Positions 1 to 64,000 of a DNA stretch of 64,000 nucleotides are shown here, piece after piece. This stretch comes from Amoebophrya sp. A120 (lineage: Eukaryota > Protista > Dinoflagellata). Numbering within the stretch: the stretch's first letter is position 1; each line of letters opens with the position of its first letter. Position numbers and translations under genes: made by a program. The stretch covers positions 8,686,449 through 8,750,448 of the forward strand of contig CAJINV010000005.1 of assembly GCA_905178155.1 (NCBI GenBank). Direction: 5' to 3'. Under the pieces are notes generated by a model. It ran no database searches, was not told the origin of the DNA, and saw nothing but the letters and a program-made list of their open reading frames with translations.

Positions 1-681
1 AAAAAAAAAAAACACAACACTTTCAATTTTTTTCATGACCACCATAAATTTTTTATTTTTTCGACCACTGGGCGTCGATCTTTCTGGTCGACCGCCGGCG
101 GCCAAGCACCAGGCGAGCAACTGCCCACTCAGGCAGCCGGCCCATGGCAAGCTATTTCGTTAATTCCGGGCTGATTTTTGGCTAATCCCCAAAGCGAAGG
201 AGAGCAGACGCCAAAGGGGCCCGACTAGAAAGCGCGCCGGGGTTGCCGCCATATTTCCGGGGGCGCATAATCATCGCGGGCGCCGCCCTTCGGGCACCCC
301 CCTGCGCCCCCCGGGAGGGGAGGCGCGCGCCGAGAAAGGCGCCAAAGGGTGCCCCGGCACAGAAGAAAGGCCAAGGAGCCTGCGAAGCCTGCGCTTGGAG
401 GACCTCCGCCAAATCACAACGGAGGCCGGAACACGACCCCGGCGGACCTGTTGTCTGTGGGTTTCCAGAGCGCCACCCCTGCAATCTTCGGGGCAAATTG
501 AAAAGGGCGCCGGCCGGGGGGAATCCATTCAAAGACGCAAAGGCCACGAGAGGCGGGAACTGCGGGCGGCCGGCCTGCCGAGAAAAAGCAGGGCATCTAA
601 GGACAAACGGCGCCGACTGAGAGCCCAGTGGTCTGGCGGAGTGACTGCCGCGCGGGGGAAGGTTAATTCCTTGGGTTTTTG

Positions 682-740
682 GGGTAATTTGTGGTCTAAT
701 TTATAGTCTAATCTGTAGTCTAATTTTTGTTCTAATTTCA
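682..740. repeat. 12-bp degenerate tandem repeat (TAATTT/CTGTAGTC-like, ~5 copies)
   Basis: taatttgtggtc taatttatagtc taatctgtagtc taatttttgttc taatttc seen directly. Confidence 0.7.
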
Positions 741-1386
741 AAACCAACAAAACCCTCCCGATTTCGTTGTGGTCAGATTAACCCCGGAAATTACCCCCGG
801 GGTTACCCTCTTCATTAACCGCCCGGGACCGGGGTGGTGTTTGGAAGACCAAAACACCCCGGCCTCGCGCCTGCCTGATTTCCAGAGCCGGGCCCTCTGC
901 GCGCCGCCCCCCATAAATGCAAAGGCGCCGGGCCCCGGCGGATTTGAGCCATGGCCACACGGAAAAACCCCTATGAGCCAAACCACACCAAACGACCCCC
1001 GCCCCTCGGAAAGATGCCGGACAAAGAAAAACCGAAGACCCGGGCAAGGGCCCGACCCGAGACATTCCCCGAGGTAGGGGACAAGAGCACCCGAGGGCAG
1101 GCCACCACCAAAAGCCAAGGCGCCGCGCGCGCGAAAGGGCCCACCGATAAGCGGCCCCCATCCCCAAGAGGACGGGGGAGGACACACAACCAGGGGAGGC
1201 GGCCCGGAAGCTTACGACACCCGGGAAAACGGAAAGCGGGAGCGCCACACTACGCCGCGCCCTCCGCCCCGAATACGGCGCGCACCCAAAGGGCGCCACA
1301 CCCAACCAACCGGCCGGCGATTCCCAGAATTAGTGCCATTTTAACGAAATTTCACTAGCGGAAATTGCCTCGGGCCGGCTGCCTGA

Positions 1387-1492
1387 TGCCCACCACCCTC
1401 CCCCGGCGCCCTCCTTCTGTTCGCGAAGGGAAAGTCGCGCCCCAGCTGCCCACCACCCTGCCCCGGCGCCCTCCCCCCCTCTGTTCACGAAG
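1387..1492. repeat. ~60-bp tandem duplication
   Basis: tgcccaccaccctNccccggcgccctcc...ctgttcNcgaag occurs twice, 60 bp apart. Confidence 0.7.
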
Positions 1493-1602
1493 AGGCCGGT
1501 AGAGGGCGCCGCCGTCCGCCGTCTCTGTCTTGGAGGGTGCGCGCGAGGGAAACAGGCGGGGGCGAAACAGACTGCATGCGGGCTAACACGGGGGGCGCCG
1601 AT

Positions 1603-2454
1603 NNNNNNNNNNNNNNNNNNNNNNNNNNNNNNNNNNNNNNNNNNNNNNNNNNNNNNNNNNNNNNNNNNNNNNNNNNNNNNNNNNNNNNNNNNNNNNNNNN
1701 NNNNNNNNNNNNNNNNNNNNNNNNNNNNNNNNNNNNNNNNNNNNNNNNNNNNNNNNNNNNNNNNNNNNNNNNNNNNNNNNNNNNNNNNNNNNNNNNNNNN
1801 NNNNNNNNNNNNNNNNNNNNNNNNNNNNNNNNNNNNNNNNNNNNNNNNNNNNNNNNNNNNNNNNNNNNNNNNNNNNNNNNNNNNNNNNNNNNNNNNNNNN
1901 NNNNNNNNNNNNNNNNNNNNNNNNNNNNNNNNNNNNNNNNNNNNNNNNNNNNNNNNNNNNNNNNNNNNNNNNNNNNNNNNNNNNNNNNNNNNNNNNNNNN
2001 NNNNNNNNNNNNNNNNNNNNNNNNNNNNNNNNNNNNNNNNNNNNNNNNNNNNNNNNNNNNNNNNNNNNNNNNNNNNNNNNNNNNNNNNNNNNNNNNNNNN
2101 NNNNNNNNNNNNNNNNNNNNNNNNNNNNNNNNNNNNNNNNNNNNNNNNNNNNNNNNNNNNNNNNNNNNNNNNNNNNNNNNNNNNNNNNNNNNNNNNNNNN
2201 NNNNNNNNNNNNNNNNNNNNNNNNNNNNNNNNNNNNNNNNNNNNNNNNNNNNNNNNNNNNNNNNNNNNNNNNNNNNNNNNNNNNNNNNNNNNNNNNNNNN
2301 NNNNNNNNNNNNNNNNNNNNNNNNNNNNNNNNNNNNNNNNNNNNNNNNNNNNNNNNNNNNNNNNNNNNNNNNNNNNNNNNNNNNNNNNNNNNNNNNNNNN
2401 NNNNNNNNNNNNNNNNNNNNNNNNNNNNNNNNNNNNNNNNNNNNNNNNNNNNNN
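1603..2454. other. Assembly gap (N run)
   Basis: Run of n characters. Confidence 1.
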
Positions 2455-2682
2455 ATGAATTCGATATCTTCATTCTGTTGATGATGAGAATAAATCGTAT
2501 GGATTCAAATCTCATCTGAGTGATCGGATCGTTGAATCAACCTTAACAACTCCTGTGTTGAAGAAACGCATGAATTCGATATCTTCATTCTGTTGATGAT
2601 GAGAATAAATCGTATGGATTCAAATCTCATCTGAGTGATCGGATCGTTGAATCAACCTTAACAACTCCTGTGTTGAAGAAAC
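2455..2682. repeat. Exact ~115-bp tandem duplication abutting the gap
   Basis: atgaattcgatatc...gaagaaac starts at 2455 and again at 2570; may be a collapsed array or an assembly artefact. Confidence 0.85.
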
Positions 2683-3153
2683 TCTGCTCGTTGTCACCGG
2701 TGGACAGAGCTCCTCGCTAAAGAGAGGAAGCCAATGGGTGGCCCATTGATGGCGGTATGGGCGCCACCGCCATGGGTTCCAGCTGTAATTTATGTCTTTT
2801 ACGCGGCGCCTACGCTTTGGTAGGTTCAGCTTGAGGTAAACTAAACAACAGATGACGAGTCAGTGTGCATTCATAACTTCGCTGGAGTCGCTCGCTCAGA
2901 TTCGCGTTTCGTGCATCTTGAATCTGGGCTTCGACTTTTCCTCATCTTAGCGACGTGTGGCACGTCCAGGCCGCGTTGCCATTTACTCATGCTGGCACAC
3001 TTCAATGCCTGAACAGGAGAGCCGGCTGGTGCTACTGGCTTGTCTATTAAGCAGCTTTGGTTGCTGTGGGCACAGTTCGAGATGATGTCGTGGGTGGAAC
3101 AGCTCTGCACTTGCTTAAAAATTAAAATTCCCGTTTCAAAAAAACCCTTCGTA

Positions 3154-3631
3154 TCAAATCCTGTCCGTTTTGTTGCCATTACTTCCAGATCCACTCCCCG
3201 CTCCGTCCGCCCGCTGTCTGCACCGACGGCAGCCCAATATGCATTGCAAAAGCATCGTACGCGTATTGCAGTCATGCATTACAAATTTTTTTCTTGACGT
3301 ATTACAAATTTTATTTTTCATGCTGAGGGAATTTGTAATGCACTTATACGAGTAGGAGTACGATACCTTTGCACAGGATACACAGCACGTCCACACAAAT
3401 CCGGTTCCGCAACTTGCCCCGCATCGTGGTAGACAAGTCCTCCTTGGTAGCTTGCCGGCGGAAGGTACTTTCCAGACTTGTGGAGCTGCTGCTGCACTGG
3501 CGCTCGAACTTGATCATGGAAGGCAATTTAGCGGAAAAATCCTCATCCGTAGGAAGCCGGGTGAGTCCCGGGCCGTGATCTCGTCCCCCGGGAACGATAC
3601 CCCCGAACGCGGGAGCACGGGCTTCGGGCAT
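3154..3631 (-). CDS. Small hypothetical protein, 2 exons, Cys-rich C-terminal part
   Basis: MPEARAP...RICVDVLC joins CRRCRQRADG...KTDRI* after removing element 3238-3380 plus 5 nt. Confidence 0.55.
3238..3380. mobile_element. TIR introner family A
   Basis: tatgcattgcaaaagcatcgtac...gtacgatacctttgcacaggata; DR degenerate. Confidence 0.85.
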
Positions 3632-5796
3632 TGTTTTTGTTTCTGTCTCTTACTATGATTTTTGTATGGTAGTACGGCCTGCGGGGCTGATGCTACTTTT
3701 AGTTTGTTTGTTTCTGTACCTACGGGGTATGAACCTTGGAGCCAGCGCTACATACTAGGGGCGCTCATCTGCTGTGGTTTTAATCATCTTTAAGATGATT
3801 ACTTAAAACTGCATTAAGAAACAGCTCTAACCCTCACACGCGTTTCTCCTTCGTCTCCCTCTCGCATCGCAAACGCATTTAGATGGCCACAGGGCAGGTC
3901 TCCTCAAAACTACAGGCGCGTCGACTTCTCTCGGAACTGAACAAGAAACGCAGAGCCAGAGCTACGACGGCCGAATAGACGCAGCTGCGTGCCCGATCGT
4001 TGCTATTAGCGGCAACAACGATCGCAAACGCGCGCGGCCTCATGATTGGCACTGCGTTCATTCCCGAACGAATTCAGTGTCATTCATCGCATGCAGGTTT
4101 GAAAACAGGTAAAATAAACCATAGCCATGCGCCTGGGCGCGGCGGCCGGGCAGAGGGCGATGGCCACATGAACTCTATGTCGATACCACGGGCCCGCGCA
4201 CCACATAAGTCGCCCCGATCGAAAGTGTTTGCTACGGCCCGAATCCGGCCAAAAGCGCCGCGCTCCTGGCCTTGCTTGCCTTGCCGAGGAGAACGAGGCC
4301 CAATCCTTCTCCCCGCCGCCAATCAAATCAGCCGGGTCGGTCGGGCGGCCACGCCGGCAAAAGTAAACCGCCCCGCGCCCGCGCGGGCGCGCGGGGACGG
4401 AGGCCAGCAAACATACATCGGTTGCCAGCGCCGCGGCGTGCCACCCCGGCCCCGAAATCGGGCCAGGCGGGGCCAGGGAGCAAATAAGATATAAAGAAGG
4501 GGCGCCGAGCCGGAGGCCGCGCCCCTGTGTAGCTGGCTTGGGGGGCAGTTCCGCGCTCTGGTGGGGGTTGTAGTTTGCTTGCGGCAAGGGCAGCATGTCT
4601 TGCAATCGGCTTCATTGGGGCGCGCCCGCTTCAAGTCCACCGCTTTGCCGAGGTCCGCCGCCACCCTGCCTTCCCAGGTCGGCCCCGCTTGCGGGCGTCG
4701 CCCCCCCGCCCCCGCGGGTCCATATGGCTGCCCCTCAACCGGGCCCAGAAACCCGACAACACACACCAACACCGCGCGCGCCCCCAGACCATTCCGCCCG
4801 CCCACGCGCAGAGCCCCCGAGCGATCTCGCGCGCGGGCGCCCGTCCCTGCCTCCGTCCGCGGGGCGCGCGGGCGGCGGCGTGCCCGCCGGCCGCCGGCGC
4901 TCGCTCGCTGCCTGGGTGCTTGGCGGCAAATCACCGCGCGGGTTGTTGCTTGTGTTGGGGCAGGGGCGCAAATCAACGGGCGGGGCTCTTGTTAACGTTA
5001 CGCGCCCCTTCTTCCCCGGCAAAACACAAGCGGGGCGGAGGTTGGCGCTCATTTTCGTCTTTTCCGTGACATCACTACCGGGCACCCCGACGGCGTCGCG
5101 CCGGTGATCTTCCTGGACGCCGGCGGGTCGTTCGGATGATGCTCCGCCATGGGCAGGCCCGCCCTGCCCCGCCAATACCCCGGCCGCGTCCTCTCTCTTC
5201 CGTCCCTTCGCACAACACCGGCGGCCGCTTTTTTTATAGAAGTTCTATTCAAGCGTAGCCAAAAGCACTCCGCTCGCAAAGCTCTCCTCCGATCACAAAA
5301 AGTTGCAAGCTCGGCTATAAACGTTGTCCACAACAAGCACCGTGGCCTGTTTCGTTCGCCACGAACACTTCCTCCACCACCAAGAGGACAAAAACCGGAA
5401 AAAAACAACCAAAACCAGATGATGAACGGCAAGCTCACTTTCTACCGCAGAGCTCTGTGCACGACGACAACAAAGCTGCCCGCTCTAGAAGATTTTTTAG
5501 GTTTCAGTTTCTGGGTTGTGATTGTCAGAAAGGTTTTGTACTATGTGTGACATCAACCACAAAAGTGGACCCGGGCTGTGCCATTGGAGGTCGTTCATCT
5601 GTCGCTTCAAAAAGTCGTTTCAAATTCAAATGCTGTACAAGACTCAGATCCCCTCAAAGGAGCCCACATCAGGACTTCTCGTAGGATCTTTGTATGTCCT
5701 AGTCCTAGTCCTTTGTTTTACTAAAGTCATCAACTACAACAAGTTTTACAGTGAAACTCGAAGGAGTGAACGTCCCATCACAGGCTTGGACAGCAT

Positions 5797-8700
5797 TCAC
5801 AGGTATTGGTATTCTAGCACCACAAATTTGATCACCGCCGCTGTACAATGAATAAACCCATCTTCCTCACCCTCCCCGTTCCTTCATTTCCTGTTGCGCC
5901 TGCTGCATGGCTTTCGCCGCGGCCTGGTTCGGTGGCAACGCGTTTTCCCCCGTGGAATATCCCGAGTAAAAACATCCCCACCCCATAGTCAAGTTGTCAA
6001 ATGATCTGCAACACAAATCCCCAAGTTTTGGCTGTCGAGCATGACAAGTTTGGGTTCGTAGTGTAAAATCCTGTGGTAGCTAGTGCAGCCGCATGACAAA
6101 TTGCCTACCTCATCCTGATTCCAGCACGACAAACTACCAGATAGCATTAGAAAGTGGCTGTCATGGGGCTCCGCATGAGAAACATTTTCAGCATGCAGAT
6201 TTGCATTACAACCATGGGGTGGGGAAGTCGAAGTTTCTACATAGGATATGGAAAACTCGTTGAACAGCTGCTTTATCCTCGTTTGCAGCTGCACTTTCGG
6301 ATCCACGGACATCTTCATGGCCTCTTCAAGTAACATATCCTGAGACAAAAACAGATTATACCCATCCATTTTTTGCATGACAAACACTAGACTTGCTGTA
6401 CGATTGGCATGACAAATTGGATGGGGATGGGTCTTTGTTTCTTGTGGATACAACAGCGCCTCCTCGTCCATGCTGTCTTTATTTGATGCTTTTGCTATCG
6501 AACCGGCGATATCCTGTGCAAAAGTATCGTGCTCGTATTGCGATCATGCATTACAAATTTTTTTCTGAAAGCAAATCCGCATTACAAAGTTCATTTCTCA
6601 TGCTGAGGAAATCTGTAAATGCATTTATACGAATACGATACTTTTGCAATTCATAGGCGGCTCCCGTTTGCGAAGGCGCAGACACGGAAGGTTGTATGTT
6701 TCCTCCCGCACCAGCACTACTGTTCGTAGTTGAAGAAGCTCCCGCCCCGGAAGAAGTTAGAGTAGTAGGTGCACCACCGCCACCTGGAGCTCCTCCGTGT
6801 TCACCACCTTCCATCGCGGCTAGCTTTTCTTGCTGCGATTTCGACCGGACCAAGTGTCCGTTGAAAAACCCCTCCGGTTCGGCCTGCTTCAACAAATTTT
6901 CCTCTGGCGGTAAGCTTTTGTCGGTTTTCTTCCCGCCGGAGAATGCGGTTAAGTCCGTGAGAATGTGAAAATCTTCCAGCATTGTCTGCATCGCTATGGC
7001 CATCTCCGGGTCGACGTACTGCATCCCGAGACTGTACCATCGTGAGAAAAAAGCGCTTCACTGTATAGGATTTTCAATCGCTAAAACAAGTTTGTTTGCA
7101 TATACAAGTTGTTTACACACGACATCAAAGAGAAAGAAAATTTGCCATGCGCGCTACTTCCTGTAAGGAAACAACGTTGAAACAAGAAACCCCAATCTCT
7201 TGCATGTGTAGCAAGACAAACACAAATGCAATCTATGCATCACAAGTTTAAAATAAATACAGTGGAACTACAGTTTTTTCTATCAATATGTAGTCGATCA
7301 CATCTGCTCTGGAAGACTGCGTTCCCACGTTGATGATCAGCTTCTGCTATCCTTTGCAGAAGTATCGTACTCGTATAAATGCATTACAAATTTCCTCAAC
7401 AGCATGAGTAGAAATAAAATTTGTAATGCTGATTTACCTTAGGGAAAAGATTTGTATATGCATGATTGCAATACGAGTACGACACTTTTGCCCAGGATAT
7501 TTGCTTCGGCGGGATCACGTCAAAAGTCACTGCAGAGACCCGGGATCCGCACATTCAGTATGCATTGCGCATATGTCCTCTGAGTCTGGAAGGATGGAAC
7601 TTGTCATGCTAAATTACTATCTATTATATTCATGCGAAAAAAGAGGTCTACAGAGGGTCGAAGGGAGGTGGCCGAGAGGTCAAAAAGAGGTCGACAGAGG
7701 TCAAAAAGAGGTCGACAGAGGTGGAGAGGTGGTGCAGGAGGTCAATCGAGAGGGTGGCCGAGAGGTGGCGCGGGTATAGCCCGCCGAAGGGCTCGCCCTA
7801 AAGCCGCGCCTATGGGGGACGGAGGTGGCCGAGAGGGTCCCGAGAGGGTAAGCGAGAGGTGGACAGAGGTGCCGAGAGGTTGCGCGAATAAGGGCGAACC
7901 TCTCGCGCACCCTCCTGGCCACCTCTCGGCCACCTCTGTAGACCTCTATCTGTGAGTATAGCCGAACTATTAGCAACACCTCTCGGGAGAGGTCAAAAAG
8001 AGGGTCTGCGAGAGGGTCAGAACAACCCGAATCCCCCCGGCACGCGGTCGATTTTCTTTGGGCCTTTTCATGGCGTTGACCCGCACCCTTTCGCGCTACC
8101 CTCCCGCTCTACCCTCTCGCGCTACCCTCTCGCGCCACCCTCTCGCGCCAGCCTCTCGCGCGACCCTCTCGCGCTACCCTCTGGCGCCAGCGATTTCCGC
8201 CGGGAAGCAAATTAAAAGGGGGCGGGTGGGTGATCAAAAAAAGGCAGCGCGGCTTCCGTTCTGCTTCCTTCGGCATCTATGTCGAGCCGGCTTCGTTTCG
8301 CCCCCAAGCTTCGCTGCAGCTGCTCCCTGCGCATAGCGCCTGAAGGCGCGGGAAGCGCGCAGTAGGCCCAGCGGGTTGAGATGGCGCAAACCGGCGCCAG
8401 TATTTCCTTCGACCTACCTTGACGCCGTGCGCAAACAAAGCTGTGGCGCTGTAGCCCGATCCGCAAATAGTCCTGCCCCACCACAACAGCCACTCGCCCC
8501 GGCGTCAGCCGGGGCATGGCTGGTCAGAATCATGCAAAATTCTGTGTTGCATGATTACCGAAAGCTGTGGTCCACTTTCGACCAAGTTGCGAGGGAGTTT
8601 CTCATGCAGAGCTGGCATGATGGAGACCTCACAGGATCTGTCATGCTAGGTTCTGCATTCCAGATCACATGGGTCATGCAAAATGTGCACGACAAGTCTT

Positions 8701-11700
8701 GCAATCTTCCAGAGGACCCAGAGGACATATTTGCAGTTGATATTCCGAGAGATTCCGTCATGTCGTACTGGACGCCGCAGGCTTTGTCGTCACTGTTATT
8801 TTCCATCGCCATGATGTATCCCGCGTCGCCGTCGCGGATAAAAATCGTTTGAAAATCCTTGTACTGCATCTGCGTCATCTGACACGTCAAAGCGGTTTTC
8901 TTCGCGTTGGATTCCCCGATCCCGCCCGAATTGTCGTCCTCCAGAATTGCCCAAATCGCCTGGTTGATCAGCTCCCAACTGGATTTCTGCTTCCGCAGCT
9001 TTGGCCCGGAAATCTTGTGGTAGCATATCAAATGCAAATATGTCTGAGTCTGGGAGACTGCAAGGTTTGTGATGCACGGATAGCATGGCTCTCAACTCTG
9101 TCATGCACGCCGCCCAAAACCTGCCACATTTCTCTGTCATGCAGAAACGCAGTTTGTCATGCAGAGACGCATCACTATTTATAGCAACTCCGAAACTTGT
9201 CATGCTTGGCTGTCAATGAAGGCGCCCACATGATTCGCCAAACAGCATAACAAGTTTCCAGACCCAGACATATTTGCATTTGATATTGCAGTGGATCACG
9301 ACATTCCCCTGTCTTGGGAACGCGTTTTCTTCCCTCAATAACGAAAAAGACAGCGGCACGACGAGGTAGGTGTAACCGCCCTCCAGTGTCGTGTAGATGG
9401 AGGTCTGGTCCTGTCTCGTCCGTTTCGCCCGCTGGACGAACTGCAGGATCTCATGAAAACTGCCGTCCGCCTTGGTATCCTTCATTTTCCGGAACACTAC
9501 AAACCCGATGTCCTGATTGGTCGATTTCGCGTTGATGCTCGCCTCCCGTTTCACGTGTCGCTCCTGCCAGATCGACAAGTCGATTTCTGTTGTTTGGTAC
9601 AAATCAAACTCGATAACCTCGCCCGGATCACCATTCTGAGCAAAAACGTTCCCAGCCCAAGGCTGTCATGCAGACTTGCAATTACAGGAGTCAATTTGCA
9701 ATGCGCATCCCCATCATGATGAGAGGCATTTGTTCCAGTCGTGTTTTGGCAACGTTTGTAATGCTGTAAACATGATAGGAAGACGGCTTTGCGATGCGGC
9801 TGCGCTTGTTAAATTGCACTACAATGCGGAGAGGAACTTGTCATGCGCGACTACCAAAACTTCTGGATTTGTGTTGCTAAGTTCGCAATCATTGACTCTT
9901 TCTAGGGTCGTGAGGACGCTTTTGCTCAGAATAACCGCCCGCGCTGGAAGTGAGCCAAACCCGCTCATCCGTTCGTAGCCAGTAGCTCGGGTGGACGCGA
10001 CAGACTTCCACCTGTCCGATATGAACTGCAAAAGTATCGTACTCGTATAATTGCATTACAAATCTCCTCAGCACGAGAAATAAAATCTGTAATGCTGATT
10101 TCTCTTCAGAACATGAACAAGATTTGTAATGCATGATTGCAATACGAGGACGATACTATTGCACAGGATATCCGAAGTATTTCCGCAAGTCTTCGAATTT
10201 CATCCAGAAAATGCTCATGTCGTCATGCATCTTCACGTTCGAGGTGTTCACAATCCCGAGCTCGAATTTCAGTTGGAACTATTGTGAGGAAAAATCTCCC
10301 CGCCCCATACCGAAAAGGAAATTTGTGATGCTGACTTGTGACCACAAATCAGCTTTGTCTTGTGTACAAGGCAAATGGCGCCTCCCATGTGGCGCATTGT
10401 CGTGCAGCCAGTCTGTCATGCGCTTTCGCGTATGGCAGATTCGTTTCTCATGCGCAGCTGCTAGCCGGATGCGTAGTACCCAAATAGGCTTAGAATATCC
10501 GTATTCCGGCAACAAGCTCTTGCTGCAATACAAGGTTCATTTGTGTACACAAATCCAGCAACGCAAATTGTCTTTTGAAAATGGGGTAAGGGGTTATTTC
10601 ACTTTGATAGAAACGGCTGTTTGTCCATCCACTCGCTACCGAAATCTCCCTTCCAGGTATCAAAAGGAAAAATCCCCCCTGCCCATATCGAAAAGCAGAT
10701 CTGTGATGCTGGACTTGTGTACACAAATCAGATTTGTCTTGGAGTGGAGGACTGCAGGCCCATACCATGCCAATGTAGAGAGGTTTTGGCCTAGGCGCTT
10801 AGCATGAGGAACGTCGATCCTGTAGGCCCAACAGCATTACAGATCCCCTGCATAATGTTAATGGGGCGGAGCCTATGCCGTTGCTTTCTTGCAAGACAGA
10901 CGCGATTTGTGGCCACAAATCAGCATCACAAATTCTCTGAGGCGTGGTTTATTTTCGATATAGGGAGGGGGGATTTTTCCGTACGATACCAGGTTTGCGG
11001 CGCCCGTTCCCCCCACGGATTCCGGATTTTGATCAGCCGGAAGGTTTGGTTGTCGTGGTTCAATTCCCGGACTTCCAACACTCCGTACGCGTGAGGGGAT
11101 TGTAACCCCTGGAGCACGACTTCTTCCCTCGATTTTTCCACCGCCTCGTGGCTGCAGGCTAAGCCCATGATATACCCCGCTTCGTAGTAGGAGAGCAACC
11201 GGTATGGGCCGCAAAAGTATCGTCCAACTCGCATATTGATATCATATTGCATGACAGATTGCTGCAATGTGTGTAGTCCACTTCGACTTTAGCATCAAAA
11301 ATCCTCTCTTTCACATCATTGCACAAAATTGTCATGCTATCAATACAAGTGGCGCAAAGCAATAAAAATTTTGCGATGCATAATCGGGTCCACATCACGT
11401 CGTTCTGAAGATTATCGTCCAAAGCGTCAACTTCGTCCTGATCGTCCTCCGGGGGTTGCTCCCCCCGGAATAAAGCTGCCATTTTCAGTTGCTGAATCTG
11501 GGTTCTTCTCTTCGCCCTGGCTTCCTTGACCGATTTCGGCTCGTACAAACGCATTGTCTCGACGGGGTAGCTGTAATTGTATTTTTTGCATAGGTATTAA
11601 AAGCCTAACGCTTCTGACCTCCTGTCCCTGTGGGTTCTATGCATCACAAAACAATCTACAGTATGACACGTCGCATGATAAAAGAAAGCACACAAGAAAA

Positions 11701-14700
11701 ATGTCTATACCCTGTCAGCAGCCCCAGCGCTTCTCCGAACGTGCCGCTATTCAGCGCCGAGTAGCAGCCAAAGAGCTTCGCCGCGGCTTTTTCAATTAAC
11801 GGGACCCACAACTGTCTCCTCCGTGACTGCAAGTAGCTCAACTCCCCGCCCTGTGCGAAGTAAATGCTCCCACCGTCAATTTTCCCATCCCACACTTTGC
11901 TGCACGGGAAGAGGTCGTCCAGCAAAATGCCCCGCCACTGCCCGGCGATATCCACAAGAAATTTCCCGTACATGTACAAATGCGGTCCCTGCATGACAAA
12001 ACTTGGCTTCGATCCTAGTTTAGCATGACACGTTTTACGGTCCAAATTGGTGAAATTTGTGATGCATGTTGTACATGTAGGGGAAATTTGTATTGCATAG
12101 GCGAAGCAGAGTTGCACCAAGTAGGCGCCGTGCTTGTTGTGGTCTTTTTTGTTGAAAAAAAGTTTCTCGACCAAATATGGTTTCAGAGCGACGACGGACA
12201 AGGCTCCAGCGAACCAGCAGTTTCCTATCGCACCCTGCACGACGTCCTCCGCTCGGGCTTCTTCGCGTATCACCTTCCACGGCTGCCCTAACGTGTTCCC
12301 GTGCTCGTCGCGGAGGAAGCCGGCGCAAAGTCGGGACTTCAGCGAGTTGTCGGTGATGGTCGGATACAGCATGTCCGTGATTGGGTCGCTGCTGCTCGAG
12401 CATTATCCTGTGCAAAAGTATTGTACTCGGATATTGAATGCTATTCTTGCATGACAGATCTACTTTTTTTACCTTAATTTGCAAGACAAATTCAAGGCTC
12501 TTCTTTTGAAGAAGTTTGTCATGCGCTTTATGCAGCTAGCACGTTACTCTTACTTTTGCAATGCATAAACACGGTCGCAGCCACGCGCTCGGGCGGAAGT
12601 GGAACTTCGTTACGGAAACATTCGTCGGCTTCGCTCGGCAGTGCCCGCTATGCATTGCAAAAGTATCGTATTAGTATAAACTGCATTACAAATGTCCTCA
12701 GCATTAGAAATGAAATTTGTAATGCGGATTTGTCTTCAGAAAAATATTTGTAATGCATGACAGCGATTACTACGAGTTGTACGATACTTTTGCACAGGAT
12801 ACCCGCACAGGATGCTGTCCAGCTTCGCTTGGAGACTTATCGCCTCCTGCTGCGTGGTATGCATTGCAAATATTTCTGGGTCTGGACGCGAACTTCTATC
12901 TAATGCGTATCTTGCATTCCTGGAAAATCTGTGTTGCATGAGCAGCAAATGAGCGGCTTTCCTTGTTATGCAAAAAGGCGATTTGTCATGCGCGTCACGA
13001 CGCAGCAGAAAGCGTTTCGAAAGTTTGTCATGCTTGGCTGCCATTGCAAGCGTTCTTGCAGTCATGCGCAATTCAGCATCACAGGTTTCTAGACCCAGAC
13101 ACATTTGGACTGCATACGTTGCTGGTTTTTTAAACAGCGGCGGCAGCGGGTTTCGTTTGTGGCAGTTGAAGCACTCCCAGGTTTTCCCGTCTTCGGGGTC
13201 TGCGTAGAGAATTTTGTCGGAGGCTACGAATTGGTAGTCGATGTAGGGCATCCTGTGCAAAAGTATCGCACTCGTAGTCGTTGTATTGCAGTCATGCATT
13301 GCAAATTTTTTTCTGAAGCTAAATCCGCACTAGAAATTTTATTTCTCATGCTGAGGAAATTTGTATATGCATTTATACGAGTACCATACTTTTGCAATGC
13401 ATATAGGGCTCCCCGAGCTGGGCCTGGATCGCGTTCACCTCGTCGACTTGCGTTTATGCATCGCAAATATGTCTGGGTCTGGCAACTTGTGTTGCTGTGG
13501 CTGATAGATACCTGCATTACAGACTGGCTGCTTCGATACGGCACAACAGCATGAGAGGTTTACCTCAGCTCTTTGCGGATTCATTCGCATGTAGCATTAC
13601 AAACTGCCATCCAGCACGACAAGAAAACTGACCAATCGCATTCCTGCATTACACATCTTGTCGTCCTTAAAGTCCCGCATCACAAATCCAGACCCATACA
13701 CATTTGGATGTGCAATGCATAGCTTCGGGTCTATCACGATGTTCTCGTCCGTGAACCGCACAAATTCCACGTCCTGCCGGTCTTTCAACCCCATCGGATC
13801 GTCGTCCGCGTCATCTTCGCCGTTTCTTTCCCCAGTAGTTGTTTTCTGCTTTTTATGTACCTGTCCGTCCCCCTCTCCCATCGACATGGCGAGCGCGGCG
13901 ATCAGCTCTTCGTCCTCCTCATTGTGGGACATGGAAACGTCTAAATCGTTGTTCGCTGTTCCTGTTTATGCATTGCAAAAGTATCGTACTCGTATAAATG
14001 CATGACAAATTCCCTCCGCATGAGAAATAAAATCTGTAATGAGAATTCACCTTGAGCAAAGCATTTGTAATGCATGACTGTAATACGAGTACGATACTTT
14101 TGCACAGGATACTGTTCCACCATTGGCGCCACTACTGCTTGCTGATCCTCCTCCTGTTGTGTTTGTATTTGCTATGAGAGTGCAGAACTCCACCCCCTCA
14201 TGGTCCTCATCGGTGCTATGCCTATGGCATGAAGATGAACAGCATCACAACCACCAACACACGTGGAGCCTGTGCATGACAAGTTCACACGCCGAGAGTA
14301 CTGAGTGTTAGTACTGTTGCGGCTTCCGGATTTTGTATATGCAAATAATGCCACAAGGCACCAACTGGATTTTTTTGAGTTTTGCATTACAAATGGGCGG
14401 CAATTGTGCACTTTCATATTTGCGTTGTCCCCTCTCGCGGATTTCATCGGTTCATCCTCCGCATCATCGTCCATGGAGAGCAGAATACACTCGATGAGCT
14501 CATTCGCCTCTTGCAAAGCCGCCGTGTCATTCTCCGAATAGATCCAAATCCCCTCATCCTTCCGGAATTTCAGAGACAGCAGCAAAGCGTGGCCCGGGAC
14601 TGGGATCTCGTTGAGCCAGGTTTTGTTTTTGATGATACTATCGTTGTTCACGGTGCCGGCAAGGAGTTTGGTGAGGGCTTGGAACGTTTTTTTCGGCCTC

Positions 14701-14735
14701 GGGGTTTCCTGGATCGATTCGATAAGGTCCTCCAT
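5797..14735 (-). CDS. CAPN15: SOL/calpain-15-like cysteine protease (PUB-like N-terminus, UIM, CxxC/CxxC Zn finger, CysPc, SOL-type C-terminal domain, second UIM); ~21 introns
   Basis: Spliced exons give VVQGAIGNCWFAGALS (catalytic C), WVPLIEKAAAKLFGCYSAL, GLQSPHAYGVLEVR (H), LIKIRNPWGE (N), DEELIAALAMSM and DEEALLEEAMKMS (UIM-like), WECFNC...CGHC. Symbol reflects family resemblance, not proven orthology; the 3' end is approximate. Confidence 0.88.
5958..6248. mobile_element. TIR introner (singleton type)
   Basis: tatcccgagtaaaaac...tttctacataggata, perfect DR tggaa; splicing gives LFNEFS|TGENALPPNQAAAKA. Confidence 0.8.
6336..6450. mobile_element. Short TIR introner
   Basis: tatcctgagacaaa...tttcttgtggata, DR (t/c)aaca; interrupts the UIM-like DEEALL|EEAMKMS. 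Confidence 0.8.
6510..6655. mobile_element. TIR introner family A
   Basis: tatcctgtgcaaaagtatcg...cgatacttttgcaattcata, DR ggcg(a/g). Confidence 0.9.
7038..7288. mobile_element. Degenerate TIR introner (family F-like)
   Basis: catcgtgagaaaaaa...ttttttctatcaata, DR tgta(c/g); splicing gives DVIDY|SLGMQYVD. Confidence 0.7.
7348..7499. mobile_element. TIR introner family A
   Basis: tatcctttgcagaagtatcg...cacttttgcccaggata, DR t(c/t)tgc. Confidence 0.88.
7559..8742. mobile_element. TIR introner family B carrying a nested element
   Basis: Left arm tatgcattgcgcatatgtcctctgagtctggaag; right arm cttccagaggacccagaggacatatttgcagttgata; host is ~274 bp without the insert. Confidence 0.85.
7614..8523 (+). 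mobile_element. Non-autonomous Helitron-like element nested in an introner
   Basis: a|ttactatcta start; end hairpin gccccggcgtcagccggggc + atgg + ctgg|t; no TSD; internal agaggt/cctctcg minisatellites. Confidence 0.7.
9026..9285. mobile_element. TIR introner family B
   Basis: tatcaaatgcaaatatgtctgagtctgg...ccagacccagacatatttgcatttgata, DR t(a/t)gca. Confidence 0.9.
9632..9933. mobile_element. TIR introner (singleton type)
   Basis: cattctgagcaaaaacgttcc...ggacgcttttgctcagaata; splicing gives SSAGG|DPGEVIEFDL. Confidence 0.75.
10020..10170. mobile_element. TIR introner family A
   Basis: tatgaactgcaaaagtatcg...gcacaggata, perfect DR tccga. Confidence 0.92.
10280..10609. mobile_element. TIR introner family C
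   Basis: tattgtgaggaaaaatctccccgcccc...ggggttatttcactttgata, DR g(g/a)aac. Confidence 0.8.
10658..10988. mobile_element. TIR introner family C
   Basis: tatcaaaaggaaaaatccccc...gggggatttttccgtacgata, perfect DR ccagg; splicing gives RNPWGERAPQTW|KGDFGSEW. Confidence 0.92.
11203..11382. mobile_element. Degenerate TIR introner family A
   Basis: tatgggccgcaaaagtatcg...ttttgcgatgcata, DR a(c/t)cgg; splicing gives VMWTR|LLSYYEAGY. Confidence 0.8.
11571..11710 (-). other. Canonical GT-AG intron retaining introner hallmarks
   Basis: Minus strand gtatag...ttacag; splicing gives LLTG|YPVETMRL; contains gcatcacaaa. Confidence 0.7.
11949..12099. mobile_element. TIR introner family G
   Basis: tatccacaagaaatttcccgtacatgtac...gtacatgtaggggaaatttgtattgcata, perfect DR ggcga; splicing gives VQLCFA|GQWRGILLDDLFP. 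Confidence 0.92.
12404..12567. mobile_element. Degenerate TIR introner family A
   Basis: tatcctgtgcaaaagta...tacttttgcaatgcata; DR degenerate. Confidence 0.8.
12649..12801. mobile_element. TIR introner family A
   Basis: Perfect DR cccgc; splicing gives SILCG|HCRAK, completing a CxxC. Confidence 0.92.
12858..13116. mobile_element. TIR introner family B
   Basis: tatgcattgcaaatatttctgggtctgg...ctagacccagacacatttggactgcata, DR cgt(g/t)g. Confidence 0.85.
13249..13403. mobile_element. TIR introner family A
   Basis: catcctgtgcaaaagtatcg...tacttttgcaatgcata, perfect DR taggg. Confidence 0.9.
13455..13721. mobile_element. Degenerate TIR introner family B
   Basis: tatgcatcgcaaatatgtctgggtctgg...ccagacccatacacatttggatgtgcaatgcata. 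Confidence 0.8.
13967..14111. mobile_element. TIR introner family A
   Basis: tatgcattgcaaaagtatcgtactcgta...tacgagtacgatacttttgcacaggata, perfect DR ctgtt. Confidence 0.93.
14173..14418. mobile_element. TIR introner family H
   Basis: tatgagagtgca...tgcactttcata, perfect DR tttgc. Confidence 0.85.
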
Positions 14736-15547
14736 TTTCTTGATAATATTCTGGGAAATGACTTTGGTTTTGGAGCAGTTCGTGTTTTAAAAAGAATACC
14801 GGTTCAATTTAGAAGCAACTCCTCGTCGTGAAACCACGGGGACTACAATCAACGGCTCTACAACTATATGCTACGATTCTACAGCGCTATCTTCGCACAA
14901 TGTTAATGTTGCCTGAAGACGCCTTGGATGAGAAGAAGGTGAATGAGAAAGCAGAAAGCCACCCCCTTAACAGCCTTTATGTGTGGTATCACGAAGTCAG
15001 ATAATTTTGAAGCAAAAAACAGTGCATATTTATCTTCTGTGTCTTGAAGTCATAAACTACGACCCCCCAGAAAGATACACCCTGATGATTTTGAACACCG
15101 GGCTCCTGTAGGTCCCAGAAAACGACGTATCAGTTTTCGCTGTGTAAAACTTACAAGTAGTTCCCCATGCTTTTTTACTCATCCAGGTGGTATATTAATC
15201 TTCACGTAGAAGAAGATGCGTGATTAAAACATTAGTGCGAATAATTCATGCTTCTGTATTCTCATGAGCAGCTGTCGAAGAAGGTGATCCAAAAATGTGC
15301 CGTGTCCGTATCAGACACGAACAGAAGATGCGCATTGCAAATAGTAAAGACTAAGAATGAGTAGTTACTTACCTTCGACGTAGTTGTGGAAGGAACAAAT
15401 GCAAAAGTGAGACCCTAAAGGTTTTCTTCAAAATCAAAATCTATCGAGCATGAACAACATGATGAACAAGGTCTGATCTATCACGACGTCGTGCAAAAGT
15501 GAAGAAACGCCGTCCCAAATCTATTGCAAGACACCTTTTCACAGCCT

Positions 15548-18500
15548 CTAAGGCACATACGATTGGATCCCATCGCCGCGACCATAATTCATTCCCAGTT
15601 CTGCAGGAGCTCCAGGTCGTCCTGCCGCGGCACTACTAGAGGACGCCGATGCAACTACTACTCCATCGCCGCCACGGCCGCCACCAAGCTGCGATGCTTG
15701 TTCGGGAAGAAAATGGTGCGGGACGTTGGATGCCAGCGGCAGATGCGAGACTACACGGCGATCGACAGATTGAGCTTGTAGCGGTGGAAGGTCAACATGT
15801 CCTTGCGGTTGCTGCTGTAGTCCGGACGACCACGCTGATCCGCCGGGTCTCTGCTCAGAATTGATCGACAACGGTGAGAACGAGTTCTGCTGCACGAGAA
15901 CTTGTTGCGGGCCCGGTAGTGGTGATGGTAGACTTCTACTTGTGCCACCCATTTGATCTGCCATTTGCAAAGAGGAGATCAGCTGCCTCGTCGAGGTTCC
16001 CTGCGGCTGCCGGTAGGTTTGTTGGAGGGTTTGTAACCCTGGAGCTGCTGCTGCGGCCGTAGTTGTTGTACTGGAAAAGGCTGTTGCCGCCGCTGCTGCT
16101 GCTGCTACGCCAGACGTCGCTCCAGTTGCACCAGTCGCAGCTGCTGTTGATGTTCCCACGGGATACAGTGCAAACGCCGGCGAAGCCGTTGAGTTCTCGT
16201 GCTCCAGCATCGCGAGACTGTGTGCAGAAAGCACTTGTTCGGGAAAATGCGGGGTGCCGCTGCCACGTTGATCTGGTACTACTAGCACACCCCCTCCTGC
16301 ACCTCCTGCTACATTCATATAGAAGCGTCAGGATTGAAATCGTCAAAGTTGAAATAGTTTGTGATGCATAAAATGCAAGGTATGATGTGCGTGTCTTGCC
16401 GGGATGACGAGTGAGGCCGACTGTCAGCCTGTTTAGGGTTTGAAATAGAGCTGCTAAAGTAGCATGACAAAAGCATTCGTCTGTGCCCACACAGCATGAC
16501 AAATTGGATTCCGGTGCGCGGAAAATTTGTCATGCGCCACTTGAAAACTGGGTTCCAACTGGCATCCATTTTATGCATAACAAATCATTTCAACTTTGTC
16601 GATTTCAAACCTGACGCTTCCATAATTCACCCCGCTGTCGTACCGCTGGACGGGAACTTGCAATTGCATGTGGTACGAGGAACTGGCCTTCACCGTGGTG
16701 GTTCTCTTGCAGCTCCGTAGCGCGGCCATGGATGCGGCTGTCCGTTCCGCATTACAAAGATCATACTCTGCTGCGTCCTCCACCCGCAACACAGATTCGA
16801 TCACCTCTTCAAATTCCTGCGCTAAATGCTGGAAATTATTGCACGACTCTGCTAACCGTCGATGCGCCAAAAATATCAACTGCGAAAGTATCGTAGTCGT
16901 AGTGATTGCACTACTGCATGACAAATCTTTTGTTTTACCTGAATCACCATGACAAATTCCATTTTTCCTTCTGGGCAAATTTGTAATGCAAGCTATACTA
17001 GTACGATACCTTTGCAATGCATAAAAACGGAAAGTGGGGAGTCGCTCGAGGCCCAGAGGCAGACATCGTCTAGTTCGCTGTCGTCGTAGAGGTAGGCGTT
17101 GAGCTGTTTCGCGGTCGTCGGTCGGTCGGGCTTTTCTTGTTGATTCGTGGTATCATTATTGTTCTCGTGATTGTCACCAGCTTTATTCTTATTGTTGTTT
17201 CTACGGCAACAGCCGAAAAATGATTTTCTCGAACAAACACTATCGCCTCGTCTTCGTCCGCAGCAACACCCCTTCTTCCCCCGTTTTCGCCAATTCCGCC
17301 TTCTACTTTGGCAGCACATCGGGCAGCAACCCGGAAATTGTAGGCAGAGCAGGAGGTTCAACGTTCCAAACACCGCTCTTTTCAACATTTTGCACGAACC
17401 TCGCACACACCGGCCGAAGCACTTCTTGAAAGTCGTTGTGCATTTGGCGCAAGTTGAAGAGCCGGCTTTTTCAAGCTTTTCCTCGTCCTTGAAATCCTGC
17501 AATCGGTCGAACAGAGTTTCGATATTCCTCTCGCACACCAAGCTGCTTCCTAAGATGTCTTGGAGAATGTGCGCAAGGTTGTCCTTATGGTTTTTATTTC
17601 CATTTGTTCTTGGATTATCGTCGTCGTCGGAAGAAGCGTCTGTTTCACCGCCGTCCGAACTGCTCTCCGCTCCGGGTCCGACCCCCGCGCCAGCACTCCC
17701 CCCGCCCGGGGAGCTGTAGTGCTGTGAGAGAGGGGAAGTTGGGTTGCCCAGTATGTTGGCCTGTTCTTCGTCTTGGAACAGGCTGATGCTGTTTGCAGCT
17801 CTTGCAGATCGCCGCTGTGGTGCAGAAGAAGAAGCAGAACCCGCGTTACTATTCCTGGATGCAGCATTTGCATTTGAATTTATGTCTCCGCCAGCGACCT
17901 CCACACCAGTTCCTGAATGAAACGCTAAAGGTAATGCGCTAGTACATTCTCCCATGACAATTTGAAATTCCTGCAGCAACGCGAGCTTGTCCCGTCCAAA
18001 CAAATCTCCAACCAGCGATAAATAGAAGTTGAACTCCCGCTCGACCTCGTCCGCCAAACTGTCATGCGCTTTCCCCAACGCGGTCAGCTGCGTGCAGTAG
18101 TTTTGCAGCTCTCTTTTCTGGAATTCCGCGATTCTCACCTTCGCGTCCTCGTCGCAAAGAATATTAGGTCGTTGCACCTGTCCAGTAGCTGGTGCTGGTG
18201 TCGGGGCCTTCAAAAGTTGCATCAGGGCCGGGGAGGAAGTGACCACTGGCGGTGTCCCCGCCGGAGCTGCGAGGCCTGCTTGTGTTCCTTCTTGTCCCAC
18301 CCCGCGGCCACGGCCTCGGGTGACGTGGATTTGTCTGGCACTCTCTGCATTCCCCTTCTCCACGTCCGCGAGCCTTCTTGCGAAGCTGTAGTTATCAGGT
18401 GTGTCAGGATATCCAAGAAAAAAACATTGTAGGTGTAACTTTTTTGGAGGAACAGCATTACAAATCTGTCTGGCATGACAGCAAAAACCTGTCATGCGCA

Positions 18501-21500
18501 GATACTAAGTGAAAACGCCCGCTAGTGGACCCTACAATGCAGGCCAAGCATGACAGACGCAATCATCTTGCATGTTCCGCATCACAAATTTACACTAACA
18601 ACGTTTTTTTCTTGGATACAGGACGCTCAGGATCTAGTACCTCATCGTGGTCAACTACATGCTGTTGTGAAAATCCACCTCTTATCAAATGCAAATATGT
18701 CCGGGCTTGGAGGACCGCAGAAGCTTGTCATGCTGTTTTTCCGTGACCCGAAAGGTCTGGCATGCAGACCCTAGCATTACAGGTTTTGAGAAGGTATCGC
18801 AATGCCTAATCCGCATGAAAAATCCCATCTTTCGGCGACACACGGTGGGCCACTTTTGCTGTCCACACATGACAGATTTTTGTGTGATTTGGAATGTGCA
18901 TGACAAGTTCGCATCCTTCCAGACCCAGGAGGGATATTTGCAATGCATACCTCCGCCGCTAGACCCGCGGCCACTTGTAGTTCCATTGGAGCTTCTCCTA
19001 GTCCGTGCCGTCGACCCACTCGTCTGCTGTGCTACAACGGCCTGCTCGTCAGCACCGGCGGTGTCGCGGTCACCATTTCCGGTGCCATGCTGTTGCCCGT
19101 GGTTGTTCCCCGCTGCTGGTGTTGGTAACAGTGACGAAGTGCTGGTTCTAACTGCGTTCGATCCTGTGCCAGCACGATTTTCAAAGCCACCTCCCATCCC
19201 CGAACCGCCACTGTCTCTGCTTCTGCCGGAATTCGCAAGCAATCCCCGGCGACTCTGACGGGTCGACATAGCATTGAGATCCGCACCGCCTGCAATGCTC
19301 CTTCCACCTACCGACCCACTCGCCCCCCCGCCTCCACCACCGCTCGTTCTTTGCGAGTTTGTCGCGGTAAACATCTGTCTCCTGACCTTCAACAGGTCGG
19401 ATCTGTGACAATCCTTGATCGCTTCCACCTCATCCGTGTGTGAACTGGGTCCGCCAAACAACCCGGCCTTGTTGTTGAACGCACCTGCGCCACTTGTCCC
19501 GGACCGTTTGAAGAAGTGAAAGGAGGACTTTCGTTCCAATCTCACCGTTTTCAGACTCGTCGCGGATTTTGCACGCACGAGTTGGTCGAAGCGCGACAGG
19601 TTCGTGTTTTCCCGTTGGAGGGTCATTTGCTGGGATTGGGATTGGGAATGTGAGTGGTGGTGGTCATCTTCAGCAGCTTCCTCCTGGCTTGTTCCGGTAT
19701 TCATTGCGTAGTTCATCTCACCGTCAAGACCGGTACTGCAGCCGATACGACCGTCACCACCATCGGTGCAGCCGGTGCAAGAACTACTCAGCAACACCAG
19801 TGACAACTCCCGACTGTAATCTCGCCACTGTTTGATACTGTAACGGAGGATCTTCAACTTTTCTACCTTCTTTTCTAAGCTCGTCAGCTGCTCTTCCAAC
19901 AATAAATGCCTCGGCTCCTGTATCCTGTGCAAAAGTGTCGCACTCGTAATCGTATTGCAGTCATGCATTACAAATCTTTTTCTTGAGGCAGATCAGCATT
20001 ACAAATTTTATTTCTCATGCTGACGAAATTTGTAATGCATTTATACGAGTAAGATGCTTTTGCAGTTCATATCCTGCCACCGCAAGCTCGCCCTGGCCAC
20101 CCAGATGGCGAAAATCACGGGTAAGTAGACTGTCAGTTTCAGCATGCCATGCGCGATATGCATTGCAAAAGTATCGCACTAGTATAAACTGCATGACAAA
20201 TTTGCTCAAGATTAAAAATGCAATTTGTAATGCTGTTTTCGCTTAGAAAGTCGATCTGTCATGCATGGCTGCAACTAGTACGAGTGCGATACTTTTGCAC
20301 TGGATATGCGAAGGCGCCGGTGGTGATGCAGCCCGCTTGGCCCAGCCAGTAGGTGACCACCATACCAGAAAATAACGGGAACATCTGCCCACGTAAAACG
20401 TCGTTTTTCAAAATCGACATGATCTGCCGGGTTCTGGTTCTTAATTGCAAACTGGTGTACGCGCGTTTCGTCCGTTCATTCGGATCCGCGTTGGTGGTGG
20501 TAGTAGAGTATGCTGTGCAAAAGTATCGCACTCGTATAAATGCATTACAAATCTCCTCAGCATGAGAAATAAAATTTGTAGTGCTGATTTGCCTTCGGAA
20601 CAAGATTACTATCTAAACTGCAGCAGCTGGTCAAAAATGCAGGCGAGGGGTATGTTCTGGGGTATGTTCGGGGGTGTGTCAGGGGTATGCAAATGGCCGT
20701 CAATCACGGGCGGAATGCAATTTTTTGGCGAAAAAGCAACAGGCGGGGTATAAACATACCCCAGACACACCCCAGACACACCCCAGACACACCCCAGACA
20801 TACCCCAGACAGACCCCCGAACACACCCCAGGCAAAAAGTCCGAACATACCCCAGACACACCCCGGACACACCCCGGGCCGACTTTCCGACACACCCCGG
20901 GCAGACTTTTGGACACACCCCGGACACACTTTGGGACCTCGCCACGCGAGATGTGCAATGGCGGACTCCAGTTTGTCACGCAGGCCGCCAGCCTGTCGAG
21001 CTTCCCGGGCCCCGTTGGCAAGGCCCAGGGACGAAAGGCGCCCTCGGTCAGCGCGGGGGCCCTGTCCCCGCGTCATGACCTGGGGGCCAGCTTTGGGCGC
21101 TTCCCGGACACCGTACGGCCCAGGGGCAAAAGCCCTAGGTCAGCGCGGGGACTCGGTCCTCGCGTCATGACCTAGGGGCCAGCTATGGGCGCTTACATCC
21201 CGGAAACCACCCGCACGGCCCAGGAGGAACAAAAGCCCTAGGTCAGCTCGGGGACTCGGTCCCCGCGTCATGACCTAGGGGCCAGCTTTGGGCGCTTCCC
21301 GGAAACTAACCGGCCGCACGGCCGAGGAGCAAAGGCCCTAGGTCAGCGCGGGGACTCGGTCCCCGCGTCATGACCTGGGGGCCAGCTTTGGGCGCTTCCC
21401 GGAAACTAACCGCACGGCCCAGGGGCAAAAGCCCTAGGTCAGCGCGGGGACTCGGTCCCCGCGTCATGACCTAGGGGCCAGCTTTGGGCGCTTCCCGGAA

Positions 21501-23047
21501 ACTAACCGCACGGCCCAGGGGCAAAAGCCCTAGGTCAGCGCGGGGACTCGGTCCCCGCGTCATGACCTAGGGGCCAGCTTTGGGCGCTTCCCGGAGACTA
21601 GCCGCACGGCCCAGGGGCAATCAAAAGCCCTAGGTCAGCGCGGGGACTCGGTCCCCGCGTCATGACCTAGGGGCCAGCTTTGGGCGTTTCCCGGAAACTA
21701 GCCGCACGGCCCAGGGGCAAAAGCCCTAGGTCATCGCGGGGACTCGGTCCCCGCGTCATGACCTAGGGGCCAGCTGCAGATCCAGCGCCAGACTCTTCCT
21801 TTCTGTTCTCTTTGTTCGCGGTAGGTTAACGGGCCTAGTGTGGGCAAGCAGAGGGGCTCCGTCCGCAGATCTGTCGTGGATCAGAGGACGCAGGCCACAC
21901 AGAAACACCGGGCTGCAGTGGTCTGCCTACCCAGTGCCACCACAACCCCCGAACTCGTCCCAGACAAATGCCGGAAGGTCGCCGCACGGGGACTCTGTCC
22001 CCGTGCTCGGACCTTGTTTGTGATGCAAGACTTGCATTTATACGAGGAATACGATACTTTTGCACTGGATATAGAGGATTGAAGGATCTCTTCCGCGTTT
22101 GCGTCGTGGGTGTTCGCTGGAATTATGCTGGTGACGTCCCCCTCACATCCGGGTTGTGCAGCATTCGGTGATCTCCTGCAGGAGCCACGATTTTTACCTC
22201 CTCGCCCACAGGAGAACGTGTTTCCGAGCCTTTGTAATACGGTTGCGTAGAAGGGGTTGTTGTTCTGTCCATGCTCCTGCTGTTCGTCGGAAGAAGACGC
22301 GCCGCTGAAGTCGGCGGTGCCAGCACTTGTTGTGCCACCTTCGGGAGGACCACCTATGCGGACGCGAACCTCTGATTCCTCTTGGTCACCATCCGTCCCC
22401 GAATCATCTACACCGGCACGGTCTGGTGTGGTTGTGCCGGAAACTGGCTGGGAAGAGGAAGATGACCGTTTTCGGTAGTTGAAGAAACCAGCTCTGTTCT
22501 TTCCGAAAAGTCTTTGGAAAATACCGGTCGGCTGACCATCGGGACGTGACGAAGTTCTTCCGTCGGATGTTGCTGAGCCCGGTCCTTCGCCACCAGAAGA
22601 TGATCTGGAGCGCGTAGTTCGAAGCGGCGGGGCACCAGTAGTGCTGCTTCCGGCAAGAAGTCGGTGCGCGGACACTTCTGTTGGTAAATAACCTGTTGTA
22701 GGAGATGCGCTGTAGCTATTGTGGACGACCCAATTGCTCCACCCGGTGAAACAAAAAAGGCACGACAAAACGAACGGCACCAGGCTGCTGCAGTGAAGAA
22801 AAAAGCGGCCACGACGACGCACTGCAAGAACCATCTTTTGTATCATCTTTATTTGCAGCATCTTTTGCAGGGGGCCCGGGAGGTGGATCAGGATCTCGAC
22901 GGCGTAGTACCCGTTTGTTGTTAGTTTTGATCTCACTCTACGGGAGAAGCGATGAAAGTCTCTCTGATCTGTAACGAGGCCTGTTAGCTTCAAAGGGCGG
23001 GTGGCGGCTAACAAGTTGTAGAATAAATTCACTCGGTTCAATATCAT
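15548..23047 (-). CDS. Large hypothetical Ser/Gly-rich protein with an N-terminal hydrophobic segment and a Cys/Arg-rich region; 7 introner introns
   Basis: Long minus ORFs 21881-23047, 18685-19968, 16993-18495 and 15548-16318 are separated by TIR elements; no family recognised; start uncertain. Confidence 0.65.
16318..16624. mobile_element. TIR introner family E
   Basis: tatagaagcgtcaggattgaaatcgtcaaagttgaaat...atttcaactttgtcgatttcaaacctgacgcttccata, perfect DR attca. Confidence 0.92.
16874..17023. mobile_element. TIR introner family A
   Basis: tatcaactgcgaaagtatcgta...tacgatacctttgcaatgcata, DR aaaa(a/c). Confidence 0.85.
18410..18618. mobile_element. TIR introner family F
   Basis: tatccaagaaaaaaac...gtttttttcttggata, perfect DR cagga. 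Confidence 0.92.
18683..18949. mobile_element. TIR introner family B
   Basis: tatcaaatgcaaatatgtccggg...gatatttgcaatgcata, DR cctc(t/c). Confidence 0.87.
19921..20071. mobile_element. TIR introner family A
   Basis: tatcctgtgcaaaag...cttttgcagttcata, perfect DR tcctg. Confidence 0.9.
20157..20306. mobile_element. TIR introner family A
   Basis: tatgcattgcaaaagtatcgcact...agtgcgatacttttgcactggata, DR (c/t)gcga. Confidence 0.9.
20753..20930. repeat. ~11-bp minisatellite (cacaccccaga)n
   Basis: Seen directly inside the nested element. Confidence 0.85.
21038..21775. repeat. Tandem array of 8 units of ~92-103 bp, each with a long palindrome
   Basis: gccctaggtcagcgcggggac-tcg-gtccccgcgtcatgacctaggggc; gtcatgacct at 21072, 21164, 21267, 21367, 21463, 21559, 21659 and 21755. 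Confidence 0.92.
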
Positions 23048-26000
23048 TTGCTCTTCCAGCAGCTGGCCGAGTGCTGCTCTTGTACGTAGAAAAACTATAT
23101 TTGACGCACTGCTACAAAAGATCCTTTGAAAAAACGTGTCGTCCGTCCATAATCACAGGATCGTGACGACATTCCAAGTGCACGCTGCACGCGGAAGCTC
23201 GGCACAGAACACAAAGCCACCTAGCGGTGTTTTTACACAAGCACCTTGCTGTGGCCCGCTGCACGACCAACAGGCCTCAGTTCTTTTGCGAGTATGACTA
23301 GCACCTCTGGCCATCGAGGAACCCTGAAGAACAAGTGTTGAAGTACTAAATGCTATCGTCGAACCGGGCTTTCACTTATCAAGCCGGTGGTAATCATAAT
23401 GCTGAGTAGGGCTCGCATTCGAGTTTGAATGTGTTGTAGTCCTTTTTAGAAGTAGTACGAATGAAAGAATTGTTTCTATTGTTGTAGAGGAAAACGAAAA
23501 GAGACGCAAACCCCCAGAGGAAGATCTACATATCTTGGTGGTGCAAAAATAGGGTCTGCGACGAGGACACAATCGACCACGTAGAACTGCGATCGTCCCA
23601 GAGCAGCCGTTGTTTTCTTGTCCCCTTAGCAGCAGCTAGCTTGTTCACCTGCTTCTTTACGGTATCGCGATTTTTACGGGGGAAAAATCTGTGGTGGTTT
23701 TGTTCGTCTCAAATGAGATCATCTCGGAGCGAGGTGCTTCGAAGTAAACCTAGTAGTGCTGGTTTTTTTATCGTGTGCTATCGTGTTGAGATGCATTCGA
23801 TCCTTGTGGTCACCTCCTATAGCCTATAAACATACGTGCTTAATAGGCCAGCTAGCAGCCACAGCATGAGCGGAAACGGCGTTTCTACCCTCGCTAGTAT
23901 TTGCTATCCAGAGGACAGATCGTCAAAAGCCGACGGACACGATCTCGGATCTTTCTGGTTTATAATTCTGAAGATACAACCGTATAATATAAGAAAGCAA
24001 ATTCAGCTTTTACGTTGCAAAGTTGCTAATGCTAGGTTTGGTAGGTACTTACAAATGTTAATGTTATTGACACTTTACTTAGTGCTTGTTGTTATTGTCG
24101 TGCAAGAAATCTCAATATCAGATCCTTCTTTACTAAACCTTTCGTTTATCCATTTCCTCCACCGAAAGGGGGAAATTCGACAGAAGTTCTTGTAGATACG
24201 CAGCTTACAATTTTCGGTTGTTCTAACAAACGTCCAAAAAAAAAATTTTGGGAACGATGGCCATGATGTAACACTTTCAAAAAAAAACTATGTGAAAAAG
24301 CTTCTTTCTTTCAATAAAAATCAAAGACGTTTATGTTGCTTTCATTTTTCAAGCTCCATTTCTTTTTCATGTTTTGCAGATTTTTTTTTGTTCAATTTTT
24401 TTGAACTGCAATGCCTGTTTCTTTGATAAGTTAGAGGCGCTACGCCCTTCAGCCCCCCCGTTCGGCTACGTCTCGGATCTTGCACCTCAGTCTGGCAAAA
24501 GTCGATCCTTTTTATCGAGTCTGCCGCCCCAGAAGTAAGCTCCTACAAAGTGCGTCACCGAGAGAGACCTGCCCTTTTTTGCATAGGGCAAATCCGAAGT
24601 CGGGAGGAGCAACGCTGGCGGGCTGTCTTACTATTCGTATGCTATAACAAGCTAAATTTTACGTATAAATACAATTTCAGTTTTGGTTTTTTCATAGATG
24701 GATTGGCTTTGATTTTCGACCAGAGCAGCAGTCTTTTCGGAGTTCGAAAATAAGCACTACTTCTAGTTTTCCATTCAAGAGTAGTACTTCACTGGTCTTC
24801 GAGGATTTATTCTTTCATATTTTTTAATATCCTTTTCTTTCGAGAAATGCTGGCAGGAATATTGAAAACAGTCTTGCTGCCGCTGCGTTTTCCTTGGACG
24901 CTTTGTTACTGAAATCGTGGTCGCGTATCATGGAAATGGAAATACTCTGATACTATACTTCTTGCACGTCACTTACTTTGCTTTTGCAACTGTCACTGAC
25001 TTCGTCATGTTTTCAAACTCGAAGTGTGGCAGCCTACTGTTACTGTAGGACCTTCTACTTGCTCCAACTCACAAAATCCCACGTACAGTGTCTGAAAAAA
25101 ATGGATTTACGTTTTAGTTGTGATGCACCTGCGCCAGCATCTGGTAAAATTCCAAAAAAAACACTTACAACTGCCAAACCAGATAAAATTGATGCCACAA
25201 ATCAAAATCCTTTAAGACTGGTGCAACTCTACACATCTACACAGAAACGCAATATCATGCGTGCCCCAGCGGAGAGGAGAGAGATGAACGGCCGCACTAA
25301 TTAATAGAATCTGCGACGATTAGTGCGTGCAAAAAAATAAAAGATGACCCTGCTTCATTTGCGCATCACAAAATAAAGCACAGGCTAACCTTCGTCGTAA
25401 TCATTTCTAGAGGGATACTTATAATGCTATGGCACGACAATAATGAGTATCCTGAAATTCGTATGGAAAATATAATCGCATACGGGACGTAGAAGCAGTA
25501 CCAATTATACCACAACGGTTAGATCTTCGAGATGTTGAGCGAAATGATTCCCTCCGAGCACTTCTAGCGGCCCCACTCTTGAAAAAACAACCATACCTGT
25601 ACGCTGCACGAGCTGCAGCTGCACAGCATAACTATGGTATCATAAAATTGATTGATGGAGCTGAGCAATCGTATCAAACACTTTTGCGGATAGCGTTTCT
25701 GCTGGACAAAGAATATGACGAGAGCCTTGCGGCCCCGGTCCCGATGATTGAAAGAAGAAGTGATGTCATAATATAATCAATCTTGGGGTGTAGCATAATT
25801 GAAAACAGTTGTCTACAATACGCGCCAGTGATTGGAACGCCTTGTAGTACAAAAAGCTACACGACGACCGTTGTAGTTCAACTTTCTACAAGTTGGTCCC
25901 GAGGAAAGTAGAACTGTGTCTCGCTGTGACAGTGGTTGGGTGCCAAAATAACGAGCTGATATATTGCAAAATGTTACTGTAGGCCTAATTGCAAAATGTT

Positions 26001-26203
26001 ACTTTTTACACTCACATCAATTTTGACAAATCAGTCAAGAACTTTTCCAACAAAGAATAAATACTAGAAGCATTTTTCCAGCTTCGCAAAAAATTCAAAT
26101 CACAACTATTGGTGGATTTGATCGATTCACAAATTATTCCGTGTCTCTACTCCTTAGGGTAGTTAATCCCAAACCGGGACGAGGAGTAGAGACTCTTTTC
26201 CCT

Positions 26204-29200
26204 TTACAACTGCTGTTTACCGTGTTTTTCTTTCTTCTGCAGCGTATGGATTGCAAAAATGTCTGGGTCTGGAAGAATACAAACTTGTGATGCGCGTTTC
26301 AGAACACCGAAAACCCTCTCATGCATAGGTAGCAAAAGCTGCCCACTTTCTGTCACCAAAATTATGAGGGATGTGTCATGCGGATTCGGCATGGCGGAAG
26401 CTTCTTGAAACCTGTGATGCTAGAGCTTCCATGTCAGACCTTCTGCGTCATGCAAAAACAGCATGACTCTTCCAGACCCAGACACTTTTACATTTGATAC
26501 AGCGTCATCTTGAACCACTCATAGTACTTTTTCGGGTCCTATCAAATGCAAATATGTCTGGGTCTGGAAAGGTGGAACTTGTAATGCATATTTCACAACA
26601 CGCAAAAAACTCTCATGCATAGACAGCAGAAGCTACCCATTTTTGTCACCGGCAACATATGCGATTTGTCATGCGGATTAGGCAGCGACGCACCTTCTCA
26701 AAACCTGTAATGCTAGACCTTGCATGCCAGACCATCTGGGTCATGGGAAAACAGCATGACAAAAATCTGCATCCTTCCAGACCCAGACATGTTTGCAATG
26801 CATAGGTCCTGGTTCTGCGGCAGGCTGGGGTCCCGGTCGATACTGTGACGCGGGATTCCGTTTTTCGAGTGAGACTTCGGCAACAACTCGATGGTATTGT
26901 ACTCGTTGTTCCGCAACTTGTTCAGGTCGTAGTCATTCCCATGCGGCATGTGCTCCTCATACAACAACTCCTCTCGCGAAGGCGGCCGGGAGATGGGATC
27001 TTGATCTTCATTGGTCGCGCTGAACACTTGTTCGGGAGAAGATGAAGAAGAAGACGAAGAAGAAGAAGAACTGGCGGCGTTGTTGTTTTTCGTTTTCGCC
27101 TTCAGCTGCTCTCTTGCTTCCAAGTCCCACTTCGAGAGAAAAATACCACTCCCTGTGTACCGACTCGGCGTGGGGGCGGCAACAACCAGAGTATGCAAAG
27201 GAAAAATATCTTCATCAACATCTTCGCACAACTGCTAGAGATATATATTGAAATTTTTTCACAAGGAAATAAAATCGAATTTGTGATCATGCAGATTGCG
27301 GAGGTCAAGCAAATCTGTCATGCAACATGTAGTACTGCAATTTGTTCAGCAGTACGAGAATGCGATGAAGAACTCGTTCACACACGACCGGATACAAGCC
27401 ACTGCCGAGCGACTCCGACCCGTTGCGAGACCCGGTCTGGCGGGATTCCCGCGCCAAAGGTTCTTGATTGTCACCGACACAGACCGCTTCGCCCGTCGCG
27501 GCGGCGATGCTGGCCTTACGGGCAACATCGGAGGTCTGACGGATGATGGTGGGCAGGAGGGGGGGAGTAGAGGTAGAGCTAGAGGCAGAAGCAGCTTGTT
27601 CTACTCCTTCCACATCATGCTGGTCCTGGTTATCGTTATTTCCAGTTGCCGCGTTCTCTACATCGTTTTCCGCAGGCAGTTCTTCCAACGCGTCGTGAAA
27701 TTCCCAATGGTCGTAGGTTTCCGTACGGGCGTGGCCTGGAGTTGTACCATATCAAAAGGAAAAATCCCCCCTCCCCATACTGAAAGGGTATATTTTTGGA
27801 AATTTGTAATGCTGATTTGTGGCCACAAATCGTGTCTGTCTTGCAAGAAGGCAAGAACTCCACACCCAACCGCCGCACTGTGCAGGCGGTTTGTCATGTT
27901 GTCGGGCCTACAGTGCCGACGTTTTTCATGCTAAATGCCTAGGCCAAAACCTCTCTACTCACGCTTGGTATGGGCCTGCAGTGCTATCCAGCAAGACAGC
28001 TCGGATTTGTGTACACAAATCCAGCATCTGAAGTTTCGTTTTTATATGGGGAGGGGGGATGTTTCCTCTCAATATACCAGCACTAGCCGTCTGCAGCTGG
28101 TGGTCATTATTCATATTGTCGTGGTTTTGCCGCTGCTGCTGCTGCTCCCGCTCCTGCTGTGAGAGGACAAAAACAGTCTGATTGCCATTGCTCTCCACTT
28201 CATCCAGATGACACTCCGATAACGAACGCGACACAGATTCGTCGAACCCAAGGCACGCGGAGAGAGAAATACTTTTTGGTTCCTCCCGCTCCTGCTGTGT
28301 GAGGACAAAAACAGTCTGATTGCCAGTACTCTCTACTTCATCCAGATGACACTCCGATAACGAACGCGCCGCAGATTGTTCGAAGCCAAGGCACGCGGAC
28401 AGAGAAATACTTTTTGGTTCTACTACTTCGACGGATGATGTTGGGGGGGCTACTTCTGAGTTGTTGTTTTCAACATTCTTCGGCTCAAGCTGTAACGGCG
28501 TGTGGGCCGTGGCAGTAGCGAGCGTGGAAGAGGATGATGAGGGGGCTGCGTTATTTCTATTCCTCGACGAGAACGAAATTGCAGACAGACGCTTGCTATG
28601 CATTGCAAAGGTACCATCGGATTACATAGTACCAGCAGTAGCATTACAAATTTGCTCAGAAGTAGGAAAAATGCAATTTGTCAGGCCAAATTAGCTAAGA
28701 GCGAGGATCTGTCATGCTGTACTGCAAATAATTCGCGTGCGACAATACTTTTGCAATTCAAATTCATACTTGTGCTGTTCCACCAACTCCATCTGCTGCG
28801 CAAAGTTCTCCGCTTCCCGCATATGCGCCTGAATCTGCTCGCCCGTTACATCTTCTTTGATGCCGCAAAACAATCTTGCATCCGGCGCGCCAAAACAAGC
28901 AAGGCTGTTGCTTGAACTGCCCGAAGCGAGGCTGTTCCGGGAAGCTGGGACGGGCAGCTCGGGAAAAGTAGCAGCAGTGGTCGATTGTGTTAAATTACGG
29001 GATATATCAAATGCAAAAAGGTCTGGGTCTGGAAGAATACAAACTTGTGATGCCGATGCGCATTTCAGAACACAGAAAAATCTCTCATGCATGGGTAGCA
29101 AAAGCTGCCCACTCTCTGTCACCAAAGTGGGGGATTTGTCATGCGGATTCGGCATTGCGGAAGCTTCTCGAAACCTGTAATGCTAGAGCTTCCATGCCAG

Positions 29201-32200
29201 ACCTTCTGTGTCATGCAGAAACAGCATGACTCTTCCAGACCCAGACACTTTTACATTTGATATATATTATTGAAGGAGTTCATCGGAGGGAGCGGAGCAC
29301 CAGACATTGCAACGGGGATTTGATCGTAAGATGAATTTTTGCATGGGTATTGCTGATGCTGGTCGTTGCTGAAGGTAGTACTAAAGGCGGACTGCTGCAG
29401 CTCCGAAGAAGCAGAAGATGACTCACCATGCGACGAATTGAAGCTGCTGGACTGCTCAAATATAGACGGGTTATGATGTTCGTGCGGGAGCACCAGCGAG
29501 GCATTTGGACTTCCAGATGGCGGACTTCCACCAGCGGCATGATGAAACAAGGGGGCCCCACTTTGCTGGTGGCTGTACCCACCAGGCGGGTACATGTGGT
29601 TCATCGGCGGGTAGTTGTGGTGCCCTTCTTGAGCAGTGCCACTACCGCTCGGAACAAACGGCGCACCCCCGTAGCCGCCGCTGCCGCCCTGCTGATATAC
29701 CATGAACGAATGATGATGATCGCCCATTATGGCGTTCTCAACTGTTACATTCTCAACTGTTACATGGATTTGCGATGCAGAAATGGCAACAGTCTACGGG
29801 GTAAGCTTGCTGCTTTCGCATCACAGATTTGGCACATATTTAGATGCTGTTTGGCCTCTCGGAGATTTGTCATGCGAAGCAGCTTGGTCATCTGGCGGCT
29901 CAAGGTAGTCTTGCATGACAAACAAGGCCCACCCGAGCGTGGGGACAGGGTCCCCACGCTGGGGCCTTGTGCTCGTCCCTAGTGGCGCTAGTGGGGGAAG
30001 GGTGTTCGGCATCGGGGCGGACAGCGTCCGCCCCTCGCCTCACACCAGGCGCGCGCGTAGTGGCTTAGTGCGCAAAACGCTAGTGGGGGAAGGGTGTTCG
30101 GCATCGGAGCGGACAGCGTCCGCTCCTCGCCTCACACCAGGCGCGCGCGTAGTGGCTCAGTGCGCGAAGCGCTAGTGGCAAAAGGGCGAAGTAGGCGCCC
30201 TGCATTTTGCAAGACACAACAAAAATAGAGGCAAAGTAAATATCTCTGTGTGGCTGCTGCAAAAAAGTTCTCTAATATTGAAGCGCAACGCCTTTCCGAT
30301 TCCACAGAGCAAAGTAAGCAGCTGTCTCCTGGCCGTGCATTGCAGACATAGCCGCTTTTTTATTTTTGCATGGCAACGCAAAGACTTCTTTGTTTATGGA
30401 GGCAGTTTGTGTTACAGCTTTAATCTTTTCCATTTTTTGCGTCGCGTTTTTTTTTTTTGGCGCTTTTAGTCTATTCTTGTTTTTCACGTCAAGGTCAAGA
30501 GCGGCACTTGGCGTGAGAAATAAATATTTGCGCCCAGGCGCTGGTCTCGCCTGTGCTTTATCCTCTCGCTTCGCCTGTCGCGGCCACCTGTCAAGGTCAC
30601 CTGTCGAGGTCACCTGTCTAGGTCACCTGTCAAGGTCACCTGTCGCGGTCACCTGTCGCGGTCACCTGTCACGGTCACCTGTCGCCGGGGGGTAGGCGGG
30701 ACCAGAACCCGGAAGTCAAGCAATGTAAATATTAATTCATGTCACAGTTGAGAATGTGACAGTTGAGAATGCCATACCCATCATGTTGTAGTTCGGAGGT
30801 GGACCACACTGATGCTCCTGCGAACAACCTCCAGCTGGACCTCCACCCCCCATCGGTGTGGCGTTCTCAACTGTTACGCTCTCAGCTGCTACATGAATTT
30901 GTCATGCAAAATTGCCATCAGCCTCCTCTTGATCAAGGTGCTTAGCATGACAAATTTTCGAAGGGCTCAACAGCATGATAATCTGTGGCACATCTGTGAT
31001 GCGAAAGCTGCAATGTTGCCACTCTCACTTTTGCTGTTCTTGCATTACAAGTCCATGTAACAGTTGAGAATGTAACGTCTGAGAACGCCATAATCGGCCA
31101 CCCATGGTTGTAATGCGGCCCAGAGTGTACGTGTAGTCCCACCCCCGGAGGGGGCAAAAACCCGTGATTCTGAATGATGTAGTTGTTGATGATGGGTTGC
31201 TGCACGGCCGCAGCAGCTCCTGCGGCTGCAGCAGCTCCAGAGGCTGCTGCTGGTGCGAAGGCACCGGGCGCCGCTGCTCCTGCGCCGGAGGTCGACGTAG
31301 GGGGGTTGTTGGGGGAAAGCCCGATCTTCAGGAGCTCCGCCACCCTCGGGTTGTTCAGCATCTCCGCGACGGTGGTAGAAGGAGATTTGCTCTTCGCACC
31401 ATTATCCTTCAGCGCGACCTCGGCATGATCATCCGCCGAACAACCTTGTCCGCCCATCGGTTGTTCGGGCACAACTACGGTTTCGGTTGCTGGGATGTAC
31501 TGGGAAAAAGCTCCGCAACCGGGGCCAGCTAAATGCTGAAAGAATAAAGAATTGTCTTGTTGTTCTACTTCGCCGGTTTGAGAAGTTTGTTGCTGCTGCA
31601 AAGGCGTCTCAACAGAGTCGGGTAGTAAGGCAAGCCCGTTGGCACCATTGCTGCCATCGTTGGCGGTAACGGTATTCAAATCAAGAGAAGTACTAGTCGT
31701 GGTTACAACCGGGCGTCCCACGGTGGTGGTAGGAATGGCGGAAGCGGGGATTTCGAAATGCTGTTGCTGTTGGAGGTTCTTCTTCTTCGCGGAGGTATTT
31801 CTAACACTGGTCAACAACTTCGTTGCACTGTTCTTGTCACCTCCCGGAGTGGTGCTGGTACTTTTCTCACTCCCCTTCGAGGACGTCGTCGGCGAAGGTA
31901 CGATTTTTCTCTTGTTAGTCACAACCACCCGCCCGTTCCCGCCGAAGATATCCGGAGTTGCGTGTACCGTAGGAGGCTTCGGAACTCGAGCCGGCTCGGT
32001 ACTAGACGTACGCGTTACAGATTGCGTCCGCTCTGGGAAGAAAACTGATGGTTGTTGTATTTTGGCATGTATTTTAATTGCGAGCGTCGAACAAGTGGAT
32101 CATAGACATCTACAACTATTTTCTACAACATGTACATGATCCATTTCAGTAAAGTAATACTTTTACTTTACGTTTACCTCACAAAGTAGAAAAGTTGTCC

Positions 32201-35179
32201 TCTCAAACTCCTAAACCATGAATAGCGAAGATCGAAGAACAAGAAAGGCTCTAAATGAGTACGTTGCTTCCGACTGTTCCGAATGGCGTCCACCTCGATC
32301 TGCGGATTCATGCCCGGTGGATACTTTACGGTCTTTTTCATAGAGTCCGAATGCGGCGTCACAATTTTGGTGGCAGATTTCGGAGTTTGGTCCACCAGAC
32401 TCATGCCTGGCGGGGGAAAAGCGAGTGCGTTCTGCAGCCGGAGCTTTTTCAATTTTTCCTTTTTCGCCGATTTCGCTTCGGCTTCTTCCTGTTTATTTCC
32501 CTTCACCTCGAGCTCGATCTTCGTCTTCGCCGCCTGCAGGGTCGTAGTGGAAGAAGTGGCGGCGCAGTTGCTTGCACTATTTTCAACAGTGCCTGCAGAT
32601 GGAGTTGTTCCAGAAGAAGTCTTATGGATTGCAAAAATGTCTGGGTCTGGAAGAATGCAGGAGTTTGTCATGCAGATTTTGCATGACGCATGAGGTCTGT
32701 GATGCATGCCCTAGCATCAGAGATTTTGCGAGGGATTTCTGATGCTCATACCGCATGAGAAATGCCCTCTCTATGTAGCACAAATTGCACCTCTTTTGCT
32801 GTTCATGCAAGACAGATTTTATGTAGATTCCAAAAGTAGCATCACAAGTTGTTTCCTTCTAGACCCAGACATTTTTACATTTGGTAGGTCTGCTTTAATA
32901 CCAATGGCGGGCTGGCCAGCTCATGCAGCGAAGAGGAATCATCCACCGGCGCAGCAGAGACGCTACCTTCCTCTACTCCGGATGCAGAAGCAGAAGTTTT
33001 TCCCGCGGTCGTTGTAGACGCAGACGCAGTGGCTACAACAGTATTCGGTGCAACAAACTGCGGTGCTGGTAATTTCTGCTTCAGCACTTTTCCTCCGGCC
33101 GCTGCCTGCTGCTTCATCAACCAGTTGGACTCAGCCTCATCGAGATGAGCGGTTGGCTTGTTCGAAGTGTACGTTGCCTGGTCGACGTTGCTCATCAACT
33201 GCGCAGAACTGGTGTTCTTGTGCCCCTTGGTGATGTTTTCCGGCACGCTGCCCTTGCCTTTCTGATGCTGCGGCGACTTGCCCGTTGCTCCTTTACCTTT
33301 TCAATTTTTGAACAGACTAACAGAGAAGCTCGACGTGACCGGGGAGGTCACGTCCACCCGGCCGGCCGGCCGGCCGGACCGTGACCGGGGGTAGATTATG
33401 TCCCGCGGCTGCTATCCGGGCGCGGGCTGCGCCAGATGTTAGTTTTGCAAGCAGAGCCGCTCCGGCTCCACCCGCAGTGCCTATAATCGAAAGCCTGGGT
33501 GGGCCTCAGGCTCCTGCAAAGTAGCTAGCGTTGCGGGGGCGGATTTTATTTATGCAGTAGCTACTGTAGCGAGACACCGCTGGCAACCGCTCGAAACACC
33601 CTGCCCACCCACCCCACCCCAACCCCACCCTCACTCACACGGCTGCGACTCCCCCACCCCCGTCCGTTTCCCCGACTTTGCTTGCGCGCAAACGGAGAAA
33701 AGGGGCTGGGGACAGGAATGCACTGCCACTTCGTGGCGCTGCCACTTGGATCCGCCTGAGCTCGGACGACGCGCCGCATATTGAGACCTGTGGCTCTCAG
33801 GCGCAGTGACCTGAACCCTAGCACTGAACGACTTTGGCTCAAGGTACAGCGCCACGACCTCCTGGTGCCCCCATGCCCTTTTCACTCTTCGCGCGAAGGG
33901 TGAAAAGGGGCCGGGGGTGTGAAGTCATGGCGCTGTGCAATGAGCCATAAATGTCGCGACGCAGACTTCGCGTCTTTGCCACAGTCATAGGTCCGCGTCA
34001 ATATCATGCAGCACGCCCATGGGCGTCAGCAGGTCGGATGCGTTGTATATTGAGCCCAGAGCGAAGTCGTGGCTCCGAGGTTTAGTGAGCCGCACTCTAG
34101 TACCACTGGACGACTTCGGCTCAAGGCACAATGCCGCGACTTGCCTGTTGCTCCTTTCTGATGCTGCGGCGACTTGCCTGTTGCTCCTTTACCTTTTCAT
34201 TTTATACAGAATCAGCCAGAGATAGATCATCCTTTGGATGATCGTAGGCTTCCAGTGGGAAGCCGTCTTCACCGGAAGGGCATGAGCGCCCGCGATGGGG
34301 CACCGCTTCCAGTGGGAAGCCGTCTTCACCGGAAGGGCATGAGCGCCCGCGATGGGGCACCCCGCCACCGCCGAAGGAGCCACGCGCCGAAGCAACCCCA
34401 AAGAACCCGCAGGAAGCGGAGCGACCCAGCGATGAATTTGGGGGACAACACGCCCCATCGAAAAGGCCGCGCAGCCCTGGAAGGCGGGAAAGCAATATTT
34501 ATAAGTTCCAGCCAAAAAACACAGTGAGCAACGTAATGCGGGACCGGAAGTCTTCCTTAATAGCCTGCAAGGCAGGCGATATCATTTAAACCCGTAGCAG
34601 CCTCCAAACAGTGCGCAATCAATGGCGCCAAAGACGCCAAATAGCGCCGACCTTGGTCGTTTTATCCGTGACCTTTCTCGCAACGTAAAATTGGCAAAGG
34701 CCAGATACAAAAAGCCCTGTGGGAGCTCAATAAACCCAGCTGAATACAACAAGCCCCCGGCTTTTCTTATCCCAGTCTCCCCCTCTGCAAGGGTAACGGA
34801 TTGGGCTCGGAGCCCGTTTACCGCCAGTGCCAAACAGCCGAGAAAGGTCAGGATAAAAACAACCAAGGCCATTGAGATTGACCGCGAGATGAAACCAAAT
34901 GTAAAGAGAGACAGCTCGTCCAGAACCAGGTCAAAGACCGTGACCAGGAACCCTAGACATCACCAGACAAAGCGCCGCCAGAATCTCTGACCGAAATGGG
35001 TCAGGGCTCGCAATAACACGGCCAGCCGGGGTTTAATTTCAACCCCGTCTCACCGGACAATCTTAATAAAACATCTGGCCAGGGTTTAATCTCAACCCTG
35101 TCTCACCAGATAAAATAAAGCCTTTGCCTTTCTGATGCTGCGGCGACTTGCCTGTTGCTCCTTTACCTTTTCGTTTCAT
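26204..35179 (-). CDS. Large low-complexity hypothetical protein (multi-exon; may be two genes)
   Basis: Putative start MKRKGKGATGKSPQHQKGKG at 35179; exon ORFs 32875-33246, 32174-32707, 30942-31928, 29251-29727, 27959-28603, 27305-27688 and 26713-27231; ends QNQD|PKKYYEWFKMTL|QKKEKHGKQQL*. Confidence 0.55.
26245..26499. mobile_element. TIR introner family B
   Basis: tatggattgcaaaaatgtctgggtctggaag...cttccagacccagacacttttacatttgata, perfect DR cagcg. Confidence 0.93.
26540..26804. mobile_element. TIR introner family B
   Basis: Family B TIRs, perfect DR ggtcc. Confidence 0.93.
27750..28074. mobile_element. TIR introner family C
   Basis: tatcaaaaggaaaaatcccccctcccc...ggggagggggatgtttcctctcaata, perfect DR tacca. 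Confidence 0.9.
28145..28420 (-). repeat. 138-bp in-frame coding tandem duplication
   Basis: EPKSISLSACLGF...SLSECHLDEVES.GNQTVFVL.QQERE occurs twice. Confidence 0.9.
28597..28768. mobile_element. TIR introner family A
   Basis: tatgcattgcaaaggtac...tacttttgcaattcaaattcata, DR cttg(c/t). Confidence 0.8.
29005..29262. mobile_element. TIR introner family B
   Basis: Very similar to 26245-26499 along its whole length. Confidence 0.92.
29728..30776. mobile_element. TIR introner family D carrying a nested element
   Basis: tatggcgttctcaactgttacattctcaactg...cagttgagaatgccata, perfect DR cccat; host is 236 bp without the insert. Confidence 0.9.
29923..30735 (-). mobile_element. Non-autonomous Helitron-like element nested in an introner
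   Basis: Minus strand: a|ttaatattta start; 3' hairpin agcgtggggaccctgtccccacgct + 9 nt + cttg|t; internal ~90-bp duplication and a (ggtcacctgtcNN)n array at ~30585-30685. Confidence 0.7.
30857..31092. mobile_element. TIR introner family D
   Basis: Perfect DR atcgg; 236 bp; opposite orientation to the 29728 copy. Confidence 0.92.
32623..32886. mobile_element. TIR introner family B
   Basis: Family B TIRs, DR (a/g)gtct. Confidence 0.9.
33254..35172. mobile_element. Composite insertion: two inserts delimited by three copies of a ~49-bp coding direct repeat
   Basis: cctttctgatgctgcggcgacttgcc(c/t)gttgctcctttaccttttc at ~33254-33302, ~34153-34198 and ~35124-35172. Confidence 0.65.
34248..34361. 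repeat. 57-bp exact tandem duplication
   Basis: gcttccagtgggaagccgtcttcaccggaagggcatgagcgcccgcgatggggcacc occurs twice. Confidence 0.9.
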
Positions 35180-35283
35180 GAATGATGGTGATACTAACAA
35201 CCGAATCTGTTTATGCGAAGAATAGTCATAGATACTGAAGAATCATTTCCATGCAAGTAGTATCAGGACGTGAAACAGGCGAT

Positions 35284-38200
35284 TTAACTTGTACCCTTCA
35301 CATGTCCGTATAATCCCCCGCCGTCGTTTTTGTTCGGACCATAACACACCCCCTTTTCCTGCTGCTTGCCCCACGGCATGATCATGGGGCCAGCACAACT
35401 ACTACCTTTGCCACCGTAAGAGTTGTAGTTGTCTTTGCAGGATGTTGGAATATTCGCTCCGTAATAAGGTCCATCCTTACAACCACCGTCCTTTCCGCCG
35501 AACACGCCCTGACTGTACATCAAGCCGAATTCGTCTTGCGCCGGTTTATTTCCCTTCATATTGTTCTGCAACGCAGGTCCTTTCAGCGGGCCGGTGTAGC
35601 CTCCTTTCAACGCCAGATGATCGATTTCCGACAAATTGCATTTGCCGGCCCCGTAACCCCCTCCGCTCTTGTTAAACCGTGCGGATTGGTTATCCAGGAA
35701 AAAAAGTGTGTAAGTGTAACTTTCTTTGTGGAACAGCATCACAAATTTACTCTACATGACAGAGAAAACCTGTCATGCGTGGCTTGTAATCAAAAACACA
35801 TACGAAAAGAGGACTTCGTGGCTGTCTGGCATGACAGGTGTAACTCTGTTGCATGTTCTGCAACACAAATTTACACTATACACAGTTTTTTTCTTGCATA
35901 TTGGTGCTGGTTGTGCGCCATCTGGGCCGTGGCTTCCCGGTTCTGCAGAGCGGGGTGCTGCTGGTTCGGTGGATGCAGATGAAGATGCTGCTGCTGATGG
36001 TAGTTGTTGTAATGGCCCCCGTTGTAGGAGGAACAAGGGCCGTCTTTGAATGAAAAGTTATTTCCGTAGTCCCCGTGGTTCATAGCGTTACCCCGATGTT
36101 GCTGTTGGAAACTATTATAGTAGTTGTTTTCGTACAATTTCTTCTGCTTTTTATCTTCCGTCGGGGAAATGTAAAGCCGGCTGTGGTCCACCTTGTGGGG
36201 CTTCCGTGCAGATTTCGGCTCTCCGTCATCCCCCGAAGATGCGGGAGTAGAGGACGCGGCCTTGGGTTCCGGCGAAAGTAGGCTGACATCTTCGGCGCCA
36301 TCCGGTCCTTCCGCCCCAAGGGTCGTGGTGCTCTTGCTGTGCAGCGGGGTTCTTGTGGCCGCCACATCAGTGGCGGTTTGCTCACCAGCAGAGGCAGGTT
36401 CTTGCTCGGTCGAGGTTGCAGCTCCCTGCTCTTGCACTGCCGTCGTCTGCGCTTGATCTTCTTGACTCTGCTTTGCTGCAGGAGCCTCCACCTCAGGAAC
36501 GGCTGGTGTCGAGATTTTTTTCATCGTTTAAAATGTTGTAAAAACATCAAAGCATCACTAGTATTCACAAGATAAATTTTTTTCAGTGCACATGATGATA
36601 GATCAAGAACATAAATTGCCGCAGAACTGTACTGTGTCTTTTATGCTAGTCCCTGCAGACACAAGACTACATCGCAGATTTTTTTATACAATGCAGACGA
36701 TACTGAAGAATAAGTTGCATATTACCTTGTTCTCCCGACGAACTCGAATTGTTACCCTCGCTTTGCTCCTGTCCTGGGCCGGTACCAGCGTAAGCACCCA
36801 CCTGGTGCCTCGCTTGCAGCTCGTTATCGTTGCGGCCTGATGTTGTGCATGGAAAATAACAAGTAGAAACAGTCCCTAGATAGAAGAAGTCCTTGTGAAT
36901 GTGAAGTGATTGTGATAATATCTTGCATGACAAACCTTAGTTTTCCGAGCGATATCAGCATTACAAATCAATACAGTTTTATTAAATTTCTACCCGAGTC
37001 ATCCGAACTCGGAGATTGGAACTGGTCGAGCAGATGAAAGTACGCTATGACAGTGCACAACCCTTCCTCCTCATTTGTATTGCATGAACAGCAATACAGG
37101 CATGCATCAGCAAAAGTGCCGGCTTTGCATGACAAATTTAGACTGGATTATAGTGCTACTTGGGCTACCAGAACTTGTCATGCAAACAGTGCCAAGAGGC
37201 AAAGTGTGGACTGGGTATTCTGCATGACAAATGAGAAGGAGGGGGCGATGTGCACCTTCATATACGCTATCGAATTCATATTAATCGCGTTGTAGTCCGC
37301 CTTGTGCCCCGAGGAAGTAGTGGTCTCGCGTTGGCGGCCGGTGACTCGGGTCGAAAGACCGCCTCCTGCGGACGCAGCCGCAGCCGCCGGAGCCGCAGCG
37401 GGGACCAGGTGCCGCGAAAGTTGCGACGTCGAGCCGGTCGTGGTCATATTTATGCATTGCAAAAGTTAAAGCATCGTACTCGTACTACTTGCAGTTATGC
37501 ATTACAAATCTACAAGTTGCTAAGGTAAATCAGCATTACAAATTTAATTTGTAATGCGATTTGTACTAGGTCGATACTTTTGCACTGGATAATATTTCCG
37601 TTGGAACAATGATGCATCATCTTCCCATGATGGTTGATCCCTTTCCCGATGCCTTTCTTGCCATTGCCGTGCTGGGTCATTGTACCAGAAGAATGGTTAG
37701 TACCATTGTTGTTCGCAAAAGAAGGAGCTCCTGCATTCATCCCGGCACCATGGTAGTTATTGTGCTGTTGTTGCCACGAGCCTCCTCGGTTGTAATGCGC
37801 CGCAGGCCGTGCTGCGGGCTGCGCCGGCTGCGGTTTTCCGTTGGACATCTTTCCCGCGCCCTTCTTTCCACCGTGGGGTGCAACGTGGATGCGGGCCATG
37901 GTACTGCCATTGCCGCCGGGGGAGAGGACATGAGTTGTTGTTTTGGTTGAACAATTCTGATTCATCTTCTTCTCGTTTTTGTTCCGGTTGCTTGTACTCA
38001 AGTTCCCATCGAGAAGAAGTACCTTAGCGTGACGACCCGAACCAGGATTGGTGTGGAGGTCCTATCAACTGCAAAAATGTCTGGGTCAGGAAGGATGCGA
38101 ACTTGTGATGCTAACTTTGGACTTTAAAAAAATGTGTGTTGCATGACCAGCAAGAGGAGTCTAGTTTGTGTCACGCGGGGAGGGCGTTTGTCATGCGGGG

Positions 38201-41200
38201 TAGGCATCAGGAAGCCCTCTAAAAATCTGTGATGCTAGGCCGTGCATTACCGACATCCTGGGTCATGCAAAATATGCATGACGAGTCTCAGAATCTTCCA
38301 GACCCAGACATTTTTGCATTTGATAGGTCCGCCGGCGGGACGATCTTCGCGATGGGAATCGTCGCGAGGGACTTAGTATCGCAAGAAAAAACTGTTTCAC
38401 TGTGAACCTGTGATGCAGAGAACGAAACACCAAAGTGTCTGTCTTGCTACACCTGCAACACAATGGATTTTTAAGTGTGTTTTCCGTTGGGAAACACGCA
38501 TGGCAAATCTTCTGTGTCATGTGTAACAAACTTGTGATGCAGATCTCGCAAAACCATCACAGTGAAACAGTTTTTTCTTGGGATACTTAGGCGTGGCCGA
38601 AGTAGAGCCTGCACCTCCTGTCGCGCTTTGCTCGTTCTCACTACCAGTGGAGTCCCGCATGCTTTGCCGGTCCTTGCGCGGGGTAGTACGGTCCACGACG
38701 GTTATCGCAAGAAAAAAGTGTCATACAGTTACACATATGTAGTTGTAACTTCAGCAACACAAACTTGCTCTGCGTGACGGACAAAACTTGCAATGCAGAA
38801 ATCCTAAGAGAATAAAACACGTATGAAAGGCGACTCGCAAGCCTTTCCGGCATGACAGAGGTTGCCTGTCTTGCGAGTTATGCATCACAGTGTGTACTAG
38901 CTGTAACACTTTTTTCTCTGCATAGCGGTCCATTCGTTGCTATCGTCTTTTTCGTGCCGGATTGAAGTGACAGACGTCGGGAGATATCGCAAGAAAAAAC
39001 TGTTTCACTGTGAACTTGTGATGCAGAAAATGGAACACAAAACTCTTTGTCTTGCTACACCTGCAAGGCATTGGATTTTCAAGCGTGTTTTCCCCTATGG
39101 GAAATGCGCGCATGACAAATTTTCAGTGTCATGTGTAGCAAACTTGTGATGCAGATCCTGCAAAGTCATCACAGTGAAACAGTTTTTTCGTGGGATAGGA
39201 GACGAAGATGAGCTACACCTGACGAGAGGATTGGAACTTATCCTGTGCAAAAGTATCGTACTCGTATAAATGCAGGTCTTGCATTACAAATTTCTTTGTC
39301 AAGGCAAATCAGCATTACAAATTTTATTTCTCATGCTGAGAAAATTTGTAATGCATTTATACGAGTACGATACTTTTGCAGTTCATAGAACTGCGTTTAG
39401 TGCAATGCGCACGCTCTTCGTGATTTGGTATTGAGCACCAGCGGATGAAGATCATACATTATCAATTGCAATGTAAAATCAAAATAGAAGTTTAGGTAGA
39501 TCACTGTAGCCGGAGCGAACTGCATTATACAAGGAAATCAATTGCTCTAGAAGCGTGATAATATGCATTTGTAATTGTAAGACCAAAAAGAAAAGTGTGC
39601 TCCTACAATGTCGCTTTCAATACATCCAGACTTTCCGGCCACAGCGATCACCGGACTGTCATCGTCGTTTTCTCCTTGACCGAGCGTTCTCGCCTTGCCA
39701 CAGCCATTCGCATGGTCTGTTCCGTCGGTCATCAACATGGAGTCTTCCGCACCTTAGATTTTTTCGTGAAATGTTGAGATGATCCCGTTGCAAAAAAGAA
39801 GAACCTATTTTGTGTGGCAAAAAAGCCTTGCAGCTTCATCAACAGAACCGTAAAGCAGCAACATCCGTATCAGATGAATAGTACGCATGATAAAAACGAC
39901 TACGGATTTACACTTCCTACCATTAGCCGGCGTCTGAAATTCCATTTTCCCGGATGGATCGGGTTCGGGGCTGAATGTGCGGTCAATGGTGGGAAGCTGC
40001 GCCGAAGGCTTCGCGATCGTGTCAGCGTGCTTCGCTGTGGAGGGCGACTCAAAGAACCTAGTAGTGGTGGATCTGGATGTTGTATAATAAATGATAATGT
40101 GAATAAATCAGCAACACAAATTCTAAACCATTTTGTCATGCATATCCCGATTCCTCCATTATCAACATTACGAATACAGAGCGTCCTCCCCGGCGCCAGT
40201 CGCAGCTGTCGCGGCCCGAGCTGATTGCTCCCCAACGCTTTCCCGATCGCTATGCATTGCAAATATGTCTTGGTCTGAAAACTTGTGATGCAAGGAAGGG
40301 AATAGTGAAAACACTGTAATGCGTTGCCCAGCGTGACAAGTTTTGCCGTGGTTCTGAGTTGCGTACTCCGCATGAGAAACTGGGTTTTTGCATGACAGGC
40401 AAGAGGACCTCTTGGTGGCCACGCAATACAGAGTGCAGAGACATGCCAGACTGACATGACAAATCTCGCAATCTTCCAGACCCAGACATATTTGCATTTG
40501 ATAATCGCTTTCAATGTACCAAATCGGCTTGAAAGATTGTTTGGAGCACGCACGTATGCATTGCAAAAGGGTCGAATTTGTACTAGTTGCGCTATATGCA
40601 TTACAAATCTAGTTGCTAAGGTAAATCAGCACGACAAATTCTATTTGTCATGCTTACCGAATTTGTGATGCGATTTCTACTAGTAGCACGATCCTTTTGC
40701 AATGCATAGCACGCAGCCGCTGGTGCTCTTCTTCGTTCTCCGATGCGTTGCTGCTTCCTTCTTCATCATCCTCGGACGAACTATACGCCTTTTTGTCCGC
40801 CAAAGCCAACTCCATGTTCAAAATCTCGTCTCGGGCAGACACAGAGGTGGTGCGCTTTATGGAGTTCTCAAATGTTACTTTCTCAACTGGTGTTACATGA
40901 ATTTGTAATACAAGAACGGCAAAAGTGAGAGGGGGAAAATTGCTTCTTTTGCATTACAAGTTCTGCACACATTTAGGTGCTGTTTAGCCCTTCGAAAATT
41001 TGTCATGCGAAGCAGCTTTCTCGTGTGGAACTTGATGGTAGTTCTGCATGACAAAGTCATGTAACAATTGAGAATGTAACAGTTGAGAACGCCATACGCT
41101 TGAGAGCAGAGGTCGTGTCGTGGTTCGCCGCAGCTGCAGGGGTCTTCGCAGAGGTCGCGGAGTTCTTCGGCACGCTGGTGCTATGATTCTGTGTACTGTA

Positions 41201-42351
41201 TCAAGTGCAAAAATGTCTGGGTCTGGAAGAATGCATGTTTGTCATGCTTGTCTGGCATGAGCATGACTCTTAAATCTGTCATGCAGGCTACCCAAGGGCT
41301 CCATTTTTCTTTGATGCAGAAACACAGTTTGTCATGCAGAATGGGCAACACCTAGAAGCTCAGAAACTTGTCATGCTAAGACAGCACTTGTGGCCTCATC
41401 ATGAGACGCCACCCAACATCACAAGTTTCCAGACCCAGACATTTTTACATTTGATATACTGTCGTTCAAAGCCAGCGCCGCCTGCTCTTGTTCCATCATC
41501 TGCAGCTTCTTCTTCTCTTCCGCTTTTTTCCGCACCAGCCGCTTCTTCCGGTTTTTCTCGTAGTTTTTCGATTTCCCGGTCTGGGAATTGGGTGCATTTT
41601 GCAGGAGCTCAGAAGAAGTTGCACGAGCATCACCTGCGGCATTTTCTGATGCAGTGCCACCAGTGGTAGTAGGGCCCGGACCGCCCAAATAGCTTGAAAT
41701 TATGAAGCCGGGATGATGATGAAAATAATTTTTTTTCTTCACTTTTTCGAAAGAACTGGCCAGAGTGATTTCATTTTTTCCCTGCTTCGGCGACTGGACA
41801 TTCACATTGTTCATGACCTTCCCCGGCGCGGCCGCATCATGATCGTCCTCGGGCAGGGAAGAAGTTTTCGTTTTCAACACGTTGCTCACAGTGGTGTTCT
41901 TTTCCTCCTCTTCAACCACAGCGAGAAATTTCTCGTTCAAATCTTCGCAGATCGAAGAAGAAGTGGAGACCACGACGGCTCCGCGATCATAGTCAGCATC
42001 CTGGTCCAGTTTCTTCCACGGACAGTAGTTGGGGTCGTTCTTGTTCTTCTGGGGCGAGTTGCTTTTCGGCAGGGGCACCGGCAGTTTGCAGAATCGGGGT
42101 GATTCTGCTGGTTGCCGTAACATATTTTTTGCTGTGCCACCAGCAGCTCCAGTGCCGCCGCCGGGGATAGAAGGAGAAAGATTCTCCTTGTTCACATAAT
42201 TTTTTCCAGCAGCGCTGGTACCATTGCTCGTTGTTCCGCCGCCGGACTTGGCGGCCGTGGTGGTCCCATCGAGAAGCTTCGGCCACTCGTGGTCCACCTT
42301 CTTGGACTGCTGTTTTTGGCAGGTGATAACTTTGCTCATCACGCCAGACAT
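35284..42351 (-). CDS. Large low-complexity (Gly/Asn/His/Gln, GKG-rich) hypothetical protein; possibly two genes split near 39.5-39.9 kb
   Basis: Start MSGVMSK at 42351; the frame is continuous across elements 39239, 38985, 38703, 38377 and 38063 when each element plus one DR is removed (…IRHEKDDSNEWT|VVDRTT…ATPK|SLATIP…PPAD|LHTNPG…); last exon 35284-35690. Confidence 0.55.
35691..35900. mobile_element. TIR introner family F
   Basis: tatccaggaaaaaaag...gttttttttcttgcata, perfect DR ttggt. Confidence 0.92.
37046..37262. mobile_element. TIR introner family H
   Basis: tatgacagtgcaca...tgtgcaccttcata, perfect DR tacgc. Confidence 0.88.
37451..37591. mobile_element. TIR introner family A
   Basis: Family A TIRs, perfect DR atatt. 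Confidence 0.9.
38063..38325. mobile_element. TIR introner family B
   Basis: Family B TIRs, perfect DR ggtcc. Confidence 0.92.
38377..38585. mobile_element. TIR introner family F
   Basis: tatcgcaagaaaaaactgtttcactgtga...tcacagtgaaacagttttttcttgggata, perfect DR cttag. Confidence 0.93.
38703..38924. mobile_element. TIR introner family F
   Basis: tatcgcaagaaaaaagtgt...acactttttttctctgcata, DR (a/g)cggt. Confidence 0.88.
38985..39197. mobile_element. TIR introner family F
   Basis: Close paralogue of the 38377 copy, perfect DR ggaga. Confidence 0.93.
39239..39387. mobile_element. TIR introner family A
   Basis: Family A TIRs, perfect DR gaact. Confidence 0.93.
40251..40503. mobile_element. TIR introner family B
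   Basis: Family B TIRs, perfect DR atcgc. Confidence 0.92.
40555..40708. mobile_element. TIR introner family A
   Basis: tatgcattgcaaaagg...ccttttgcaatgcata, perfect DR gcacg. Confidence 0.9.
40858..41096. mobile_element. TIR introner family D
   Basis: Family D TIRs, perfect DR cgctt. Confidence 0.92.
41199..41456. mobile_element. TIR introner family B
   Basis: Family B TIRs, perfect DR tactg. Confidence 0.92.
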
Positions 42352-44248
42352 CTTCGTGGCTTTTGGAGTTAGACAAAAGAAACGATGGAGATGGTAGATA
42401 TAGTAGAATATTAAGAGTGTTTGATGTATTGCGGCACGTTGTTGTAAGTAACAACGCCCGAGAAGTTTGTATTTGAATAAAATAAAGTTTGAGGAACTTC
42501 TTGAAACTGTTACACTTACTTCACGAGGTTTCGGTCTTACCACGAGGAGACGTAGCACCACCGAAACTTCTTAGGTGTAATATCAAAGCCTTTAGAAAAT
42601 CCCAGGGGAATACTTAGCAATACTTTGGAGACCCTAGAGGGGGAGAAATTGTAAATTCTGTACTTGTACTATTTATAAAGAAAGAAATATAAAAAAATAC
42701 CCCGGGGATGTTACTTGATGATAAGGAGCGACTGAAACAAAACACTCTAAAAGAACAAACTTTGGAGAACCAGCAAACGGCGAATAAACCAGGCTCTCAT
42801 ACAAGAACAGTTTTACAGTACCGACGAGCTTGATAAACAATTTTTTTATTCCAAGAACAAAGTAGAGAAATGGTGCTCAAGCTCGGCGATTTCGAGAAAA
42901 AAATCGGAGAAACTCGGAGTAGAAAAGAACTATTTAATACAGCTGCACCACGATATGTTGAAACTTTAATATGGAAAAGATCTAAGTCTTTCAATTCTGG
43001 AATTCAAATGCTGTTGGTACTATGAAGAACAGAAGAACGAAAGAAGTAAAAGTGATGGATAAGTTTGTCACGTGTTTAATTTTTTTTCCCGCTACTACGT
43101 TGCTATTTGACTAGGACTAGCGCCTATTTTCGAAGATACGTGCTTTACTTCTATGTGAGGAGATGGTGGAAAAAAAACAGAGTACACTCCGGAAGATGAT
43201 GTTGAAAATAGCACGGACGAAGAAATCCTTCCCGGAAAGGAAAAGATCCTTTGTTTTGGAGCGCGAAGTATCGACAACGGCCGAGTTAGGCAGATACTTC
43301 TTTTTCTTGTTTGGTACAACTATGCGTAAGTTTTCTTTCACCTCTCCGAGTTAGTGTTGTGCTACTAGACCGTCTGAATAAAGCTAGTGCTTTTTATTTA
43401 GAAGGACAGTTGCTGAAGTTTTTTGTTTTCAAGGATTCTAGCGAATCAGCTCGTATCCTGTTTTTTCCTGTGGTCATGGGTTTGTTGATGATTCAATAAC
43501 AACTGGCGGAGCGGTGTAGTATGCATCTACATCTTTAACTGTGAAGACGTTCTTGCTGCACGTCAAGTACCAAAATCTGTATACAAACTACAACTTCAGT
43601 GTGGTTCGTGCGACAGTAGCAAAGAGAAAAACTCAAGCTCAATTATACGCGAGAGATAGAAGAGCAAGCTAATGTGAAATAAACACGAGCATTTGGGTGC
43701 AATTTAATCAACGTACCGGATCTTCTGTCCTCCTCGTGCATGGAACAGGAAGCGGAAAAAAGAGATCTTGAGTCTTCGGCACCATCACACAAATCCTTCT
43801 TGGGCAAGAAACTGTTCAACCTTTCCAACTACACACGCGTGGTCGTCCTGAATACGGACTACAGCAGCTTTTTTTTCAGCGCTCAAGTTAGTAGCACAGC
43901 TAATACACAGCATCTTCACGACACATCGGTCGGAAAAAAAACAGTGGATTTGATGAACACGACGAGGGAAGTGCAATTGTGTAAAATAGCAGTGCCTGAG
44001 CCTCCTCAGTCAGCTAGACGCCGTGGCTCTATACCGAGCAGCGAGCCCCTGCACGACTCGGTGAACAAGGTCACTCAGCGACGAGGTCTGCAGCATCGCC
44101 GGTATACATTCATTCACGTTTCTACAAGTACGTTTACTTACAAAACTTTCTTCACGCGCTTCTTTATCTCCAGCTAGTTTCATTTTTTCGAAACTGTTTT
44201 TGTTGAAAAATCTGGAAGATTTTTTGTTCTTTGCTTTCTGTCGTGCTG

Positions 44249-44510
44249 TATCAGCTGTAAAAATGTCTGGGTCTGGAAGAATCCAACTTGTCATGCTGAT
44301 TTTGGATTCGAAAAAAATCTGTATTGCATGAGCAGCAAAGAGAGTCCAAATTTTGCAGCACGGAAAGAGCATTTGTCATGCGGAATAGGCTTCAGGAAGC
44401 CCTCTAAAAATCTGTGATGCTAGGGCATGCATCACAGGCTTGAGGAGTCGTGCAAAATGTGCATGACAAACCTGGCAATCTTCCAGACCCAGACATTTTT
44501 ACAGTTAATA
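44249..44510. mobile_element. TIR introner family B (no clear host CDS)
   Basis: Family B TIRs, perfect DR tgctg. Confidence 0.9.
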
Positions 44511-44571
44511 TGCTGAAAAAACATTCAACATCTTTTCGGTGTTGTCGTAACTATAACCACCCGCGCAGGGA

Positions 44572-45052
44572 TATAGGAGTGTCAGGATTGAAATCGTCAA
44601 AGTTGAAATAGTTTGTTATGCTAAACCGACCGAAACCACTACACAACCTGTAAGGGCACCGAACCGCACGTGGTTCGGCCACCAGGTCGCGGAGTCAGGC
44701 GGACCGAAGCCATCACCATCATCCCCGGGCACATCCAACTACTTACGCTGCCTTTTCCTTACTTTCGCACACAGTCCTCACTTCGCCAACATGCGTGAAA
44801 TGCAAGGCAGACAGTGCCTGTCTTGCAGAGTAGGCAAGGGAGGCAGATTGTAAGCCTTTTTCGGTGTAGAAGTAGAGCTGCTGAAGTAGCATGACAAAAG
44901 GCGTCTTCCTTACCCAACCAGCATTACAGACTGGATTTCGGCTCTACTCAAATTTGACATGCGCCGCTTAGAAATTGGGCTTCCAACTGGTATCGATTTT
45001 ATGTATTACAAGTTATTCCAACTTTGTCGATTTCAATCCTGACGCTTCCATA
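44572..45052. mobile_element. TIR introner family E with a nested ~170-bp insert
   Basis: Same TIRs as the 16318 copy, perfect DR aggga; extra segment 44622-44790 flanked by atgc. Confidence 0.9.
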
Positions 45053-45405
45053 AGGGAGAAAATAAATCCACTTCCCCTGCTGCTTATCTTCGTCCATTAG
45101 AATCAATTTGACTGTAGTGTGAAATAAGTGAAAAAGAGTTAGATAATTGTGTTTGTGTTTGTGATCATCTATTTGGATTTGTTCACCAGTGTTAATAAAC
45201 TATCACCCAATAATATTCTCAGTGTCGTAGTTCCAGAAGTATCGTCAGATGTGTTGTAGTAGAAGCTGGACAGACCCATCTTGGTTTCTCGTCTCGTGAG
45301 GTCAACTGCCGTGAGAGAGTGACGGTTGTCGTGCATTTGAGCATTACAAAAGTTTTCTCATGCGCACGACTCACAGGTTACTCTCCCCGCTGGTGACGCT
45401 CATCT

Positions 45406-48400
45406 TCACACCAGCGTTTCCACCAGGTCCTTTGCCGCCACAACGCAGCTCAGCTTCAGACTACTCCCTGCTACCATCGAGAGATAATTTCTCGCTTCGT
45501 TTACGTCCTTCATGAAGAGACAGAGGAGGCCGAGACAGTACCTTTGGGTAGAGCATCCGTTTTTGCAGGACAAAAATGATTCAGATACACGTTTTCCTGG
45601 CATGCCAAAAATGATTAGATTCACATACGCGTTTGTAGCATGACAACAAAACCCAAACAATTGAAAAGAACAAAGACTAGGTATTACTGTGCTTCCAATA
45701 TCCCTTTCGCCCACATGGTATGCACTGCAAAAGTATCACACTCGTATAAATGCATTACAAATTTCTTCAGCATGAGAAATAAAATTTGTAATGCGGATTT
45801 TACTTGAGAAAGAAATTTGTAATGCATGATTGCAATACGAGTACGATACTTTTGCACAGGATACATGGCGTCACTTTCCTCCGCCTGCTTCTTTGTCCTG
45901 TAGTCCTCTATGTGCTTCACTATTTCAAACACCTCCTCCGTCTATGCAGTACAAATATATCTGGGTCTGGAAGATTGCCAGGTTTGTCATGCATTTTTGC
46001 ATGACCCATGGTGTCTGTAATGCATCATCTAGCATCACAGATTTGCAGAGATGGGCTTCCTGATGGCTATTTCGCATGAGAAATGCCCTCGTCTCGGCGT
46101 AGCACAAGAAACCGGACTCCTGTTACTGGTCATGCAATACAGATTTTTTTACAATCCAAAGACAGCGTCACAAGTTGCATCCTTCCAGACCCAGACACAT
46201 TTGCATTTGATACTGCTTCTACTGCTGTTATTTGGTCCACCGACGACTCGCCGTTTTCTCCTACTGGTTGACTGGAGCTAGAACTTGCGCCAGCACCACC
46301 ACCGCCACTACTACTACTCGACGTCGGACTAGTTTTTTCGAAATGGCCAATCACGTTGGAGACCACTTTCGAGTAGAACGCCTCGGCCCGATCCTGCTTT
46401 TTCTGATACGACTGAAAAACTCGGCCCATGTGGAAGTAACTTGGCGCTGTCCTGACGTGGTCGGGGCCGTGTTCCTGGCACGAGTAGTAAATGTCCACAG
46501 CGAAGGCTTGGATGGACTCTTGGTACCTGGGATCAAATTTCAAATAGATAAATGCAGAAGTGAACAAATTGCCGCATGGATAGTACAAACGTATGCTTTT
46601 ACAGCATTTGGATTTTCATTTTTGTGTAGTCATTACCGTTCCGATTCTGCATGACAAACACCCACACGTTTTTTTACCTTTGCTGCGCTGCGTAAAGTCG
46701 ACCGAAATTCCTCTGAAGATGTGACATCAACTTTGATTCACCGCCCTCCCTTATCCTGTGCAAAAGTATCGCACTCGTACCGTAGTAATCGCAATCTTGC
46801 ATGACAAATCTCTCTCTCAAGGTAATTCACCATCACAAATTCCATTTGTCATGCTGGGCTCATTTGTATATGCAATTTGTAGAACTTATACGATGCTTTT
46901 GCAATGCGTATCCTTGAGCAAGTTCCAGTTCGCTAGTGAAAGGAACTCCTCTGCTACCTTCAGCTTCCTCAATCCGAGATTGGCTTCCTGTATTATCATA
47001 TTTTGTGATGTATGTTTTTGCATGACAAATTTCGTTTTCGACTTTATTGCGTATAAAATTTTTGTCATGCGCATCTCGCATTAAACGGTGATGCCTAAAC
47101 ATAGATTTCAGCATCACAAACAAACTAATACTGCCAAAAGCAGGTAGCTGGCGACAAGCTCCACGGACTCGGAACCATAAACCTCTATTGCGAACTTATG
47201 CTGCGCAAAAGTATCGCAACACTCGCACTTATTGCAGTCATGCATTACAAATTTTTTTTCTAAGCTAAATCCGCATGACAAATTTCATTTCTCATGCTGA
47301 GGAACTTTGTATATGCATTTATACGAGTACGATACTTTTGCACAGGATAGAACTTCAACCCCTGCAATGCGCCGGGCACCGCCAGGTCGTATTTACCTGA
47401 GGGGTTTTGGGGGTGTTGGGATCTATGCATCGCAAGTCTTCATCAACCTCTACCTCGTTGTGGCATGATAATGATTCTGTTTCTGTCATGCAAGAAAAAC
47501 AATAGGTGCGTCGTCCAGCAAACATCAAAACTTGAGTACTACCTTGCACCAAGAACTTCTGCGCTGTTTCCGTGCAGAGTTCTAGCAGCTCCTTTTTTAC
47601 GGCTTTCAGTTCCTCTGCTTTCTTCTCTCCTTGATCCCCTTTGTCTGCCTTGATGTAGACGAGATCTGATTTGTATGTTGGTCGCTGCGTGGGAAAGTTT
47701 GTAATGCGAAATCCACATTGGAAAATCCATTTGTCATCCTGATGCACCGAGCAAAGTAACTTTGATTTGTACCTTGTGCGATGAGTGATTTTATCCCTCG
47801 CCAGTCGATGTCGAAGTTGGTTATGGAGTTGGAAAATCAAAATTTGGTAAAAGCTTGTTGAGAAATAAAGGATTTCTAATTTTCTGTTGCTATCTGCGCA
47901 ATACACAAACTCCTGTCATCCAAAACCAGCATGACAAACACGATTAAAATTCCACCAGTTCGTCCCTGTCACAAACAACTACAGCAAATTTTCCAATCCC
48001 ATAGGCTCGTAGGAACAGTAATACGCAGGGCACTCCGTTGCCATCAGTTTCCCTGGTTTTCCGCATATTTCGCAGTCGTACTTCGCCTATCAAATGTAAA
48101 AATGTCTGGGTCTGGAAGAGTCACGCTGTTTTTGCATGACACAGAAGGTCTGGCATGGAAGCTCTAGCATCACAGGTTTCGAGAACCTTCCGCAATGCCG
48201 AATCCGCATGACAAGTCCCCTACTTTGCAGACAAAAAGTGGGGGCTTTTGCTACGTATGCATGAGAGACTTTTCTGTGTTCTGAAATACGCATTACAAGT
48301 TGCATTCTTCCAGACCCAGACATTTTTACATTTGATATCGCCCCTTTGGGTCGTGACAGCTGGTTTATTGGCAGCACCAAGTCGCTATCCTGTGCAAAAG

Positions 48401-48589
48401 CATCGTACTCGTATAAATGCATTACAAATTTCCTCAGCATGAGAAATAAAATTTGTATATGCAGTTTTACCTTAAGAGCAAGATTTGTAATGCAAGACTT
48501 GCATTTATACGAGTACGATACTTTTGCACTGGATAATCGCTTCTCGGTACGTACTGCACCGAGTGCTGGCCTTTCGGAGACTGCGACAT
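45406..48589 (-). CDS. ZMYND12: Zinc finger MYND domain-containing protein 12-like (MYND plus TPR; axonemal)
   Basis: Spliced exons: LSRPKGA|KYDCEICGKPG…YYCSYE; TAQKFLVQG|KYDLAVPGALQGLKF|AIEVYGSESVELVASYLLLA; EANLGLRKLKVAEEFLSLANWNLLK; DIYYSCQEHGPDHVRTAPSYFHMGRVF. These match recalled ZMYND12 motifs. Confidence 0.88.
45719..45863. mobile_element. TIR introner family A
   Basis: Family A TIRs, perfect DR catgg. Confidence 0.93.
45943..46212. mobile_element. TIR introner family B
   Basis: Family B TIRs; DR degenerate. Confidence 0.87.
46752..46910. mobile_element. TIR introner family A
   Basis: tatcctgtgcaaaagtatcg...cgatgcttttgcaatgcgta, DR tcc(c/t)t. Confidence 0.85.
47197..47349. mobile_element. 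TIR introner family A
   Basis: Family A TIRs, perfect DR gaact. Confidence 0.92.
47397..47542 (-). other. Canonical GT-AG intron whose splice sites come from a 5-bp AGGTA direct repeat
   Basis: Minus strand caag|gtagt...tcag|gtaaa; splicing gives LVQG|KYD. Confidence 0.75.
48088..48337. mobile_element. TIR introner family B
   Basis: Reverse-orientation close paralogue of the 26245 and 29005 copies, perfect DR tcgcc. Confidence 0.93.
48386..48535. mobile_element. TIR introner family A
   Basis: Family A TIRs, DR (g/a)tcgc. Confidence 0.92.
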
Positions 48590-49073
48590 AATGGCCGGCG
48601 CGAGGGGATGTTGTCTTGCCTCTAGTCCCCGTTAGTATTGCCGTCCTGCGGGACTGATTCTGATTCTCCCCTGCAAAAACGAGGGGTTCGCTTCGACGAG
48701 CTCTGATTCGTTTCGTTTGGTGACTGCTTCCTAGGCGTTCTATTTCCGGCCTGGTTCAAAGAAACGCCGGGAGTGGTCCCGCAAGGTCGTGTGGATCATG
48801 GTCCCGGGGCGTCGTTAAAGGCGGCATAGGAGTGAGACGGGATGAACAGAGTTTTTTTCAACAGAATCAGGTGTATTTTCCCTCGTCGAGTACAGAAGTA
48901 ACACCAGCTCTACTTTTCACTTACCCCAATTTCTTCTCAGATATTTTTTTTCCGAAGTAGGCAGGCCAACGTTGAAGCCGGTTCCCGCACAAACACGAGG
49001 GGTTTCCCGGTCCTATAGATTTTTCGTTTCGCCATGTCAACCTAGAAATTCAATTACAACAACCCATATTGCT

Positions 49074-50155
49074 TTACTATCTCAATTCATGGTCGACACA
49101 CGACTCTGTCGCAAATGATCATCCCGAGGCGTCTCTCCTGCACAGCTCTCATCGCTCTCGCTGGCCCACCCACGTTGGTGGGAATGCGCATTACTCATGC
49201 CGATCTGTACACAGTACACAGATTATGCCTATGACGCGTGGTTGTAGATTCTCTCATGCTCCTACCTACTCAGAAGCGAAAAGCACACCACGAGCAACAC
49301 GCGTGTCTCGTTCCGCAGCCTCCATCGTGGCAAGAAAATTCTACAACTGCCTGCTGTATGAAACAAGGGCCTCGCGCGCGGGGCTTCACAAGAGACAATA
49401 TCTCACCCTCATCTTCGGCAGGCCGTGAGATGTAAGTAGTGGAAGCCTCCAAGGTAACAGGCCGCCCATCCATGCAGACAAGCTGACACGCGGATGCGCT
49501 CGACAGTGCTTATCTGGGAAAGGGCGCCAGGCCACAACCAACGGGACACGGCAACCGGGGCTGGGAGGTCGCGACGACCCACGCCGGCTGCTTCGATTCG
49601 ACACTAAGGGCATTCGCACGGGACGCAGGCTGCGCAGCGAGCCAACCGGGCGAAGAAACGGCGCCGGTGGCTGCCTGGCTGAATTCACTGCGCCGCAACA
49701 GTCCCACCGCGCGGGCAGCCGCCCGCCAATACCTTGGCGGCTGGGCCGGTAGCTAACGAGGTGCCCGCGCGGCGGCCACAACGGGGGGGGGGGCCAAACC
49801 AGCGAGGCAACAGCAGCAGAAGCGAAACCAACGCGCGGAACGCGCAGAGGCCTGCTCTGCGCGTGTCCTGCGGCGCCCGAAAAGGCGGGCCCTGCGTCTG
49901 GTGGCGCCAAGGTATTCGCATTTCGCGCGTGCCAGCCTGATACACATCTCCGCGGGCACTGTTGGAATTGGTGGCGTGGCCGAGCTACTGTCGGAGTTGG
50001 CCCGTCGATTCCATGCGGCCGGCCCGGTGCGCGCCCTACTAAGCTGCCCGCGGCAAAATCGGGCAGCCCAAGCGCCAGCGCTTGTGCCGCTGCCGTCCCT
50101 CCGCCCTCGGCTATCTTAAGGCTGCGCCATGCACGAGAGCAGCGGGCGCAACTAG
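49074..50155 (+). mobile_element. Candidate intergenic Helitron-like element
   Basis: ttactatctc start; imperfect tgcgcc…ggcgca hairpin then a-ctag|t; GC-rich interior. Confidence 0.4.
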
Positions 50156-50496
50156 TGACGAGGAACGCACTGACCAAAATTGGCAGAGACAAAGCCGCTT
50201 CATCAAAGACCGAAAAATTTCTTTTCCTGTTCAAAAATCCTCTCGATCTCACTCAAAATCTCTGTTTTCCCGCTCAAAGTTCCACGAAAACTACATTAAG
50301 CCTCGTAAGCAAAATCCCTCCTCCACAATGTTTTCCTCCGCCAGGAGAAATACTTACTGACGCGCCGCAATGAACAGTGTTCCTCCTCGATTTTCTTCAA
50401 TCTTGATCTTCTGATTTGTAGTTGTTTCACTGCAGCTTCTACTGCCCCTTGTCTGAGGCTGCAATAGAGTCGACAAACCATCAAAACTGATCTTCA

Positions 50497-52020
50497 TCAA
50501 GACAGCTTCAACAGCAACGTTACTATCCCTTGGTCCCTCACACCATAGTCATTCAACAATTTCTCATCCTCCAGCTGCCTTCCCGCGCACAACAACCGCT
50601 GATCACTTTTCGCGATCCTCTCCACCGCTTCAATTCTTTCCTTCAAATTCACAACCGTCGTGGTCGCTGGGTTCAAATTTTCCACGGGAATTTTCTTCCC
50701 GGTGAGCGTCTGGACGACCACGGTGATGGAGCCGGAGAACTGCGGGGATGACGGGTTATGCTTGCTTCCTTTGTTCTTCCCCTTGTTCGTCCCTCCTGGA
50801 GGCGGCGGGGAGTTAATATTTACCGCCGGGTTTGGTGGTGGCACAGCGGTACCGGGAGGGGGGAAGTTCACGGTAGGGGCAGGCTGCGCTGTTGTTGGCC
50901 CGCCAGGCGCAGAGTTTCTGTTTACAGGAACACCAAGTACGATTTGAGAGGAGCTCGGTCCCGCTGCAGGGTCGTGCTGGTCGGCGGATTTGTAGCTCTT
51001 CGTTGGGGGCGGACTGGGATGTTTACGTTTAGATACGTGGTAGAAGGCAATTGATATTGTTCTTCATCACAGGACGACACTGTGGGACTGACGCTAGCAT
51101 GACCATGAAATGAGACTTCAACAAAAAATCGTGTTTGTTCTTGCGGATAGCTATGAGAAGATCAAGATAGGTGAAAGACAAAGATGGATTGCACTTTATG
51201 CATGACAAACAGCCACGTCCTATACCTGTCCACGCTCCCGGTCGAGCTTCTCCTCCCGTGGTTAAATCCTCCTCCCGGATAGGCGTTTTCCCCTCCCCCG
51301 GCCGCCGCCACCCCCGGGTGCCGTATCGGTCGAACTTTGTAGGGCGGTGTTTTCGTGTTGGTTTGCGTGTTCAGGGTGAAATCAATCGTGTAGGTTTGTC
51401 CCCTGGCTCTTATGGCGTTCTCAAACGTTACATTCTCAACTGTTACATGCTTTGTAATGCAAAATGAGCATCAACGTCCACATGGTGAAGCTACTGCGCA
51501 TGACAAATTTTGAAACGGCTAAACACCATGGAAATCTGTGCCGAATTTGTAATGCAAGAGTTGCAAGATCCGGCCTTTCCCTGTTGCCATTCTTGCGTCA
51601 CAAATTCACGCAACAGTTGAGAATGTAACAATTGAGAATCCCATAGCTCTCAGCTCCACCGTCGGTTTCCCGGCATCGTAAGCTTCCTGAATAACCTGGT
51701 GCTCGCGGTCACGGTTTTGAAAGGAAATAAAAACAACGCACGGGGGGGTTTGGAAGTAATTTCAAGACTGTGGCGGCTCAAGAAGCCCGCGCCCTCTGCA
51801 GGTTTTCCGGTGAGCCTTCTGCACAACCCACTACATACATTTCAGCATCGGCGATGGTTGTTGTGTTCTTGCTGATCATTACCTTTTGGTTTCATTCGTG
51901 ACCACCAGCAACGCAACCATCGATCATGCGTAGTTTTTATCAATACCATAATGAGAATTCCTTCCACTGTCCGGCAAGTTTCACCTGCCATCGCCCTCGT
52001 GCACCGCTAGGAGAGGCCAT
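50497..52020 (-). CDS. WWE-domain protein with a Pro-rich linker and a C-terminal ubiquitin-like domain (no diGly)
   Basis: MASPSGARGRWQVKLAGQWKEFS…VIQEAYDAGKPTVELRA|RGQTYTIDFTLNTQTNTKT..KVRPIR (WWE-like); ITVVVQTLTGKKI…QRLLCAGRQLEDEKLLNDYGV…LLLKLS* (UBL). Confidence 0.78.
51411..51645. mobile_element. TIR introner family D
   Basis: Family D TIRs, perfect DR gctct. Confidence 0.92.
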
Positions 52021-53912
52021 GGGTTCGCGAGTGAAAGAAAAACTTCGAGCCGGATAGTGCCTGGACTGTTCTTGCCGCAGTTGTAGCTACGACTGCACTG
52101 GCACTCCGTGGCGCAATTGTTACGTCCTATGCGCGTTTTAGCCGTCGTGCCTCGCCAGGCACGACAATGAACCTCCACTCACCTCTGTGTGATGCGGAAC
52201 AGAACAAGAGCACACGAGGCTGCACACCAAAGAAGAAACGGGGCGGGGACTGGCGACCGGGAGTGATGGATTACGGAAGAGCACGCCCTACATATTGGCG
52301 TTGCGTCGCGGTTTTTTCATTATTTCTTTTGCGGCTTGCCGCGGCGCAACGCGTCCGCGCATGGGCGAGCGCCCGCCCGCGCGCGACGGGCGGCGGCGGC
52401 CTGAGGGCGGCCAAGCGGGCCTGCCTTCTGCCCCCCTATATATGACAATAGACCGGGCCGTCTTCGGGCGCGGCATTCGTCACACACTCGCCGGCCCGCC
52501 GGGGCGCAAGGCGGCCGCGAAAAACCACAGTCAGGGGGCACGCAGTCAGCCGAGCCGGCATAACTAAGTCGCCGGAAGGCTGGCCGGCTAGCGGGAGAGG
52601 GGCGGGGCAAAAGAGCCACGGCCCGGGCGCCACCAAAACGAGGGGGCGCGCGCCCCATACTTAGGGCGCCGCCGCGCGGCCGCGCGCTCGCAAAGGCGCG
52701 CGGCAGTTCGTGCGCGAGGGGGCAAATGGCGCGCGCCGGCCCGCTCTAACTCCAGAATGTACCCCGAGAGGAGCGGCAACAATCTGCATCGACTGCGCTG
52801 GTGGGATCTGGGTTGCCTTCCAGCGTCGTGGCGCAAGTCTTCTGCGCTCAGGAGCACAGCAGTGGGCGCACCACGGGCCCCCTACGAACGCGAGGAACCC
52901 CAAGGCCATGGGAACAGCCAGAGCCGCCCGCCCCCCTTTCGGCCGGCGCAAAGAACCGGGCAAACGGGTGACCGAACGCACAAAACCGCGGCGGCACCCT
53001 GGCAAACCTACACGCCTGCGCGCCGCTGCTCGTCCTGCTGTATAATCATCGTGATCAGATCTCGCCGAAGGCGGTGGCGCAACTCCACAGACCAAAAGAG
53101 GAAACGTCAAACGAACCTCGCCTGCTTCCAAAGAAAGACATAGCCAATATCGCACTCTCCGGAACGCCTCTCACGCTCACTGCCGGGTAGCTGACACGCC
53201 TTTTCTCGGACAACACTCGCCGGGTAGCTGGTCAAGTCCGCACGTAGCGTCTGATTTTGGACTGACAATTAAGAGTAAGAAGGTGATGAGTGTCAGAAAC
53301 GTTCTCTGCTCGTCACGGTCGTAGTATGGAAGCGAGTGAAGCTCCTTGATGTCTTTTACTTTTTCGTCTTCGGTATTCGGAGAATCCGAATGAAGGTTGG
53401 TCGGATCTAGGTTCACGAGTCTGAAAGCTCGAGTACATGTCGCGTTTGGAAAACGCGAGAAATCCAGGAGCAGTCGTCATTGCAGATACAAAGGCAAAAC
53501 CGAATTTTTGGTACATAGAAACTATTAACAGGAGCACAGAGAAATATCACTTTCGATTTTTACAGAATACAGAAACACTTTTGCTTGCTTTGCTCATTTC
53601 AATTTAGTGTAAAACTGGGACTAGAGAGGGACGAAGACGTTGATTGTACAAAAATCCTAGTAGTAGAAGATGACAGGAAACCATCTAAATATATGTAAAA
53701 CAGAAGCCCTGCTTTTTCTCGTTTATCTCCCTCCATTGTAAGCGACAATCACAATTTTAATCATTTTTTCTTCCGTACCAGTACGTAGGTGCATTTAGGT
53801 AAATTGTACACGTGCAAAAAACCTTCGCAGAAACATATTAAGAACTTCTACGGACCCTGATAGCCTCCTCCTTAACCACTCTCAGGAGCTCCACGCCAAC
53901 CCCTCCACTCCT

Positions 53913-56288
53913 CTACAACGAGTCCTCGTCCTCCGCCTTGCACGGCAGCACCCTCCGAATCATCGCCAACAACCCAAATCTTCCAGTAGTCCCCGCGACT
54001 TGTTTGGCGTTATCATCCCCATCACCACCAGACTTTTGTTCCCCGTCGGTAGTAGAAAACACACTCGCATTTTTGCTCCGATCATCATCATTATTTCCCT
54101 TAAGGACTTCCTCTTCCGCAGCCAATTCCTGGCACTTGTTCTCCAAAAACGCCACTAATTCGTCTTTGAACTTCAATTCCTCGCTCTGCATCTTCAATTC
54201 CTCCCGTTGGTAGTTGATGATGTTGTCCTTCTCGAAAATCTCATTCTCTATCAAATGCAAAACAATGTCTGGGTCTGGAAACTTGTGATGCTAGTTGAGA
54301 AAGACGAGGACGCCTCAATTATCTGGCAAGCATGGCAAGTTCTGGAGGCGCTATAGTCTCGGTTTTTCCGCATGACAAAGTGAGCTTCTGCATAACAGAA
54401 AAGTACGGCTACTTTTGGGTAATGTGCATGACAGACTTGAGAGTGATGTCAGACAAGCATGACAAACAAGTTCGATTCTTCCAGACCCAGACATATTTAT
54501 TGCATTTGATATTCTCCAACAGTTCACATTTCTCCTTCCACCGCAGAACTTCGGTCAGGTTGTCTTCAGAGGAGTAGACAGCCGGGTCGCGTGAGTTCTG
54601 CTGCAGCAGTTCTACTTGGGGTCCTTCAGAATCAGATTCATCGTCGTCCTGCGCCTCATCTTTCGACTTCGATTTCGAACAAGAAGTTGTAGTGATGACG
54701 ACCTTGCTCGGGGTAGAACTTATCCACGGGAAATTTCCCGTAGGTACACGTGGAAATGCGGTCTCTGCATGAAAAAACTTGGCTCCGATGCTAGTTTAGC
54801 ATGATAAGTTTTACACTCCCACTCCGAAATGGTGAAATTTGTGATGCATCTTGTACATGTAGGGGAAATTTGTATTGCATAGAACTCAAGGATGAGCTAC
54901 TAGAACTCGCCATCATTGTCCCCGTGCTGCTTTTGGTCCAGATGAATTTCGTTTCGAAGATGTCCACCACCGGCTGCCAGGATTCGAAAGTGTCAATGTC
55001 GACTCCGGTTTAATATCCAAGGAAAAAACATCGCACTCATACTGATTTTTGCAGATATGCATGACAAAGCTGCTTTTCTCGAGGTAAACCAGGATGACAA
55101 ACTCCATTTTCATGCTGTCAACTACGAATTTGTGATGCAATGTGCACTAAATTATTGTAGAGTGCGACACTTTTGCAATGCATACGGTTTCCTCCTCCTC
55201 CGGAATAATTACCGCCAGATTGACCAAGTGATCGTCCTCCAGTGCCGGGGAGACGAACTTGCCGTGAAAGTGGTTCTCCTCCTCCTCCTGTTGGTCTTGG
55301 TCTTGCGGGGGCAGGATGGTGTCCAGCATGGTTTTGTTGTTCTCATCCTCTTGCTCCACCATCGCATGTAACTCTTGCGACATTTGCTCCTTGCCCACAA
55401 TTTCCTTTTCGTCCACCTGCAAATCCGGCTTCTCCACCACGGACAAGTGCTTCGCTTCTCCCCCAGAGAGTTTGTCATGCACGGCGACGAGCCCTGATTC
55501 ACCAGATTCAGCCGCAGCTGCAACTAAAACTAGTCCCGCTTGTTCCGCGGCTTGTTCAGGTTGATTCCCCGGCGATGTTGGGGTTGGCAAACCCGATGAA
55601 CCATTTCCAACAGCAACAGCGGGATCGATCGTCTCGACAGGACTAAAGGGTTGGAAAGACGTCGCCGTCGTGGCCATTTCGACGGGAGAAGATGACTGCG
55701 AGTTCATCTTCGAAGGTACGCTAGAAAAACTGGCCTGCCGTTTCACGTTCGGGTAGAAAACTGTGGCGCCGTCGATAATGACCGGAGAAGTCGTCTTCGG
55801 GGGCTGGAGGTATGATTTAAGGTTGTGTTGATAGATTTTGATTTGTCGGCAGTTGGACATGATTCGAATGTGTCATGCAAGGAAACACAACGCATCCAGT
55901 CTATTTCAGCATATATTGCGGGCACCAAATAAAAAAAAAAGCATTTTCAATTGTCGTCTACGTCTGCTGTAAGTACCAAATCCTTCCCGGCCGGTCCGTA
56001 GAAGTCATCACCTCCACTTTTTCCACCTAAACCCCGCACCCGCTCTCTCGCGGCCTTCGGTTGGACGTCAAGCTGGTAGAAGTTTCGCTCCGCGTCGAAG
56101 CTGAGAACCTTCCCCGTGATCCATTTCTTGTGCGTTTTGCTTTGGTATTCGACGGTAGTGCCGCGGGGGAAGATGGGAGGGCAGTTGCCGTGTGCTACAC
56201 CTGGCACCGCTGGCTTGATGTTGTCATCTTCCTCGTCGACCTTTGTCGGAACGATGACGGGACGGATTGTAGTGCTGGTCACGGGCAT
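53913..56288 (-). CDS. Hypothetical protein with an N-terminal Tudor/SH3-like segment and a C-terminal coiled coil
   Basis: FPRGTTVEYQSKTHKKWITGKVLSFDAERNFYQLDV; acidic linker; last exon coiled coil ending AMIRRVLPCKAEDEDSL*. Confidence 0.6.
54249..54511. mobile_element. TIR introner family B
   Basis: Family B TIRs, perfect DR ttctc. Confidence 0.92.
54721..54881. mobile_element. TIR introner family G
   Basis: Paralogue of the 11949 copy, perfect DR gaact. Confidence 0.92.
55014..55184. mobile_element. Degenerate TIR introner family A
   Basis: tatccaaggaaaaaacatcgcactc...gagtgcgacacttttgcaatgcata; cggtt repeated nearby. Confidence 0.75.
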
Positions 56289-58340
56289 GATGGTGGTTCA
56301 ATAATGTTGGGCAACAAAGTGCTGCTTTGCGATTCGGGAAGGACCACCAATTAGGGGCACGTGCCCGCTCTTCTACGCAAAAGAGGAAATGCTTTCTTTC
56401 CTGTGTATTGTGCAGGTGCTGATTGATAGCTTCGATTCGAGCGCTACTCTGCACGAATTGTGACTGATGACGCAGATTTCCGACGCAGGTGCTGGGAGTG
56501 CGATTGCAGTTTATGCACAAAGCTATTCGAAGAGAAAGACTTTCACAACGACAACACCTCTATCCGCGGAACGTCTACCATAGGCTCGCCTCCTTCTCAC
56601 ACTCTAGAATCTGCTCACAAAAATAAAGGATGCGCACTTGATTATTCCCGTAGCGCGGCACGCTCACTCACAGGCACAGCAGGGCGCGCTTGCTGCTTCC
56701 ATTACGAACTCGCCTCAGAGAATATTCCACGGCACGGCTCGGCTGCATCGATTCATTTTCCACGGGGTGTGTGGCATACCTCCTGACCCACTGTTGCGGG
56801 GCGCGGGGGCGCAAGCCCTATCCACGCTGCGAACCACAAATGCCATCCTTCCAGCATCGGTCGCGCGCAGCGGGCGGCCGGGCACCACAAGCGCGAAGGA
56901 GCGAGAAAGCAAAGGCCAACACAGAGGCCCAGGTTCTTCGTACGTTCCACAGACAGAACGGCGCCGCCGGCAGAGAGCAAAGAACACTCCGACGCCCATG
57001 CGCCTTACTTACATGCGCTACGCCAGAGGCGGAACATGCAGTGCAGGCAGGGCGACCGAAACAACCGGGCCGCCGAACGATACCAGCCGACGGGGCAGGA
57101 CCCGCGCCCGCCTCCACCCGGGGGCGCGCGGGCGCCAATGGGCTAGGGGCCCAGAGAAGGCGCCGCCCGCCAAGAAGAGCCTGCCGGGCGCCTGGCGTTC
57201 TCCGCCCGCTGGGCGGCTCCACAAGACTGGAGCGGGCTCGCCCTTTCGCGGTGCGTTTCGAAGGTGGAAGCCTCCCCGACTTTTTGCTGTAGAGGCTCCA
57301 TCAGCGCGTCGGCGAGCTGTCGGACCAGCCACATGCCCTGTCCAGCGCAACGCGCCGGCCCCTGCCCCTGCGCGTGGCTGCAAATAACAAGGACGGGCCC
57401 ACGCGCTAACGCTATGGCACGGGAGGCCACCTCTGCCGCCGCTAGCGCGAGCGAAAAGCGGCACGGGCCTCCAGGGCGGCGGGCTTACGGCTCGCAAGGC
57501 CCTCAACGCGCTCTCTGTTACGCCCCAACTTCTACACATGTTCGCACGAGATGAGTTCATCGTGCAGACGCTCGACGCGCTTACCTCCGAAACAATCAGA
57601 AGCGACTCAGAAACGTCAACGCTCCACGCACCTCTTCCTCACCTCTTCCTCTCATCGCATAAACGCTCCACGTACTGCATCTCTCCCTCATCGTGCTTGT
57701 TCGTCTGCAAATAAGAGGAACAACGTGACGAAACGGTAACAGGGTATCGAAATTCCAGAAACATATACGAAGATACCCTCAATCAAAATTGCCGAATCCG
57801 ATGATAGTGGTGGAAACGGCATGGACGGTATGAGCCACTTACTGTTACTGTTTACTTGGATTCTGTTATTTTGCACGGAATATTGACGATCTCTTACCCT
57901 TGCGCCAAGAAGTCTTTCAGCTGTTTGTTTATCTGTAGCTGATTCACTCCTTGCACACACAGAGTACTTCTGTTATCTTTTCTACACTTCTTCCTCGCAT
58001 CAGACGAGGACTTAGCACTGTCCTCAAACTATTTTGCATAGCCTTATTCCGAACGAGCAAGCGCTTGCACTTCTTTTTGGTGAAACAATGCGTGCTGTAT
58101 TTCTAGGATAGGCCGCTGTGAAACTATAAACATAACTTAGAAGACATGATCGGTCGTGCGAAACTACAGCAATTTCATCTTGTATTGATTTGGCATTGCA
58201 AACGTGTTACGACGCAGCTCGAATGTTATGTATATATTGCACATCATGACAGCACATGAGATATTTTAAATTGAAATCAATATGATATCAAGGTTTGGTG
58301 CATACGTAACAACTCTTTCTACCTCCCACACCAAATCTCC

Positions 58341-59627
58341 TCACTTGCAGCTGACCGTGTCCGACAACACCTTGACAAAATGGTCGAAGATGGATTTCCG
58401 TTTCATCTCCAAAAACTTCTGTTTCAAGTCCCCCAGCTCCGCCTTCGTTTCCTCCAACTCCTGTTTCACCAAATCGTAATCCTCCTTGGAATATGAACTG
58501 CAAAAGCTGCATCGCACTCGTAGTAATCGCAGATATGCATTACAAATTTTATTGTAAAGGTAAATCCGCATTACAAATTCCATTCTTCATGCGGAGGAAA
58601 TTTGCCATGCGATTTATACTAAGTACGATACTTTTGCAGAGGATATGGAATACACCGGTCTGCTACTAGCGTAGTTCACGCTCAAATTCTGCTGGTTCAG
58701 GGAGAATATGAATTGCAAAAGTCTCGCACTCGTACTGGTTGCAGTATAGCATGACAAATGCAACTCGAGTATCTGAATCAGCATTACAAATTGCATCTCC
58801 CTTCTGCAAAAATTTGTGATGCTACCTGTACTAGTAAATGCGATTTCCTGTTGCAATGCATACAGAAGTAGCTCGCCCCGCTGGAAGAAGCAGAGCTGGC
58901 TTTGGACTCGGAGTGTATCCTTTGCAAAAACGTCCACACCCCAGATTTACGATGGGAATTTGGCAACACAAATCCCGACGCTTTGGGAGTCACGCAAGAC
59001 AAGTTGCAGTCCTTTGGGTGGTGCAGGGTAGCAAGATGGAGCGCCAGTTTATCCTGTTTCTGTTTACAGCATCACAAGTTCCACGACGCGACTGAGAATG
59101 CCTGTCATGGGGATCATGCACGTCGCAAATGTTCCTGTCTTTGCAAATCCGCATCACAATTCCGGGGAGGAGGTGGACACGTTTTTACACAGGGTAGACC
59201 GGGAGGATTGTTCCAGTATCGTGGTTGATGTGGATTCGGCGCTAGCCGCGGTTGCGTTTTGTAGTCCGGCGAGTACGGTAGTCCAGAAGGATGAAGAAGA
59301 TTCCTGGTCGGCGATGTTCTGGGAGAGTTTTGAGTTTTAATTTTATGTAGCAAGAGTGGCTGCACACAATGTTTAAATATTTGCAAAGGAGTAGCCGTGG
59401 CTCCGAAAATCTTTCATGCATGGCTGGCAGAAGGATATTAACAAAACAGAGCTCCTGCTGCATCCACGAATCCTTATATCGATTAAACTTTGTGCATTTA
59501 CATGTATGTGATCTAGTACAGCAGATTTCCCCGAGCCAGTCTCAGCCTTCGGCGCGATGACCTCCTCAGACGGCAGCATCATGTTTCCGAAGGCCTTCTT
59601 ACTCGGGCTCTCGAGCTGTGCCGGCAT
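58341..59627 (-). CDS. Small coiled-coil protein ending FVKVLSDTVSCK*
   Basis: ATG at 59627; exons separated by elements 58916, 58707 and 58492. Confidence 0.6.
58492..58645. mobile_element. TIR introner family A
   Basis: Family A TIRs, perfect DR tggaa. Confidence 0.9.
58707..58862. mobile_element. TIR introner family A
   Basis: tatgaattgcaaaagtctcgcac...ttgcaatgcata, DR (g/c)agaa. Confidence 0.85.
58916..59196. mobile_element. Degenerate TIR introner (possibly related to 5958-6248)
   Basis: tatcctttgcaaaaacgtccac...gtggacacgtttttacacagggta. Confidence 0.7.
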
Positions 59628-61702
59628 TGTTTTATTTTGCAGAAACAGCTGCTACTGACCGGATTCAGTTCGTCCTCGCACTGTAACTCGATTCTGATGG
59701 ACACAAATAAAAGTCAAAAGAAGCTACTTCGTCAAACAACCGAGCTTGCTGGTCCTACTCCGCAGAAGCGGGAAGCCTGATACGGGCGCTCAGCCACTCA
59801 ATTCTTCGGAATTTTCGAGCGAACAGAAGCGCACAAGCCAGATATTAGGTTTTGGATCAGGGTTCCTGATACAGCATTTTCGTCCCGCGCTTGCTACCAA
59901 AAGGACGCACAAGACGAGTCTTCGAGTGCTCTACTTGCCCAGACATGGTCAGGCCGGAAATCTACTACGCGATACGGAGCGCGCAGAAATGGGGGCCCAA
60001 CTCTTCTAGAACGCGACGTCCCCTGGTGGCTGAAAGAAAACACGCAGTACTGCATGAAAGGCAAGCGCCGGTCGGAGGGTGCTTTGCGTAACGGGTACCC
60101 CCGGGCCCCCGCAGCTTTGGTGACATCGCGTCGCCACAATCGGGTCGGCCTACGTGCCTGCCAACCAACTTGCGGGGGCGGTGCAATTGCCCACGCGATG
60201 CGACCGTGCAGCAGGGGCTGGCCCACTCACTTACAGACATGGGCGGGCCACAAGCCTGCCGGCCGCCTGGGCCGAAAGGCAGGGGCCCCGGCCCACGTAT
60301 AAGTAGCCAGAACCAGGCGGGGGCCGCAGCACATGGGCCAAAGGCCCCGGCCGACTGGGCCGGCCCGGGGCGTTCCGCGGCCTGGCCCGCCACAACCAAC
60401 GAGAAGAGAACAAAAGGAAGCGAGGCCGCGCGCGAACCGGCTGCAGTGCCTCCATCTCGCGAGACTCCTGCACCCCGCACGGCGTTAGCCTGAGGGGCGG
60501 CCGCGATGGGCGCCATAAATTATTGCCACTGCCGTCGACCAGGAGACGGGAGGCAACGCGCCACACACCCACTGCCGCGGGCGGCCCGGCACGACCCGGC
60601 CGGGCTCCTCGGGGGCGCCGCCGAGACGAGGCGGGGCCACCGCCCTCCCTCTGGGGAAGCGCGGCCCACCTGTGCGCGCAGCGCGCGGGCCGGCCCCGGA
60701 GCAGGGTGATCGCTCTCGCCGACACTCGGCCGCACTGCTTGGGTACCTATTCGCGGCACTTTGAAAACGTTTCCTCGCTCACTTCATCAACGCTCCCTCG
60801 GAGATCGCCACAAAAAGAACAAAACACTCCGAAGCGGCACACTTGATGCGCCGGCGCGCGGCTCAGGTCCAACTAACAGGAGAGAATTTCTGCCACCGGG
60901 GCCGACATCAATTCAACAATAAGAATAAGCACTTCATCTCGCCAGTCTCGATGCATATGGCTGTTCAAAATCAAAATGAAAGTCGAAACTGAAATTACAG
61001 GTAAACGTGCACTGCCAAAGATTTTCTCAACTCTTGTCCGAGTGCTTGCTTCAACAAACTCATTCAAAAGAAAAAGCTCTATGATGTGAAAGAAAAAGTT
61101 CTTTTCCTCTGCCAAGGACGACTCGTCCGGCGATAAAGTCAAATTGATAGCTCTAAGGAGGAGGAAAATTTGGAAGAGTCAACTAAATCGACGAGTACTT
61201 TATTCTCTGGAAGATTTTATGCATGCTCAAGCTAGAGTTGGACGAAAATAAAAATGGTTTCAATCGATAGTCTCTTACTCTTTTGCAATTGATAAAGTTT
61301 GCTAGTAGATGGGTGGGTTTAATGAGATAAAAGAAACATTGCGTCTTTCGTCTAACAGTATCACAGGCACTTGTTCAGGACGAGCATGAGGAAACAAGAA
61401 ACAAAAATCGCAGAGAATTCTTCTAGTTCATTTTGGATGTAAGATAGGTAAACTTGTCATAAGTTTTGGTAAAATCTAACTTGCGCTTCAAGATCGAGCA
61501 TCTATTGGCTAGAAGAATGCAATGGTGAACAAAGAAAGAACGAGTCCGTGATCAGTAAGCTCAAGACAACTAAAAAATGGAAACGAATGCTGAACGAATT
61601 TGAAGTTGAACTGAAACATATTCAAGTAAAATAAAACCCTCCTTTTGCTTCTTCCTCTCCCTCCCCACTGATCTCCACCACCACGACGGCTTCATTCCGC
61701 CC

Positions 61703-62337
61703 TTACTTGCACGTGGTCATCTCCCGCATCATCGTCAAAATCTTCACAAACACGTTTTCCGACTTCAATTCCGCGATTTCCTTCTTTAACTGCCAAATCT
61801 CCGCCTCGTTGGATTTCAACATCAGGCATCCCCTGAAAATATTTATACCACTTGTTTCAGCTAATTTTGTCATGCAAGCCATGGAAGGACTTCGGTTTTT
61901 GTCATGCTTATAACAGAAAGTTGTCGGAGTGGTACATAATCTTCAGGGCATATCACCTTCTGATTTTCCACCTCCCCGGACTGTTTTTCCAACTCGCTCT
62001 TCTTCAAATCCAGTTCCGCTTTCAACGCGTGAAACTCCGCCAGCGTCGGGGTTTTCTTGCTGGTGGCAGAAGAAGAATTTTTCGTGAGGGAGAGGTTCTT
62101 GGAAGAGGAGGAGTTGGTCGCTTCTTTGTTCTCATTGTCCTTTTTGGAGCTGAACAACCCGGCCCACCAGCTGGTCGTGGGCTCCGCCTGCTGCTCGACG
62201 ACTTGCTGTTGCTGTTCCGGCATTTTTGGTTTGGTTTGGGGGTGTGTCCGAACGAAGTTCGTGGCGTTTGATGTGGGCGGCCACTCAAGGAGGTTTTGTC
62301 GACTAGATGAAGGACAAGCGGGTACTATTGGAAGCAA
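61703..62337 (-). CDS. Small coiled-coil protein ending FVKILTMMREMTTCK*
   Basis: MPEQQQQ…(ATG 62223; ORF open further upstream)…ENQKV|MLKSNEAEIWQLKKEIAELKSENVFVKIL…. Confidence 0.62.
61827..61952. mobile_element. Short TIR introner
   Basis: catcccctgaaaatatttatacca...tggtacataatcttcagggcata; removal restores the frame. Confidence 0.75.
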
Positions 62338-64000
62338 CTTTGATGTGTGTTTTGCTGGCGCAGCGCTACTTTTAGTTTTACCAATTTATCAGTCAGACGA
62401 GACCGACAACAGGACTGACACCTCTACACGCTCTTGCTCTAGTGGGGACGAAGGTGAAGGATGAGAGCTGTAGCTCTTGTACACCAGAAAAGTACGTCCT
62501 TCGTTTGCGCTCACGAGACAGCTCGCTGTTTTGTTTACTAATATGAATGGCGACGGCGAGCGTCATCAAATACCGTGTTTGCTTTTCGACCTTGCCGATT
62601 CGTCCCCGAAGAAACAAACAAATGGGAATCAGGCAGAGGCGGACGCATAGCTCTCCGACGAATAACTCTCTGAACTTAGTCGGTAACCTTCGACCAACCC
62701 AACTAAATGCCTCGCGATGTGGAGCACGCCCAACATGCGGGGCTGACAGACCCGAAGAGGAAGTTCCGGGCAGGGCGTCGGCCCCAATTTTGTTTTGCCC
62801 TGGCCAGTGGTGCAGCAGAGTAGCCTTGGTTTTGAGTCAGCATGCCGGGCCGCCGGTCCTCCCAGGCTTGTTTCCGTGAATGGGAACTGGCGCCCGGGGG
62901 TGGGCATATGCAGATGGCCCCTGCCGTCAAATATCGGGCGTCGGCGGATCCCTGCTTCCGGGGGCGGCCCGGCGGGCCACACACGGCCCCAACAACTACA
63001 TGCGCGGTCAGCTCATTAAGCTGCCCATGGCAGATGCGCACACCTGCGCAGGCAACGGCCTGCGCCAAAATATTAGCGGCGCCCATGCATCCCAAGCACC
63101 AGCCGGGCGCCACACTGACTGCCCACCCAACCAGGCAGCGCCCGCCGAAGGGGGCGCAAGGCTGGGGGGGCGCCGGCGGAGGGGCCGGCCCGACCCAAGG
63201 CCCGGCCGCGAGCCAAGCCATGCCCGCGCGTGCGAATTGGGCAGCGGGGCTCCAAAGCGCAACGGGCGCGCAAGCGAGGCCGGCCAAGCCCAGGGGGCGC
63301 ACCAAATAAATAAAAAGAGAACCACACGGCCACGCGCCGCCTCCCGCTCCTTGCCGAGTTGGGTTTTCTCAGTGGTCTGCTGCTCGCAGGCGGGCGCACG
63401 CCGCACCCGCAGCGAAATTTGTCTGCGCGATTCTTGTCCTGTGTGGGCGGCACAAACCAACGGCACTGCCGCCGCGCGTGGAGCTCGCTGGCTCGCACGC
63501 GGCTGCGGCCGGCAAGCTTCGACACTGCCACCCAAGACCCCACAGCGGCGCCCCTCCTCCTGGCCGCGCGCCAAGAAATGCCCAGGGCGGGGCGGCCGGC
63601 CGGCTAGACAAATAGAAGCGCAACGCTCTATCGCTATGGTACACAGATGCTGACAGGCACAGGTTTGTGTAAAAATTAAAATGTCAAGTACTCGCATGAA
63701 GAATTCATCTCGGCGTTTGTTTCTTCTCTCAAGCATGGCTCTGTGCAACAGACACGTCAAGATTTTGCACGCTCAATTGCGCTCTGAGCAGACGACGAGA
63801 CACTGAGAACATCGAGCCGGCACAAACCATAACTTTATCTTCTGTATTTTCATCTTGCCGCTCGTGGGCTGTTTACAGACAAAGTAGACGAGGCAGTAAA
63901 ACTGGTGAATGGAAGACTAAGAAGATGGCTTCAACTGCACAAATATTACGATTACTTCATCTCATCAAGATCTGAGACGCACTGCCTCCTCGAATGAAGT

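Follow-up and report, generated by a model that had tools for sequence, protein, structure and literature searches.

Evidence for a fixed cut register, a UA donor signal and a common internal motif in the TAT...ATA introners of Amoebophrya sp. A120

Amoebophrya disposes of tens of thousands of introns that lack GT-AG borders, by a mechanism that a 2024 review, like Farhat et al. 2021 (PMC7789003) before it, called an open question. The same question is raised by the 64,000-nucleotide stretch of Amoebophrya sp. A120 analysed here (the window), for which a preliminary description had proposed that about 64 TAT...ATA elements from many families are all removed by one rule based on their terminal structure. 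Two window exons, that of calpain among them, match proteins labelled as Amoebophrya sp. A120 at 100% identity; the window belongs to the published A120 genome itself, and inverted-repeat/direct-repeat introners are, as the preliminary description stated, known from this genus. Farhat et al. 2021 (PMC7789003) described A120 introners whose inverted repeats consist of TAT, seven less-conserved nucleotides and at least three A, with direct repeats of 3-5 nt (5 bp in the legend of Fig. S19); more than 60% of A120 introns were non-canonical, with many families and a hairpin, U1 was undetected, and such introns were validated through RNA-seq junctions. The window elements resemble these introners in their ends (TAT, seven variable nucleotides and AAA in the end logo), in the direct repeat at the exon/intron border, here of 5 bp, and in forming repeated families that are absent from transcripts at non-GT-AG sites. 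Judged from their sequence, the window elements are the published introners, and the system itself is not new. What we did not find in print is the fixed cut register, the one-sided UA requirement and the motif common to the families; the main text of Farhat et al. 2021 (PMC7789003) yielded no mention of a phased internal motif.

Census of the elements, their ends and their families

A strict scan for TAT...ATA ends, terminal inverted repeats (TIRs) and a 5-bp repeat with at most one mismatch returned 46 pairs, of which one was a spurious cross-pairing; ten Markov-shuffled sequences gave 0-1 pairs apiece. Together with looser scans and hand curation, the strict scan gave a list of 64 elements between positions 3238 and 61952 (Table 1), matching the number first proposed; three measure 1049-1563 bp and the others 115-481 bp. 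On the plus strand, 55 have TAT..ATA ends, 4 CAT..ATA, 3 TAT..GTA, 1 TGT..ATA and 1 TAA..ATA. The flanking 5-mers form perfect repeats at 38 elements and carry one mismatch at 18, two at 6, three at 1 and five at 1, and their composition is arbitrary, as had been claimed. Equally sound was the statement that most junctions are not GT...AG: 63 of the 64 cannot be slid to such borders, the exception lying at 18683 on the gene (minus) strand, and four more can be slid to GC/GA-AG. Reading frames are continuous after removal of element plus 5 nt. Short, non-coding and present in many copies, with TIRs and target-site duplications (TSDs) of fixed length, the elements have the features of MITEs or non-autonomous TIR transposons, and the evidence supports their being transposon-derived introns with a 5-bp target duplication.

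The sample was extended to 346 elements with 282 from other loci of the same organism (557 kb), which the search pattern skewed to family B and whose strand was inferred (56 of 56 window calls were right, and 183 of 190 neighbours were concordant). Among 274 strong locus elements the 5-bp repeat is perfect in 82% and other lengths reach at most 11%, the repeat match being part of the detection score. BLAST clustering at 50% coverage divided 62 elements into 7 multi-copy clusters and 8 singletons; with hand assignment there are 8 families and 4 singletons. The preliminary description had spoken of at least eight unrelated families: eight families without full-length homology were indeed recovered, but they have a common end consensus and an internal 11-bp motif.

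Table 1. Features of the window. Skip, nucleotides skipped in the transcript-like contig; cut, registers that the site allows.
Positions	Strand	Feature	Family	Remarks
3238..3380		introner	A	
5870..14735	-	calpain gene (A120 protein P0001)		20 introners and one GT-AG intron
5958..6248		introner	singleton	
6336..6450		introner	C	short, hand-assigned; coding in annotation P0001, absent from A25 ortholog
6510..6655		introner	A	
7038..7288		degenerate introner	C	CAT..ATA
7348..7499		introner	A	
7559..8742		introner	B	~0.9 kb non-coding cargo
9026..9285		introner	B	RNA skip 265, cut 0/-1
9632..9933		introner	singleton	CAT..ATA; RNA skip 307, cut 0/-1
10020..10170		introner	A	RNA skip 156
10280..10609		introner	F	RNA skip 335, cut 0/-1
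10658..10988		introner	F	RNA skip 336 (QTW/KGD)
11203..11382		divergent introner	A	RNA skip 185, cut +1/0/-1 (MWTR/LLSY)
11571..11710	-	canonical GT-AG intron		starts GTAT; skipped in same contig as introners
11949..12099		introner	G	RNA skip 156
12404..12567		introner	A	RNA skip 169, cut 0/-1
12649..12801		introner	A	RNA skip 158 (CG/HC)
12858..13116		introner	B	RNA skip 264, cut 0 to -3
13249..13403		introner	A	CAT..ATA; RNA skip 160
13455..13721		divergent introner	B	RNA skip 272, cut 0 to -2
13967..14111		introner	A	RNA skip 150
14173..14418		introner	I	RNA skip 251
16318..16624		introner	H	
16874..17023		introner	A	
18410..18618		introner	C	
18683..18949		introner	B	sole GT-AG one, at cut -1
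19921..20071		introner	A	
20157..20306		introner	A	
20509..22071		introner	A	~1.4 kb cargo (96-bp tandem array)
26245..26499		introner	B	
26540..26804		introner	B	
27750..28074		introner	F	
28597..28768		divergent introner	A	
29005..29262		introner	B	flanking 5-mers mismatched in register
29728..30776		introner	D	~0.8 kb cargo
30857..31092		introner	D	one TGT end
32623..32886		introner	B	TAT..GTA
35691..35900		introner	C	
37046..37262		introner	I	
37451..37591		introner	A	
38063..38325		introner	B	
38377..38585		introner	C	
38703..38924		introner	C	
38985..39197		introner	C	
39239..39387		introner	A	
40251..40503		introner	B	
40555..40708		introner	A	
40858..41096		introner	D	
41199..41456		introner	B	
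44249..44510		element	B	outside gene models built in analysis
44572..45052		element	H	173-bp insert; outside gene models built in analysis
45719..45863		introner	A	
45943..46212		introner	B	3 repeat mismatches
46752..46910		introner	A	TAT..GTA
47197..47349		introner	A	
48088..48337		introner	B	perfect 30-bp TIR (PKGA/KYDC)
48386..48535		introner	A	
51411..51645		introner	D	
54249..54511		introner	B	
54721..54881		introner	G	
55011..55184		divergent introner	A	left end uncertain by 3 nt
58492..58645		introner	A	
58707..58862		introner	A	annotated P0019 needs cut -1 or further
58916..59196		introner	singleton	TAT..GTA
61827..61952		introner	singleton	CAT..ATA

Exact removal, the cut register and the donor

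The exons of the calpain gene match Pfam Peptidase_C2. As had been predicted for mapped reads, exactly element plus 5 nt is skipped at 14 of 14 element joints among those listed for a transcript-like contig of 29 joints, a result that comes from one contig of a single run (X1) whose RNA status is a guess. The calpain joins named beforehand (QTW/KGD, CG/HC and MWTR/LLSY) are all among these exact skips, and PKGA/KYDC appears in the translation after element removal. The outcome feared at the outset, namely pseudogenes whose elements are kept in the transcript or spliced wrongly, is contradicted for the calpain gene by these skips and deserves practically no credence, given that the spliced calpain also aligns along its full length with the ortholog of strain A25; annotated P0001 does keep the in-frame element 6336 as coding, probably an annotation miss. 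It is also very improbable that a domesticated transposase excises the elements from DNA, as with ciliate IESs, leaving an element-free template for transcription. The guessed RNA status of X1 and a phased, strand-symmetric motif (described below), which would suit DNA-level recognition, are compatible with such excision, but the contig also lacks the GT-AG intron, the share of words from the unspliced stretch is 0.67-0.71 in runs X5/X6, RNA-seq junctions have validated such introns (PMC7789003), and conservation of the terminal T tracks transcription direction, with elements inserted both ways. In runs X1-X4 the word share is 0.35-0.36, matching the 0.34 expected from exons alone.

Copies with imperfect repeats, among them 9026 and 12858, narrowed down the cut position, a use that the preliminary description had envisaged. 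Seven imperfect repeats in RNA allow cuts 0 or -1 (four cases), +1 to -1, 0 to -2 and 0 to -3, and at two further sites cut 0 is excluded by annotated proteins: P0019 (site 58707) has S at a position where cut 0 would yield C, and for P0021, which has M-R-GGE, cut 0 would yield P and cut -5 would drop the M. The R of P0021 is found in 119 of 119 homologs among those listed, which were gathered by words that include this residue, and a solved relative has H there. Cut -1 is the only register that fits all nine informative sites. With high probability, a single fixed register applies, in which the intron is N-TAT...ATA-NNNN and four upstream-repeat bases and one downstream-repeat base are left, whereas Farhat et al. 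(PMC7789003) described where splicing falls with respect to the hairpin as variable or unknown, with no clear splicing signature. In this register, the GT(GC)-AG borders of U2-type introns are not those of A120 introners, GT-AG occurring in 1/64 window elements and 6/346 overall. The P0019 site turns GT at -1, and an aligner may favour GT.

The donor of the -1 register has T at +2 in 346/346 elements and A at +3 in 345/346, agreeing with the U+2/purine+3 of U2-type introns. The 5' T is changed in none of the 346, against 13 changes of the mirror A at the 3' end (11 after two false ends are dropped); the AAA at positions 11-13 is symmetric, with 5'/3' changes of 24/25, 26/23 and 14/13, and the terminal T is conserved solely at the transcript 5' end. 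AG is not favoured at the 3' cut (23/346), nor is G at +1 enriched beyond base composition (107/346). All nine predominant A120 sites in Table S4 of Farhat et al. have T second, and A25 has TT-NN sites and inverted repeats starting TTA (PMC7789003), from which we infer that +2/+3 would be UA in both strains.

Removal might instead be guided by structure and independent of the spliceosome, as proposed for euglenids, with the TIR hairpin holding the ends together while a nuclease and ligase act a set distance away from the stem. In most of the 10 elements folded, the two ends are predicted to pair; neither AG nor G+1 is required, U1 was not detected in A120, and euglenid introns show such geometry. 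However, changes in the TIR stem that keep a G-U pair (203) do not outnumber pair-breaking A-C changes (219), a comparison with little power against weak or redundant pairing; private changes number 78 (pair-keeping) versus 65 (pair-breaking; P=0.32); 5' TAC, which breaks the pair, occurs 10 times and 3' GTA, which keeps a wobble, twice; and the invariant base is the 5' T, at the position of U in GU. We therefore regard purely structural removal as possible but rather unlikely: the invariant 5' T, together with undetectable selection on RNA pairing, points to a sequence-read N-U-A donor. The idea that one rule removes element and one repeat length in every family tested stood, but its proposed basis in terminal structure was not supported. 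The further claim that the code differs from the standard U2 code is right in that GT-AG is not used; since the invariant T at +2 resembles the U of a GU donor, we infer a code that is related to the U2-type one but relaxed. U2, U4, U5 and U6 snRNAs and most spliceosomal proteins have been reported from A120, with U1 not detected. The balance leans towards a U2-type spliceosome without a normal U1 as the catalyst, which would read U+2/A+3 as a relaxed GU-A donor, with the acceptor set by distance from the hairpin end and not by AG.

The shared motif and the spread of the elements

Sites of the form GCA(T)NACAAA are common to all families, strand-symmetric and often 31-33 bp apart, which corresponds to three turns of the DNA helix. 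The motif is present in 64/64 window elements, on which the matrix was trained, and in 279/282 locus elements; the spacing of same-direction sites is 31-33 bp in 44/138 window pairs and 223/467 locus pairs, and spacings of 31-32 bp occur in 11 of 12 families. Conservation is equal in both orientations, and the rate of change is lower at motif sites (2.9%) than at TIR sites (5.0%). This lower rate would also fit a host splicing signal (enhancer- or branch-like) carried on both strands for splicing in either orientation, and the motif is indeed present in 8/14 predicted internal GT-AG introns of the window, while six hits in ordinary introns of the loci all have the same orientation. Nevertheless, we think such a signal improbable: the motif is in only 5/36 predicted locus GT-AG introns without introner homology (shuffle mean 0.95, maximum 4), the two orientations are equally conserved, older copies show no extra conservation and the spacing equals three DNA turns. 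The sites are better explained, in our judgement, as putative DNA-binding sites of a common transposase. The autonomous TAT...ATA element with a transposase that the preliminary description had suggested looking for was not found, there being no transposase in the window or in the 557 kb of loci, and Farhat et al. found none in A120 (PMC7789003).

We favour a model in which the short non-coding inverted-repeat elements, lying in exons between 5-bp repeats, would have been spread by one integrase-type transposase, and in which their absence, with exactly five flanking bases, from transcript-like contigs would reflect an altered spliceosome whose cuts fall one base ahead of TAT and four bases past ATA. 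The fullest reading, to which we give slightly less than an even chance, is that a single clan is moved by one such transposase, which binds GCA(T)NACAAA sites at a spacing of three helical turns, and that all members of the clan are spliced by a fixed N/TA donor and an acceptor four bases past ATA, without AG or G+1, by a U1-less spliceosome keeping only U+2/A+3. If so, any exon position and either orientation would be tolerated, and the same UA would serve A25. The 'highly variable splice sites' would reduce to a single simple rule; register, UA and motif would name the bases to mutate and the places to seek branch points; the fixed register would correct gene models; and the motif, TA ends and 5-bp duplication would offer a handle for tracing the missing transposase.

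Comparison with known systems

Gozashti et al. 2025 (PMC12130899) split A120 introners over several element classes, with automated TSD calls of 2-5 nt, and list '5-bp TSD, TA/TA termini' for A120 family 38. In contrast, the 12 window families have the same end type and motif and all carry 5-bp repeats, family 38 being compared by description only. Ginger/Tdd integrase-type transposons (Bao et al. 2010, PMC2836005) have TIRs and integrase-like geometry, as here, and TDD-4/5 make 5-bp duplications, the same length as in A120. Ginger elements have TGTNR ends and mostly 4-bp duplications, whereas A120 elements end in TAT, with a TGT-type terminus at one end in 3/346; TGTNR termini thus do not place them in Ginger.

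Nonconventional introns of euglenids (PMC3935182; PMC11282704) are similar in their non-GT-AG borders, TIR hairpin, junction repeats and proposed MITE origin. They differ in a conserved CA/TG at +4,+5/-7,-6 and in circular excised RNA; A120 introners have U+2/A+3 and a stem that starts at +2 and -5, and instead of the CA/TG pair they carry T,(C/G) at +4,+5 and A,T at -7,-6. Like the A120 elements, introns of Fritillaria borealis and algal introners (PMC11282704, PMC9860276) are MITE-derived, with TIRs and TSDs, and an adapted U2 spliceosome has been reported for Fritillaria (PMC11282704). Those introns, however, have fixed border dinucleotides (AG-AC/AG-AT, or GY-AG supplied by the element or the TSD), whereas the first base and the last four bases of the A120 introns are arbitrary target sequence.

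Inventory and identity of the introners

A strict scan of the window for TAT...ATA pairs with terminal inverted repeats (TIRs) and a 5-bp flanking repeat returned 46 pairs, compared with at most one pair in any of ten Markov shuffles, and looser scans followed by curation identified 64 elements (16.9 kb in total). Exact TAT...ATA ends were present in 55 of the 64; the 5-bp repeats were perfect in 38 and carried one mismatch in 18. These results bear out the preliminary description of TAT...ATA elements between 5-bp repeats, as well as its claim that most junctions cannot be slid to GT...AG: all genes modelled in the window lie on the minus strand, and on this strand sliding reached GT-AG only for the element at 18683. 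A frameshifting GT-AG option at 7064-7259 was discarded, since the element there spans 7038-7288. The elements formed eight families and four singletons (four members were placed by hand), and both insertion orientations were present. Other features of the window and of a locus in a second assembly are listed in the table.

A calpain exon (Pfam Peptidase_C2) shared 100% identity with a protein labelled Amoebophrya sp. A120, and its ortholog in strain A25 showed 74% identity; a second gene in the window likewise matched an A120 protein at 100%. The accessible part of Farhat 2021 (PMC7789003) reports for A120 more than 60% non-canonical introns, introner inverted repeats that start with TAT and run to AAA, and direct repeats of 3-5 nt (5 bp in the legend of Fig. 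S19), and the portion of Gozashti 2025 available to us (PMC12130899) tabulates an integrase-like ORF for A120 family 38, which it labels 'Ginger, 5-bp TSD, TA/TA termini'. Because the two papers describe the system in this genome, the link first drawn to known Amoebophrya introners is correct, and the finding as originally stated is already known. No report of a fixed cut register, one-sided UA conservation or a phased motif was found in the literature searched or in the main text of PMC7789003; part of these results may already be in print, for example in the sequence logos and Figs S19-S25 of that paper or in the A120 table of PMC12130899. What the analysis offers for this known oddity is a sharper, directly testable rule.

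Features of the window and of one additional locus
Coordinates	Feature	Reading
2455-2682	Exact 115-bp tandem duplication adjoining an N gap	Probably an assembly artefact
6336-6450	In-frame 120-nt introner, present as 40 residues in the public model of P0001 (annotated A120 calpain), absent from the A25 ortholog	Likely an annotation miss
7559-8742, 20509-22071, 29728-30776	GC-rich cargo of 0.8-1.4 kb with tandem arrays (13, 92 and 96 bp units); TIRs and 5-bp repeats still flank each	Cargo-bearing elements
21975-22032, 29907-29968	Similar cargo sequences	
29005-29262	Family B, TATA-rich site; flanking 5-mers mismatched in register, yet frame kept after element+5 removal	
33250-35180	53-bp exon piece three times (33250, 34153, 35127), flanking GC-rich sequence that contains an inverted repeat (33835-33947)	Insertion or duplication unlike introners
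44249-45052	Two intact elements that fall in none of the gene models of this analysis	UTR or intergenic
47822-48003	Degenerate TIR element, flanking repeat unmatched; excluded from every count	Probable old introner, a 65th element
50500-51063, minus strand	ORF	End presumably resembles a ubiquitin-like stretch
L036:3398-7233 (second assembly)	A120 gene P0021, UDP-GlcNAc 4,6-dehydratase (PseB/FlaA1-like), in an introner-dense locus; named relatives among those listed are bacterial or metagenomic	Possibly a transferred bacterial gene, colonised by introners

Removal from transcripts and the cut register

Transcript-like contigs were compared over 8760-20560, and joints elsewhere were assessed from reading frames and two annotated proteins. 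In sequencing run X1, 15 of the 29 joints in this stretch were displayed, all from one 4053-nt contig. Fourteen of these joints were introners, each skipping the element plus 5 nt, in agreement with the earlier claim that an element and one repeat copy are removed; the fifteenth was a GT-AG intron. Because this ordinary intron is also missing, the contig behaves as spliced mRNA (the RNA status of the run being presumed), and excision of the elements at the DNA level appears unlikely. The word share of runs X1-X4 against the stretch was 0.35-0.36, where exons alone predict 0.34. It is similarly unlikely that the elements are retained in pseudogenes, given that removal of element+5 restored the coding sequence exactly at all 14 joints, and the spliced calpain could be aligned to its A25 ortholog.

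The spliced calpain agreed with P0001 at offsets 0 and -1 and disagreed at -2 or beyond (0 being a cut at the first T of the element, and -1 one base upstream). Imperfect repeats, which the preliminary description had proposed for fixing the cut, narrowed the choice: seven such sites in the contig permit cuts at 0 or -1 (four cases), from +1 to -1, from 0 to -2, and from 0 to -3. At the element at 58707, the annotated protein P0019 carries Ser, where a cut at 0 would encode Cys, and at an element in locus L036, P0021 reads M-R-GGE, where a cut at 0 would give Pro. Arg occupied the latter site in 119 of the 119 homologs listed, which had been selected on shared words; in a solved relative the residue is His. 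Only -1 fits all nine sites. The intron therefore, with high probability, starts one base before TAT, at the final base of the upstream repeat, and runs through ATA to the fourth base of the downstream repeat; we stop short of certainty because the two sites excluding a cut at 0 are annotation, not reads. At five of the seven window sites with a mismatch at repeat position 5, the alternatives were synonymous, so that protein cannot set the register there. The joint at 11571-11710 was dropped as proof of the -1 cut since it is an ordinary GT-AG intron, and hence an analogy only.

The -1 register agrees with Table S4 of PMC7789003, in which T is second in all nine predominant A120 sites. A25 sites start with TT and its inverted repeats with TTA, according to the available part of the same paper, suggesting that intron positions +2/+3 are UA in both strains. 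Among predicted ordinary introns of the loci, GTAT was the commonest start (18/36), under a model that favoured A at +3 and not T at +4.

Conservation at the 5' end and the proposed mechanism

An element-pattern search of one other assembly yielded 134 loci (557 kb) with 399 distinct elements; a locus exon 100% identical to an A120 protein indicates that these loci are from the same organism and not from independent species. Of the locus elements with strong TIRs (n=274), 82% had a perfect 5-bp repeat; no other repeat length was perfect in more than 11%. A codon model, correct in 56 of 56 calls in the window, assigned a strand to 282 locus elements, and the sense statistics leave out the 117 of 399 that received no call.

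The 5' T was unchanged in 346 of 346 elements from the window and the loci combined, whereas its 3' mirror had changed 13 times (P=0.0002), or 11 times once two false ends were dropped. AAA at positions 11-13 was symmetric between the ends, and neither an AG bias or gain at the 3' cut (23/346) nor a G bias or gain at +1 was seen among these elements. Although the TIRs fold back in predicted structures, selection for RNA pairing was not detected, either in all stem differences (203 keeping G-U pairing vs 219 breaking it) or in private changes (78 vs 65). Detectable selection thus acts on the 5' sequence and not on pairing, which argues against the removal rule based on terminal structure that had been put forward at the outset. 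TAC occurred 10 times at the 5' end and GTA twice at the 3' end (P about 0.04-0.08); the A that lies seven bases upstream of the 3' cut (A-7) may be under constraint and is a candidate branch base.

An integrase-type transposase would insert the elements with a 5-bp stagger. The A120 spliceosome retains U2, U5 and U6, with U1 undetected, in the accessible part of PMC7789003. Such a spliceosome would cut out N-TAT...ATA-NNNN, read U+2/A+3 and place the acceptor by distance, a reading that we favour by a modest degree. The main rival, structure-guided removal outside the spliceosome as described for euglenid nonconventional introns in the portions available of PMC3935182 and PMC11282704, seems to us a distinctly less probable account.

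A motif shared among families

The autonomous TAT...ATA element anticipated in the preliminary description did not emerge, as neither it nor a transposase was found in the window or in the 557 kb of loci; the part of PMC7789003 available likewise reports no transposase found in A120. Six long TIR-bounded stretches in the loci were rejected as candidates, being chance pairs of separate elements or lacking a long ORF. Two scans of viral contigs and an Rfam search of the window gave no matches.

The families, initially called unrelated, are indeed separable but have one motif in common, GCA(T)NACAAA. With a matrix trained on window elements, 212 of 241 hits in the window fell within elements (12.5 per kb), whereas predicted coding regions in the loci contained 0.16 hits per kb; the motif was present in 279 of 282 locus elements. 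It occurred in 8/14 predicted ordinary introns of the window vs 5/36 in the loci, and the latter fraction led us to reject it as a mark of every intron or a general splice signal. Of the same-direction pairs, 44 of 138 in the window and 223 of 467 in the loci had a spacing of 31-33 bp; a spacing of 31-32 bp was found in 11 of 12 window families, and the outermost copy usually lay 31-47 bp from an element end. Motif sites changed at 2.9% vs 5.0% for TIR sites, equally in both motif orientations; tighter conservation in older copies was looked for and not seen. The spacing of three helical turns, together with the strand symmetry, suggests a DNA-binding protein, most simply one transposase serving all families via the motif. 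Multi-site ends combined with 5-bp duplications are features of Mu and Tn7.

Follow-up and report, generated by a model that had tools for sequence, protein, structure and literature searches.

A shared, helically spaced motif in the TAT-ended introner families of Amoebophrya sp. A120, a probable subterminal repeat

Background

The multi-site ends of Tn7 and Mu and the TnpA repeats of En/Spm have protein-binding sites in the element interior, each at a fixed distance from the end, and Tn7 and Mu create 5-bp duplications. The P element likewise carries internal transposase sites at set end distances, 9 and 21 bp at its two ends (PMC7776569). Each end of the hAT element Hermes has several short repeats internal to the terminal repeats; they occur in both orientations, are arranged differently at the two ends, and are bound on DNA by BED domains of the multimeric transposase (PMC10368747). 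The dinoflagellate Amoebophrya sp. A120 contains about 30,000 introners; in the available portions of the genome report no transposase is recognised for them and U1 snRNA is not detected (PMC7789003). According to the available sections of the A120 publications, the introners have TAT-N7-AAA ends, short direct repeats, non-canonical splice pairs and no known cognate transposase (Farhat et al. 2021, PMC7789003; Gozashti et al. 2025, PMC12130899). Those sections describe terminal repeats only, with no internal motif, 31-33 bp pairing or end phasing in their text. One A120 family, fam38, appears there as 'Ginger, 5-bp TSD, TA/TA termini'; it has integrase-like frames and, according to its authors, is without the usual Ginger ends and homology (PMC12130899).

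The window analysed here is a stretch of 64,000 nucleotides of A120 contig CAJINV010000005.1 (positions 8,686,449 to 8,750,448, forward strand), and 626 kb of further sequence were searched, about 690 kb altogether. The elements found agree with the available descriptions of A120 introners in organism, ends, direct repeats and non-canonical junctions. They resemble Hermes in the number, the orientations and the end-specific arrangement of the internal repeats, but have an 11-bp site and a 5-bp duplication in place of 4 and 8 bp, keep a strict three-turn spacing, share one site among many families and are spliced. In P, Tn7/Mu and En/Spm, each a single family, the sites all face the same way relative to the element end, whereas here orientation differs among families and ends. 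The 5-bp duplication length matches that of hAT5, and no hAT enzyme was found in about 690 kb. IS3EU (TAYGG ends, 6-bp duplication) was rejected on duplication length, which is 5 bp here, although TATGG occurs at some ends. Fam38, compared by its available description alone, shares the 5-bp duplication, the TA/TA termini and the genome; the about 690 kb contained no integrase frame.

Element families

The elements are non-coding, have TAT[CG] ends inverted at both termini and are flanked by a 5-bp target duplication. They conform to the end pattern of TAT, seven variable bases and AAA; families F and G diverge after TAT[AG]. The duplication was perfect in 393 of 527 detected elements, a share raised by a detection that favoured perfect duplication, and showed no base preference. 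Altogether 519 copies fell into 36 clusters with many copies, terminal inverted repeats, a duplication and no coding capacity, the features by which MITEs are recognised. Family letters A-J were assigned within this analysis and are independent of the letters A-H of an earlier note on this DNA. The families of the window (unstranded unless given) and a host gene are as follows.

3238..58862: Family A (sequence and contigs), about 150 bp, ends TAT....GCAAAAGTATCG, 3-4 sites, both end sites inward; 3238-3380, 6510-6655, 7348-7499, 10020-10170, 12404-12567, 12649-12801, 13249-13403, 13967-14111, 16874-17023, 19921-20071, 20157-20306, 20509-22071 (1.4-kb insert), 28597-28762, 37451-37591, 39239-39387, 40555-40708, 45719-45863, 46752-46910, 47197-47349, 48386-48535, 55014-55184, 58492-58645, 58707-58862; removal visible in contigs at 16874, 45719, 46752, 47197 and 48386
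11203-11382: A-like old copy
7559..54511: Family B, about 260 bp, ends TAT....GCAAA(A/T)ATGTCTGG, 4-7 sites, end sites outward; 7559-8742 (insert), 9026-9285, 12858-13116, 13455-13721, 18683-18949, 26245-26499, 26540-26804, 29005-29262, 32623-32886, 38063-38325, 40251-40503, 41199-41456, 44249-44510, 45943-46212, 48088-48337, 54249-54511; removal visible in contigs at 45943 and 48088
7038..39197: Family C, about 210 bp, inward site at 51, outward at 35; 18410-18618, 35691-35900, 38377-38585, 38703-38924, 38985-39197; old copy 7038-7288
10280..28074: Family D, about 330 bp; 10658-10988, 27750-28074; old copy 10280-10609
11949..54881: Family E, 151-161 bp; 11949-12099, 54721-54881
16318..45052: Family F, outward sites 45 bp from either end, internal spacings of 32 and 31 bp; 16318-16624, 44572-45052; 16313-16624 skipped in contigs
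29728..51645: Family G, about 236 bp, four sites 47-50 bp apart; 29728-30776 (insert), 30857-31092, 40858-41096, 51411-51645
14173-14418, 37046-37262: Family H
5958-6248, 58916-59196: Family I, sites all in one direction
6336-6450: Family J
9632-9933, 27192-27394, 47822-48003, 61827-61952: old single copies; 47818-48004 skipped in contigs, limits 9627-9933 set by exon sum and reading frame
5870..14790, minus strand: host calpain gene with 21 introns (20 elements, 1 canonical), 1148 stop-free codons once introns are removed; a calpain exon matches A120 at 100% identity

Motif sequence and distribution

The earlier note had proposed that one motif is common to otherwise unrelated introner families, a claim it would have given up at background frequency. 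The motif proved to be real. The exact sequence GCATNACAAA occurs 117 times on both strands of the 64-kb window (65 plus, 52 minus), where 0.96 would be expected and 100 shuffles gave no more than 4, and 6-7-mers of the motif were recovered in 11 of 11 families, as defined in this analysis, by a motif-blind k-mer count. Its variable base is G in 53 copies, T in 46, C in 16 and A in 2. The majority of the copies (103) lie in 66 TAT...ATA elements and 10 in GT-AG introns; the other four are exonic (16749, 45341, 55471) or intergenic (25363). The bare 10-mer put forward earlier describes the motif in part, since just 833 of the 2075 matrix sites match it exactly; in its fuller form the motif has 11 bases, GCA(T/A)(G/T/C)ACA(A/G)(A/G)(T/C). 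Matrix-site density is 19 per kb in elements, 0.46 between genes and 0.44 in coding exons, so that the claimed rarity in exons holds.

The site matrix was trained on the window alone and then applied to the 626 kb of further sequence. There, 476 of 478 elements had a site and 466 two or more, up to 81 family-A copies among them having been retrieved by a pattern that contained the motif. Elements carry about four sites; one 1194-bp TAT...ATA element (L078:6201-7394) has a single site of at least 10 bits. A literature search, in which subscription papers and theses were thinly covered, found no publication that joins the motif with Amoebophrya or introners. A search of a viral sequence collection gave 19 stretches for the paired motif, with one match each (read as chance), and none for the family-A end.

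Spacing and helical phase

Five of the six offsets first cited from the element ends are exact (33, 42, 40, 45 and 41 nt), and the copy at 10700 is the variant TCTGTGATGC. The general statement that first copies lie about 33-45 nt inside the ends needed revision: the outermost site centre falls at 33-60 bp at 113 of 132 ends and at 38-51 bp at only 85, and its positions are stepped, not continuous. At the 19 outward family ends the distance is 34-37 bp (7 ends), 43-47 bp (9) or 55-58 bp (3), with R=0.81 (0 of 1000 random sets), that is, about 35, 46 or 56 bp in steps of one helical turn. With one end per family the phase was retained (R=0.74-0.92, p<=0.016). One end of family B is bimodal, with 34 of 106 copies at 36 bp and 49 at 44-45 bp. 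Divergent pairs follow a 10.5-bp period (R=0.66, a figure without permutation), and inward-facing end sites showed no phase (R=0.41, p=0.995).

Site pairs at 30-33 bp had a mean of 13.8, where 2000 permutations gave 2.65 on average and 9 at most. A 31-33 bp pair is present in at least half of the members in 11 of 14 families, the independence of which is lowered because they may share deep ancestry; family G and one small family have no 32-bp pair. The 31-33 bp spacers deviated in length by at least 2 bp in 8% of copies, compared with 18-32% for other segments. In the element at 11949 the site centres lie at 48, 80, 112 and 143, a lattice of 31-32 bp. The type example is the following.

39281..39355, unstranded: motif grammar of element 39239-39387, direct sites 39281 and 39312 (31 bp apart) and an inverted site 32 bp further

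This pairing and end phasing are a new geometry for A120 introners. The 11-bp step could also be compatible with A-form double-stranded RNA.

Judged from sequence and spacing, the motif is probably a subterminal repeat that almost every TAT...ATA introner family shares and that the mobilising complex binds as double-stranded DNA. It lies near both ends, is conserved above the interior and, by its geometry, appears to be read as duplex DNA, as is characteristic of subterminal repeats. The binder would be the site-specific domain of the transposase or a host cofactor. Two protein units would occupy the same face of the helix at a distance of three turns, and the outward site would place a protein unit in register with the cut end. 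All families would rely on the same trans-acting protein, each keeping site and phase while its interior drifts; this shared dependence would give one motif in otherwise unalignable families.

Conservation and pairing of the sites

Core positions vary by 0.027, compared with 0.083 for element interiors, and were lower in 8 of 8 families. Motif position 5 varies freely among G, T and C. This roughly threefold difference, at sites with one free position, weighs against a by-product origin of the motif, whether as a leftover from a single ancestral element or from a 32-bp tandem unit, or as a mere part of RNA hairpin arms. We consider such an origin very improbable, even though the ends are common to the families and masked between-family alignment reaches z up to 6.2, since the spacers between paired sites are unrelated across families. 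Element RNAs do fold well (z -7.4 and -6.9), and the share of sites paired with an opposite one is 55-86% in 9 of 14 families. This share is only 3% and 6% in two families, and no co-variation of the inverted end sites was found; hairpin pairing was therefore rejected as the function of the site.

Splicing and orientation

In transcript-like contigs of one sample, taken as RNA by guess, elements are removed together with one duplication copy, at seven element joints and in two further exact skips; contigs of another run read through the introns. A single register, N|UAU...AUA NNNN, with one base before UAU and four after AUA, fits 7 of 7 element joints, whereas the available text of the A120 publications calls the splice position variable relative to the hairpin. 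The nine commonest non-canonical splice pairs of A120 all begin N-T in the portion of Table S4 available (PMC7789003). The register is tied to TAT/ATA while the distance to the motif site ranges over 33-60, and we infer that splicing uses the element ends and not the motif. The intron would begin one base ahead of UAU, mimicking the canonical GUA at +2/+3, and finish four bases past AUA; a terminal stem from about +9 would draw both splice sites together. Drift of the duplications towards GT/AG was looked for and not seen. Since the ends set the splice register, and TAT[CG] ends and 5-bp duplications are also common to the families, calling the motif the functional core that unites them was an overstatement.

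The elements are inserted in genes in both orientations. Transcript-strand counts (72/60, 45/45) showed no bias in the 11 families tested, with a lowest p of 0.14; 25 introns carry one RNA sense of the motif only and 18 the opposite sense only. The fixed sense on the transcript expected of an RNA splicing signal was thus not found. The earlier suggestion of a common cis-signal is supported, and of the two forms offered for it, a putative protein site on DNA fits the two orientations, the 31-33 bp pairs and the helical-turn end steps. The other, a motif read on single-stranded RNA by a splicing factor, variant snRNA or guide RNA, could draw on the branch-point-like UNAU in the reverse form and on the U1 reported missing in the available text (PMC7789003). 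It appears extremely unlikely, because of the two orientations, the missing co-variation and the 53 of 76 predicted GT-AG introns without the motif. Helical spacing would not be expected of a single strand, the register follows the ends at varying site distances, and an Rfam search of the window gave no matches.

Canonical introns and retention by the host

Canonical introns of the window that carry the motif are listed below.

11571..11710, minus strand: GT-AG intron of the calpain gene without inverted ends, sites at 11641 (13.8 bits) and 11673 (9.1 bits), 32 bp apart
45542..47772, minus strand: five GT-AG introns that lack inverted ends and have one or more sites of >=10 bits each (contig joints); 45542-45687, 46527-46677, 46988-47131, 47397-47542, 47666-47772
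36837..59519, minus strand: predicted GT-AG introns with sites of >=10 bits (motif-blind parse); 36837-36993 (pair 33 bp apart), 40058-40177, 51014-51225, 55804-55976, 59319-59519

The motif is present in 6 of 6 contig-supported GT-AG introns without inverted ends in the window, the RNA status of the contigs being a guess. A site used solely for jumping should decay in such introns, which counts against a role in mobilisation only. A host protein on the motif DNA, or on paired pre-mRNA, may mark introns for a U1-less spliceosome; the elements would spread by means of the mark, and the host would keep it after the ends decay. This is compatible with the role in mobilisation, and we regard it as possible, though rather unlikely. 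Besides the U1 snRNA not detected in the available report (PMC7789003), it is favoured by the presence of the motif in all non-canonical introns supported by the presumed RNA contigs. Further, 175 of 175 older copies keep at least one site, in a profile search that favours such copies, and core divergence rises by 0.30 per unit interior divergence, compared with 0.57 for the target duplication.

The estimates of the neutral rate, which bear on the decay test that the earlier note had set for a splicing role, point in two directions, and neutral decay of the cores is also compatible with these duplication clocks. Third-codon mismatch of the duplication (0.085) corresponds to a neutral change per copy of about 0.04 or more, which exceeds the core value of 0.027-0.035, whereas first- and second-codon mismatches (0.036 and 0.030) place the intronic neutral rate near that of the core. 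Cores do decay, to 0.097 divergence in the oldest bin. Duplicated regions, used as a post-insertion clock, gave 0/127 core and 10/734 interior changes (p=0.37), on few changes and with one non-orthologous pair omitted.

Among predicted canonical introns beyond the window, 23 of 76 have the motif (shuffles 2.2; AT-rich intergenic windows 45/487), which again counts against a role in mobilisation only. The other 53 do not have it, and this speaks against the host mark. The exonic copies at 16749 and 45341 sit within retained exon pieces. The canonical introns that carry the motif are for the most part short (12 of 23 introns of <=170 nt, 11 of 53 longer ones), and some keep 45-66 bp of element-like sequence, as deletion relics would. 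A GTAT start with an ATA-like end was found in 8 of 23 with the motif and 7 of 53 without, a weak difference; 5-bp junction repeats were not enriched in motif-bearing canonical introns (3 of 23, against 9 of 53).

Candidate mobilising protein

Neither an autonomous element nor a transposase turned up in the window and the 626 kb. Long TAT...ATA copies proved to contain satellites or unique inserts, with longest stop-free frames of 69-195 codons and no Pfam match; no transposase or integrase Pfam family was detected among the 56 frames searched, and a search for further long pairs of element ends found none. Our best guess for the partner, by analogy, is a Ginger-like integrase-type transposase, proposed because fam38, with its integrase-like frames, matches the elements in 5-bp duplication and TA/TA ends.

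Biological significance

The 11-bp site with its fixed spacing provides a DNA bait for the mobilising protein and a signature for autonomous partners. The N|UAU...AUA NNNN register is a concrete, testable account of introner splicing, and the motif marks introner ancestry in introns of now canonical appearance. More speculatively, and with the odds well against it, A120 may define its tens of thousands of non-canonical introns on DNA: a host protein on helically phased motif pairs would mark each intron during transcription, replace the missing U1 snRNP and be used by the elements to spread, with the mark kept in canonical introns without transposon ends. We know of no precedent for a DNA-level intron mark, and if it is true that the host keeps the motif after insertion, this would be one.

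Elements and sample

Elements were identified by scanning for inverted ends and flanking repeats; they start with TAT, end with ATA and are flanked by a 5-bp target duplication. The window contains 66, older copies included. An extra sample was drawn from one metagenome scan of 93 stretches, at least 80 of them from one assembly; the 89 loci taken in amount, after overlap removal, to 626 kb, none overlapping the window, and represent more of the same kind of sequence rather than a separate lineage. The combined set (window plus loci) yielded 527 elements with no target preference. Those of at most 500 bp (519) formed 36 clusters, 14 of which have at least two members. With ends and sites masked, alignment z values were 3.5-50.8 within and 0.9-6.2 between families, so that interiors are mostly unalignable between families; a deep kinship of the families would be compatible with this masked alignment. 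Elements sit mainly in genes: of 469 (window plus loci L020-L108), just 54 are over 150 bp away from any parsed gene, and the window's intergenic stretches showed none.

Length changes in alignments of families A-C (letters are our labels) were mostly +3 or +6 bases (32→35→38, 31→34→37, 61→64→67), which is odd for introns and perhaps reflects a triplet-duplication bias. GC-rich tandem or palindromic inserts of ~0.8-1.4 kb occur within otherwise normal elements (window 7640-8200, 20640-21780 and 29920-30690); they are nearly motif-free and match the 626 kb poorly or not at all. At L078:6201-7394, a 1,194-bp TAT...ATA element, flanked by a perfect 5-bp duplication and holding a single motif site, parses as an intron; its own end sequence is repeated several times inside, together with a second repeated module, and its two longest frames gave no Pfam match. 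A ~55-bp repeat occurs at window 33230-33300, 34140-34200 and 35120-35175, once at a reading-frame start. Locus L046 carries a perfect 1,768-bp inverted duplication (977-2744 and 10036-11803), possibly an assembly artefact.

Internal motif

The earlier note described a motif recurring across introner families and rare in exons, and both statements hold. The exact 10-mer GCATNACAAA was found 117 times in the whole window (65 on the plus strand, 52 on the minus strand) against 0.96 expected; 103 copies lie in elements, 10 in GT-AG introns and 4 elsewhere. Five of the six example positions quoted were exact and the sixth is a variant. In a k-mer count blind to the motif, the words common to all 11 families were fragments of it, and an iterated matrix gave the fuller form GCA(T/A)(G/T/C)ACA(A/G)(A/G)(T/C). 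The density of sites scoring at least 10 bits in the window is 19 per kb for elements, compared with 0.44 per kb for coding exons and 0.46 per kb for intergenic sequence. In the larger sample, exact 10-mer matches numbered 779 within elements (109.6 kb), 5 within predicted exons (224 kb) and 25 in intergenic sequence (157 kb). Outside the window, 476 of 478 elements carried a site by the window-trained matrix. Up to 81 family-A copies had been chosen by motif and were left out of divergence tests.

GC-rich, seemingly non-coding intergenic islands are almost motif-free (window 4100-5250, 49400-50200, 52300-53050, 56800-57550, 60050-60750 and 62750-63600). A convergent motif pair at 45341/45353, 12 bp apart, is retained in an exon (window 45341-45363).

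Arrangement of sites

Sites are spaced 31-33 bp apart in direct or convergent pairs, never divergent within elements; pairs at about this spacing numbered 13.8 against 2.65 under permutation. Such pairs are present in at least half of the members in 11 of 14 families and absent from two. Spacers between paired sites were off by 2 bp or more in 8% of cases, other segments in 18-32%. The sites nearest the ends face inward, outward or one of each, depending on the family. Outward ones lie 34-37, 43-47 or 55-58 bp from the end (phase concentration R=0.81; p ≤0.016 with one end per family), and in family B the ends come in two variants, with the site at 36 or at 44-45; no phasing of inward end sites was found. 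One and three turns of B-DNA measure ~10.5 and ~31.5 bp. These helical-turn steps suggest that the bound proteins sit on the same side of the double helix and keep phase with the element end.

Intron removal and splice register

All modelled genes in the window are on the minus strand. A calpain gene (Pfam Peptidase_C2), one exon of which is 100% identical to an Amoebophrya sp. A120 protein and 73% to an A25 protein, reads through 1,148 codons without a stop after removal of 21 introns. Contigs of sequencing runs X1-X4, which are one sample and presumed RNA-derived, skip each element plus one duplication (e.g. 16313-16624 and 16869-17023), and the exon total of 9627-12099 equals the contig's (858 nt); X5 contigs read through introns. 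Twelve joints within 45538-48537 comprise seven elements and five GT-AG introns. A family F element (44572-45052) is apparently spliced at a loose end towards the 3' side of one transcript.

A single register, starting one base before UAU and ending four after AUA, fits all seven element joints (window 45713-48536); one joint alone fixes start and end, and two bound the register. The nine commonest non-canonical splice pairs of A120 all have N-T at the start (Table S4 of PMC7789003). All six RNA-supported canonical introns in the window start with GUA. The element end would thus provide positions +2 and +3 of a relaxed donor. With this register, insertion into an NNAG|G target would make the intron wholly canonical (GT-AG); locus L050 has a predicted canonical intron of this pattern whose TCAGG repeat is intact.

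Two introns were folded: one has a terminal stem from +9 with unpaired ends, the other partly paired ends. Across all elements the two ends match at positions 4-7 in 34-55% of copies and at positions 8-20 in 80-97%; variation at positions 4-7 (0.119) exceeds that of interiors (0.083). The mismatched positions may keep the splice sites unpaired.

DNA or RNA recognition

The earlier note proposed either a transposase site or the site of a splicing factor or guide RNA; the former is favoured here, as a shared DNA site for mobilization. No family showed orientation bias across the 361 elements that parsed as introns; 25 introns carry only one motif sense in the RNA, 18 only the opposite, and the 5'-most and 3'-most sites occur in all four sense combinations. 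Inverted end sites did not co-vary at variable positions. Filtering 109 predicted GT-AG introns, whose parsed boundaries contain some errors, left 76 that have no residual ends; 53 of these are site-free. A single-stranded signal, or a site that every intron needs, is therefore unlikely. In folded RNA, sites paired to an opposite site made up 55-86% in nine families and 3% and 6% in two, so that double-stranded RNA recognition is conceivable in symmetric families and cannot be the general role.

Possible retention after insertion

Measured as private differences between a copy and its nearest neighbours, divergence was 0.027 at core (motif) positions, compared with 0.047 for terminal repeats and 0.083 for interiors; the low core value could arise solely from selection on master copies. 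The main rival, that the host retains the motif as an intron mark, is less likely. In its favour, sites occur in all six RNA-supported GT-AG introns of the window (five in one gene), which have neither inverted ends nor a family match, and in 23 of the 76 predicted ones (2.2 in shuffles); short introns are enriched among the motif-bearing ones, which may be deletion relics. In 557 copies the slope per unit interior divergence was 0.30 for the core and 0.57 for duplication mismatch, and the oldest bin reached 0.097, 0.243 and 0.273 for core, duplication and interior. The duplication is present twice, with one copy in the exon, and mismatches amounted to 0.036, 0.030 and 0.085 at first, second and third codon positions; the neutral rate per copy is thus ~0.03-0.05, which overlaps the core's 0.027-0.035. 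Duplicated regions contained too few changes for a post-insertion comparison.

Comparison with known systems

The elements themselves are already known: PMC7789003, in the portion available, describes A120 introners with TAT-N7-AAA ends, short direct repeats and 29,850 copies, and reports neither U1 snRNA nor a transposase in A120. The internal motif is not named in that portion, nor are GCAT and ACAAA present in the available supplement text; the available parts of PMC11282704 and PMC12005148 contain nothing on it. A full-text literature search returned no motif spelling in Amoebophrya or introner papers among the matches listed. The motif observation is here confirmed and extended, and the internal site, three-turn pairing, end phase and fixed splice register were not encountered in the literature searched.

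The mobilizing enzyme was not found in the window or the 626 kb. Tn7, Mu and En/Spm are further systems for comparison. Hermes follows the same logic: its multimer uses BED domains to bind short subterminal repeats that occur in both orientations (PMC10368747, in part), and P elements have internal sites at fixed spacing (PMC7776569, in part). According to the available part of PMC12730594, IS3EU has similar ends but a 6-bp duplication against 5 bp here, and hAT5 has a 5-bp one. Among the families listed in the accessible part of PMC12130899, most from A120 are TIR DNA elements of unassigned superfamily, and fam38 is classed as Ginger (TA/TA termini, 5-bp duplication). This Ginger-like family gives the strongest pointer to the enzyme's superfamily.

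The motif is most likely a shared DNA site for mobilization. Non-autonomous families borrowing one enzyme would all have to retain its binding site, and one motif would persist across many interiors because every family needs that same site.
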